In this document: one piece after another, positions 1 through 64,000 of the stretch | Layout: each line of letters opens with the position of its first letter | How positions within the stretch are numbered: position 1 is the first letter of the stretch | Assembly: GCA_046484585.1 (NCBI GenBank) | Contig: JAWOIQ010000210.1 | Location: forward strand, 12,238 to 76,237 | Origin: Desulfurivibrionaceae bacterium | GTDB taxonomy: Bacteria; Desulfobacterota; Desulfobulbia; Desulfobulbales; JAGXFP01 | DNA length: 64,000 bases | Direction: 5' to 3' | Position numbers and translations under genes: made by a program | The notes under the pieces: model-generated | Told to the model about the DNA's origin: nothing | What the model saw: only the letters and a program-made list of their open reading frames with translations | The model's database searches: none

Positions 1-3000
1 GTGGCCGATATTATGGATCCCTCAATGCCCATTGTAGCCAAACTCGATACCCTCGGGATTGCCAATAGATTGTTCCTGGAAGGTGGGACATTGTATGTGG
101 CCGATATGTCCGGCGATGGTTTTGTTTCGCAGCTCAATGTTATCGATGTCAGCGATCCCTATCAGCCTGTCCTGGAACGGACGGTTGAACTCAAACCGGC
201 CCGTAAGGACCTTGTGGCTGACGGGGTTTACGACGTGACTGTTGCAGGCGGCAAGGCTTACGCTACCGTCCATTATTCTGACCAGGAGGACAATCCTGCC
301 CAGGCCATTGTCGAAGTAATAGACCTTAACTCATTGGATGAGGCTTCCTGGGACAGCACTGTCCCAGCCGTTACGCATAGGCAGGCAGGGACGACTGATA
401 TCGGTGGACGCGGGCTGGTTGTCGCCCGTGGCGGACTGCAGGTGGCTGCTGCCAAGCAGGGCATTGTCCGGCTTGAACTTCCTGCGCTGTCTGTCTTGAG
501 TCATGCCCCGTATATGCAGGAGAACAATGTTTCCACATTGATGGATGCGATTACCGTTGAAATGTCCGGTGTTCTGCCGGCGGCGACAAATCTGGCTGAT
601 TATGTGGAGGTTTACGAACTCGATGCCGATCCGCGGTTCGGTCAGGCCGTAACCGACCTTTTTGATATTTCCTTTGGCGAACGCAACGGTGCGCCATCAT
701 ACCGGTTTATAGAGTTGCATCTTAAGGATGGCTCTGAGTTACTCGATAATACACAGTATTACGTCACTATCAAAGGCGGCCTAGCGCCAATGTCCGGTCT
801 GCCAATGCCGAGCGATTATACCTTCAGTTTCTACACGTCCGTCGCAGGCAGTGAGCCGGCTCCGGATATCTATAGTGTGGTTCCTGCTCATGGTTCCATT
901 GAGGGCAACACACCAATAGCCGTTTCCGGTGTTAATTTCGGAACGAACCCGACCCTTTATCTGGGAGGACAAAAGCTGGTTGTCGATGAGGTCATTCCTG
1001 CCGGCCAGTCAGGCGAGCCATTTGACCGGATCAAGGCCAGAACCGTTCCCAACTACGCTGGTCCTGCCGCCGTTCGCGTTGTTGCTGAAAGCGGTCTTGA
1101 CGATATCGTCATCGGCGCCTTTACCTATGTGGACATACTGCAGATTTCGTTTATCAACCCGGCCGTTGTCAGGGTGTCTCAGGCTGGTCAGGGTGATCGT
1201 GTTGAGGTGGTCGGATACGGGTTTAGCAATAGCGTTGTGATGCGCGCTTATCAGAGTGGCAAACCAGAAACAGCTGTGGAAATTCCTGTGGATGATGACA
1301 GACTGACACTCTACAGCGCGGAAAAAATGTTCTGGATTGTCCCGGACTTCGGTGAGTCATATCGAGGTTTTGTGGATGTTGATGTTCGTGATGGAGAGGG
1401 CAGAAGATACTATCTGCCCAACGCTCTCTTCTATGGCAAGCTGCAGGTTGACCGCCAGCTCGAGACCGATGTTTTTGATCCTGGAACAACTTTCATACCC
1501 GATCCATTGAAGTTGCCGCCCGGAAGTCTTGTCGATGTTGCCGTTGATACCGATATGGGCCTGATATATGTCCTTGGTCAGGGTGATGATAAGATGCGTG
1601 ACGGGCTAGGGGCGGCAAGTCAGGAAGAATTTCATCAAACCACTTCGCCGGGATGGCTCTCTCTGGTGCATTATGTGCGGGACGAGCTTGGTAATGCAGC
1701 GCCCATGCACGGTCTTGGCTACTACAATCTCTCCCAGGCGCTTGTCCCCCACGCAATGGTGCTAGCGAAAAAACATCTCTATGTTTCTGCCGGTGGTGCA
1801 CATGCAAATTATTTGACCGTTCCATATGAGGATAGGAACTGGATACTGGTATATGACCGGGAGGACAGGATGCCGGGCCAGGGCGGAATTGTGCAGCCCG
1901 AAGGGAAGGACCGGGACATACTCTACGCTCTCCCCCTCAATTTTGAACAGGCGCCTGTGGACCTTGCGGTCAAAGACAATTTGCTTTTTGCCGCAAGTCC
2001 CGTGGATGGTGTTGCCGTAATAAGTCTGGCGGAACCGACCAAACCGGCTGTCATCCGCGTCCTGCGCAAGGGTCGTGTTGACGGCCTTGAATATTCTTTG
2101 GATCCTGCCAAAATTGAAATAGTAGGTGAATTACTGCACGTTTCGGGAAGACATCGCTATGTCTTCGATATAGGCAAACCGTCAATGCCGCAGGTAGGGG
2201 AAAGCGGACTCGACAGCCTGGCAAGTCCCATGAAGGGACGGACAATGATTGCTCACAGCAACGGAAAGGCACTGGGATTTGGGTTGTTTGATGCCTCTGT
2301 TCCCCATCATATACGGCGGATTGGTCAATATCTGCCAAATGGGTTCTCCTTGCCGGGAACCACCCAAGAGGTTTTCAGCCAGGTAACTGTTGCGGGCAAC
2401 AGCAGTATCGCTGGATATTTTCCGCTTTTTGACACCAGCAGGCCGGATGAAATTTCTCTGCTTGATGCCGTCAAGCTGGACATGCATGAGGGGTTACGAA
2501 GTTCCCTGCTCACGGATGATGGTGTTCTTATCCTTGGCACTGAGAAGCATTTGAAGCTGATCGACACGATGATTCTCGATTTAGCCAAGTCGGAACCGGC
2601 TCATGGAGCTGCCGGGGTGCCGACGGATAGCTTGATTTCCTTGACTTTCAATCAGGAACTTGCCGTGCCGGAGAACATGATACTGGATGAGTTTATCCGT
2701 CCGTATCTAGACATGGTGCTTGTCGATGGCACGGAGACTGGGGCGCCTGTATCGTTTGATTTGCTGAATGACGATCAAAACCCGAGACGAATTTTGTTGG
2801 ATACCAATTCGCTTCTCGAACCAAATGCCGCCTACAAAATAATCATGACCGGTAAATTGGGGAGCCGAAGGACTCAGGGGCTGTTCGACCATGTGATTGA
2901 ATTCAAAACAGGTTTTGATGCTGCTCCGCTGCCGGAAATTGAGTCCGTTAAGCCATCTATAGTAGAAACCTCCGGGGCTGAGTTGACCGTGGTTGTGAAA

Positions 3001-6000
3001 AATGCGGTTGATCCTGTCTTCCTGATTGGCGGGAATGTAGCCCCGATTTCCGGTTTGATAGATCCTGAAGTTATGGGCGGAGGGTTGACTAAATATGTTA
3101 TTGAAGCGCCGGCCAATGTCGCTGGTCCGGCCGATCTTCTGGTAAACAACCAAAGCGGTGGTGCCGACAGTCTGTTTGGCGCTGTACAGTATGTCGAACC
3201 ACTGTCGCTTGTTTCGATAAATCCGGCGCAAGGGTCTGTCAATGGTGGAACAGAGACGATTATCAAGGGCCTGGGATTCCGCCCCGGCTTAGCCCGAGTA
3301 AAGGTCTATTTTGGTGGTATTCCGGTTTCTGAGCAAGATATCAAAGTTTTGGACGGTGAAACGCTTGAGGTCAAAACGCCGGCAGGAAGGCTTGGTCTTG
3401 CTGATGTCACGGTTACTCTTGATTCAGGCCAATCCGAAACTATGCCTGCAGCTTTTGAATATCAGCAACCGGCCCAAGCGAACATTGAAAGTCGCATGAT
3501 TTATGACGCGACTCTCGATCCTACCGGGGTTTTCCTTATTACGGCCGAAAGCGGTGGTGTCGGTATCTATAACGTTGATGCCTCAACTTTTACGGCAAAT
3601 GCCGAGCACCCTCTGAATCCCGATGATCTCCGGGAAAAAATAGATTTGAATGGCGACGGTAAGGATGATCGGTTGTTGTCTTTTGTCCCACTGGGTGAAA
3701 CAGCTTTGGGTGTTGACACCTATTTTGAACGTGGTGTGGACAGAGTGCTGGCAACGGGTGCCGGTGGCAATCTATATGTAATAGGTTTTGACTCGTTTGA
3801 TGTCGCCAATTCAACGATTATTTCAACTCTGCCGCTATTTTCCAGCCTGGCTCGCGGTATTGAGGCGGAGAACAACAGGGCGGTTATCGCCATGGGTGAT
3901 CGTGGTATCGGTCTGGTTGATATTTATCTGGCAACCAAGACGTACCTGACCAGTCATTTTACATTGCCGGACCAGCATTCGGCCCTTGATGTGACAAGAG
4001 TGGCGCGGCCTGCCGGACTTCCCGATTTGTACGCGGTAGTGTCCGGCAGTTTCTCGGTGAAGGAAAATAAACTTATTAACGAGAATGATCCCGGGAGCGG
4101 CGCCTTTTATTTGATCGAACAAAATGTGGGCCAAGGTTTCCAGGTTGTGGGCACGGTGAAAATCCCTGCCAGCCGCGTGGTTGTTGTTGGGGACAAGGCT
4201 TATCTCGCCGCCGGCAACAACGGTTTGGTTATTGTAGATATATCTGATCCCGGGAATCCGGTGATAATTTCCAGGGTTAACGATATAGGTTTTGTTTTTG
4301 ACGTGGATGTCAACGGTAATACCGCCTATCTTGCCCTTGGCGATAAAGGTCTGGCCACCGTTGATGTAACGGATCCTTATCTGCCTCAAGTCACCCAGGG
4401 CATGGAAGTTATGGCTGGGAATTCCATTCATACTGTTCTAGCCGATGATTATTCGGCTATTGCCGGTGGAGATTCCGCAATTCAGTTAACTGCTGACGTC
4501 GTGCTCAAGATTTTCAGCATCGACCCCCGGAATTACATTCTTGATTATGACGCTGAAGGCAAGTTGGTTGTCAGGCTTCGTTTCAATAAAGACATTGATC
4601 TCTGGCCTGAAAACCTGAATCATTTCCGGATACTCGGTCCTGATGATGATCCCGTGGCAACCGAAGTCGATATCATCAATAATGATGCCATCATAAACAT
4701 TCTGCCGGGTCATGGTCTGGCTGTCGGAGATAACTTGACCGTCCTTGCCAGGGCCGGAGTGAAAGTGATCAAGCCGCTGACGAATGACGTACATATTGAA
4801 CTGTATTCATTGCGGCAAGACCAGAAATTCCAGCTTATCTTCCGTGGCGGTAGACCGGATATTCTGAAACTTGATTCCGTTGTGCCGCGAAGAATTTCTG
4901 CCGGCAAAAGTAAAGAAATAAAGGTTTCCGGTCTGGGTATTCCTTTGGATCCAGCTCGGGTGAAGGTCTATGTGAGTAATATCGCAGCGGATATTCTCAA
5001 GATTGAGTCCAACGATGCTGAAGAACGGGCTGCCATTATTACGGCCAACGTCCCGCCTATAGAGGTGGCCGGACAGTTTGACGTTACCGTCCTGCTGGAG
5101 AAAGACGGAATATGGGAAAGCCTCACCCTTTATGGCGGCTTGATGGTTGATGAGCCGATCGAATTTGAGACTCTGACTCCAAGCTGGGGGCCATGGAATG
5201 GCGGCACCACCGTTTCGATATACGGTAAAGGATTCGAGCCCGGCAACACTGTCATGGAGGGGCTCAAGATACTGATTGGCGATGTGCCGGTCAGGGCCAT
5301 TCGGGTTTTCTCCTCGGAACACCTGCAAATTGTTTCGCCGGGCGGCAGAGTGGGTCGCAATGATGTACATGGCGAAGATCGCTACGGAAATCGAACTGCC
5401 CTGCTCGGTGATGACGGTTTCGGTTATGGTCTCAAGCGACTTGCCTCGCAAAGTGTTGGTTTCGCTCCCACGGATATTTTTGTCGATCAGGAAACAGGCG
5501 TAGCAATAACCAACGGCGGTTATTTTTTTGAAAACCGTTCTGAACAGTATTTCGAGGGTGTGCCGCTGCCCGATTCCATTCGTGCGGCAACATTCGATAT
5601 CCAGAATCCGACCCAGCCGTTACTTGTCGGGGGAGTTTCAACATTGCCGAGCGGTGATAAGGGCAGGGAGCAGATCAGTCGTTTTCTGGAATACCAGAGC
5701 CTGGCCGCGAAAATGCTTTTAGGTGAATTGGGGCTGTCTAATGAGGCCATGTCGCCTGAAGAGCAGGCCCGGCTGGGTCAACTCGATAACCATGTTCTTG
5801 CCACAGGCTATGATTCTATCAGGGTGAGACCGGTCAAAGAGTTTGAAGATGGCATACCGCGTAAACGACTTTATGTTGCAAGCGGCAGCGGCGGTGTTTC
5901 CCGTTTGAATCTGGATGAGCAGAACGGCCTTCAGGTTATCTCCCAGATTCTTGATGAGTCCGAAGGAATGCATGTCGGAGATATTAATAAGCAGGGCTAT

Positions 6001-9000
6001 GTCGCTTTTGCCGCACGGGCAGGGGTTGCACCAGACTGCGAGATTCCTGAAGAACCATGTAGTTATTGTACCGATGGGATTTTTGGGGGTCGGATTGAAC
6101 AGGCAAACTACATGGTCGAGGATGATCCTGTTTATATCGGTCCCCTCCAAGATGGATATGGCGATGGAATCAAAGGCGGTAATGTAGTTATAACCGACGG
6201 AGACTGGCTTTTTGCCGGCGGTCGGCAAAGTGGCCTACTATGGAACCCCTGCTCAGGCAGCCGGATGATAAGTGGGCGGCAGCCTGTCGATACCGCTCCC
6301 GGTGCGTCCACGGAAGAACCTCAAGGTGATACGGTTTATACAGTAAACCTTTATGATAATGTTCTTACCTATCAATACCAATTCGACAACAATGTTCGCG
6401 ATCTGGTTAGTTACGGTGATTATTTGATCGCCGCGCTTGGAAGTGACGGCATTGAGATATTCCCTAAAGAACGCCCCGAAGAAAGAGTGCGGGTTGAGTT
6501 TGACTCGAACCTTCAAAGTAATGCCGGCAGTGGCGTTCGGCTCCGGCAAATGGGTAATCTCATTTTTGCTTCCGCGGATGGCGGCGGACTTATCGTAATT
6601 GATATTGCCGAGCCGATGCAGCCCTATATTGTATCCGCCGGCAACAATGAGATCATGCAAGCCGCTGATTATTTCAAAGGCAGGCTGTTAACTGTCTCAA
6701 ACGGCTCAGGTCTTTCGGTTTTCGACTTACCGGGCTCCTTCGTCGTAGAAAGTTCGATCCCAGAGGGAGAATACATAGCGGATAATGAAGATTACATAGT
6801 TACCTTTAACGAATATGTCACCATCGCTTCCGTCACTGAACCCGGCAATGTAATTGTTACCCGAGTTGATACGGGTGAAACAATTCCTGTATCAATATCC
6901 GCTAACGAGCCCATTGAGGAATCTTCTTTAGAGTACGCGGTTTCTTTTTCTCGTGAAGAGGGTGTTGAATACGCGATACGAATTGAAGATGCCAGGAACT
7001 TGCGCAGCACCAATTTGTGGAGACCTTTTGTCGGGCATGTTGAGGCGGCTGCGGCCGGAAGTGTTCGGCCAGTTATTACGTCGGTTGAGGGCGGAATTTT
7101 TCATCAGGGAGATAATCAGGAAATTATTATAAGAGGCAGCGGTTTTGTCAATTCCGCGGAGATTAAGGTTTATGTAGACCACTATGAAATGACACCGGAA
7201 TGGATAGACGAAAATACTCTACGCCTACCCGCGGGAAGTGTCGAATTGCTCAATCTGCCGCTTGGACAGCATCACTTAAGAGTGATTGACGGAGAACTTG
7301 GAGCAAGATACGCCGGCGCGATAATTATTGGCGCCGAACTTGATCTGGTTGATTTTGCGATTACTCCCGAATCCGGTCCAATGGAGGGGGGATTGAATGT
7401 AAAGATTAGCGCCAGTAATTCGGCTATTTTGCCGGGGGCCAAGGTGATTCTCCGTTCGTTGCGAGGCCATGAGATAAGGACCCTGGAAATAGATGAAGGC
7501 GTTTTTGTTTCTGATCTTAAAGATGATGTTATTGATTTACAAACTTTCCGTTTCGTGCTGCCCGGGGTTGTTGCGCCCGATCTTTATGATGTTTTCCTGG
7601 AAATGGCGGGTAAAGAGATACATGCGGGACGGTTTTCTTATCTTATGCCGGCGGGCAGAGGGATTGATCTACCCAATTATCCTCCCATGGTAATCGGTGC
7701 TGCCGAAACCGTTGGCGATAAGCTTTTTGTAGGTGTCAAAGCCGGTCGAGACCCCAGTAAGGACAACCGATTCCTTATGAGAAGCGGAATCGAGATCTAT
7801 GATATCGCAATTTGGGATCGACCAATCCGGTTGTCCCAGGTGCGAACGGATCAACCTGTTACCGGTTTGGTCACATACGGCAACATCGCCTATCTTGCCG
7901 CTGGCAGTGATGGACTTGTTTTGGTTGATATAAGTGATATTGGGCGGCCTCATATTTTAGGTAATATGGGGATACCCGGCCACACTGCGACCGATGTTGA
8001 CTTGAATAGAAAAAAAGCTGTTTTGGCAATGTCGGTAGCAGATCCAATGGGTGGAGGCATTATCCGCTTTTATGATGTGAATGATCCTGAACTGGACCAG
8101 CCTCTCGGGTATTCAACTATTGTTTTTGCAGGCGATGAGTTATCCGGGCAGCCCGTGGATATCCAATGGTGGAATGATTCCCTGTATGTACTATTGAATC
8201 GGGAAGGTTCACTGCATCTCGTTGTTTTTGAAGATCCGACCGATGCAAACGTATATACGATTCAGGAGATAGAGCGCGGAGGGTTGTCCGGAGGTCTGAC
8301 GGATGCTTCTCTTGCCGTGCAAAACGGGCAAATAGCTATTGCCACCGGTGATGAATACCTTATTCTTCAGCCCAATGAGCTTGGGCAATACCAGACGGTA
8401 TATTGGCAATCAACCGGAGGAAGTGGCGCCAGCGAGCTTATTCCCAATCAGGGGGCAATTTTTATCGGAACCGGTCAGGGTCTGACGGATACCCCGACGC
8501 CTGATTTGGCTATAACGTCGATCGTGCCCGCATCCGGCAGCGTCATTACCTATGGCGAAACTATCCGCATCCAGCTGAATCAGCTGATAAACACCGATGA
8601 CGCGATATTGCAAAGCGCTATCAAGTTGTTTGACAGTGGCGGCGGGCTCCTCCCTGCTGAGAGTTTTGTTGTAACAGGCGCTAATACCTTGACAGGCGCG
8701 TATGTTGACATCTCTTTTAACGAAAATATTACCTATACCGGGGAGATTGAATTAAGAATTTCGACTGAACTGACCTCGTTAAACGGCCACCATCTGCTAT
8801 CATCTGCTGCAATTAAATATGAGTTGGTCTCTGGTGTGCGTCCTGAAATTGCATCCGTATATCGTTTGGCTGATGGTAAACCGATCGGTCATTATTTCCA
8901 TGGCGATGGCACTGAAACAGCCGAAATAGTTGGCGGCAACTTCGGTGCGGATATCGGGGCTCTTAAAATTATGATCGGGGACACGGTTGTACCCCAGACA

Positions 9001-12000
9001 AATATCATTGAACTTGCCGAAGGAAGAATCAAACTTAAAGTTCCAGAACTTTTAGTAAGCCTTGATACTGCTGCAATGGCTGTCAGCATCAGTCGCGACG
9101 GGGTCACCGCAATACTCAACGGTGGCGTTGTTGTTCAGCCGTTCGTGGTTCTTCAGGAAGTTGATCCGGATCGTGGCCCGCCTGAAGGTGGAAATACAGT
9201 CACCTTGTACGGCGTAGGGTTTAACAACGATGTTGTAGTCAAATTCGGCGGCGAGATAGCCGGCGATCTCCGGCTGTTGAACAGCAGCAAATTAACGGTG
9301 CGTGCTCCAGCCGGAAGTTTTGGATTTGCAAACGTGTCGATACAGAGCAAGCTTTTCCCGGACGAGGAAAGTGTTCTGGCCTCAAGTTATTTTTATGCCA
9401 ACAAAGCAACCGGTACGGTTGATCTTTCACAGGATAATCATAGTTCAAGCCCGGTAACAGGCATAATAGTTAAAGACCAGATCCTCTATGCAGTTACGGG
9501 AGGACATTACCAGCCCATGGATCGAGAGGGCAGGATGCTTGACAACCTTACCACTCCTCTAGCTCAACTCGTTCTGTCTGATATTTCCGATCCGGTTCAC
9601 CCGGAGCTTATCAAAAAAGAAATTGCCGGTTCGACATGGCCTTACCATTTCAATGGCACCTTGCCACCCGATGGATTTCGCGACATCGCTCTCGACGGAG
9701 AAAATCTCTTCTTGCTAGGCGGGGATCGATTATACCATTTCGATGTTACTCTTGCTGCTGATCCCATACAGCTAAACAATATACAGTTGCCTGATACCGC
9801 CAATCATCTGGCGGTTAAAGATGACATTATATATGTGTCAAGTTTGCATCGGGTCAGCATTTTCCGAGTCATGCCGGATAGGAATCTGATGGAGCTGGCA
9901 ACTCTGTCGGAGGACGAGTTGGGTGGTATGCCTGACGAACTGGTCCTCGTTGGTGACTCGTTGTGGATTTCCTTGCCGTCGGAAGCGAAGCTTATAACTG
10001 TTGAATTGATGAGCGGTCTTTATGAGATTACCAACGAAGTCAATCTTATCGACCGCGGAGAGCATAGAATAAAGCCGGCTTCCTTCCTTGTTCGAGACGA
10101 TCTCTTGCTCGTTTCTACCGGTGAGATGGGCACCGTCGTCGCTTATGCTGTCAGGGATAATAATGAGACTTATCCTGTTGGTCAATTGCAGCTCTCTTAT
10201 CTCATGTCAGCCGGAGACATCCATGCCGGTGGGATGATGTTGTATGGGCAGACATTGTATGTCGCTGCAGGGCAGGGGGATTTACAACTTTTTGACGTTG
10301 GCAGTTGGTTGGATAATAGTTTCCATGAAAATATCCGGCTAAAAAATTATTTCGCGGTCACAGGCGCTGTTGATGCCATTGCTTTTGGTCGAGGAGCCCT
10401 TTACGCGGGAACAGCCTATGTCTATGTCGAAGGGGAACCCGCCGAGAACCCCCTGGAAGTAGGAGTTAATCCTGGCCCGCTCGGTGGAGGGTTAAATACC
10501 ATAGCCAATACCCAGCTCACTGTTGTCGAGCAAGTTCCCGAACCACGAGGCTTTTTGTGGTCCGAACAAGCGGTTGAGATTCAGTTTAACAGGATCCTCG
10601 ATCCCGATCAGCTGTTTGAGTTCGGCGAAAGTCTTTTTACCGTATCCTTGATGGGAGAATTTGTAGAGGGCATAGTTTCGAGCCAGGTAAACAATATAGG
10701 GACGCGGCTCTTTTTTCGTCCTATCTTCCCGTTTGAACATGATAAGGAGTATCGCGTCAGGGTTTCCACGGTCCTGCAGGATCTCCATGGGCAATCACTG
10801 GACAGGGATTACAGTTTCCGTTTCGTAGCAAATGACTTTAAGCAACCGGTCATAAACGATCTGATCCCGGCCTACGGAAGTTGGCGGGGCGGAGAAGAAG
10901 TTGTTATTACAGGCGAAAATTTTGGTGAGGATTCGGTTATTGAGATCGGCGGTGTTTGGGTGCCGGATGAAAATATTTTGCGTTGGAATGAAACGGAGCT
11001 GGCATTTATCCTGCCCTCACTATCGGAAGAGTTACAAGAAAATCGTCTGGTCGGAATAGCCGTATCTAACAATTCCAGAAGGGCATTTGAAGCGGCCCGG
11101 TTTACCTATGTGGCGGATCCTGCCATTGAAGAAATAGGTCAATTCAATCCTTTGACCGGTAAACTGGCAAGTGGCGACCGCCGGTTGCTTTTCAACGCCG
11201 GAGAGTATATCGCTGTGCGGGGGGGCGGTTTAGGACCCTTGACCCAATTTTCCGCTAACGACAAACCCGTTCAAGAAGTTACAATTGTTGACTCGCGCAC
11301 CGTAAGCTTTCGGGCTCCTTTCGATACCCTTGGTAAGTTGACCATAGTGGCTACTAACCGCCCTGGAACTCCTGCTGGTCCTGATGTGGCTGTTAATAGC
11401 GACATGGAAATCGAGCTAGAATCGTTTCTTCAGCACAGGTCCGAAGTGGAAAACGGGAGTTTGTTGTATGACAGAACAGGTAGCTTGTTATTTGTCGGGG
11501 ATAACCAAAAAGCGCAGCTCTTTTCCACCCATGACGGTCTTTCCCCGTTATTGCTTTCGGAAATTCACCTTGGCGGTAAAATTAACAGCCTGGCCGTCTC
11601 CGAAAACTATCTGATCCTCTCGGTTGGAAGTTCCCAGGAACTTGCTGTTTATGAGATCACCAATGTTTATAGTCCAAAACTGATAAATACAATTGTCAAC
11701 CCCACCGGGGTTAAGCATTCTCGCCTCGACTTAGTCGGCAACATTTTCCTTTCAAGCGATAACAACACAATTAAAACAGGGTCGGTATATGGTGCTGACT
11801 GGCAGGAGTTGGATGAGTCTTTCAACGACTATGCCGTTGATGACCAATATCTCTATCTTCTGAAGGATTATACGGTTGAAGCAAGATCTCTTAACAGTTT
11901 GCAGACGGTTGCCGCCAGTTATACGCATAAGCTGACATTTGCCCAGCGGATAAAGGTGTCGCCACAGCGTATGGCGATTTGGGATTCGGAGCGATTGGAG

Positions 12001-15000
12001 CTGGCTCTGCTGGGTAATATTGCTTCGACAGGCCAGTTCAGGAGTTTGGGCGTTATTAATAAGTCTGGTTTGCTCGAAGCCGCAACCGCCGGCGACCTGC
12101 TGGCCCTTGTCGCCCCGGAAAATGGGGTGCCCCGATTGGCCGTGTATGATGTCGACCTCCCTCAAGATAATGATGACAATCTAAAACTTAACCGGATTAG
12201 CGCGATTGCGAGTAGCAGCAGTTTTATCGGCGTTAATAATGTTCGCTTTTCAGGGGACATGGTTGAATGGACAAATGGCGCATACCATAATGCGCATATT
12301 CCTCTGCGGAACACCTTATTCCTTAAACCGGAAAGACGAATTGCCGGCGAGAATGATTTGATCGCCCTCCAGGTCGGCGGAGGTCTCCTCGGCTGGGAAG
12401 ATGTGTCTCTGGATGTTCGCGATTCAGCCGATCATCTATTGGCCGGGGATACTAAACTGGTCGGACGAGATCTGAATTTCCGGGTGATTGGCGATCGTTA
12501 TCTTACCGGCGAGCCCTATGAGGTTTCATTGTTTAATCCACCCCGGCCGCTCATCAATGGCGGTGCGGTAAACGTTGACCTTCCCTGGATAGTGCAAGGG
12601 GCGGAAATTTTTGGATTAACCCCCTTTGAGATAAGGCGATTAGAGCCGGCAACAGTTTTAACCGATCGGGATATTCAGTTCACGGTCAGGGGCACTCAGC
12701 TTGATCAGGCCCAATTTGTTCGACTTAATGATCTGGATATTTCCGACTGGACGGTCAGTGACGGCGGCACCGAACTGTATTTTACGGAAAAGATATCAGC
12801 TGAAGGGTTTTACAGCCTTACGGTCGGGCAAAATGGTCAGTTAGCCTCACTGCCCGTGGCATTGGTAGCGACCGAAGGTCTCGGAATCGACTCTGTTACA
12901 ACAAACAATGCCCGTGGTTCAGATTTTGTCAGTGATTCCGGCGGCACGTCAATAACACTTACCGGCAGGGGATTCCAAGGAAAGATTCGTGTCCATTGGT
13001 TTGAAGCCGAGAATGGTTTTATTCCCAACGATTCCAATGAAATCCAATCGATACAATATGGTGACGGGACTATCAGGTTCAACGCGCCTCGAACAACTGA
13101 TGGCAAGAGATACCGGATTGTTGTTCAAAAAGCGGAAACCGATGAGGAGGTATATGTCGATACTTTGTTGACCGGCGTAGATGATACCAGTCCGAAGTTG
13201 CAGGCGAAACCTCAGATGTTGAATTATACCAACCCGCTTCGTTTAACTTTCAGTGAAGGGGTTTCGGCCGGTGGTTTCAAGGTGGTCAGTAAATATGAAG
13301 ACTATAGCGGCAGTCCCGAGCAGGATGTTTCCAGCCTGTTCGAATTGGAGGTCACCGGCAATATCATAACTTTGCGCCTCAAATTAGGGGTTTCTCTCGA
13401 GCATAACAGGATTTATGAGATCAGCATCAATGATATCCGGGATCTGCATGGCAATATTACAGCAGATTCAATCCTATACCTTTTGAGTAATGGCAACTAC
13501 CAAAATACCTTTAGATCTGAAGATACACTGGCGCCGCGCAACATCACCATGGCGCGCGTAAATGACGGCGCGCCTGTTACCGCGGCAATGTTATTGACCA
13601 AGGGGAGGGAATACGGCTTTAAGGTCAGTGCAATTGACAACAGGGGGGCGGTTAGCTATGAAGCCCGGGTCTCCACGGACGGCGGCATTAGTTTCGGTCC
13701 ACCGCAAAGTTTGGCAGGTGGTCTGCTCTCGCTGCCTATTTATGAAGCAAATACAGCTATTGCTTTTAAAGTAAAGGCAATTGATGAAAGCCAGAATTCA
13801 TTTGAACAACGCTTTGATGCGGCTGTACGTGCTCCTGAAATTAATTTTAGCGCCTTTTACAATGTCCCCGCCGAAGTCGAGGAAATGACCCGGGCCGATA
13901 TCTGTGTTGATTTGTCCGGCGATACGGACCTGCTCATTTCGGCCGAAATGCAGGTTTTCGATAAAACTTACGATACCGAACTGGTTCATCGCGGGGTTGA
14001 CGGCGCCAAGGCGTGCATGTCTTACCTCAACCCCAGAATCAAGGATATCGAGGCGAATTACGGCAACCAGGTGCCGGTGCGGGTCCGGGTCATGTATAAG
14101 TTTACCGGTAAGAAATATACCGATTACTCCTATACCCTCTACCTGGACAAAACCCCGCCTGATGTGGCTATCGTTTCACCGCCGGATGGATCAATCATAC
14201 CCCTGAATGAAAAAACTAATGTTCTGATTAAGTCTTTTGACCGGTATGGGATAGAAAAAGTTGAAGTGGCGGTCAATGACGGCGACTGGCAGGAATTAGC
14301 AGATCCCAATCTGTTCGAATTGACCGCTACGGATCTTGATCCGGTGACAATCAAGGTCCGGGCTTTCGATCCTAACGGCAATAGCAGTATAGATTCAACC
14401 GTAAGTCCAACTTCAATTACCGTCCGACCTACTGATAAGAATGAGGGAGAACCCGGGTTAAAACTAATTGCCCCCGGGGACGGATCCAAGTTCCATGAGG
14501 GAGAGAAAATCACGCTGGAAGTTGTCATGCGCGATCTTCCCTCTGCCGAACTCTTCATGGATATCGGCGGCGATGAGAATAATTCGGCCAATCCGGATCC
14601 AATTACCATTGTTCGGGATGAGACCGGTCTCGAGCGATTCTCCTATGAAGTTACATTGCCTCGGGTGGAAGAAAATATCGTCGTGGTCCTGCGTCTGCAA
14701 GCAGGAAGCCTCTTCGCACGCCGCTTTATCAATATTCTCCAGGATTCAGGCATCGAAGAAGAGTTGAATATGACGGTTCTGCCGCCCAAGACCGTTCTGA
14801 CCGGCACGCAGCTTTGGGTGCAGGCGGGATCTCCTCCTTTAATGACCGATTTCTCGGATGATTCCGAAGTTGAAGTTGAAGATCCGGCGCCAAACGGCGA
14901 CATAACACGGATCACAATAGATGCCGGTCCTCAAATGGTTGGGATGAATGATGCCGGTGATGTCAGTCAGCTACATGGTGTCCTGCGCGACCGTTCCGGT

Positions 15001-18000
15001 AATGAGAAGCGGAGTGATGTAAGTATCGCAAAGACCGCTTATTTGAGTGAGGAGGCTGTTAATCTCTACACCTCTCCTAGTGCTGATGATGTTACAGGCG
15101 ATATGGCGGTTGTTCCCGCCCTTTCGGGGAGCGGTAATGACCTGTTTTGGGTAATAAACAGGCGAAATGGCGGCTATATATTACGGAATCAGGCCAAGGT
15201 TCTGCACACCGAGTTTAAAGGGTCCCTTGAGCAGCTTAAATTTACCGGCAGCGGCCTGGCGGCTCAGGAGAGGGACGGAAGTAATCGTACTCTAATGTAC
15301 TGGCCAATAATTGGCGGTGAACTGGGTGCTGCTGTAAAACAAAGAATATTGGGCGATTTTGTCGGAGTCAGCGGCAATATTCTGTTTACCCGCCATGGCA
15401 ATCTTTTTGATGGTTATCAGGTGATCGATCGGGGTTTTGTCCCCTTTGTCGGCCGCTTGATCAATGAGCCTGTTCGTGATGCCATGGTGGATGCCGATCG
15501 GCTCTTTATCCTAACCGAGTCCGGTTTGGCTGTGTATAGAGTCTCCGGCGACTCGTTTTATGAGTTGCAGGAAGTATTCTATACGGGCGTGGCGGATGCG
15601 GAGGAGTTCTTGGTTAAGGGTAACCGCCTGATCACCTGGCGGGAGAACTTTGTTACCAGCTACCAACTCATGGAAGATGGCTCTTTAATTGAGTTGAGCA
15701 CCATTGATTGTGGCGGACCGGTCTTACACGCCTTTGCGGATGGCGAATTGATTTGGCTGCTGACCGATGGACCTTTTGCCGATCAAACCTGGCGGGCCTA
15801 TCGTGATGATGAGCTTGTGGGGCTATTGGCTGACGGCTCCGATCGGTTGGCATTTGGCGGCAACAAGCTTTACAGCAGAATGACGGGAGATAAATCCGAC
15901 GCGATAGTAGTTCGTTCCACAATCGCAGTTTCGCCGGCAGCCATATTTGCTCCGACCTTAATTGAGACACCGCAGGGGATGTTGGTTGGTAATGTCATCG
16001 AGGCGGATACCATAGGTGGCGAGAGCATTGCGTTCTTTAACGATGCAGGTCAATTTTTACCAGCGCAACCTGTCTGGCGAGAAGGGAAGCAACAGTGGTT
16101 TATATCGCGGATTGGGCTGGATTCGTCAAACATAAAAATTGTCAGAACAGACCGGGGAGGAAGGACCGATCAAAGTGTCCTGAATATAAACACTGCCTCT
16201 AGTACTGTTATTGATCGATTATTGCCTGAAGACAACACCTCATTAGTCAATGGTGGATGGGTTCCGGCGACTTTGATCTATTCCGCCGACACCAGGATCG
16301 ATGAGGCCAAGGTGCTATTTAGCGGGCAGGAACGCCCGGTCACTAACAGTTCCGAGCTCCGATCCTTCCAGTGGCTTGATATCCCAGAGTCTGGGGCCGA
16401 TGCAGTCTTAAATGTGGTTGTTGACGCTTTTGAGATGGCTGCTCACAATCTGACTTTTGTAGACAACGATCCGCAACTCGAGGGAATAAATCTTTTTCAA
16501 CCGGCACCTAACGAGTCTTTTACCGAAGGGGCCATGCTCTCGGTCGAATTCAGGGCTTCACAAGAAAGCGGTCTTGCTTTCAAATATACTGAAATCTGCC
16601 TGCTTGACAGTAATAGAAAGTTGCTCGACCGACGTTTACTGGCAGAGTCGAGGGGAGTAGTGGACTTGCGTTTGCCGGACATTGAACAGCGTGAGAATAT
16701 ATTTGTCCGGGTTCGGGCCTATTATGGTCCCAATTTTTATTATAGCGAGGCTGAAACGGGAATTCGGCTCTTCCCGGAGTTGAGGATTCCGCCCGTGGAA
16801 ATACAAGGTGTCGGCAACCGGATCATGATCGGATCGTTGCTTGAGGCCTGGATCGGCTCGCAAATTCCTGAAGGCATGGGAGCGAGGCTCGCTCTTTCGG
16901 ATGGGCAGGGTAATCTTCTTGTGGCCGGAGAACAGCGGGTTAGCCATCTTGTCTCCCTTGATACCCAAGAGCTTGTCTTGACCGCCACGGTCTCCGACGG
17001 TTTGGGCAATAGCCAGACAATCGCCAAACAGATCCATGTAATCAACCCCTTTGAATTATCGGAATTGGCCGCCACCCGGAAATTCCAGAAAGGTTTGCCA
17101 TCCGTAGGCAACGCGTGGTTTGCCTCCGGCCGCTCACTGTATGACATCGATAACAATCTGCAAGTAAGCTTCGATACATATATCAATGCCTTGGATTTCC
17201 TGGGCGACAGGCTGATTCTTTCATTGAAGGATATCGGGCTGGTAATTGTTGATCCCACAAATGATTTCCTGGAATTAAGCCGGATGCCCATGAGCGGCGA
17301 GGTAACGGATCTTGCCGTGTCCGCGGACCGGCTTTTGGCGGTGATCGCGGGGGAATTACATGGGTTTGCAATTTCAGGCAATGCTCTCGAAAAAGTAAAG
17401 ACCGTGCCGGTAAGCGGCATAGTACGGGAGGTCCGTTCCAGAAAAGGCCGATTTGTAGTGATCACCGGCGAAGAAATGCTGCTGGTAAATGAAGAATTCA
17501 ATGTGAATTCCCGTCAGACCGGCAACTTCACCGCCGTGGCTCAATCATCCGGAAACCTCTTTGTCTCAGAAACCACCGGCAAGCTTCGGGTCATCAGCGA
17601 CGATTTTGCCTGGGTCAAACAGTTTGAGTTGGATGTTCAGGCAGACAGGTTGTTGATGTTGCAAGGATATCTGCTGGCTTTATCCGCGGACACGGGAAAA
17701 ATAAAGGTTCTTGATATATTTGATCCGCGCAACCCGGAAGTGATAGGCTCTTTTTCCGTTTCGCTTGGCAGTGATGCGGGAGAAGCCATCATCAGTGAAG
17801 GCAAACTGTGGATCGGCGGCGAAAACAGCCGTGTTTTCGCCCTTACCCGTAAAGAGAGAACTCCTGCAATACTTTACGAAAGCGTAAGGCCGCGCGGTAA
17901 TGTCCGCGATGTAAGTATTGGTGAAGGAAGTTACCTGGCGGCCGCGGATTCATACGGCGCCATTAATCTGGAACGGATCACCGATGGATGGCAAGAGGCA

Positions 18001-21000
18001 GTTTATCCCGGTGCTTACACTTCATCTATCACTAAAGCAGCGGCATACGATACCGCTGAATATTTCCTGAAGTATGACCAGCAAGCGGTAGTTGCCCCTG
18101 ATGAAAATAAAAAATCGGAAGTTGTTATTTTCAAAGGGGCTCCGTTCGAACATATTGCCGTCTCCGAGAGCAAAGTCGTTGCCGCTGCCGGTCCCGACCT
18201 TTACATCAGAAAGCGCGATCTCTCGGGAGAAGTGAGCATATTTTCAATAAGTCAGGGCAATAACATCATTGCCTTGGCAGCCGGCGGAGAAACTATTCTG
18301 GCCAGTACCGATAACGGTACGGTTTACCGGGTGGATGTTGGGGAATTCCCCATAAACATCAATAATGTAGCGATCAGGCCGGTCATCAACAGTGGTGAAC
18401 CGTTACGTCTTATCGTTTCCGACGGAGATTATCTTTGTTACGCCGATGGGATTAACCTGCATCGCCTCCGCCTGGTAGATCAAAACGATGATTATATCCC
18501 CATGCCCGGGAATATCGATGCCATAACTTTTGCGCCCGGTGCGGTTTGGGTTGCGGTGGGCGCCGATGTATACCGGATTTCAACCGATAGTGCCTGGCAG
18601 CAACTCCCGGTTGCCGTTCTCACCGCCAAACACAAAGTTACCTCCCTTGCGGTACGCCATAACAAACTGCTTATTGGGCAGGGTGCATACGGACTGGCTT
18701 TGCACGATCTGTCCCTGCTGGCGATGGATTCATCTCCGGCCCTGATAAAACCCAGATTTGACAGGGTTTTTGTCCAAACCGAAACAATTCCTTTACAATT
18801 ATTATCAGCCGAAGGCATCAACAGCGTTAGATACCGGGTTAATGGTAAAATTGTTGCGGCCACCAGTGTCCAGCCTTTTGTTACCAGTGTTTCCGTGCCG
18901 GCAAATTTACGTAACGGCCAACCTTTCGAAATTGCCGCGGAGATCGAAACGGTCTGGGGGGAGGTCCATTCGTCCTCCGCTCGCCGGGTGATGCTCCAGG
19001 GCGAAGGTCTGCCGGTCAATCTGTTTACCGTAGAATTGCTCACCGACAATGAATATTTGCCCCGGCCTCTCGAAATGCGGGCTCTGGTTCATAACAGCAG
19101 TCAGCCGGTGTCCCAGGTTGAGTTTTATTATAGCGAAAGCATGGCCGGGTCCTATGAGTTGATCGGTACCCATTATGGTCCCGAGTATGTACTTGATAAG
19201 AATTTCGCCCTTGAAGTTGATGGCGATTATCTCAAGGTGCGCGCCATTGATGTCTATGGCAACTTCACGGAATCGGTGCCGCAGAGGCTGAATCGGTTGA
19301 CCGACCCATTCAGGCCCAGGGCGGAGATCAATATTGATGGCCGGCTGATTAACGGCCATCCCGTTATCGGCCAACCTTATAATGTAGTCGTTACTTCTAG
19401 CGATACCGGTAGCGGGGTGGAGATGGTCCTGTTGTACCGTGACGGACTTATTGTCGGCGCGGCCTTCGGCGGTAATGATTTGATATATGCGGAGGCAAAT
19501 CCCCAATCCGGTGCAACTTATACATACACGGTTATCGCGCAGGACGGGGCCGATAATCTTCGAGAGGTTGTCAAGTCGGTCACGGTTGAAACGGATAATT
19601 TCCCCGATCCCCCGGTAATCGATGGTGAGACAAGCGTCAGGGAGCAGGACGGTTTTGCTGTCCGGATCGATGCGACTGACGATTTGGGAATAAGTCGGAT
19701 CGATGTGCTCTGGAACGGGCAGACGATAAGCCGTGAATTCAGCGGAGAAAACCGAACCGAGAGCATCTCTTCCCTGGTCATCCCTGATTTGAGGACTCTG
19801 AGATTGGGTAACCAGGTCACTGAACCATTGGAGGTCACGGTTACCGATATCCGGGGACAGCGGAGCAGCACGGTCAAGGATATAACCGTAATCCCCGATC
19901 TCGCCCCCGATTGGAACTCGCTGGTAATATCCACTCCCGAATATGGTTTCTTCGGCTCATTGGTCAGGGCGGAGATTTCAGGCTTTTCCTCGGCGGATGA
20001 CGGGAATATGCAAGATCTAGCTGTCTCCGTGATTGATGTTACAACAGGATCGCCGAGTGAAATCGAGAGACGGCAAATTACCGGTGACAGTATGGGCTTT
20101 TCGATGCGGACCCAACCCGATGATAATAATGGGGATATATTCCGCTTTAAATTCAGGTTGATGGACGGCTTGGGCCAAATGGCCGAAAGCGGGGTCCACA
20201 CCGTATCGTTAAGTCAGATCCCCAATGAGATCCGTTTCGTCGCCGGAGGTGATCCGGCTGTCAATCCCGATTTCGCTAAAGTCGCCGAGCAGATGCCGTT
20301 GCGGGTCCTGGTAACTGATTCGGCCTCGCGTCCGGTACCGGAGCAGGAAGTCAACTGGTTCATAAAGTCAGGGCCGGGCGTCAATGATGAAATGCTTCTC
20401 GGCTCATCGCTTACCGATCAAAACGGCTACGCGATCTTCGATTTCGATACCGATCGGGCTGCCGGGGAATACAGGGTCCAGGCCTCCCTGGCTATCTTTG
20501 ACAGCGTTTACGGCATCCACGATTTTGAACTGTTGACCGGGGAGATTCAGCATCTGGTCTTCGATCATGTTTCCCCGGTTGTTGCCGGCCATGTATTCAC
20601 TTTCGATCTCCAGGCTCTGGACAGCGGCAATAACCCGGTCTATACGGCCAATGAGGAAATAGTCACCCTGACCATGCCTGATCCCGGTTTCAACTTCGGG
20701 TTTGCCGATAATCTGACCATTACCAGGATGTTGAATAATGAAGGCTATTATGTTGAACAGGCAGACATTAGATTGATTAACGGCAAGGCTACCGTCCCGG
20801 TTTCAGCCGCCGAAAAAGTGAACGATTATCCGGTCGCAATCAGCTTTGCCGACGGCAGCGGCCTTTTCGCCATGTACGATCATGACGGTCTGGAGGTAAC
20901 GCCGCTTGAGGAAAGTGATGTAATCAACGTTCGGGTTCTTCCCGAGGCGCCTCATGGCCTGGCTTTTTCACAAAAGGGCATGACCAATAAGGAACTCGGT

Positions 21001-24000
21001 GATCCCGAACGTCTTGAAGTCGGCGAAACATCAACCGTCGAGTTGATCTTGACCGACCGTTACGGCAACCTTGTCACGACCGTGTCTGATTCTTTTGGAG
21101 TTCGAAGTAATGCAAACTTCTTGATCGATGTTTCGTTGTCCGGAAACGCCCAGAGCGAAGGAAACAGCGGAACCGTTACCTTGGATATGCAGCGCGGCAT
21201 GGCCGAACTGCCGGTAACCGACGATACCGTCGAAGAGGTTGCGATTTCCGTGGCCGCTGTCGATCCTCTCCCGGAATCACTGAATGTCCAGGCGAGCATT
21301 AATCTTAACTTCCTGAAGATGCTGCCGGCAATCAGTCAAACCGAGTTCGCTTCGGTGACCGATAATATCAATCCGCCGCTGGTCCTTAATTTCACGGAAG
21401 CAGTGGAGGAGACCGGCAGTGCGCCTGTATCGGTCAAACTTGACGGGACGGTTGTCGACGGTTCCGTTGCGGTCGACGGTGCCACGGTTTCCTTTACCGC
21501 TGCAAACAATATCGCCTTAAATAGCTGCTACACTGTCGATACGACGGGATCCACCCTGGTTGGGGTGGCGGCGGAAGATAAGCCGCTGGTGCAGAATCTT
21601 ACAGTCTGCAGCCCTCTGGTTGCAATACCGCAACAGGGACAGCCCTATCTTTTGGCCGGAACCGAAAAGGCAATCGATCTCCTTTTCGGAGATGGAGTCG
21701 ATCGGCAACAGATCACTTCGGGCGAAGCTAATCTCGATGGCGTAACCTATCCCTTTGCCTGGGAGACCGGTGCCTTCACGACTCCGGACTTCTCCGGCAG
21801 TGTTGAAGACGGGACGCTTGCTTCCCTGACCCTTGCGGGGGACTATTCAGGCGCTTCGCTTCGGGTGGCAAATTCCATTACCATCCGTATCCTGCTTTCC
21901 GGTCATGATTTTGACGGCGACGGTCTCTTAAATGAATTGGAGATCAACCTCGGTCTTGATCCGACTAAAATGGATAGCGACGGCGATGGTATTGTCGACG
22001 GCGATGAGGACCAGGATGGCGACGGCCTGACCAATGTCGAGGAATTGGCCCTGGGTACCGCTTTGGATAACAGCGATTCGGATGGCGACGGCCTCTCCGA
22101 TTATGAGGAGGTCAAGCAATACCAGACCGATCCTTTGGCAGTTGATAGTGACAATGATGGTGTTGATGACGGTCTCGAGGTAAAGACCAACAATGATCCC
22201 AATAATGCAGGTGGGGATGTCGATCTCGCAGCCTGGGTAACCGGCGTTACTGTAGCCCCGGAAACGATCGAGGTGGCCTACTCACGAGTAAGTCCGCCCG
22301 TTGTCAATCTCCAGGTCACTGCCGACCTGACTGTGGACGGCGCAACCTATCAGATCGACGTAACCGAAGAGCGTTTCGGTACAACCTACAGCAGTGGTGA
22401 TAGTGCTATTGTTCAACCTTTGACGGATGGAGCTTTCCAGGTTGTAAGTGATGGTGAAACGACTATTTCTGCGTCCTTGGCCGGTTTTGCTGCAAGTTCT
22501 CCTCTAAGCGTCTTACCGTCTCACGAAGAGGATATACCTGTCAGACTTGCTCCGACTAGTACACCGCAAAAACTCTACGCTTCTTCCGATACTGGCGGGG
22601 TGTGGCTTGAAGTGACAAATGCTGTGCCGTTTATCATCAAAAAAATCGCCGTGGATGGGATAAATATTCCCATAGTTAAGCAGGACGGAATTTTGGCTGA
22701 TTACAGTGAGCTGCCTGTCTCGACCGATCCGGCATTGCCGGGTGTCGTGGCTCGGTTGCTAAGTCCCGCAAGCAGTTCGGAACTGGTGTCCGGGGATTTT
22801 CAGGGAAGTTATGAAGCATACTTGCCGGCGGATTTCAGTCTGGGGGCTGAAATAACAGTTGCAGAAATAAATGAAGCTGTGGATCTTCCCGCCTTGCTCT
22901 TAGTTTCATTTACCCAGGGTGTTCCGGCAGATATTCAGGGCATTATAAGTGTGACAATGGATACTCTGGGGACTTATGAAAATACAGTTGTGGAAGTCCT
23001 GGTTCCGGTTGAACCGGATCCGCAAACTGTTGCCATTGTTGATCCGGCTATACCTGAAAGCCTCGATATGCAAGTTGGTGAGGCACTCGATATTCCACTC
23101 GTAGTTCAGGATCCTGGATTCAATAATGTTGAAGTTCAGTATTTGCTCGATGGGGAACCCTTGCAGCAGAAGGTTGTTCCACCCTATCCAGCCATTGGGT
23201 TGGGAGTGGAGAGAAAGGTGAATCCTAACGTTGTTGAGACATTCTATGATCCAAATCCCGCCACTGTCTTTAATAGTGAAACTTTAATCCCTGAATATAA
23301 CAGCGGTCTCAATTTTAATAACTGGGGAGCCCTTGTTGAATGGTCCTTCCTGAGGTTTGAGATCGAGGAAGCCGGTTATTACAAGATTGGTTTCAACAAT
23401 TCTCAGGTAGCGGTAAAAGTCTACGGGGTTATCGCATCGGGAGAGTTCGATTGGGGCCAGGTTCTATTAAATGAGACTTATGGCTATTCCCATTCTCTTT
23501 TTCTGCCCGCCGGTAATTATGTAATTGCGGTTGCCCCCCGTTTTTCAACCTATGATTACCAGCATTGGCCCCCGAACAATTTCCCTGAGCCTTTTATAGC
23601 ATGGGGCGGTGTAATGGGTACCATGGGGGATCAGTCGATAACGATCCTAATCGATGCCGACCCTGCCGGCGGCACTTCGGGTGGCGAAGCTTCCAGCAAT
23701 ATAGACCCTGTCCGGTTGGAACAGGCCCAGAAAATCTTTAAACGCTATCTGCCCAGGCGTAAGGTCGATTTGAATCTTTCTTATCAGGAAATAAACCGGG
23801 TTTATATCTTACGTGATCGGGATATAGGTAGTCATACCTTAACCGTTAAAGTCCTTGAACATACCTTTGATGGCGTGCGGGAGTCGATAGCAAGAGACTA
23901 TAACCTTAATGTGACCGAAGCTGCTTCCGCCCCTGCTTGCAGCTCCATTTCAGTGGAAACCGTAAAGCCGCAAGAGGGTGAGGTTCTGTATGTCCGGAAT

Positions 24001-27000
24001 TCCGATAACCTTGCCACGGGCGATTTTACCAATTTCACCCCGGTAACGATTAAGGCCAGTTCTCCTTCGGGTATTGCATCCGTTGAGTGGAGCAATGCCC
24101 CGATCACCTATAATTTGCAGTTGCCAGAGACCTTTCCGGTTGGTTTGCCGATGCTCGAACTCGGTGAATATATCACAGCGTCAGATGATCAATACAAAAT
24201 TGATAAATCGATTGGAGGCGGTTCTGAGGTAAGAGCTGAATTTAAGAAGCCATTCGGCCTTCATGTCGATAGGCAAGGTACTTATCGGTTTACGGTTGAC
24301 CACCAGAACAGCGATGTGACCAGCAAATTGATAATTTATAGTATAGCCGGCTGGACAAATGAAGTAGCGATGGTTGAAGGGGGCAACGTCTACGAAATAG
24401 ATATAGCCGCAGGCGATTACTATCTATACGTCGCAACCGAATATGCGGGAGATGGATCATCATCGCTGGGTATCTCTAACAGGCTTCCCGTATATCAATC
24501 ATTCGAGGCCGCAGTCGAAAGGGATTATAGTGATTATGCAAATTTTAAGATCATGTTGGAAGAAGTTTCGGTCTCTCCAGAGCAGTATTATCTGGAAGGA
24601 AGAAGTTCACACTTGGGATATAGATTAGATACAGTAGATAATGCCTATTTTACCTTGGCCAATCCTGCCGCTTATCTCGCGATTCAGCGCACCGGCCTGA
24701 CGGAACTGGAATTTACCGTCACCAGTAATTGCGGAGCGGTCAGCACCCATGTTGTTCCCATCGAGATCGTTCCTGATCCCGCACCGCAAATCTCCATTCA
24801 GAACAGTAGTAGTTTTGAGAGGATGGCTCTTGGCGAGACGAAGACTTTGCAAGTTCTTATCGAGGATGCCGGGCGGGATGTGTCGAATATCGGCGCTTTC
24901 CTCTTGCCGAGAGATTGGGCTCCTGAGAACGAAAATTATGTGGGGCAGGAGATTCAGCAGGCGGGTATGCTTTTGTCCGGTTATGCTCTGGCCGATTTTG
25001 ATATGGCACAATCCCTCGCCAAACCATGGTCACAGGAGCAAGATTCATTCAGCTTCCGGCTGCCGACCTATACCCCACCTGATGTCGCTTTTGGTGAGTA
25101 TGATCTTCGTATTCTTGTAAGGGAGGAGAATGGAGATGTCTACTTATCTGAACCGCTTAAGACCAAGATAGGTCCCAGCAGTATGCCGCCGCACTTGTTT
25201 GTGGAGTCTTTGCCGGCGCATGTTCCTGCCGGTGAGGCTATTCCCGTTTCGTTCAATGCTTCAAAATTGGGCAGCATAAATAATGTAACGGTAACTGCTA
25301 CCGGCTCTGTGCCAGGGGGATTTTTCATTGAACAGATCTTTGGTGACGACGGTTATTCTCTTGAAGGTAAGATCCTGGTCCCTGTAGCTGAATATGCAAT
25401 TGAGGGGGACAGTGTCAATATTACAGTAACCGCAGAAGACAGTAATGGAGTTAAGACATCCGCCGATTTTACAGTAACGGTTGGCTTCTGGGGGCAGGAA
25501 ACTCTTGTGATCGACATCGATACCACGGCTGATAATTCTTTCAGCTTCAATAATGTTGTAGTCAGAAACGGAACCGTTCTAACCATCCTGGATCCAAGCA
25601 TTAAATTGAACAGTATCGACATTGAGAGTGGTAGTGAAGTAGTGATTCCTGGGACGACCACTCATGAACAGTCAATTGCGCCAAACTTTCCTTTTAATTT
25701 GCGTGGAACAGGCAAAGTGTATAGTTACTATTATAGAAGTTACTCTTGGAGTACCCCAACGTATAGTTATACCACGGTTCCTAGTGGATATTTCACAATT
25801 CCGGAGACAGGGGAATATACAATCGAATTTACCAGTTACTTTGATGCGGAAATCTATCTTTACCGTGATGATGGCTCTCTCGATAGTTCTGATCTTATTC
25901 TTCATAATGATAATGCTTCCGGATCTCTGTTTCAGATAGAAATCGAACTGACTGCTGGAAACTATTTTCTTGCCGTAGGAGCATCTCAGGTCACGCTCAG
26001 TGAGATTATAAGCGGCAAAAGCTATAGTCCGGGACTGGAGGGCGGTAATTTCACATATGCCGTTTTTTCGGCAAGCACTTCGGCAAGCACTTCGGATTTT
26101 CCTTACGACACATCCACCTTTGAGCTTAAAGATCATTTGCGGATCGATCAAGGGGCAATATTGACCGTTGAACCACCTCCGGCCTCATTCAATCGGAATG
26201 GAATGGATGCCGATGGTGGCGTTCATGGCGGTGATTCCGATAATTTTGAAGCTTATGGTGATTTCCGCAAGCCCCGGTTTCCCGGCGGATCGTCCGGGGT
26301 AAGAGAATATTTTGGCAGCACCAGTTGGAATTCGTGGCCTGGAGCTGCAGGCGGAGGTTCCTTGCATATTGCAGTACCTGTTCTGAATTTGAACGGAACA
26401 ATTGCCGCCGATGGCCGGAGTTTGAGCGCTGATGATACGTTCAGCTTTAACAATGGTGTCAGCTACCTTGGCGGAGGTGCCGGCGGCAGCATCCAGGTTG
26501 AGGCCAGTGTTATTGACGGCAGCGGCACAATTCGGGCAAACGGCGGTGATGTGTACAACTACTATCAAAGATCAGGGGCTGGGGGGCGTGTTGCAGTTTA
26601 CTACGATACATATGATGGCGGTTCGATTTATGAAGGATTGACCCTTGAAGCAAAGGCCGGTACAGCGATGGCAGCACATTATCGAAATGGTGCGGGAACA
26701 GTCTTTACGAAGCATGTGGCTCAACAGTATGGCGAGTTGCATATCGACAATGGCATGGATGCGGTCGGCAGTGGCACTACTACTCTGCGGTCGATTGGCA
26801 AGCACATCATAGCAGATGTCCGTCCTACTGCGGTGGGAAACAGATACCGGATATCTATTGATGATCCAAACGGGTTTTGGGAAGAATACGAACCTGTCTT
26901 CTGGCAGCTTGGCGCCCGGGGGCTTTTCGTCAGTCTTGACGCCGAAAATATCGATGCGCCGTTGTATGAAGTCATCGATAACGGCCGGGATTATCTTGTA

Positions 27001-30000
27001 GTCGAATCTACTGAAGATTTGACCGGTGTGGTCGGTAATACAATGCAGGGCGTAATTCGCCTTGACAAATTGGTAACAACGGAAGGAGTTCGGCTCAAGA
27101 CCCTGGATCGTATCCATGCCGATACTTATCAGATTTCTGATTACGCCAATGTGAGGGGGGTCGCGGACCTTGACACGACCGAGTGGATAAATCTTAATGA
27201 TTTCTCCTTGGCAGACGATTCGGTCCTCTATACCCAAAATATAGAAGCATCAAGTATGACCCTCACCAACGGTTCATTGTACTCAATAGGTGAGATTGTT
27301 GTCTCCGGTGATGTGAATGTGACCGGGGTCGGGGGCAACAAGTTGATGGCAAAGAAGCTGACCGTTGATGGTGATGTGGATATTGTGGACGCTTCTCTGG
27401 AATTAGGGATTGACGAGAAGTTCTCTGTGCAAGGCAATATGTCTATTCGCGGAGAAGCTGCCGATGGCTCTATTGTCACTGTTCCGGAAGCTGATATCAG
27501 CAGTAAATTTATTTATACGCTGGATTTGAATGTTGCCGGGCAGCTCAACATAACTGCTTATTCTAAGATTGACCTTAATGGCAAAGGCTATCCCGGAAGA
27601 TATAAGGTCGGTTTTATCCCTTACTATGACGAAATTGCCGACCACCATATTGGTGATTTTACTGAGGTTAGTTTTGCCGGAGCGGGAAGCGGAAAAGAAA
27701 GCGGAGCAAGTTATGCCGGCGGCGGTTTGTTGCGGGTCAAGGCTGGAGATATGACGGTCGATGGTGTGGTTCAAGCCAATGGGGTGGGATATAGATATTC
27801 AGCAGCCGGCGGCGGTATCCATTTGGATGTCTCTTCACTGAGTGGTACAGGTCAGATTATGGCTAATGGCGGTTTGGCTAGTCATTATCTGGATAACTCT
27901 TCTGGTCCCGGCGGGAGCATTAGCGTCGTTTATGATAATATTTCCTTTAATCAGACCAACTTTCAAGCCCATAGTGGAGTAATCTATAATAGTACAACAC
28001 GTAACCACGTTAGGGGGGCGGCTGGAACGGTTTATTTAAAAGAGAGAATGGCAGAAGGCGGTCATCTCATTGTGGATGGTGACGTTGGTAATGGAATTCT
28101 CTCACCCTCGTTTAATACGGAACTTAGAAGTGTCGGTCAGCATCAAATTACCGAACTTCTGAGTCGTGGTAACGGAATCTGGCGGATTAATCTGGCGGAA
28201 AATCTACCGTTGACTGCTAACAGTAGTGATGGTCTAGGTTTAATTGGTCTTGTTGTCGATCTGAATGCTGCCGATTATGAAGGTCCATTTTATACGATTA
28301 CCAATAACGGAGATGATTGGCTGGAAATCGATACAGGAGGAACTTCCTTATCTGCCGGTTTTGTTGGACAGGAGCTAATCGGCGTTACCAACTTAAGTGG
28401 ATTGACTCTTAAAAATGGCGCTAAACTCAAAACGCTGGATCGCTTAGTCATTTCCGATTTGAGCAAAGTTGAGGTTGATGGGAATACTGAGTTAGTCTTT
28501 GGTCAAATGGAAGGCTTGGAAGATGTGAGCTGGCCGCAAAACTATAAACTTATTGTCTTAGGAGACCAACAGGTCTCCTCGTTAGTAATTACAGATATGT
28601 CGTTGACTGTAGCTGGACAGCTTAGTGTTACGGAAGATTTTGAAATTTTTGGGACAAATTCGAATTTCAGTGCAGATGAAGTTGTCGTCGGAGGCAGCTT
28701 CAACATTGACGGTTCAACCGCAACCGTTAACGATAGCCTCGATGTCGCAGGTAATTTGACGGTTGCAACAGATTCGATGCTTAACACGGATAAGATCGCT
28801 GTTGCCGGTAATTTCCTTATTGATAGTGCAACTGTGGTTTCCTCTGATATCAGAGTAACCGGTGAATCCGGCTATTTGAAGGTGCTTGGTTCCGGTAAAC
28901 TTACAGTTCCCGATCCTGAGGATGATAAAATCTATCCTCTCAATTTAGAAGTTACGGGAGAGTTGTATATCGATGCTAATGCCGCCATTGACCTTGATGG
29001 TAAAGGCTATCCTGAAGGTCATACAGTAGATTTCATTTCTAATACTAACACAGGCCAAGGAGGTAGTTATATAGGTCACGGTGGAGGGTATTCACAATCA
29101 GCTAGTGATTTAACTTATGGAGACTTCGCTGAGGCAAGTTTTGCCGGATCTGGGAATACGTATAGTTCTTCTAGTGTTATAAAATCTGGTGGTGGCTTGG
29201 TGCGAATTAAAACCAAAGAAATGGCCGTCTTTGGAGTGATTACAGCAAATGGTTTGAGTGATTATACATCCACAGGGGCAGGTGGCGGCATTCATTTAGA
29301 GGTTTCCTCTCTGTCAGGCAATGGAATGATAACAGCTAATGGCGGATATCCTAAATATGGTTGGTATAAATCCGAGGTGAAAACGGGATCTGGTGGGATT
29401 ATCAGTGTCGTTTACGATAATATCTCTTTCGATCAGGCAAATATTCAAGCATATGGTGGAGGTTACACGAATTCAAATGATCCCCAGGCAGTTGGCGGGG
29501 CCGGTACCGTTTATTTAAAAGAAAGGGTGACGGATGGCGGCCATCTTGTTGTTGACGGCGGCTACGGGTTAAATACTGAGCAATGGACTGAATTGAGAAG
29601 TATAGGCCAGCATAAGATTAGTGGCTTGACAGACCTCGGGGATGGAACTTGGCGGATTGATTTGGCGGATGACGGACAGCTGCCGCTTGCCAATAGAATC
29701 GACGGTCTTGGCATGCGGGGCCTTGTTGTCGATCTGGATGCTGCCGATTACGAGGGGCCGTTCTATACGATCACCGATAGCGGCGATGATTGGCTGGTTA
29801 TCGATACTGCCGGCGGGTCTTTACCTGATACCATTATTGGTAACGACCTGATCGGAGTTATCAATCTAAGCGGATTGACCCTTGCAAACAGCGCTCGTCT
29901 CAAGACTTCGGATCGTTTGGTAATACCAGATCCCGGGAAAGTGGAGATTTCTGAAGGTACCAAGCTGGTATTCGGACAGATGCCTGGCTGGGATAAAGTT

Positions 30001-33000
30001 CTTTGGCCTCAGAATTATGAACTTAATCTTACGGCTGATCAACATGTCGCTTTCTTGTCACTCATAGATGTCGCATTGAATATTGACGGTCAGCTTGTTG
30101 TCGCAGGTGATTTAGAGGCGGTAGGGATAGGTGCGAATATCAGTGCGGATGGGATAAATGTTGGCGGCAGTTGCTTTATCGATGGTGCGACCATGAACGT
30201 TAATGGTTCTCTTAACGTTGTCGACGAACTTGCCTTGGCTGGTGCCGGTAGCATTCTTCGTGCCGATGAGATCGCTGTCGGCGGTAGCTTCCTTGTAGAC
30301 GATGCGACAATTATTACCTCTGATATCAAGGTAACCGGCTACTTTGGTTCCCTGAAAGTGATGGGTGCAGGTAAGATTACGGTCCCTGATCCGGAAGAAG
30401 ACATTGTTTATCCGCTTCTTCTGGATGTAGCAGGGGAGGTTTATGTCGGGCCGGATGCCAGCATAGATCTTGACGGCAAGGGATATCCCGGAAGGCGTAC
30501 GGTTAATTTTATCTCTACATATGGTAGTGCCGGCGGCAGTCATAGTGGCCCAGGAGGATATTATACTTACTATTCATCTAGCTCCTTGGATAGCGACTCA
30601 AATTACGGTGATTTCACCGAGGCCCGCTTTGCCGGAGCTGGAAGCCAAAATTACAGTGGAGCCGCTGGCGGTGGTTTGGTACGGATTAAGGCTGGTTATC
30701 TGACTCTCGATGGTGTGATTCAAGCCAATGGAGCACCATTTTACTATTCAGCAGCCGGTGGTGGTATCCATCTGGATGTCGGCTCTCTGACTGGTCTTGG
30801 TCAGATTATGGCTAATGGTGGTGTCAACTCGGCTTATTCTGGTTCTGGCGGAATCGTTAGTGTTGTTTACGACAATATTTCCTTTGATCAGACTGCCATT
30901 CAAGCCTATAGCGGTACTCGCAACTCTTATTTAAATGTTTTTTCCCGACAAGGGGCGTCCGGCACTGTTTATTTGAAGGAGAGGAATGTGGAAGGCGGCC
31001 ATCTTGTTGTTGATGGTGGTCTTGGTGGTGACACAGATAATTGGACGGAGTTGAGGAGTGTCGGTCAGCATCAAATCAGCGGACTTACAGATCTCGGTGA
31101 CGGGACCTGGCGGGTTGGCCTAGCCTTGGAAAGTCTGCCGCCGACTGTCAATAGGATTGACAATCTTGGCTTGCGGGGCCTTGTTGTTGATTTAAACGCT
31201 GCCGATGACGAAGGTCCATTCTACACCATCACCGATAGTGGCGATAATTGGCTGGTAATTGATACCGACGGCACGTTATTGCCCGATAGCCTCATTGGTA
31301 ATAATCTGATCGGGGTTACCCATTTAAGCGGATTGACTCTTAAGAATGGCGCTCAACTCAAAACACTGGATCGTTTGGTGATTTCCGATCCGAATAAAGT
31401 GGAGATTGCTGAGTATACAAAACTAACCGTCGGGCAAATGGTGGGCTGGGAAGAAATGACCTGGCCTCAGAACTATGAAATTAATCTGACCGGTGACCAA
31501 GAGGTTTCCTCTCTGGCAATTACTGATACGTCGGTGACCATTAACGGTCGGCTTGATGTTATCGGCGACTTTGCCGCGGGAGCAAATACTGTGATCAGCG
31601 CAAATGAGATCGTTGTTGGCGGTAATTGCCTTATTGATGGTGCGACCGTTATTACTACTGATATCAAGTTAACCGGGGAGCTTGGAAACCTGGAAGTAAT
31701 AGGCACAGGTAAAATTACAGTCCCCGATCCTGAAGAAACTATACTGTATCCGCTTAATTTGGAGGTCGGCGGAGAGTTGTATGTTGGACCGGATGCCAGC
31801 ATAGATCTTAATGGCAAAGGGTATCCGAAGGGGAAAACAGTTGGTTTTCAGTCTCATTCTACTGCTGGCAGTCATGGGGGGATTGGTAGTTATGGTTCAG
31901 ATGGTCGAACTTATGGAAATTATGAGGATGCCGGATTTGCGGGTGCTGGAGGGTATAATTATTCCAATTCACACAATTATAACGGCGGTGGGTTAGTTCG
32001 GATCAAGGCTGGAGACCTGACTGTCGATGGTGCAATCCAGGCTAACGGGGCTTATCTGAATTATTACAGTTCAGGAGCTGGCGGTGGTATCCATCTGGAT
32101 ATCGGGTCTCTCTCGGGAGTTGGTCAGATTCTGGCCAATGGTGGTACTGCAAGAGGCTCCACTGGTTCTGGTGGGCGTATAAGCATAGTCTATGATGAGC
32201 TGGTGTTTGATTTAACAAATATCCAGGCAACAGGTGGTAGACGAACCTACTACGACCCCGGTGATATTCGGGGCCAGGGTGCAGCCGGGACGGTTTATCT
32301 CAAGGAGCGACGCGCAGACACCGGGCATCTGGTTGTTGATAACGGCACCGCAGGGCAAACAGATCAGTGGACTCCTCTTCGGAGTATCGGTCAACAGGAA
32401 ATTATCGCGATTGAACAGCTTGTCGATGGCACCTGGCGGATTGAGGTTGACGGTACTCCTTGGCTATCAGTCCATGATTCCCTTGATCAACTCGGATTAA
32501 TCGGCTTGAGCGTCGATTTGGATTCTTCTGATGAAATAGGTCCATTTTATCCGGTTATTGATAACGGTGATAACTGGTTGTTGATCGAAACGGCAGGTGA
32601 TGTATTAACAGGTCTTGTTGGTAATGATTTGATCGGGGTCACCGAGCTTTCGGCTTTATCTGTAAACAACGGTGCGCGCCTGAAGACTTCTGACCGTCTG
32701 GTAATCAGCAATCTTGACAATCTGAATCTTGATGGCGCTTCCGGAATTGGTTTTGGACAATTTCAGGGATTGGAGACTTACCCCTGGCCCAGGGGCATAT
32801 CATTTATCATAGATGCGGATCAGCAAGTCCAGTCTTTAAATATTGTAGATGGTTCAAATATCGTTTTTAACCGTTCCTTAACGGTAGCTGGTAATTTGAC
32901 GGTGAGCGGTACGGCCTCATTAACTGCCAGTCCTCTTATTGTAGCAGGCAATATGATAGTGAGCGGTACAACCGACCTAACTGCCACATCTGTCACTGTG

Positions 33001-35907: not shown

Positions 35908-35910
35908 AAA

Positions 35911-35986
35911 ACAGTTCAGGGCTCTGAGTTTAGGGTTTAAAACCAGGAACTAGAAACCTGCACTCAGAACTTTGAACTCTGAACTC
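35911..35986. repeat. Heptamer-family imperfect inverted repeat (hairpin) directly after the giant ORF stop
   Basis: GTTCAGGGCTCTGAGTTTAGGGTTT (35914-35938) versus AAACCTGCACTCAGAACTTTGAAC (35954-35977), which is partly complementary. It uses AGTTCNG/CNGAACT-type units. Confidence 0.6.
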
Positions 35987-36022
35987 AATACTAAATAACT
36001 AAACAAGAGGGGGAAAATATTC

Positions 36023-36838
36023 ATGAGTTTGCGCTTTTTGGGTGTTACGTTTTTAACTGTTATTTTGCTTGGCGGCTGCGGAGGTAATGGGGAAAACATT
36101 GCCAAATTGAACGGCAAGAACATCAGCAAGGCCGAGTTTGAGTCATTTCTGAAGATTAAAAGGGTGCCCGCCGACAACGACAAGAAGCGCGAGCGTCTTC
36201 TCGACCAGTATCTGGAGCGGGAGGCCTTGGCCACGGTCATTGAACAACAGGAATTACTCGATAAACAGATGATTCAGGTCGAGTTGAATGAATTCCGCAA
36301 AGAGATGCTGATCAGCCGTTATTTCGAGAAGTTCCTCAAAGATAAGGTGAGCGACCAGGCTGTGCGCAATTATTACAACACCAATGGCGCCGAATATGAG
36401 CAGAAAAAGGCCCATGCCGCCCATATCCTGATTCGGATTAATAAGCGGATGAGCGAGCCGGAAAGGCAGGCCAAATTGACCACCGCCCAGGATGCTTATT
36501 CACAGGTCAAATCCGGTAAGGAATTTGCCGAGATCGCCAAGAGATATTCCGAAGACAGAATTTCCGCCGAGAAGGGCGGCGATTTGGGCTGGATCAAGGA
36601 AGGCAGTATCGACAAACGTTTCTCGAAGACCATATTTGAAGGCCTCAAGGAAGGCGAGGTCTCGGAACCGTTTGAAACACCTTTTGGGTTTCACATCGTT
36701 AAGATCCTGGAAGCGCCGCAGGTGGTTAAACAACCGTTTGAAGCCGTTTCGGGAGACATCCGTTATCAACTTCGCAGTCAGGCGAAGAAGGCGGAACTGG
36801 AACGGTTAAAAGCGGAGATTGAGATAGAGAAGCTTTGA
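36023..36838 (+). CDS. Lipoprotein parvulin-type peptidyl-prolyl cis-trans isomerase (PpiC/PrsA/SurA-like chaperone)
   Basis: ATG follows a GAGGGGG Shine-Dalgarno-like sequence. The signal peptide has lipobox LLGGC. The C-terminal rotamase motif reads AHILI...GGDLGWIKEGSIDKRFSKTIFEGLKEGEVSEPFETPFGFHIVKILE. Confidence 0.85.
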   Translation: MSLRFLGVTFLTVILLGGCGGNGENIAKLNGKNISKAEFESFLKIKRVPADNDKKRERLLDQYLEREALATVIEQQELLDKQMIQVELNEFRKEMLISRYFEKFLKDKVSDQAVRNYYNTNGAEYEQKKAHAAHILIRINKRMSEPERQAKLTTAQDAYSQVKSGKEFAEIAKRYSEDRISAEKGGDLGWIKEGSIDKRFSKTIFEGLKEGEVSEPFETPFGFHIVKILEAPQVVKQPFEAVSGDIRYQLRSQAKKAELERLKAEIEIEKL

Positions 36839-37016
36839 GTTTCTAGTTTCGAGTTTCTGGTTTCTAGTTCAAAGTTCTGAGCTTTAGTAGTTAACCAGAA
36901 ACCAGAAACCAGAAACCAGAAACCAGAAACCAGAAACCAGAAGCTGTAGTTTCGAACCAGAAACCGGAAACCAGAAACCAGAAACCGGAAACTAGAAACC
37001 GGAAACTAGAAACCGG
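36839..37016. repeat. Heptamer inverted tandem-repeat element (T-rich arm, loop, A-rich arm with 7 perfect AACCAGA copies, then AACCGGA/AACTAGA variants)
   Basis: It starts on the base after the TGA stop. GTTTCTAGTTTCGAGTTTCTGGTTTCTAGTTC... occupies 36839-36887. (AACCAGA)x7 occupies 36893-36941. Degenerate units continue to 37016. Confidence 0.9.
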
Positions 37017-37048
37017 TCCTTAACCCCAAACCCCGAAACAGGTTAATA

Positions 37049-37894
37049 ATGAATCGCTTTCTAATACTTGCCTTAATGGCCCTCTTTATATTGCCCGGCT
37101 GCGGTGACAAGAACGAAGAGGTCAAACTGCCGGGTGATTCCGAGGTGTTGGCCACGGTAAACGGCTCCGTCATCAGCCGGTTTGATCTCGACTTGAGCAT
37201 CGAAACCATGATGGGCCGGGAAGAAGCGGAAAAGATCGACGCGGCCGGACGCGGAAAGGTCCTTGAAAGTCTGGTCATGAGCCGCGCTATTTCCCAGGCC
37301 CGGGCGCAAGTTGCCCCAGCCGATGATCTGGCCGTGATTAACCGGAAAGCCGCGGCCTACCGTGAAAAGCTGTTGGTCAGGCAGTACCTTGCCAAGAATG
37401 CCCCTCCTCAGCCTGTTACCCGGGAGATGATCAGGGATTATTACCTGAACCACCTTGATGAATTCGGCGCGAAAAAGGAACGGGTTTACGAGATGATCTC
37501 CAGCAAGCGGCCGTTGAAGGCGGAAGAACGTAACGCCTTGCTGGAAAAATTGCGGAAACCCGAAGAAAAGAGGGATTGGCGCAAATGGGTGGAGGAACTT
37601 CAAAAGCAGGGATATCCGTTAGCCTATAGGCGGGGCGCTGTCGTCGAGAAGATCCTCCATCCGCAACTGCGGAAGATGCTGGAGTCCCTGAAAAAAAATG
37701 AGCCATCCCCCCTGACCTTTATCAAGGACATTTGCTATCTGGTGAAAATTGTTGAGGAGAAGGACCAACCCGCCCGTCCCTTAAAAGAGGTGAGCGGCCA
37801 AATCCGGAAAATGCTTGTCCCGGTGCAACTTAAAAAGTCGATAGAACAGGTTTCTCGGGAAGTGCTGGAGAAGGCTGAGGTTGAATATAGGTGA
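37049..37894 (+). CDS. Lipoprotein, SurA-N-terminal-like / degenerate PPIase-family chaperone paralogue
   Basis: The signal peptide has lipobox ILPGC. VLATVNGSVISRFDLD... is typical of the SurA/PpiD N-terminal chaperone domain. The C-terminal region only weakly resembles a rotamase, and no clear catalytic motif is present. Confidence 0.6.
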   Translation: MNRFLILALMALFILPGCGDKNEEVKLPGDSEVLATVNGSVISRFDLDLSIETMMGREEAEKIDAAGRGKVLESLVMSRAISQARAQVAPADDLAVINRKAAAYREKLLVRQYLAKNAPPQPVTREMIRDYYLNHLDEFGAKKERVYEMISSKRPLKAEERNALLEKLRKPEEKRDWRKWVEELQKQGYPLAYRRGAVVEKILHPQLRKMLESLKKNEPSPLTFIKDICYLVKIVEEKDQPARPLKEVSGQIRKMLVPVQLKKSIEQVSREVLEKAEVEYR

Positions 37895-38085
37895 GTTTCT
37901 GGTTTCTAGTTTCTAGTTCGGAGTTCGGAGTTCAGAGTACCTAGTTGTTAGTTGAGAACCAGAAACCCGAATATAAGTGAGTTTCTAGTTTCTGGTTTCT
38001 AGTTCAAAGTTCTGAGCTTTAGTAGTTAACCAGAAACTAGAAACCGGAAACCAGAAACCGGTTCTTCAAACCCGAAACTCGGAAG
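37895..38085. repeat. Two consecutive heptamer hairpin elements
   Basis: The element starts on the base after the TGA stop. Unit 1 (37895-37970) reads GTTTCTGGTTTCTAGTTTCTAGTTCGGAGTTCGGAGTTCAGAG...GAGAACCAGAAACCCGAA. Unit 2 (37981-38060) contains a 51-nt stretch identical to 36852-36902. Confidence 0.9.
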
Positions 38086-38105
38086 TTACCCTAACCCGAT
38101 GAACT

Positions 38106-41100
38106 GTGATGCGATTAAAAACCAAAGCGAATAAAACATGCCTTCCTGTTGGCCCCTTTTGTGCAGTGGCCGCTCTTCTTTATTTTACCCTGGCAGTCAC
38201 GGCGAATATCGCATCGGCGGAGATCATTGCCCAGCCGAAGGATCAGCGTGTATTCGAAGGAGAGACGGCTGGATTTTCGGTGTCTGCGCATGGTGGCGAT
38301 CCGCGGTTCCAATGGCAAAGGGACGACAGCGACATTCCGGGAGCGACTTCGGACTCGTATTCCCTGGAAAATGTCCAATCAAGCGACGACGGCAGTTGGT
38401 TTCGGGCTAATGTAGCAACCTCCACGGACAGCGAAATGAGCCAGGAGGCGCAGCTGGTTGTCTTCGAAAAGGGTGATCTTGACCGAAACGGGGAAATTAA
38501 CAAAGATGATGTGGCTATCCTCCGGCACTATTTTGATAAGAATACCGGAAATAGTGATGAATGCGACCTGAATGAAGACGGCCGGATCGATGTGCATGAT
38601 CTGAAGCTACTCAAACAGTATTGTGCCAACGATAATTGCGGAAGAAGTGAGCCAAATCCGCCGATTATAATTCATCATCCTGAAAGCAAAGCCGTGACCG
38701 AGGGGCAATCCGCTAAATTCGAAGTGCTGATTTCCCCTCCGGAACATGGTGACGACAACAATCCCGAGAAACAGAAGATCTCCTACCAGTGGCAAAAAAA
38801 CGGTGACGACATTGTCGGCGCCACCAGTGGTGTGTTGCGGCTGGAAAACCTTTCGCTCAGCGATAACGGGAGCAGACTTGTCTGTCTCATCTCCTATGAT
38901 TCCGGCGCTTTTTTCAGCAGGCCGGCCCGGATTTTTGTGCGGAAAGAGAAGGATCTTGCCGGGCTCAAGTCTTCCGATCGGCAACTCCTGATCACCAGCC
39001 AACCGTTCAGCCGAAGCGTCTCGGAGGGCGGTGATGTCCGGTTTACGGTCAAGGCTCTCGGCAAAAATCCGCGCTACCAGTGGCAGAGAAACGGCGAAGA
39101 CATCGAGGGCGCCACCGGTGGCGAATATCGCCGCACGGATATAGCCCTTTCTGAAAGCGGCAGCCGGTTTCGGTGCGTCATTACCGATAAGGACGGTAAC
39201 GAAGTGATCGGCGAGGAGGCCGTGCTTACCGTCTTTCCCCGGGCGGATTACGACTGGGACGGCAATATCGATAAGTATGATGTAAATGTCTTGCGCTATT
39301 ACCTGGGTAAAAATGGTCTGTCATTCAAGGCCTACGATTTTGACGGGGACGGGTTTATCTCCCTTAATGATTTGCGGATCCTGATGGACCAGTGCCATTG
39401 CCCCCGCTGCCAGCAACCGGTGCTGCCGACCATCACCGGGCAACCGGCGGATTTAACCGTAGTCGAAGGCCAACCGGCGACCTTTGCCGTGAGCGCAGCT
39501 TCCATCGGCAGAAAGTTTACCTATCAATGGCAGGAAAACGGGATCGATATTGAAGGCGCCACTCGGGCCACATACACCTTTGTCCCTGATCTGTACGACC
39601 ACTGGAAAACATATCGCTGCGTGGTTTCCAATGTTATGGGCAGCGTGGTGAGCGACAGCGCCACCCTTGAAGTCGAAATGGATGTTCCGCCAAACACGGA
39701 AGAGGTGTCAAGCAGCGGGGTTGCCTGGCAAGGTCAATTCGCCTTGCTGAACTGGGACGAACCGGCGGGGTATCGATATCAAATTCATCGCGGCTCCAAA
39801 CCCGAGGCGCTTTCCCTGTTGACCGAAGTTGAAGCCTCGCCCTATCTTGACGAAACGGCTGAATATTATTTCGGCTGGTATTACCGCTTCGCAACCATCA
39901 AGGACTATTTTCACCCGGTGAGCAATAAGGTCTATCACAGCGTCGGGCCATTGTCCGATCCCATCTATCTTACCGCGCAACCGAGCCCCAAGGTGACAAT
40001 TTTAAATACCATGGTGGAAGCCGATGGCTCTTACTCCAGGTATTTTGATCCGGATAATCTTAATGTAGCCGGGGTCTATGAAGCCATGGAGGGACCGGTG
40101 AGTATCAATGGTGCCCTCGGATCCAAACTTGTCAGCACCACCGGTGAAAACGGCAATTTCTCCATTCTTCTCAATGAACCCGGCGCCTGGCGTATCGAGC
40201 TGGCCGAGACCGATGGCTGGCGCAGTGTTACGGCGATGCTCAACCTTAAAATCGATCTCCGAAAACCGACCCTCGTTGTCAGCGGCGCAACCGAACAGAC
40301 GACCAGCGATTCCTTTTTCGTGATTACCGGTCAGGCCGGAGATAATGAATCAGGATTGAAGTCCGTGACGGTGACCTCCGGCCGTTTCCCTGATCTGACT
40401 TTTGGAGCGCTTATTGAAAACAACGGGACATTCTCGAGCAATGTGCCGGTGGCGATAGGGGATAATCAGATAACCGTTATGGCCAGGGACCGATACGGCA
40501 ATGAGTCGCAAACGGCTATCTCCGTTACGTGTACTTTGCCGGCTCTGCCGCTGATAAATATTTTAAATCCTGAAAATGGCGCCACTGTAGAAACCGGCCA
40601 GGCCGAGCTTGCCGGGACGGTGCGGTCAAGTCTGCCGCCAGGTCAGATCAGACTCTTTTTTGAAAACCAGGTTTATTTCCCGTCCGGTAGTGACGGCGAA
40701 TATACTTTCACCATTCCCGGTGTTCAGTTGCAGAGTGGCGCAAATACCCTGGAGATCCGGGCCGAAAGCCCCTATGGCACCGTTTCGGCCCAGACCACGG
40801 TTTATTACCGGACCGGGCAAGGAGATGATCCTGATGGGCCGCCGGCCGGCGAGCTTCAAAGAAATCTGCCGCAAATTGAAATTCTTACTCCGCTGCCCGA
40901 CAGGTATCTTACAGAAAGCTCATTTCCGGTAAGCGGTTATGCGCGCGGCGACAATGGGATTTCTTCGGTGCTGGTTAATGGTGTAAATGCCTCCGTCACC
41001 GGAGCCGGCGAGGAGGTATCCTTTGAGGCGCGGCTTGACTTCAACGGCAATGCCGAACTCGTTGTTGAGGTTGAAGCGCTGGATCGCAAGGGTTTGAGTA

Positions 41101-42896
41101 CTTCGCTGCAATATAAGGTTCTGTTTGATGAAGGTCCTCCCGTGCTGTCCTTGAATAATGGCGGTCTGCAGCCGGCCCCGGCAATAAACTCCGTGCTCGA
41201 AACGCCGTATCCATTATCCGGTATTGTAAAAGATGCCAATCTGGCGGGATTGTCGATTAACGACCAGCCTTTGCATGTTCTGCCCGTCGATCAGGAAAAT
41301 TATACGTTTGATGCCGATATCGGACTGGTCCGCGGCCAGGAGTCGCTGTTAGTTCTCTCGGCCTGGGACATGGCCGGCAACCGTACCGATTCCGAAATCA
41401 TTCTCCGCCACGATGCCGGCATCGATATTGAAATCATCTCTCCCCGGCCCGACAGCGAACTTCCGGTCAGAGGGGATATTGCCCAGATCGAAGTGACTTT
41501 GCGCATGGCGGGCATGGCGGATGACGACCTCGTTTCCGTGAGTATTGACGGAGAACCGGCTTCAAGTCTATCCAGGGAGGCGACAACGGTACATGGCACC
41601 GCCCCCGTGCCGACTGCGGAGAGTGAGCATGAACTGGCGGTCGAGGTGCATAGTGTCGACGGGGCTCTTTTGGCACGTGCCGGCAGCTATTTTACCGTGG
41701 TCGATCTGGACAGCATTCCGCTGGCCCTGGATCGTCAAGAACCGGAAAATGGCGCCTGGGGTGTTGAGACCAACGGCTATATCGCCCTGTACTTCAACAA
41801 ACCAATCGACCCGGCCTTGTTGGCGGTCGAAGTACGGGAAACCGTTCATGGCCTGGATTATACCTATCCCGACAGCGGCGCCGATATTTCGCAGCAGAGC
41901 AAAATAGAGCTTGTCGAAGTCCATCGGGATCGTGAGCCGGTGCCCGGCGCGCTTGCCCATTTCCCCGAAAAAACAATGACGGCCTTTTACCCTGAACGCA
42001 CTCTTGCATTCGGTGCAACCGAGTACGTTTCGGTAATTTATGACGGCGATGAACTGGCAACCTCAACCTTTGAGACAAGAGCCTTGCCGACCTTTATCCA
42101 GGGCTTTGTCGTGGATCAGTTCAGACAGCCCCTGGAAGGCGTTATCGTCTCCATCCCGAAACTCCGGCGCACAGCGGTTACCGATAACGAGGGCAGCTTC
42201 ACCTTCGGCATCGGTGAAAATACAGATCGGACTATTCCGGCCGGACGTTATTCGGCAATCGCAAACCCCGGTCTGCTGAACCGTTCCTTGGGGTCGGCTG
42301 AATTCTGGGTATCGGTGAGGGAGGGCAGGCTCAATTCGGTAGGGGTGACGTCCTTGCCGATCCTGAACCCAACCGAGCCTTTCCGGCGGATAGCCTCCGG
42401 TGATTATCCGGTGCTCCTCGCCGCCGGAGAGTTCATCCTTGATCTCAGCGAGGCGGCGCTTGAATTTGCGGACGGCAGCGGGGCGGGGAATGTTCACACC
42501 CAATTCATGGATGTCGCGCAACTGCCTTATAAATTCCGGCCTTCGGCCATGCCCCAGTGGGCTTTTGTGACTAATCCCGGCGGCATAAACGTGAGCGGCC
42601 CGGTCGGCCTCACTTTTAAAATGCCCGCCTTGCTGGGCAGCTATGACTATATAGAAAGGATCGGCGAGCGGGTGGTGTTGATCGGGCTGGATCCCAACTC
42701 CCTGCAACTGGTTCCGGTCGGGGTCGGAAAAGTCGATCCGGCAGCCAACCGGGTCTTGAGCGAAGGCAAGGTCGGCCTGAAGCGTTTGGATTGTCTTGCC
42801 TACGGTTTGGTCGATCCCGATAAGCAACCCTATTTGGAAAGCTATGCCAAAGGCGAGATAAGCCTCTCGGAATTGACGATGAGATTAGAAGAATAA
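38106..42896 (+). CDS. Secreted 1,596-aa protein: four Ig-like (I-set-like) domains interleaved with two dockerin-type Ca-binding modules, further Ig-like/beta-sandwich domains and a CarboxypepD_reg-like domain
   Basis: The signal peptide reads ...LYFTLAVTANIASA/E. The Ig-like signature (F.WQ.NG.DI.GAT...Y.L.....D.G..F.C) repeats four times. FIQGFVVDQFRQPLEGVIVSI...TDNEGSFTF is CarbopepD_reg-like. The start may be GTG 38106 or ATG 38109. Confidence 0.8.
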   Translation: MMRLKTKANKTCLPVGPFCAVAALLYFTLAVTANIASAEIIAQPKDQRVFEGETAGFSVSAHGGDPRFQWQRDDSDIPGATSDSYSLENVQSSDDGSWFRANVATSTDSEMSQEAQLVVFEKGDLDRNGEINKDDVAILRHYFDKNTGNSDECDLNEDGRIDVHDLKLLKQYCANDNCGRSEPNPPIIIHHPESKAVTEGQSAKFEVLISPPEHGDDNNPEKQKISYQWQKNGDDIVGATSGVLRLENLSLSDNGSRLVCLISYDSGAFFSRPARIFVRKEKDLAGLKSSDRQLLITSQPFSRSVSEGGDVRFTVKALGKNPRYQWQRNGEDIEGATGGEYRRTDIALSESGSRFRCVITDKDGNEVIGEEAVLTVFPRADYDWDGNIDKYDVNVLRYYLGKNGLSFKAYDFDGDGFISLNDLRILMDQCHCPRCQQPVLPTITGQPADLTVVEGQPATFAVSAASIGRKFTYQWQENGIDIEGATRATYTFVPDLYDHWKTYRCVVSNVMGSVVSDSATLEVEMDVPPNTEEVSSSGVAWQGQFALLNWDEPAGYRYQIHRGSKPEALSLLTEVEASPYLDETAEYYFGWYYRFATIKDYFHPVSNKVYHSVGPLSDPIYLTAQPSPKVTILNTMVEADGSYSRYFDPDNLNVAGVYEAMEGPVSINGALGSKLVSTTGENGNFSILLNEPGAWRIELAETDGWRSVTAMLNLKIDLRKPTLVVSGATEQTTSDSFFVITGQAGDNESGLKSVTVTSGRFPDLTFGALIENNGTFSSNVPVAIGDNQITVMARDRYGNESQTAISVTCTLPALPLINILNPENGATVETGQAELAGTVRSSLPPGQIRLFFENQVYFPSGSDGEYTFTIPGVQLQSGANTLEIRAESPYGTVSAQTTVYYRTGQGDDPDGPPAGELQRNLPQIEILTPLPDRYLTESSFPVSGYARGDNGISSVLVNGVNASVTGAGEEVSFEARLDFNGNAELVVEVEALDRKGLSTSLQYKVLFDEGPPVLSLNNGGLQPAPAINSVLETPYPLSGIVKDANLAGLSINDQPLHVLPVDQENYTFDADIGLVRGQESLLVLSAWDMAGNRTDSEIILRHDAGIDIEIISPRPDSELPVRGDIAQIEVTLRMAGMADDDLVSVSIDGEPASSLSREATTVHGTAPVPTAESEHELAVEVHSVDGALLARAGSYFTVVDLDSIPLALDRQEPENGAWGVETNGYIALYFNKPIDPALLAVEVRETVHGLDYTYPDSGADISQQSKIELVEVHRDREPVPGALAHFPEKTMTAFYPERTLAFGATEYVSVIYDGDELATSTFETRALPTFIQGFVVDQFRQPLEGVIVSIPKLRRTAVTDNEGSFTFGIGENTDRTIPAGRYSAIANPGLLNRSLGSAEFWVSVREGRLNSVGVTSLPILNPTEPFRRIASGDYPVLLAAGEFILDLSEAALEFADGSGAGNVHTQFMDVAQLPYKFRPSAMPQWAFVTNPGGINVSGPVGLTFKMPALLGSYDYIERIGERVVLIGLDPNSLQLVPVGVGKVDPAANRVLSEGKVGLKRLDCLAYGLVDPDKQPYLESYAKGEISLSELTMRLEE
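38472..38625 (+). other. Dockerin type-I-like module 1 (duplicated EF-hand-like Ca loops)
   Basis: GDLDRNGEINKDDVAILRHYF...CDLNEDGRIDVHDLKLLKQYC has two DxDxNGxIdxxD loops, each followed by a helix. Confidence 0.65.
39243..39395 (+). other. Dockerin type-I-like module 2
   Basis: ADYDWDGNIDKYDVNVLRYYLGKNG...YDFDGDGFISLNDLRILMDQC. Confidence 0.65.
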
Positions 42897-42900
42897 CAAA

Positions 42901-43030
42901 AGTTCCTAGTTCCTAGTTCCTGGTTTCTAGTTCAGGGTTAAAAGCCCGAAACTCGAAACCAGAAACTCGAAACCAGAAATTCGAAACCAGAAATTCGAAA
43001 CCAGAAACCAGAAACCAGAAACCAGAAACT
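42901..43030. repeat. Heptamer / 14-mer inverted tandem-repeat element
   Basis: (AGTTCCT)x3 occupies 42901-42921, followed by GGTTTCTAGTTCAGGGTT. The A-rich arm has four 14-mers CGAAACCAGAAA(C/T)(T/C) at 42954-43009. These overlap (AACCAGA)x4 at 42999-43026. Confidence 0.9.
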
Positions 43031-43039
43031 AATTTGACA

Positions 43040-43441
43040 ATGGCGACTATTACGCGATTTGAAGATATTGATGCCTGGCAAAAAGCTCGTGAGCTTACTG
43101 CTGCTATTTATAGAGAGAGTCGTACTGGGGCTTTTGCGAAAGATTTTGGTTTGCGCGATCAAATTTGTCGGGCTGTCGTTTCGGTCATGTCGAATATTGC
43201 GGAAGGATTTGATCGGGACGGGAATAGAGAGTTCATGAATTTTCTTTCTATCGCTAAAGGTTCTGCCGCGGAGGTGACCTCTCAGCTCTATATTGCAAAA
43301 GATATCGGCTACATAGATGATGAGAGGTTTGACGAATTATACAAGCTTGCCAAGGAAGTAGGGTCATTGATCGGAGGTTTCATGAAATATCTGGGAAATT
43401 CAAAAATGGCCGGAAACAAATTCAAACACTCAAAAAAATGA
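43040..43441 (+). CDS. Four-helix-bundle protein of the 23S rRNA-intervening-sequence (S23p) / DGR Avd-like family
   Basis: MATITRFEDIDAWQKARELTAAIY...DQICRAVVSVMSNIAEGFDR...EFMNFLSIAKGSAAEVTSQLYIAKDIGYI is the family signature (W.ka..l......p..e...l..Q..ra..Si..NIAEG..r....ef..fl.iA.gS..E....l). I prefer ATG 43040 over the track's TTG 43034. Confidence 0.85.
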   Translation: MATITRFEDIDAWQKARELTAAIYRESRTGAFAKDFGLRDQICRAVVSVMSNIAEGFDRDGNREFMNFLSIAKGSAAEVTSQLYIAKDIGYIDDERFDELYKLAKEVGSLIGGFMKYLGNSKMAGNKFKHSKK

Positions 43442-43446
43442 AGAAA

Positions 43447-43570
43447 GTTTTGAGTTCCGAGTTCAGGAACCTAAAACCAGGAACTAGGAACTAGAAACCA
43501 GAAGTCCGAAACCAGAAGTCCGAAACCAGAAGTCCGAAACCCGGAACCAGAAACCAGGAACTAGAAACAC
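43447..43570. repeat. Heptamer / 14-mer inverted tandem-repeat element
   Basis: GTTTTGAGTTCCGAGTTCAGGAACC is followed by AAACCAGGAACTAGGAACTAG. Three perfect 14-mers AAACCAGAAGTCCG occupy 43495-43536. AACCAGAAACCAGGAACTAGAAAC follows them. Confidence 0.9.
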
Positions 43571-53325: not shown

Positions 53326-53375
53326 GACGAACTCGGCGATCAGGTCCGGGCCGGGCATCGATATCAACGGCAATG
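53326..53375 (+). pseudogene. Isolated scrap of rhs core sequence
   Basis: GACGAACTCGGCGATCAGGTCCGGGCCGGG(C)ATCGATATCAACGGCAATG is near-identical to 48617-48665 of the main rhs gene, with one extra C. The flanking sequence is unrelated. Confidence 0.75.
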
Positions 53376-53462
53376 TTGATGGCGGGGGCTTGACATTTTG
53401 ATATTCTCACGGCCATGAAGTCAAATTGTCAAGCCTGGCCCCACTTTCACAACCTTCGGCAG

Positions 53463-54900
53463 CGGCCAAGTCGTCACCTATGGTTACGAGTCGAAAAGGA
53501 ATCTTAAGACCAGGGTAAGCAACCAGTTCGGCGCCGAGTTAATCTCGCAGTACGATTACAGCTACGATGGTGTTGGCAGGAGGAGCAATGTCATGAATTC
53601 CGGCGCCGCTTTTGCCGACCCAGGCTTTAATCTTTACGGCTATAACGAACGTAACGAGCTGACCGATTCCGAGCGTTACCTGGGGATGAGCTTCGACGAC
53701 AACAGCCAACCGGTCTCTTCCGAAGATCGTGCCTACGGTTACGATAATATCGGCAACCGGACCGAGGCCGCCGGTTGGGATAGTGAGCAGAGTATTGCTA
53801 TGCAGCTCACCTATACCGCCAACCAGGTCAACCAGTACGATTTGATCTCTGCGAATATCGGGGCTGATGAGACACCGGTTTATGACGATGACGGCAATAT
53901 GACCGGCTATGAAGGTATGAACTACACCTATAACGCAGAGAACCGGCTGGTCAGCGTCGAGCCGCAGTCACCTGTGGTTGGAGATATCAGAGTCGACTTT
54001 ACTTACGACTTCATGGGCCGCAGGGTGGCGAAAAATATCGCGAGGTACGACGCAACCCTGAAGGCTCAACTGGAAACCCGGAACCTGTTCCTTTATGACG
54101 GCTGGAACCTGATTCAAGAGATAACTCAGAACTCAGAACTCGGAGCTCAGAACTCGTCGTTCTACGTCTGGGGTCTTGATCTCAGCCAGTCCATGCAGGG
54201 CGCCGGAGGTGTCGGCGGCTTGCTGGCAAGAGTTTCCGGCGGTGCAAGCCATACCTATACTTATGATGCCAACGGCAATGTCGGTCAGTTGATTGACGGC
54301 GGGGCCAATATCGCCGCCCATTACGAGTATGATCCTTATGGAAATACGATTAAAGCTGTTGGTTCATTGGCTGAGGGAAATCCGTATCGGTTCAGCACCA
54401 AATATTTCGATGTCGAGACCGAGTTGTATTACTATGGTATCCGTTATTACTCGCCGGAGTTGGGACGGTGGCTGACTATGGATCCGATTGGTGAACGAGG
54501 CGGGCTCAACCTCTATGGGTTTATTGGGAATAATGTTTCCAACAGTGTCGACTTATTTGGATTAGTTTTATATGCTTTTGACGGTACAGGGAATAACGAC
54601 CGCAATGTTGCTAAAGGGTATTACACCCATGTTCATACTCTTTGGAAAGATTATGAGGGTAGAGAAAAATTCTATACAAAAGGAGTTGGTAGTGATTGGT
54701 ATTCTTTTATTCATGGCGGACTTCATGGCCTAGGAGGGCAGTCTAGACTTGAGAAGGCATATAAAAAGTTTTTGCAAGACTACAAAGAGCAGGTAGCCAA
54801 TGGAGCACCAATTGATGATATTGACATAATAGGGTTTAGTCGTGGTGCAGCACTTGCGAGGGCATTCGTGAATCTTCTGAGTTCGGGGGACATCATATAG
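53463..54900 (+). pseudogene. Orphan rhs C-terminal core fragment plus truncated tip CT3 (N-terminal half of a DUF2235 domain); frameshifted at its 5' end
   Basis: GQVVTYGYESKRNLKTRVS (frame 3) parallels the main rhs GQITTYGYEPNRNLKTGVT. A 1-nt shift near 53517-53523 (AGCAAACC) is followed by NQFGAELISQYDYSYDGVGRR... in the frame of ORF 53593-54900. The core end reads YYGIRYYSPELGRWLTMDPIGERGGLNLYGF...DLFGL. LYAFDGTGNND...IIGFSRGAALARAF comes next, and a stop follows shortly after the GxSxG motif. Confidence 0.8.
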
Positions 54901-55219
54901 AACTTGACAGCTTTTTCGGTCGGTTGTCGTGTGCGGAGATGCCTGCCTACTTGTGTTCCAATCCAGTGATAAATCTCTTCAAGACAGGCAAGGTGATTTT
55001 TCTTCGCAGCGCGAATTCCGGAAACACCATATTTGATTGCAAAGTAGGTGATAGGAAAAATTAGGGACACTCCCTATATTCCCAAGAAATATGGGGAGTT
55101 GTCTCTTGTTTAAAGAGAAAATGAATAACTCAAGCACATCCGTTGTTACGTCGATTCGGCGAACAGACATCCATTGTTTGGAATTTGCCCGTCTGGATCG
55201 ATCTTGATAAGATAAATGA

Positions 55220-55961
55220 ATGTCCGGGATAAAAAAAATAACAGAAGCAGCCGATGCAATCCGGAAGGCGAAAAAAACTATCGCTCTGACGGGGCGGGAG
55301 TCAGTACTGAAAGCGGCATCCCGGATTTCCGCGGCCGGAATGGACTGTGGTCTCGCTACGAAACGATGGAATACGGGACCATCGGCGCTTTCCGCCGGGA
55401 TCCCGCCAAGGTCTGGAAGATGCTGGCTGAACTGGCCGATATCGTCGAGGCCGAGCCTAATCCCGGCCATAAGGCCTTGGCCGACCTTGAAAAGAAAGGC
55501 TATCTCAAAGGGATCATAACCCAGAACATCGACGGCCTGCACCGGAAGGCGGGCAGCCTCACGGTGGTCGAATTTCATGGCAATCTGGACAGCTTCTCCT
55601 GTCTGGAATGCGGTAATATCCTCGAATCGGAACGGGTCCGCAAGATGGCCTTGCCGCCGCTCTGCCCGAACTGCGGTCATATTATAAAGCCGGATATAGT
55701 CTTCTTCGACGAACGGATCGATGAGGAGATGCTGTTCAAGGCGGATGAGCTGACGAACGGAGCCGACTGCCTGATCGTCGCCGGCACCTCCTGTCAGGTA
55801 ATGCCTGCCGGCCTGATCCCTTCCAGGGTATCGCACATGGCGGTACGGTTATCGAAATCAATAAAGAACCGGCTCTCGGAGCCCTGGCCGACCTGGTCCT
55901 GGCCGGTTCATTTTCCGCGATCATGACCGAGCTGGTTGACGAACTTAGCGGTGATGGTTGA
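55220..55961 (+). pseudogene. cobB: Sir2-family NAD-dependent protein deacylase (CobB-like) disrupted by two 1-nt frame shifts
   Basis: Frame A (from 55220): MSGIKKITEAADAIRKAKKTIALTG. Frame B: GAGVSTESGIPDFRGRNGLW...QNIDGLH...EFHG...CLECG...CPNCG...VAGTSCQV. Frame C: AHGGTVIEINKEPALGALADLVLAGSFSAIMTELVDEL* ending at 55961. The first shift is in the G-run at 55291-55294 (ACGGGGCGGGA where ACGGGGGCGGGA would read TGAG). The second lies within about 55800-55835. Confidence 0.8.
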
Positions 55962-56144
55962 AACCTCCGGTCGCCGTTATTTCGCCGGGTTGTTGATCAT
56001 AACCGGACAACCGTCTTGAAGGCGGGATCGCAGCCCCCCGGACCTGACTGATCAACAATAATGATTATATTGATCAAGAGGCCCTGGGGCCTATGACGGG
56101 AAAAGAAAATCTTTTAACTCGTATTTTTTCGGGATGAGAAGGAT

Positions 56145-56366
56145 ATGTCTTTCAGGAAACTGCCCGGAGATCGTGGAAAGCTCTACGTCCCCGACCATGG
56201 GAAGATCAAACGGAAGCACCCTTGCCGGGACTGTTTTTCCTGTCAGTGGTGCGGCGACGAACGTTGCGGAATCTGCCGGTCGAAATGCGGCAGGAAAACC
56301 GAAGCCGCTCAAGAAGGTAGGGAGCCAAGCGGTCCCGGCGGCTCCAACGGTGCAAAACGGCGGTAA
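56145..56366 (+). CDS. Small basic Cys-rich protein of unknown function (73 aa)
   Basis: ATG follows GAGAAGGA. It contains KHPCRDCFSCQWCGDERCGICRSKCG (8 Cys in 25 aa) and has a basic/Gly-rich tail. I recognise no family. Confidence 0.45.
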   Translation: MSFRKLPGDRGKLYVPDHGKIKRKHPCRDCFSCQWCGDERCGICRSKCGRKTEAAQEGREPSGPGGSNGAKRR

Positions 56367-56632
56367 AACGATTCGTTTCAGTCATCGGCCGCAGCCGCTT
56401 CGCTGCGGCGGGCTGCGGGGTCTGACCAAGATAACACCTTGAAATAACTATATTTCATTCTTCACAATCGGCCCTTTTTCAACCTGAAACGTTTAGGCCT
56501 CAAAATCCTCGACTATATCGTCACTTCCTCCCATGTACACTTGACAGCCGTTCATGAAGCAAAACTTCTCGACTTATTAGAAAATCGGTGCGCCGGTTGC
56601 GGTGGGAAAAGCGGGCCAGGCGGGGCGCATGT

Positions 56633-57241
56633 CTAGATCTTCTCCCTGCTCCTCGCTTCCCATAACTCGGGATAATTGGTCTCCAGGCAGTCTGGGCAGA
56701 TGCTGTGGGTAATATCCGCCGGCAGATGCTTGGGGATATAGACATCGACCTGTTCCCAATAGCCCTCGTCGTCGCGGATTTTTTTACAGAATGAGCAGAG
56801 GGGCAGGATACTCCGCAGGGCCTTGATTTCTTCCAGTGCTTTGCTGAGAATCCGGATCGCCTCTTCCCGTTCGTCTTCCACTTTTTTGATTTCGGAAAGA
56901 TCGTCGAAGGTCAAAAGCAGATAGTCGGAACCGTTTATTTTCAAGGGGAGCAGGCTGGCCTTGGCCGAGAGCGCCTTGCCGAAAGACGAGATTGCCGAAA
57001 CCCTTTGCGTGGCAGGCTTTCCCGAACTGACGGCTTTTTCGGCCGTGTAGAGGAGGCCGCAAGTCTTCCAGAAGTTTATCCGGTGATAGTTCTGGGCGAG
57101 AACCTGATCCCTGCCGCCCCCGATCATTTCGCAGATTGAACGGTTGGCGGCAATGCATTGTCCGGTGTAGTCGTAGACCGCCATCCCCACCGGAGAGTAA
57201 TCGAATGTTTGCAAGTAAAAGGAGCCATTGAGTTTTTCCAT
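56633..57241 (-). CDS. PAS-domain sensor protein with C-terminal Cys4 module
   Basis: The PAS-like N-terminus reads SPVGMAVYDYTGQCIAANRSICEMIGGGRDQVL. A coiled linker follows. The C-terminus LPLCSFCKKIRDDEGYWEQVDVYIPKHLPADITHSICPDCLETNYPELW is the CxxCKKIRDDxGxW...HxICPxC tail seen on many PAS proteins. Confidence 0.75.
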   Translation of the reverse strand: MEKLNGSFYLQTFDYSPVGMAVYDYTGQCIAANRSICEMIGGGRDQVLAQNYHRINFWKTCGLLYTAEKAVSSGKPATQRVSAISSFGKALSAKASLLPLKINGSDYLLLTFDDLSEIKKVEDEREEAIRILSKALEEIKALRSILPLCSFCKKIRDDEGYWEQVDVYIPKHLPADITHSICPDCLETNYPELWEARSREKI

Positions 57242-57562
57242 TGCATAGCCTCGGCTTAGTGGAAATTCTAATCAAGCTGGTTTTTGGGTCTGTTGCGAAC
57301 CGATCAACCCTGATGAACTTGCAAAAAGTCGTGATTGCCATAATGTCTTTGTGACCAACGGGAGAAATTTTAATAGTATCACTGGGTTAGGCAATAAGAT
57401 TTCTCACTTCATTCGAAATGACAGCTTTTTGACTTTTTGCGAACTTATCGCCTCTCAGGGCTTCTTTAACGGATGCCGGGCCCGCTATGATGAAGAACCT
57501 GATCAGGCCGACAAAGGGGGGCTTAAGGGAGATCAGGTTTGCCGGGGCATCATTCTGAGGCC

Positions 57563-57608
57563 AAAAAAGAGACCCCGGAGCAGCATCTGTGCAAACTCCG
57601 GGGTCTCC
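57563..57608 (-). terminator. Rho-independent terminator of the riboswitch-controlled gene
   Basis: On the minus strand it reads GAGACCCCGGAG (57607-57596), a 15-nt loop, CTCCGGGGTCTC (57580-57569), then TTTTTT (57568-57563). The stem is a perfect 12 bp. It lies about 64 nt after the stop at 57672. Confidence 0.8.
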
Positions 57609-57671
57609 CCATCAGGAACTTCGTGTTGGTCAAGGGGGGGAGGGCCGCAGAATTAGACCTCCGGATTCGGG

Positions 57672-58538
57672 CTACTGAACCGGGTAGAAGCGGACTTGAA
57701 GCAGCTTCAGGCCATTGTTCTGTATATCCCATAGGTAGGTGACGAAGTCCCCAATGTTAAACACCCATTCATCGGTATATGACCGGCAGAAGGCGCTTGT
57801 GGCCACCGTGCCTTCCGGACAGAGAAGAAGTTCCGGGTTCGCCTCGCAGTTTTCGTACACTCCGTTCTGATCGGCATCGGTGCAGCAGAGTTCGGTAATG
57901 GTGCATTCGGCATCAAGACAATAATCGTCGTCGAAGTAACAGACATCGCCGGTCCACTCGAAAAGTCCGGTGATCGGGACCGCCTTCGACTTGCCCTTGG
58001 TCCTGGTGAATGTTTCGGTGGGAGTGGTGAAGCCGTCGCTGGTAACCAGGCCCAGGTAGAGCAGGTCGTTGCCGTACTCGTCCTCAACCGAAACCAGTTC
58101 CGGGGAAACCGTCATCCACGGGTTGTCGGTGGGCTTGGCCAAGGCCCTGGCATAGACCCGATAGCCCTTCGGGTTGGCGGGGATCTGGATTACCGCCGGG
58201 TCGTTGTCGAAAGGCGCCGAGCAAGGATCGGTGACCTGGAGCTCGGTGATGGTTTCAGTGTTTTTGCCCTTGCCGGAGCCGGACTCCATCATGATTTCAA
58301 TCCCCACCCCGTCCTCCGGGACGAAGATGGAATTGCCGTAAAGCGGCGCGCCGAATTCATCCACCTCTATATCGGGACAAGTAAAGCCGGCCTTTTTGCC
58401 GTGGATGTTCAGGTTGTAATGCGGACCGCTTGGAAAGCCGTTCGGATTTACTTCCTCACCCGGTTTGGTGGCCATGGCCGTACCGGACAACAGGATAACT
58501 CCCCCAATCAAGCAACACAGTTTCGTTAAGCACTTCAT
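57672..58538 (-). CDS. Secreted Cys-rich protein of unknown function (288 aa)
   Basis: GGGAGG Shine-Dalgarno sequence upstream. The signal peptide is MKCLTKLCCLIGGVILLSGTAMA/T. Its C-terminal third is Cys-rich (CYFDDDYCLDAECTITELCCTDADQNGVYENCEANPELLLCPEG). I recognise no family. Confidence 0.75.
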   Translation of the reverse strand: MKCLTKLCCLIGGVILLSGTAMATKPGEEVNPNGFPSGPHYNLNIHGKKAGFTCPDIEVDEFGAPLYGNSIFVPEDGVGIEIMMESGSGKGKNTETITELQVTDPCSAPFDNDPAVIQIPANPKGYRVYARALAKPTDNPWMTVSPELVSVEDEYGNDLLYLGLVTSDGFTTPTETFTRTKGKSKAVPITGLFEWTGDVCYFDDDYCLDAECTITELCCTDADQNGVYENCEANPELLLCPEGTVATSAFCRSYTDEWVFNIGDFVTYLWDIQNNGLKLLQVRFYPVQ

Positions 58539-58646
58539 CAGCTCTTACCTCCCATTCTTTTTAGACAGGAACGGAACGACATTGCTCCGCTCTCTTTCCC
58601 CGAGGGGTGAGCCGCACGGAACAACATCCGGTAAGGCTTGTTGATC

Positions 58647-58738
58647 CGTCCGGTAGCCCCGCTACCTTTATTTCATCGGAAATAAAAGGCCGGAGGCTTT
58701 GCGTCCCACCCTTACGGGCGGTTTGCCTTTGTCAGACG
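58647..58738 (-). promoter_or_regulatory. GEMM-I (c-di-GMP class I) riboswitch aptamer in the 5' leader of 57672-58538
   Basis: The minus-strand RNA reads CGUCUGACAAAGGCAAACCGCCCGUAAGGGUGGGACGCAAAGCCUCCGGCCUUUUAUUUCCGAUGAAAUAAAGGUAGCGGGGCUACCGGACG. It carries the conserved GEMM-I blocks GGCAAACC, a GNRA-capped hairpin (GCCC-GUAA-GGGU), GGGACGCAAAGCCUCCGGCC and GGUAGCGGGG.UACC. P1 pairs CGUCUG with CGGACG. This is the same block order as the V. cholerae Vc2 aptamer as I remember it. Confidence 0.85.
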
Positions 58739-58752
58739 TCTATAACTGAGAT

Positions 58753-58768
58753 AGCCAGAAGTGTGCCA
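58753..58768 (-). promoter_or_regulatory. Sigma54-type (-24/-12) promoter-like element upstream of the riboswitch
   Basis: Minus-strand TGGCACACTTCTGGCT versus consensus TGGCAC-N5-TTGC(A/T). The GG to GC spacing is exact, with one mismatch (TTGC to TGGC). The predicted start, about 12 nt downstream, falls 3-5 nt before riboswitch P1. Confidence 0.35.
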
Positions 58769-59067
58769 GCGGAAGGAAATACTTTATAACATCCCGAATT
58801 AATATAATAATTTCGAATAAACAGCCCAACTCAGCAAGCCGGTGAATTGTATGCTTTTTGCGGACCGGGCCGGGAATGGTTTCATGATTAGCTTAAGTAT
58901 GTCTATTGAGAACGGAGGGTTAACCCTGCCCCGTGGTTTGCAGGATTATCCATACAGTGCAGTTTGAAATTTGAACTTACGGGATATGGGGGAGGCAAGT
59001 CGGGGCGCCAGGTCGGCGCTGGGGCGGGGAATACCTTCTTCCGGAGGATAGCGGCGGGAGCGGCAGG

Positions 59068-60600
59068 TTAAAATAGTTTCGGGGCCGAACGCTGAAGCTG
59101 AATGGCTTCGGCCACGTGGCCGAGCCTGATCCCGGGCTGGTTGTCAAGGTCGGCTATGGTGCGGCTGATCTTCAGGACCCGGTGGCAGGAGCGGGCCGAC
59201 ATGGCCAGTTTGGTGGCGGCGCGCTCCAGAAGGGTGTTGGTTTCGCTGTCCAGGCGGCAGTGTTTTTCGAGATCGGCCGGAGTCATCCGGCTGTTGACGC
59301 AGTCGGTCTTTCGGCCGGAAAATCTTTTTTCCTGAATTTGCCTGGCCCGGTCCACCCTGGATCTGATCGAGGCGGAGTCTTCAGGTTTTCTGGTGCTGCT
59401 GATCTCCTTGTAGGGCACGGCGGGCACTTCCACGTGGATATCGATCCGGTCCAGCAGAGGGGCGGAGAGCCGGCTGTTGTAGCGCTGGACCTGCATGGAA
59501 TTGCAGATGCATTCGTGACCGGGGTCGCCGAGATAGCCGCAGGGGCAGGGATTCATGGCGGCGACCATCAGGAAGCTGGCGGGGAAATTCAGGGAGACGG
59601 CGGCCCGGGCGATGGTAACGTTGGAGTCTTCCATGGGCTGCCGCATTACCTCCAGAACATTCTTGCGAAACTCCGGAAACTCGTCGAGGAAAAGGACGCC
59701 GTTGTGGGCCAGGGTGACCTCCCCCGGCTTGGGGATCTGGCCGCCGCCGACCAGGCCGGCATCGGAGATGGTGTGGTGGGGCGACCGGAAGGGCCGCGAG
59801 TCGAGCAGGCTTTTGCCCGGCGGCAACAGTCCCATGACGCTGTAAATTCTGGTGGTCTCCAGGGCCTCCTCGAAGGTAAGATTCGGCAGGATGGACGGGA
59901 TGCGCCGGGCCAGCATGGTTTTCCCCGAACCGGGTGGACCTTTGAGCAGGATATTATGGTTTCCGGCCGCCGCGATTTCCAAAGCGCGCTTGGCCTGTTC
60001 CTGGCCCTTGACCTCGGCGAAATCCGTTTCGTAATCGAGCCGCGGTCGTTCCTGGTTCCGGGCAAGCGGCACGGCTGGAGCGATCTGGCGTTTGTCGGCC
60101 AGATACTCGACCGTTTCGTAGAGACTCTTGACGCCGATCACCTTGATCCCGGTCACCACGGCGGCTTCCCTGACATTCCGGGCCGGGACGATAACCCCTT
60201 CCAGGCCTCCGTCCCGGGCCGCCATCACCATGGGCAGCACTCCGGGGACTTCGCGTACCGAGCCGTCCAGGGAAAGTTCGCCGATCACCGCGTATTTAGT
60301 AAGTATATCGCTGGCCAGGATGTCCGAGGCGGTGAGGATGCCGAGCGCCATGGGCAGGTCATAGCCGGAGCCGACTTTCTTGAGGTCGGCGGGGGCCAGG
60401 TTGACGGTGATCCGCCGGTTCGGAAAACTGTAGCCGGTGTTGCGGATCGCCGATTTGACCCGGTCCTTGGCTTCGCGGACCGCGCCTTCGGCCAGGCCGA
60501 CGGTGGAAAAGGTCGGCAGGCCGGGAGCGATATCGGTCTCCACCTCGACCAGCAGGCCGTTAACTCCCGATATTGTACCGGTAATAATTGTAGAAAGCAT
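59068..60600 (-). CDS. comM: YifB/ComM-family Mg-chelatase-like AAA+ ATPase
   Basis: The N-terminus MLSTIITGTISGVNGLLVEVETDIAPGLPTFSTVGLAEGAVREAKDRV is typical of YifB. Walker A is GPPGSGKTMLARR and Walker B is GVLFLDEFPEF. The C-terminal helical domain is also present. Confidence 0.9.
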   Translation of the reverse strand: MLSTIITGTISGVNGLLVEVETDIAPGLPTFSTVGLAEGAVREAKDRVKSAIRNTGYSFPNRRITVNLAPADLKKVGSGYDLPMALGILTASDILASDILTKYAVIGELSLDGSVREVPGVLPMVMAARDGGLEGVIVPARNVREAAVVTGIKVIGVKSLYETVEYLADKRQIAPAVPLARNQERPRLDYETDFAEVKGQEQAKRALEIAAAGNHNILLKGPPGSGKTMLARRIPSILPNLTFEEALETTRIYSVMGLLPPGKSLLDSRPFRSPHHTISDAGLVGGGQIPKPGEVTLAHNGVLFLDEFPEFRKNVLEVMRQPMEDSNVTIARAAVSLNFPASFLMVAAMNPCPCGYLGDPGHECICNSMQVQRYNSRLSAPLLDRIDIHVEVPAVPYKEISSTRKPEDSASIRSRVDRARQIQEKRFSGRKTDCVNSRMTPADLEKHCRLDSETNTLLERAATKLAMSARSCHRVLKISRTIADLDNQPGIRLGHVAEAIQLQRSAPKLF

Positions 60601-61082
60601 TTTTCCTGCGCGGCTGAGAGGATAAGAAAGTCTGAGGTTTTACCTGTTTCGGGCAGCCGGGGAAGCGTGGATTCTGGAACGCCACCAAGCTGTCAGGTCA
60701 TCTCTTCTGTTTTTTTTAACCCTTTCCGGGAAAAAAATACAGCAATAAATAAATCGTCCGCACCGCAGGCCGATGCCTTGCATCTCCGGCACCTTGTAAT
60801 CGCTTACCGGCTGAGAGATTGGCCAATCCTGGGCGGCTAATCCCGTGATCGGTTACGTGGGGGTTGGGAAAGCCCATGGAGGAGGATGGAAATGTCGGCA
60901 GGAATTACGGAGCCGGTATGCGAAAAAGCAGGAGAGCTGGTCGAAAATCAATGGCGCGGCCCGCTTCGGTTTTTGGCGCTTCTCGTCTCGGAGAGGGGGT
61001 GAGATGAATGGCATGTCGGCGGGGAAAGTTGTTTCCGGCAAGTTCGATCCGCTATCCGCGGCGGAGGGCGAGATCGGGCGGC

Positions 61083-61469
61083 TCAGTCGAAATCGTTTTC
61101 CATTTCCAGTTCGGTGGCATCGGTGTTGGCCCAGATGTAATATTCAAGCTGGGCTAATTGTTTGGGGCTGAGTTTGCCGAATTTCACGCCGCAACGCCTG
61201 GTCATCGAAAGGCCTCGGTTGATGGCGCAGTCGGAAATGATTCTCAGGGGAACGTCTTCGATACAGAGATCTTTTTCCCCTAAAAGCATACCGACATCGA
61301 ATGTTTCATTGGTCCACTCCTCGCTGTCGCTGTAACTGAAAGCAAATCCGCCCATGCTGATATCGATGATTTCACCCTCGACGGTTTCTGATTTAAAGGT
61401 TCCGGATTTGGCCTCGAACCTTTTATGTTGCCGCCGCTCCACTTTTTCGCCCTTTTTATCGTTTGTCAT
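61083..61469 (-). CDS. PilZ-domain c-di-GMP-binding protein (about 128 aa)
   Basis: It has RRQHKR (RxxxR) and DISMGGFAF (DxSxxG). I chose the start at ATG 61469, preceded by AGGGA, because the track ORF start (61658) overlaps gspB. Alternative ATGs are at 61496 and 61514. Confidence 0.75.
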   Translation of the reverse strand: MTNDKKGEKVERRQHKRFEAKSGTFKSETVEGEIIDISMGGFAFSYSDSEEWTNETFDVGMLLGEKDLCIEDVPLRIISDCAINRGLSMTRRCGVKFGKLSPKQLAQLEYYIWANTDATELEMENDFD

Positions 61470-61581
61470 TTGGCTGTCCCTGTTATTCGTTGTCATGCCG
61501 CTGGTCTGCCCCATCACGATAACAGTCCGCGGCCGGATGATCAACATCCGGGTTAAAGAGGTACAAAGATTGCTGCCTGCT

Positions 61582-64000: not shown

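Follow-up and report, generated by a model that had tools for sequence, protein, structure and literature searches.

A giant gene of a Desulfurivibrionaceae bacterium and its two lipoprotein parvulin neighbours: a predicted Sec-exported fibre of a conserved family

In a window of 64,000 nucleotides (the whole stretch of contig JAWOIQ010000210.1 that was analyzed here), bases 1-35907 of the plus strand are the 3' part, approximately 78%, of one real gene that is truncated at its 5' end; the bacterium is a relative of sulfate reducers. We think that the product of this gene is a Sec-exported giant extracellular fibre or adhesin with two dedicated lipoprotein parvulin foldases, and we put the probability of this reading at about 0.7. 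Our search of the literature found no description of this giant-protein family or of the pairing of a giant protein with parvulins.

Results

The giant open reading frame and its homologues

The ORF analysis showed that frame 1 is free of stops over bases 1-35904, that is, over 11,968 codons, and that it ends with TAA at 35905-35907. The single open frame that the first-pass annotation had described was thus confirmed. Outside frame 1, the longest open stretch within 1-35907 was 349 codons (minus strand, 18910-19956). With the base composition of the window, the stop probability per random codon is about 0.0475, and 11,968 stop-free codons would arise by chance with a probability of about e^-580. 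The assignment of bases 1-35907 as the C-terminal 11,968 codons and TAA of a giant gene is based on this open frame, on collinear homologues and on complete members of the family.

The GTG with which the window opens does not serve as a start codon, because the homologues L001, L002 and L004 align from residue 1 and run on unbroken for approximately 3,330-3,370 residues upstream. In the local profile map, residue 1 falls inside an LVIVD repeat. The earlier statement that the start lies upstream of the window and that 11,968 aa is a lower bound is therefore correct. The protein is very acidic (pI 4.4), poor in cysteine, all-beta and multidomain.

L001 (50% identity, a single HSP for the N-terminal zone 1) and L002 (41%) are collinear with aa 1-3792, and L004, which is broken by three frame changes, is collinear with aa 1-3740. 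Further downstream, P0162 is collinear with aa 2991-6060 (47.6% identity), P0072 with aa 5455-7504, and L005/P0013 with aa 6578-10814 and the C-terminus (76% identity). That is, collinear homologues in independent assemblies span the whole ORF of the window at 27-76% identity. Complete members of 14,930, 14,640, 14,161 and 14,022 aa are encoded by intact genes in four other assemblies. Judged from these alignments, the giant protein is a member of a conserved family of proteins of 14,000-15,000 residues. With its 11,968 codons, and with homologues of 14,022-14,930 aa, it falls within the class of large bacterial proteins (10,000 aa or more) as West-Roberts et al. define it. Bacterial proteins above 10,000 aa had been called rare in the first-pass annotation; they are indeed uncommon, though recorded in several phyla (bioRxiv 10.1101/2023.11.21.568195).

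The homologues begin with Sec-type signal peptides, with n-, h- and c-regions, that end in SAAA|G, SRA|E and AHA|Q and lie 3,330-3,374 aa upstream of residue 1 of the window. A Pfam scan of the N-terminal 3,332 aa of the homologues matched only Big_7, DUF4625 and similar domains. We predict a full protein of approximately 15,300 aa, because the signal peptides sit about 3,330-3,370 residues upstream in the homologues and the complete members have 14,022-14,930 aa; both this length and the signal peptide are extrapolated from homologues at 41-62% identity. The 5' end upstream of the window would then comprise about 10 kb, or about 3,340 codons, including the Sec signal peptide.

Carriers of the family were found in Desulfobacterota (including the lineage of the Olavius Delta-1 symbiont), in Gammaproteobacteria and in one MAG labelled Myxococcota. 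For some of the homologous MAG contigs, mis-binning may explain the taxon label (Sandaracinaceae, Peribacteraceae).

Domain architecture of the giant protein

According to the coverage computation, approximately 40% of the residues can be assigned to any domain type and approximately 60% match no family. In zone 1 (aa 1-3800; 1-11400, plus strand), LVIVD beta-propeller modules and Ig-like domains (TIG and Big_5) alternate, as delimited by Pfam, self-BLAST and the local profile map. This zone is a loose super-repeat, the copies of which are not near-identical by self-BLAST. The Pfam scores were 190 bits for TIG (6 stretches), 81 bits for LVIVD and 80 bits for Big_5, and the local profile map placed 10 TIG and 8 LVIVD stretches.

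Zone 2 (aa 3801-8744; 11401-26232, plus strand) was recognized by Pfam, coverage and collinearity as a non-repetitive centre, in which 14% of the residues are assignable. Pfam found isolated TIG (aa 4313-4377), Big_5 (4393-4481) and Big_7 (4720-4779) domains, and there were a weak beta-propeller signal at about aa 5834-6150 and a Big_1-like signal below the Pfam cut-off at aa 6755-6835. About five TSP3-type calcium-binding repeats (DxDxDG...) occupy aa 7303-7395 (21907-22185, plus strand), with TSP3_bac scores of 55-59 bits and support from the motif scan. A PPC/PA14-like jelly roll at aa 8583-8680 (25747-26040, plus strand) was recognized by its similarity to aa 11744-11843 and by weak Pfam PA14/GLEYA matches; for its sister copy at aa 7773-7855 (23317-23565, plus strand) the fold was assigned by AF2 and Foldseek. 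When the zone was cut into tiles of 400 aa and searched with Pfam at E<=1, only weak propeller, PA14 and Big_7 hints were added. An enzymatic or anchoring module may still be hidden in this poorly assignable zone.

Zone 3 (26233-34647, plus strand) contains six full tandem units of approximately 435-500 aa each, which were defined by self-similarity, AF2 and the unit profile and start at nt 26233, 27637, 29098, 30607, 31909 and 33340. Each is Gly-rich and is laid out as a beta-helix A, a small beta-barrel and a beta-helix B, with 33-62% identity between units. Together with a truncated terminal unit, the zone holds seven copies of this unit of about 450 aa. The AF2 model of the repeat unit had a pLDDT of 78 and a pTM of 0.74. 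Its profile matched 6,011 protein cluster representatives, and neither Pfam nor NCBIfam holds a matching model. We did not assign the unit to a family by Foldseek, because its beta-helix matches in the PDB all had a low TM (GH110, IgA1 protease, Hbp, Ag43 and tailspikes); at the level of the model, the comparison shows a generic right-handed beta-solenoid.

The terminal unit (34648-35904, plus strand), described from AF2, Foldseek and the homologue alignment, consists of a beta-helix A, an inserted PPC/collagen-binding-type jelly roll (aa 11744-11843; nt 35230-35529), a small beta-barrel and a C-terminal tail (...SEIIAGEGSELPVQQ) that is kept in the homologues. AF2 modelled the last 409 aa with a pLDDT of 82 as a beta-helix, a PPC jelly roll and a small barrel. 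Foldseek matched the jelly roll to the collagen-binding domains of ColG and ColH and to the PPC domain of B. anthracis (1nqj, 3jqw, 5sv5; prob 1.0, TMt 0.57-0.69, rmsd 3.4-3.9 A). The modelled domain has the PPC/collagen-binding fold, a membership at the level of fold only, as the Pfam PPC HMM gave no match.

No enzyme domain was found across the 11,968 aa by Pfam, NCBIfam and motif scans, about 60% of the residues matching no family, and no membrane helix or other anchor was found in the same 11,968 aa. The scans for HExxH, HxxEH, GDSL, P-loop, RGD and LPXTG motifs were negative or at chance level, and the composition scan detected no stretch of clear helical character, as an alpha/beta enzyme domain would have. 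A PDB sequence search with the whole 11,968-aa protein in three pieces found no relatives, and NCBIfam had no match for the last 4,368 aa. NCBIfam matches to CglD and MtsD were sub-threshold and driven by TSP3, and we did not take them as membership.

The first-pass annotation had described the content as entirely of extracellular type. The propeller, Ig-like, calcium-binding and beta-helix modules that it had named were recovered (LVIVD, TIG, Big_5, Big_7 and TSP3 by Pfam, and the beta-helix by AF2), and every recognizable module is of that type, a statement that covers the assignable 40% of the residues. Among the profile-HMM scans that it had proposed, LVIVD, TIG, Big_5 and TSP3 matched, but Big_1 stayed below the cut-off and PPC found no match in Pfam. 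The structure prediction in segments, also proposed there, yielded the beta-helix modules by AF2 and the PPC-type fold by AF2 and Foldseek. Its observation that no enzymatic domain or anchor is visible in 11,968 aa agrees with our Pfam, NCBIfam, PDB and motif searches.

Genes downstream of the giant gene

The gene following the giant gene, PPI1 (36023-36838, plus strand), encodes a lipoprotein parvulin-type peptidyl-prolyl isomerase with the lipobox LLGGC (Pfam Rotamase_3, 103 bits; PrsA/SurA-like in NCBIfam). It lies 115 nt past the stop codon of the giant gene and has its own RBS, and no convincing terminator was seen between that stop codon and PPI1. Its product is 100% identical to MFO7607495.1, and a lipobox-like motif was present in 102 of 120 homologues. 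PPI2 (37049-37894, plus strand) encodes a second lipoprotein, recognized by its N-terminus with the lipobox ILPGC and by a divergent parvulin domain (Rotamase_2, 31.6 bits), and is paired with PPI1 at every homologous giant-gene locus. Both proteins carry the lipobox cysteine and a Rotamase domain and can be classed by sequence as PrsA-like lipoprotein parvulins, for which foldase activity is predicted.

The conserved fourth gene (38106-42896, plus strand) encodes a protein of 1,596 aa with a Sec signal peptide. Pfam found Ig_3/I-set, dockerin type I, EF-hand, Glucodextran_B, Big_7 and CarboxypepD_reg-like domains in it, and homologues occupy the same position in L005, L017 (63%), L019 (46%), L015, L020 and L014. 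Between this gene and the toxin gene lies a gene for a small 23S_rRNA_IVP-family (four-helix-bundle) protein (43034-43441, plus strand; Pfam 125 bits), which is also found in L005 and L017.

The fifth gene of the module (43583-51856, plus strand) encodes 2,757 aa. Pfam and NCBIfam searches indicated a Sec signal, an N-terminal region of about 880 aa, an RHS/YD shell (RHS_repeat, 95 bits), an Rhs core (Rhs_assc_core, 88.6 bits at aa 2403-2481) and a Tle1-like phospholipase C-terminal domain (85 bits). By its YD/RHS repeats, its Rhs-associated core and its variable C-terminus, the product is classed as a predicted RHS polymorphic toxin. The N-terminal 880 aa or so are constant among the loci (38-50% identity) and belong to no known family, and a sequence search of the PDB with this domain found no match. 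The payload varies among the loci: RHS plus Tle1, RHS, DUF900 or Abhydrolase_6. Orphan Tle1 fragments follow the toxin gene at 52423-54900.

The five genes of the module are co-oriented with short gaps. The order giant gene, PPI1, PPI2, Ig/dockerin gene and toxin gene was found, whole or in part according to the extent of the contig, in L005, L006, L009, L013/14, L015/16, L017, L019 and L020. There were exceptions. L008 has a PPI1 homologue at 55% identity with another gene upstream, and L018 has one at 60% identity without PPI2 downstream, its upstream neighbour being cut by the contig end. At L014/L013 the Ig/adhesin gene is larger, and the stretch that was read there contains no toxin.

Discussion

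Proposed export and function

We propose the following scheme. The missing N-terminus of about 3,340 aa would start with a Sec signal peptide that is cleaved off, and Big_7 Ig arrays would come next, as in the homologues. Because the homologue N-termini have a Sec signal, the chain of about 15,300 aa would be threaded through SecYEG and not through a type 1 system. PPI1 and PPI2, tethered to the membrane and probably co-transcribed with the giant gene, may then serve as dedicated post-translocation foldases or holdases, a role like that of PrsA in Gram-positives; we infer their link to the giant protein solely from conserved synteny. It is established that lipoprotein parvulins of the PrsA type fold Sec substrates after translocation (PMC12826049, PMC10986000). 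The propeller/Ig stalk and the calcium-binding TSP3 repeats would provide reach and rigidity, and the distal beta-helix units and PPC-type jelly rolls may bind a surface ligand. The constant presence of an Ig/dockerin protein and of a Sec-signal polymorphic RHS/lipase toxin suggests a module for contact with, and possibly attack on, other cells.

The first-pass annotation had left the export route open. This question is partly answered by the Sec signal peptides of the homologues and by the two lipoprotein parvulin foldases kept directly downstream. No gene for an outer-membrane translocator was seen nearby, in the 28 kb downstream of the giant gene. GspA/GspB genes are located 26 kb away on the opposite strand and are possibly unrelated.

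Other explanations

It is very improbable that the ORF is a chimeric join, an expanded or collapsed repeat, or several genes fused by sequencing errors. The source is a metagenome-assembled contig, the unit number varies among relatives (7 beta-helix-A segments here against 4-6, L005 having two fewer units), and the frame of L004 is broken. Nevertheless, order and content are collinear in at least five independent assemblies that cover every part of the ORF, and the genes of 14,022-14,930 aa in four other assemblies are intact. The internal DNA repeats of the ORF are 60-83% identical, too diverged to mislead an assembler; no long tandem arrays were found in its DNA; and a fusion made by errors would leave stops somewhere in 36 kb. 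We therefore conclude from the collinear homologues in independent assemblies and the diverged repeats that the ORF is not an assembly artefact. It is still less probable that the giant protein is an RTX adhesin exported by a type 1 system, as LapA, MpIBP and SiiE are, or a type 5 protein of the TpsA/CdiA or autotransporter kind, even though it resembles these classes in being large, acidic and poor in cysteine and in having Ig arrays, repeats that bind calcium, and beta-helix segments. In the homologues, on which this point was tested, the N-termini have a Sec signal and not a retention module. No ABC/MFP/TolC or TpsB genes occur in the 28 kb downstream, or directly upstream of L004. An RTX giant adhesin was rejected with 0 RTX nonapeptides (GGxGxDxUx) in 11,968 aa and no RTX family in Pfam or NCBIfam. 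TpsA was rejected with no TPS (Haemagg_act) domain in the N-terminal 3,330 aa or so of the homologues and no TpsB at the loci read, and a classical autotransporter with no C-terminal 12-stranded barrel (Pfam, last 468 aa; AF2, last 409 aa). These secretion types are largely refuted.

The giant protein might instead be a structural protein of the envelope, such as a scaffold or spacer, that stays periplasmic or sits on the inward side of the outer membrane and is not a secreted adhesin. Such a location would agree with a Sec signal as the only inferred export signal, with the lack of a nearby outer-membrane exporter gene and with dedicated foldases that are lipoproteins acting in the periplasm. 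We consider it unlikely, however, since proteins exposed at the surface are where PPC/collagen-binding-type, TSP3, LVIVD, TIG and beta-helix modules typically occur, and the neighbouring toxin and dockerin protein point outwards. Moreover, a chain of more than 100 domains, when stretched out, far exceeds the dimensions of the periplasm. A slightly stronger but still doubtful alternative is that the giant protein serves an undescribed contact-dependent toxin system as its arm for tethering or delivery. The fibre would attach to a target cell and then present the Sec-exported RHS/lipase toxin or hand it over, the toxin's N-terminal region of about 880 aa docking onto the giant protein, perhaps via the Ig/dockerin protein. 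A constant N-terminus with a changing payload is the hallmark of a polymorphic toxin, the constant part being for trafficking; the co-orientation of the five genes with short gaps, the Tle1 fragments and the dockerin in gene 4 also fit. On the other hand, Pfam revealed neither a cohesin nor another docking site in the giant protein, the L014/L013 locus has its larger Ig/adhesin gene but no toxin in the stretch read, RHS loci often adjoin adhesin genes without a functional link, and an immunity gene was not confidently identified. Equally speculative is the wider proposal that the five-gene module is an undescribed cell-contact and toxin-delivery apparatus of diderms, with its own outer-membrane route for a 1.6-MDa Sec substrate, that has spread between phyla, including animal symbionts (the Olavius Delta-1 lineage). 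We thus prefer the reading of a Sec-exported extracellular fibre or adhesin with two dedicated foldases.

Comparison with known systems

Metagenome-derived giant proteins are single ORFs of more than 30 kb in uncultivated bacteria; most are predicted to be extracellular, they have much beta structure, with beta-helices among it, and assemblies easily break them up (bioRxiv 10.1101/2023.11.21.568195). The present protein resembles them in its single ORF of more than 30 kb, its predicted extracellular location, its beta-rich content, its uncultivated source and the ease with which its family is broken up in assemblies. The giants of Omnitrophota exceed 30,000 aa and have membrane helices and SecA-like and cell-wall-degrading enzymatic domains (bioRxiv 10.1101/2023.11.21.568195). 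In contrast, the present family has approximately 15,000 aa, occurs in Desulfobacterota and Gammaproteobacteria, has no detectable enzyme domain and belongs to a fixed five-gene module.

RTX giant adhesins (Marinomonas primoryensis MpIBP of 1.5 MDa, LapA and SiiE; PMC4083281, PMC8092209) are likewise megadalton-sized, acidic and Cys-poor, with an Ig-like extender, calcium dependence (here predicted) and lectin/PA14-type ligand-binding modules near the C-terminus. The present family differs in having no RTX repeats, in showing no T1SS genes in the 28 kb downstream or directly upstream of L004, and in the Sec signal of its homologues. Whereas the MpIBP-type extender consists of about 100 near-identical repeats, a non-repetitive domain order is kept here between phyla. 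The type 5b exoproteins FhaB and CdiA share the long beta-helical fibre segments and the tie to polymorphic toxins and cell contact, but here there is no TPS domain or TpsB, the toxin is a separate RHS protein and not the C-terminus of the fibre, and the beta-helix units are broken by small barrels.

As in the PrsA foldases of Gram-positives (PMC12826049, PMC10986000), PPI1 and PPI2 are predicted lipoproteins with a parvulin domain between helical regions, placed for Sec substrates after translocation. Unlike PrsA, the two form a pair in a diderm and are tied genetically to one giant substrate, activity and client being predicted only. The Giant1-5 proteins of Apilactobacillus kunkeei (PMC12863079) are also very large Sec-dependent proteins of the cell surface, and their genes form a conserved cluster in a symbiont, but they have 3,000-8,000 aa, a monoderm host and unrelated domain content (PMC12863079).

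Significance

The family shows that genes for proteins of about 15,000 residues can be stable orthologues, with the domain order kept at 27-76% identity in contigs labelled with three phyla, and not lineage-specific strings of identical repeats. The analysis also brought to light a widespread beta-helix/barrel module of about 450 aa, with more than 6,000 cluster representatives and no Pfam or NCBIfam model, and a conserved toxin N-domain of no known family. Contigs with a member of the giant family also carry a protein that is named after the Olavius Delta-1 symbiont; since metaproteomes of this symbiont are published, expression could be checked without new experiments. The family poses a mechanistic puzzle, that is, how a predicted chain of 1.6 MDa that has a Sec signal, lacks the features of types 1 and 5 and is served by two lipoprotein foldases of its own in the periplasm would be folded and brought onto, or beyond, the envelope of a diderm.

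The giant ORF and its integrity

Frame 1 of the plus strand was free of stop codons over bases 1-35904 and was closed by the TAA at 35905-35907. The part of the giant protein encoded in the window comprises 11,968 codons, with a mass of 1,284 kDa and a pI of 4.4. Across bases 1-35907, the remaining five frames stayed open for at most 349 codons. With the base composition of the window, a random codon is a stop with a likelihood of about 4.75%, and the probability of a run of 11,968 codons by chance is near e^-580. These values confirm the observation of the first-pass annotation, that is, an uninterrupted ORF of at least 35.9 kb that is still open at the window edge. The annotation had also placed the start upstream and taken the length as a lower bound, and this view held. 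Window residue 1 falls within an LVIVD repeat, and three homologous loci from other assemblies align from this residue and extend upstream unbroken. Translation does not begin with the GTG at base 1.

An ORF of this kind raises the worry of repeat collapse or chimeric joins. Against this worry, the whole ORF has, part by part, collinear counterparts in independent assemblies. That is, residues 1-3792 are matched by the homologous loci L001 (50% identity, one HSP) and L002 (41%), residues 1-3740 by L004 (50-62%), residues 2991-6060 by a 2012 aquifer sequence, EKD36914.1 (P0162; 47.6%, one HSP), residues 5455-7504 by the protein P0072, and residues 6578-10814 together with the C-terminus by L005/P0013 (76%). 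The end residue at the C-terminus is exactly shared by many homologues. The only repeated DNA within the ORF is 60-83% identical and at most 300 nt long, and no long-period tandem array was detected there; such repeats would therefore not mislead an assembler. Relatives do differ in how many C-terminal units they have, with 7 beta-helix-A segments here against 4-6 in other relatives and two units fewer in L005, and this looks like real evolutionary variation. The homologue in L004 (10001-23450, ENA ERZ25039549 contig_68966) is split into many called genes: the frame shifts at least three times along the locus, near 13.3, 18.67 and 19.5 kb. These breaks point to error-prone sequencing (a long-read indel artefact) or to a pseudogene or decaying copy, and concern the L004 sample rather than the window. 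Window 1-35907 is part of one intact gene.

The missing N-terminus

In L004, the homologous gene is located downstream of a divergent glyoxalase gene and starts 3,374 residues upstream of the equivalent of window residue 1; the 10-kb flanks of L001 and L002 end just inside the equivalent N-terminus. All three N-termini possess a charged n-region, a hydrophobic core of 12-16 residues and an AxA-type site (SAAA|G, SRA|E and AHA|Q). The N-terminal 3,330 aa of the homologues consist chiefly of Big_7 arrays. Complete family lengths were taken from the gene tables of loci reached via the PPIase homologues: 14,930 aa in L014, 14,640 aa in L015/L016 (whose contigs bear a PPIase that takes its name from the Olavius Delta-1 symbiont), 14,161 aa in L020 and 14,022 aa in L019 (GCA_018814345.1), with at least 13,619 aa in L017, where the gene lies at a contig edge. 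By extrapolation, the complete protein would reach about 15,300 aa. Of the contig, 19 kb lie outside the window, which would leave room for the missing ~10 kb.

Domain organization of the giant protein

Three zones can be told apart in the ORF. In the first (zone 1, aa 1-3800), LVIVD beta-propeller repeats alternate with Ig-like domains of the TIG and Big_5 types. There is no repetition in zone 2 (aa 3801-8744), of which only 14% is assignable. This part comprises single domains of the TIG, Big_5, Big_7 and Big_1-like types, a weak propeller signal, about five calcium-binding repeats of the TSP3 type (aa 7303-7395) and two jelly-roll domains (aa 7773-7855 and 8583-8680). The domain scans thus located in zones 1 and 2 the LVIVD, TIG, Ig-like and calcium-binding TSP3 elements that had been read from the sequence. 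The earlier statement that the content is entirely extracellular-type applies where assignment is possible, since all such modules are all-beta and extracellular-type, but ~60% of the window residues were assigned to no domain.

Zone 3 (aa 8745-11968; window 26233-35904) contains six full copies and one truncated copy of a glycine-rich unit of 435-500 aa, 33-62% identical among themselves. AlphaFold2 modelled this unit as beta-helix, small beta-barrel and beta-helix (pLDDT 78, pTM 0.74), in agreement with the beta-helix-like modules noted before. In the PDB, Foldseek matched the unit only weakly, to right-handed beta-helices of a generic kind and to small barrels, and no model in Pfam or NCBIfam matched the unit. 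Its profile matches 6,011 cluster representatives (1,158 of them below 1e-30); most of these proteins are 1,000-7,600 aa long and carry several copies. The ~450-aa unit is a candidate for defining a new domain family.

The terminal unit holds an inserted domain of ~100 aa (model pLDDT 82, 12-sequence alignment), which can be overlaid on the collagen-binding/PPC domains of collagenases (prob 1.0, TMt 0.57-0.69, rmsd 3.4-3.9 A). The PPC domain proposed earlier thus stands at the level of the fold, but the Pfam PPC HMM was silent on the giant protein, with weak PA14/GLEYA matches only. The extreme C-terminus, ...NSxWDxxSEIxAxxxSxLPxQQ, is conserved in homologues. The last ~25 residues (window 35830-35904) are kept in homologues of 30-76% identity, which often end right after LP or LPxQQ, and this tail could act as a signal for sorting, for processing or for recognition by a foldase.

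As the first reading had it, neither an enzymatic domain nor an anchor was found in the 11,968 aa: searches for an enzyme family or catalytic motif (with ~60% of residues in no domain), for hydrophobic segments fit for a membrane helix and for LPXTG were all negative. No RTX nonapeptides, no sequence relative in the PDB and, by composition scan, no clearly helical stretch were found in the giant protein.

Gene neighbourhood

The first downstream gene, PPI1 (36023-36838, +), begins 115 nt past the giant stop and is preceded by a GAGGGGG ribosome-binding site; no convincing terminator was found between the two. Its product is a lipoprotein of 271 aa (LLGGC) whose parvulin domain scores 103 bits against Rotamase_3 and is PrsA/SurA-like in NCBIfam; this protein is 100% identical to MFO7607495.1 of a Desulfurivibrionaceae MAG (83,012-bp contig). 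The product of PPI2 (37049-37894, +), also a lipoprotein (ILPGC), is 281 aa long, and its parvulin domain is divergent. Gene 4 (38106-42896, +) codes for a protein of 1,596 aa that has a signal peptide and Ig, dockerin, EF-hand and Glucodextran_B domains. Between gene 4 and the toxin gene lies a small 23S_rRNA_IVP-family protein (43034-43441), and a four-helix-bundle gene of this family occupies the same position in the closest relatives (L005, 20306-20707; L017, 17237-17479).

This gene order recurs, to the extent of each contig, in L005, L006, L009, L013/14, L015/16, L017, L019 and L020, with PPIase identities of 58-78%. The giant C-terminal region is 30-45% identical across these loci, except in L005 (76% over aa 6578-10814). 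L008 is an exception, having a different gene upstream of the PPIase; in L018, the PPIase lies at the contig start and PPI2 is absent downstream.

The product of the fifth gene (43583-51856, +) is an RHS protein of 2,757 aa that has a signal peptide; its Rhs core extends to aa 2481, and it also carries a phospholipase domain of the Tle1-like type. We compared it with its counterparts in L015 (18617-20834), L019 (16857-20807) and L020 (16651-20816). The first ~880 residues, including the Sec signal, are 38-50% identical across loci, and the payload changes among RHS+Tle1, RHS, DUF900 and Abhydrolase_6. The fifth gene is therefore a polymorphic toxin. Its N-terminal ~880 aa matched nothing in Pfam, NCBIfam or the PDB.

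Downstream of the RHS gene, an orphan Tle1-like C-terminal piece lies at 52423-52785, and a 435-aa ORF (53593-54900) resembles the beginning of the Tle1-like domain in its C-terminal ~100 aa; these fragments look like a displaced-toxin array. Two small ORFs with signal-like N-termini (51894-52292 and 52751-53128) could be immunity genes. A Sir2-family protein (55216-55926, +) and, on the minus strand, a ComM/YifB-like Mg-chelatase AAA protein (59068-60600), a PilZ-domain protein (61083-61658) and a GspB-GspA pair of type II secretion accessory proteins (61582-62316, 62313-63881) look unrelated to the module. GspA/GspB, at 61.6-63.9 kb on the strand opposite to the giant gene, indicate only that the genome has secretin-assembly factors.

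When window 1-58000 is set against 58001-64000, the giant gene and the toxin-gene 3' end have a GC content of 0.45-0.53, and the last 6 kb one of 0.565-0.589. Contigs that bear the giant family are labelled Desulfobacterota, Gammaproteobacteria and Myxococcota. Taken together, the two observations suggest that the module spread horizontally. Close relatives of the first 1,000 residues include L001 (CAYVFC010000028.1, 'Sandaracinaceae'; 59%) and P0010 ('Candidatus Peribacteraceae'; 85%). These labels, far from Desulfobacterota, reflect either mis-binned giant-gene contigs or inter-phylum transfer.

Discussion

The giant protein belongs to a conserved giant family, and its recognizable modules are all-beta and extracellular-type. 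Its neighbours in conserved synteny are the two parvulin lipoproteins, the Ig/dockerin protein and the polymorphic toxin. The earlier interpretation is supported. The export route, which had been posed as an open question, is partly answered by the Sec-type signal peptides of the homologues. Judging from these homologues, the giant protein would be exported via Sec with cleavage of its signal peptide. The chain would need many minutes to emerge from SecYEG. PPI1 and PPI2 may act as its dedicated post-translocation foldases or holdases, as suggested by synteny and by analogy with PrsA, an established lipoprotein foldase of Sec substrates (PMC12826049, PMC10986000).

As for function, we infer from the domain types an extended fibre stiffened by calcium, of which the distal beta-helix/PPC region may bind a ligand in an adhesin-like manner. 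Its way of working would be closest to that of the megadalton RTX adhesins (MpIBP, LapA, SiiE). Unlike them, however, it lacks RTX repeats, and its homologues carry a Sec signal. No T1SS genes were seen in the 28 kb downstream or directly upstream of the giant gene in L004. TpsA and autotransporter identities were rejected, with no TPS domain in the N-terminal 3,330 aa of the homologues and no autotransporter barrel in the giant protein. It falls within the 'large protein' definition of West-Roberts et al. (bioRxiv 10.1101/2023.11.21.568195), but differs from their Omnitrophota giants in size and lineage and in lacking their enzymatic or membrane modules. The polymorphic-toxin pattern lends support to a more far-reaching view of the five-gene module as a contact-dependent toxin-delivery system, which we consider unlikely (a probability of roughly 0.15).

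Our literature search found no description of the giant family or of the pairing of a giant protein with parvulins. Giant bacterial surface proteins are already known; what is new is the conserved five-gene context and the widespread unmodelled repeat unit.

Follow-up and report, generated by a model that had tools for sequence, protein, structure and literature searches.

Seven glycine-capped solenoid-and-barrel modules at the C-terminus of a giant protein: a candidate shaft of a bacterial surface fibre

What is the repeat at the C-terminal end of a bacterial protein of more than 11,968 residues, and what might the protein use it for? The question arises from a 64,000-nucleotide stretch of DNA from a Desulfurivibrionaceae bacterium, hereafter called the window. 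Frame 1 of its + strand is open from base 1 to a stop at 35905–35907, a single stop in 11,969 codons. The C-terminal 9.7 kb of this ORF, encoding 3,240 residues, consists of seven in-frame modules of 441–492 aa each. Upstream of the array the same protein carries TIG, Big_5, LVIVD, Big_7 and TSP3_bac domains, together with a weak Big_1 match. The features of the ORF are:

1–35907, + strand: giant ORF, >11,968 aa, 5' end beyond the window
25750–26040, + strand: PA14/GLEYA-like beta-sandwich domain just before the array, assigned from a PA14 match and homology to the insert in M6
26188–27567, + strand: module M0, 460 aa, divergent, without the GKGYP anchor and with a short lead-in
27568–28986, + strand: module M1, 473 aa
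28987–30462, + strand: module M2, 492 aa
30463–31800, + strand: module M3, 446 aa
31801–33201, + strand: module M4, 467 aa
33202–34524, + strand: module M5, 441 aa
34525–35904, + strand: module M6, 460 aa, the last module, with its barrel split by an insert and no lead-in after it
35197–35560, + strand: PA14-like insert of ~120 aa splitting the M6 barrel, assigned from homology to the pre-array domain
35824–35904, + strand: C-terminal tail of 27 aa (...SELPVQQ) after the last barrel, compared with the tails of relatives

Module array and predicted fold of the unit

The anchor I[DN][LM][DN]GKGYP lies at nt 27568, 28987, 30463, 31801, 33202 and 34525. These positions reproduce exactly the periods of 1419, 1476, 1338, 1401 and 1323 nt given in an earlier description made from the letters alone (the sequence-only reading), and all the motifs quoted there were found in the modules. 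A profile built from M1–M5 and scanned over the 11,968 aa of the ORF found all seven copies and none elsewhere. M1–M5 score ~640–790 bits each, with M3 and M5 each matched in two pieces; M0 scores 148 bits (i-E 4e-46), and the match to M6 falls into two pieces around the ~120-aa insert.

The sequence-only reading had divided each module into a glycine-rich part, a compact conserved part and a closing run of short V.G.L.V strands. The three parts are seen, but the third is not the end of a module: it is the solenoid lead-in of the next one. Because the V.G.L.V strands and the following glycine-rich part share one solenoid, the natural unit spans the interval between successive ...DRLV motifs. 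Units in this phase were modelled with AlphaFold2, singly and as a consecutive pair:

31381–32703, + strand: unit U4, comprising lead-in turns, Gly-rich loop, four Gly-capped rungs and beta-barrel
31381–34113, + strand: consecutive units U4 and U5, modelled jointly

The single unit is predicted with high confidence (pLDDT 92.3, pTM 0.92). It begins with the lead-in, about five or more narrow solenoid turns, each of three short strands ('V.G.L.V'); in the two-unit model these strands recur regularly, three per ~19–20 aa. The IDLDGKGYP turn follows, and then an ordered Gly/Tyr/Ser-rich loop of ~60 aa. Next come four wider rungs closed by glycine turns (GGGLVRI...ANG, GAGGGIHL...ANGG, GSGGRISVVYD...GG and GAAGTVYLK...VDNG). 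The unit ends in a six-stranded beta-barrel of ~100 aa, from which the chain passes straight into the next lead-in. The beta-helix proposed earlier is borne out by this strand pattern, which is that of a confident beta-solenoid, and the compact conserved part corresponds to the small barrel, the most constrained part of the module (dN/dS 0.11 between orthologs). The pair of units was modelled with a pLDDT of 83.9 and 81–93 at the junction; its pTM of 0.74, obtained with an alignment of 10 sequences, supports a fixed inter-unit geometry only moderately.

Neither model resembles a known structure closely. Foldseek searches of the PDB and of BFVD, a viral structure library, returned nothing at E<=1e-3 for either one. 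The barrel-sized matches, of 79–111 aligned columns, are to ribosomal protein chains, F1/V1-ATPase subunits and a siderophore-interacting protein, with target-normalised TM of 0.40–0.56 for the small ribosomal chains and about 0.1–0.2 for larger targets. For the left-handed hexapeptide beta-helix (LbH, 18 residues per turn), no Hexapep match was obtained in Pfam on the modules, and the only sequence echo was LpxD at E 0.18 (PDB sequences, one unit). For the pectate-lyase-fold right-handed beta-helix, neither a sequence match to Beta_helix, PbH1 or Pectate_lyase models nor a significant structural superposition was obtained.

Sequence databases were equally silent. Pfam-A gave no match on the 3,268-aa C-terminal region, nor on single modules or their sub-parts at E<=10; NCBIfam at E<=1 and PHROGs gave none to the modules, and a 26-sequence profile found only chance tau/LIM matches among PDB sequences. 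ALK-type and other Pfam glycine-rich domains were rejected, as none matched. The earlier impression of an unrecognised family therefore holds across Pfam, NCBIfam, PHROGs, PDB sequences and Foldseek, none of which gave a significant match. Neither a curated family nor a solved structure or publication that we found describes the module; a preprint on 'giant genes' of Omnitrophota and a paper on BapP of Pseudoalteromonas deal with architectures unrelated to it.

Divergence, copy number and the wider family

Misassembly is a classic problem of repeat arrays. Could the count of seven be an assembly artefact, or the region decaying repetitive DNA without protein expression? We find this hardly credible. 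Because the modules share 30–63% protein identity (pairwise, overall) and only 60–83% DNA identity, over stretches of 26–300 nt (88–92% in two short 26-nt families), the array is not what misassembly would produce. The longest near-identical DNA runs between copies are far too short to mislead an assembler, and Tandem Repeats Finder detected no long-period DNA array in the region, because the copies are too diverged. The frame is free of stop codons for 35.9 kb, and an independently assembled, syntenic ortholog, L012 (~85% DNA identity), carries the same modules. Between the two loci dN/dS is 0.16–0.31 per module, values weakened by an uneven dS (0.29 before the array, 0.56–1.35 inside it), since gene conversion may have blurred some of the 'ortholog' module pairs. 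The modules are under purifying selection.

L012 differs from the window in module number, with five rather than seven, and the difference is a single interval:

32346–35074, + strand: stretch missing from L012 and equal in length to exactly two modules, reaching from M4 position ~182 to M6 position ~183

The last module of L012 is a hybrid with an M4 head and an M6 tail. In the head it shares 63% identity with M4 versus 43% with M6, and in the remainder 68% with M6 versus 38% with M4. This clean in-register junction is a further argument against an artefact, and it points to in-register recombination between modules. Within the window, protein identity is 55–63% among M1–M3 and 55% between M4 and M5, while M0 and M6 are 30–37% identical to all others, the grouping that the sequence-only reading had drawn. 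Its proposal of stepwise internal duplication gains support from these identity groups, from the five-module ortholog and from the hybrid junction. The comparison of module number among relatives that it called for gives seven in the window, five in L012 and 14 in Microbulbifer harenosus.

The module is not peculiar to this gene; as judged by profile matches, it belongs to a large, widespread and unnamed family. We call the family 'GKGY glycine-capped solenoid + barrel' and define it by a profile of ~440 positions (A2), with a full-length match comprising the ID[LV]xGKGY turn, four Gly-capped rungs, the barrel and then the lead-in. The seven copies in the window belong to it by construction, since the profile was built from them. 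An exhaustive search with the profile recovered 9,691 protein clusters at E<=1e-3 and 2,940 at E<=1e-30. Many independent members match profile positions 1–441, and many of the matched clusters are giant proteins with 3–16 tandem matches. The sequence-only reading had named a profile search that showed the whole module to be a known, annotated repeat as its refutation; the family to which these clusters belong has no name. What the family conserves is mainly glycines and hydrophobic ladder positions, with no obvious catalytic constellation.

The overall architecture is also shared. The best 150 relatives contain 3–12 core units by local counting, and their C-terminal remainder has a median of 46 aa, many being 19–28 aa and ending in S[VT]LP. 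The window protein, with 27 aa, agrees with the trait used here to describe the family, a C-terminal tandem array that stops ~24 aa past the last barrel. Complete relatives begin with an N-terminal Sec-type signal peptide, followed by a conserved 'C..N.LNRTVQ...GQVRARATC' domain. One relative comes from a cultured organism whose genome is complete: WP_421654135.1 of M. harenosus CGMCC 1.13584, with 7,294 aa and 14 tandem core-plus-barrel modules (aa 928–7271), is annotated in RefSeq only as 'PA14 domain-containing protein'. It resembles the window protein in its PA14, LVIVD, Big_7 and TSP3 domains and in the lipoprotein parvulin gene immediately downstream, and it has a Sec signal. It differs in the number of modules, in its unsplit last barrel and in their sequence, ~30% identical to the window modules as measured on P0075, a 4,434-aa partial sequence of the same 90%-identity cluster.

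The family thus has a wider interest. Nearly 10,000 protein clusters share a confidently foldable unit of ~450 residues without a curated name, and many carriers rank among the largest bacterial proteins. A definition of the unit would bring annotation to long 'dark' stretches in giant surface proteins from Gammaproteobacteria, Planctomycetota, Verrucomicrobiota and other groups of sea and sediment, and would supply a ruler-like block with a copy number that visibly differs between close relatives.

Flanking domains, neighbouring genes and proposed role

PA14-like domains flank the array. The match of the pre-array domain to PA14 is partial (positions 40–76 of 147; 21.1 bits, E 2.8e-4) and below the PF07691 gathering threshold of 24. 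The insert in the M6 barrel has itself no match to Pfam PA14 (PF07691); the two domains are related to each other by BLASTP (E 9e-12), and the M. harenosus relative has a full PA14 match. A split barrel occurs in 18 of 110 barrel-bearing relatives, and in 14 of those 18 it is the last barrel. The 27-aa tail after the last barrel of the window protein looks like a truncated lead-in. As a recognisable sorting signal it was rejected, since its sequence can be aligned to the way an internal lead-in begins, and Pfam and NCBIfam gave no sorting domain for it.

Three genes follow the giant ORF on the same strand:

36023–36838, + strand: parvulin-type peptidyl-prolyl isomerase (PPIase), 271 aa, lipoprotein signal LLGGC, in the same position in L012, L001, L006 and L013
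37049–37894, + strand: second PPIase, SurA-N/Rotamase_2-type, 281 aa, lipoprotein signal ILPGC, kept in L012, L001 and L006
38106–42896, + strand: 1,596-aa protein with matches to Ig, dockerin, EF-hand, Glucodextran_B and CarboxypepD_reg domains

A lipoprotein parvulin gene lies directly 3' of the giant gene in the window, L012, L001, L006 and the M. harenosus locus (L013), and this adjacency holds though the modules are only 27–35% identical in the distant loci. Of these candidate foldases, M. harenosus carries a single PPIase. In most related loci examined, the giant gene has near it a gene for a large protein with some of the domains of the 1,596-aa protein, mainly Glucodextran_B; in M. harenosus a large Ig/Glucodextran_B protein lies upstream rather than downstream. 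No T1SS genes occur downstream in the window or in the four related loci. The T2SS genes GspA/GspB of the window (61.6–63.9 kb) were rejected as a linked secretion system: they are on the opposite strand, ~26 kb away, and none were found in the examined parts of related loci.

On balance we favour a reading in which the protein is exported and makes a giant, adhesin-like surface fibre of variable length, with the C-terminal 3,240 residues as its shaft. The extracellular context of the array is consistent with it: the same protein has TIG, Big, LVIVD and TSP3 domains. The seven units, which may stack coaxially, would make a long and mostly rigid rod, studded with evenly spaced barrels. Export would proceed via Sec, as the signal peptides of relatives suggest; the window does not reach the N-terminus of this gene. 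Folding may be aided by the two dedicated PrsA-like lipoprotein foldases, as their synteny suggests. The PA14-like domains, of lectin type, one before the array and one emerging from the split M6 barrel, would be the likely ligand-binding parts. The fibre may serve as an adhesin or a spacer, with module number setting its reach. As marks of an outer-membrane route, no T1SS signal, RTX repeats, T5SS barrel or sorting tag were recognised. We offer more tentatively, as a speculative extension, that the array and the lipoprotein parvulins represent an unrecognised Gram-negative way to build giant surface fibres: Sec-dependent, neither T1SS nor T5SS, using a new repeat class with copy number tuned by in-register recombination. 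The adjacency of the parvulins is in any case a testable lead on how Gram-negative bacteria manage the folding and export of Sec-dependent proteins with 7,000 to >12,000 residues. In some loci, the same fibre-building reading also takes in a Dsb-like protein and a large Ig/Glucodextran_B partner; in the M. harenosus locus a Dsb-like gene with a CPYC motif lies upstream.

Two other functions have to be weighed against a fibre shaft. The modules could be glycan-processing units, the solenoid acting as a polysaccharide lyase, a hydrolase or a glycan-binding groove like those of phage tailspikes and pectate-lyase-fold enzymes, and the barrel as an accessory carbohydrate-binding domain; the protein would then serve marine heterotrophs as a multivalent machine for degrading or capturing polysaccharides. 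Tailspike depolymerases, a capsule lyase and GH110 enzymes are among the weak top Foldseek matches; dockerin and Glucodextran_B domains occur in the neighbouring protein, PA14 domains are also carried by glycosidases, and relatives occur in Microbulbifer, a genus of polysaccharide degraders. These structural matches, however, are not significant (E > 1e-3, TM 0.11–0.2, rmsd above 13 A), and neither Pfam nor NCBIfam gave a match to a glycoside hydrolase, a lyase or a carbohydrate-binding module (CBM). The conservation of glycines and ladder positions rather than of catalytic residues, and a copy number free to vary from 3 to 14, typical of spacers, also argue against it, and we think a glycan-processing role unlikely.

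A role in contact-dependent delivery or competition seems more unlikely still. Here the shaft would reach or pierce neighbour cells as part of a device tied to downstream toxin genes. A 2,757-aa RHS protein with a Tle1-like phospholipase tip is indeed encoded 7.7 kb downstream, followed by an orphan RHS-core/Tle1 fragment, and the arrangement is kept in L012; giant C-terminal beta-helix filaments have been proposed for cell-to-cell transfer elsewhere (bioRxiv 10.64898/2026.03.19.712371). Yet no RHS gene was found in the examined parts of L001, L006 and L013, and the C-terminus of the giant protein, ending 27 aa past the barrel, has no toxin domain.

Comparison with known systems

Phage tailspikes and right-handed beta-helices of the pectate-lyase fold share with the module the class of parallel beta-solenoids and a weak Foldseek resemblance. 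The window protein differs in its tandem multi-module arrangement, with no sign of trimerisation or catalysis. [quoted passage not shown] They carry InterPro-recognised filamentous-haemagglutinin motifs, and T1SS export has been proposed for them (bioRxiv 10.64898/2026.03.19.712371). In contrast, the window module matches no filamentous-haemagglutinin motif and has an intercalated barrel.

Type V adhesins (Ag43, SepA/EspC, IgA1 protease, FHA), which are the weak top PDB matches of the two-unit model in Foldseek, combine a long extracellular stalk of parallel beta-solenoid with a Sec-dependent first export step, as is proposed for the window protein. They end differently: the window protein has no C-terminal translocator barrel, its last ~100-aa barrel being a soluble one. 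It also lacks Fil_haemagg, PATR and pertactin repeats and has no sequence match or significant structural match to these proteins; three complete relatives with Sec signals and a fourth relative gave no Pfam match to Haemagg_act, the TPS domain. In addition, the window solenoid gives way every ~450 aa to a globular barrel and to an ordered loop rich in glycine.

The giant RTX adhesins (MpIBP, LapA, SiiE, FrhA and an Aeromonas RTX adhesin) are similar in size, >10,000 aa, and in their tandem extenders. The window protein resembles them further in having Ig-like domains, TSP3 repeats, which are Ca-binding motifs, and lectin-type (PA14-like) ligand-binding domains towards the C-terminal end. Ligand-binding domains of RTX adhesins are described as emerging from split domains (PMC12077191); the M6 barrel, split by a PA14-like insert, is comparable to such split host domains. 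An RTX beta-roll was rejected for the array: no match to the GGxGxDxUx nonapeptide repeats (HemolysinCabind) was found in aa 8701–11968, in Pfam at E<=10 on single modules or in NCBIfam, and the rung motifs read GGGLVRI, GAGGGIHL and GSGGRISV. The extender is a 450-aa solenoid-plus-barrel, not a BIg domain of ~100 aa. Relatives of the window protein have N-terminal Sec signal peptides rather than relying on a T1SS, and the genes that adjoin the giant gene encode lipoprotein parvulins instead of a T1SS.

The module array and its predicted fold

Frame 1 of the plus strand contains no stop from base 1 until 35905–35907, leaving 11,968 open codons and a start that lies beyond the left edge. Six in-frame copies of the anchor I[DN][LM][DN]GKGYP lie at nt 27568, 28987, 30463, 31801, 33202 and 34525, reproducing exactly the periods of 1419, 1476, 1338, 1401 and 1323 nt given in the sequence-only reading. 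The six anchor starts and a first copy without the anchor at 26188 define an array of seven modules of 441–492 aa (M0–M6). A profile built from M1–M5 matches all seven, and nowhere else in the 11,968 aa; M0 scores 148 bits, and M6 is matched in two pieces with an insert of ~120 aa between them. The proposed grouping is borne out by pairwise protein identities: 55–63% among M1–M3, 55% between M4 and M5, and 30–37% for the outliers M0 and M6 against all remaining modules. At the DNA level, the copies are 60–83% identical over stretches of 26–300 nt, with two short 26-nt families reaching 88–92%. Tandem Repeats Finder reported no array in this DNA. Assembly collapse or inflation is no concern. 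GC skew is 0.15–0.20 over 26000–36000 versus 0.02–0.12 in the rest of the giant gene, probably a result of the many GGN glycine codons and not of replication.

One natural-phase unit, U4, running from one DRLV motif to the next, was modelled from an alignment of 26 units drawn from the giant ORF and its relatives (pLDDT 92.3, pTM 0.92).

Parts of U4 (nt 31381–32703, plus strand), assigned by DSSP on the model
Residues 32–142: short regular strands, the run earlier described as V.G.L.V
Residues 143–204: well ordered, no regular secondary structure; GKGYP turn and Gly/Tyr/Ser-rich loop
Residues 205–320: four longer strand pairs, each ending in a glycine turn
Residues 338–429: a separate all-beta domain

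The four strand pairs carry the motifs GGGLVRI...ANG, GAGGGIHL...ANGG, GSGGRISVVYD...GG and GAAGTVYLK...VDNG. The three parts ascribed to each module are thus real, but in the U4 model the third part and the first part of the next module form one continuous solenoid. A two-unit model of U4 and the following unit U5 (nt 31381–34113), built from an alignment of 10 sequences only, has a pLDDT of 83.9, a pTM of 0.74 and a junction pLDDT of 81–93, supporting a defined relative arrangement of successive units. Its lead-in is very regular, with three short strands per ~19–20 residues and about five turns. Lead-ins differ in length by whole turns of ~19–20 aa (28600–28990 and 30080–30460 versus 31540–31800), those of M1 and M2 being about two turns longer than that of M3 (DNA repeat family D9, spacings 114/117 nt); length therefore varies per rung as well as per module.

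A widespread repeat family

Single modules and their sub-parts have no match in Pfam-A even at E≤10, none is found in NCBIfam or PHROGs, and PDB sequences yield none by single sequence or by a 26-sequence profile. The module, noted at first sight as belonging to no recognisable family, is indeed absent from these libraries. It is not peculiar to this gene: a word-indexed search returned 15 and later 69 'hypothetical' proteins, whereas scanning all 1.84 billion cluster representatives exhaustively with the profile brought up 9,691 proteins at E≤1e-3, of which 2,940 also pass E≤1e-30. Among the 9,691, the top 150 are mostly 1,000–7,400 aa long with 3–16 matched stretches, many covering the whole profile. 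Local counting in these 150 gives 3–12 core units per protein with periods of ~263–550 aa. Of the 150, 105 have barrels, and the array is usually C-terminal, stopping ~24 aa past the last barrel, with S[VT]LP a frequent tail sequence. Since unit period and barrel presence vary in this way, members fall into three grades: the core alone (~265 aa), the core with a barrel (~310–370 aa), and the core with both a barrel and a long lead-in (~430–550 aa), to which the window modules belong.

Named sources include Planctomycetota, Verrucomicrobiota, Actinobacteria, Lentisphaerae and several Proteobacteria. The nearest genomic relatives are Gammaproteobacteria: sediment metagenome-assembled genomes, Thiohalomonadaceae, Sedimenticola and Microbulbifer. 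The complete Microbulbifer harenosus CGMCC 1.13584 genome encodes a relative of 7,294 aa, WP_421654135.1, whose sole annotation is 'PA14 domain-containing protein'. A Sec-type signal peptide opens this protein, and aa 928–7271 comprise 14 core-plus-barrel modules. Directly after the signal peptide, complete relatives (P0072, P0073, P0077, P0085, P0089, P0117 and P0224) share a conserved domain C..N.LNRTVQ...G.F..PNVPS..GQVRARATC, to which Pfam assigns no family in the relatives scanned and which may be an anchor or secretion module. The module is best described as an undescribed yet widespread structural repeat family.

Upstream of the array, the giant protein carries TIG, Big_5, LVIVD, Big_7 and TSP3_bac domains and a weak Big_1 match. 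The beta-sandwich directly before M0 has a sub-threshold PA14/GLEYA match and is homologous to the insert that splits the M6 barrel (E 9e-12). Split barrels occur in 18 of 110 barrel-bearing relatives, in 14 of the 18 at the last barrel.

Recombination and selection in the array

Module number was compared with the syntenic ortholog L012, a JGI metagenome contig (sample 3300037470) with flanks ~85% DNA-identical to the window. The ortholog has five modules versus seven. Window nt ~32346–35074, from M4 position ~182 to M6 position ~183 and exactly two module lengths, have no counterpart there. The first 200 residues of its last module are 63% identical to the M4 head versus 43% to the M6 head, and the residues after them match the corresponding part of M6 at 68% versus that of M4 at 38%, so that this module is an M4-head/M6-remainder hybrid. 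A missing stretch of exactly two module lengths and a hybrid last module are the signature of in-register unequal recombination. Since only the window has the divergent M6 head, parsimony favours deletion in the L012 lineage.

Synonymous divergence (dS) is 0.56–1.35 in the array, 0.29 just upstream (20008–26187) and 0.62–0.87 in the downstream genes. Orthology of M1–M3 is blurred, all three corresponding L012 modules matching window M3 best; with the higher dS in the array than just upstream, this suggests gene conversion. Two possible causes of the uneven dS are gene conversion in the array and recent recombination upstream of it. The array is under purifying selection throughout, as dN/dS is 0.16–0.31 per module (0.11 in the barrels, ~0.25 in the Gly-rich and lead-in parts). 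At the contig edge (L012 1–275), a stop codon stands in the frame of the giant gene ~70 codons ahead of its called start, and DNA homology to the window begins at position 124, ~50 codons before that start; the stop could be a contig-end artefact or mark a disrupted gene.

Gene neighbourhood and proposed role

Downstream of the giant gene lie two parvulin-type peptidyl-prolyl isomerases (PPIases), both with lipoprotein signal sequences, then a 1,596-aa protein (Ig, dockerin, EF-hand, Glucodextran_B) and an RHS/Tle1 toxin. The succession of giant gene, two PPIases and a large repeat-rich partner recurs in L012 and, despite module identities of just 27–35%, in the distant gammaproteobacterial loci L001 and L006; two of these three partners have Glucodextran_B. 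In M. harenosus, a single lipoprotein parvulin gene comes directly after the giant gene, and the upstream side has the genes for the large Ig/Glucodextran_B protein and for a CPYC (Dsb-like) protein. The latter (239 aa, thioredoxin-type motif) is among three small genes directly upstream of the 14-module gene (L013 7505–9969) with no Pfam family on record; another encodes a 168-aa protein whose long hydrophobic segments suggest that it sits in a membrane. All three may have accessory roles in folding or export; the equivalent stretch next to the window gene lies beyond the left edge.

The window RHS protein (43583–51856; 2,757 aa) has YD repeats, an RHS core and a Tle1-like phospholipase tip. 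A 435-aa ORF at 53593–54900, repeating only the RHS-associated core and a partial Tle1 domain, resembles a toxin-tip cassette that has been orphaned or displaced. L012 has an extra 133-aa 23S_rRNA_IVP-family gene (20306–20707) between the Ig/dockerin and RHS genes; no ORF of at least 150 aa is listed in the matching window gap (~42900–43580). A GspA (AAA_22 and C39-like domain)/GspB (T2SSB) pair lies at 61585–63881 on the minus strand, near PilZ and ComM/Mg-chelatase-like genes (59068–61658), gene content that would fit a gammaproteobacterial source; no link between this pair and the giant gene was found.

The most economical reading, which we hold to be somewhat better than an even bet, is a Sec-exported, adhesin-like giant fibre. 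Its shaft would be built of the seven units, stiff and with knobs at regular intervals, with the adjacent PrsA-like lipoproteins acting as dedicated foldases. Assuming a rise of 4.8 Å per turn, taken from general solenoid geometry, and ~11–12 turns per unit, estimated from strand counts of the two-unit model, a unit would span roughly 5–6 nm. How far the fibre reaches would depend on the number of modules, which ranges over 5, 7 and 14 in the three closely studied proteins and 3–12 in the best 150 relatives. The putative ligand-binding elements are the PA14-like domains at the base and tip of the array, by analogy with RTX adhesins, for which PMC12077191 describes ligand-binding domains emerging from split domains.

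Three other explanations are less well supported than the fibre. That the modules are an enzymatic or glycan-processing solenoid is unlikely. A device linked to toxin delivery is more doubtful still: an RHS gene stands downstream in the window, and none was seen in the examined parts of L001, L006 and the M. harenosus locus. An artefactual array is scarcely credible given the divergence of its copies.

If the fibre reading is correct, the array would serve as a shaft comparable to those of known beta-helical or tandem-domain adhesins. It has neither the nonapeptide repeats of RTX adhesins nor the translocator, FHA or PATR repeats of type V proteins, and the module has no sequence match or significant structural match to the pectate-lyase-fold helix or the hexapeptide helix. 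The biology of giant beta-solenoid surface proteins is a familiar theme; what may moderately surprise a specialist is that a family so large and well folded is still unnamed, and its conserved, putative foldase partnership deserves testing.
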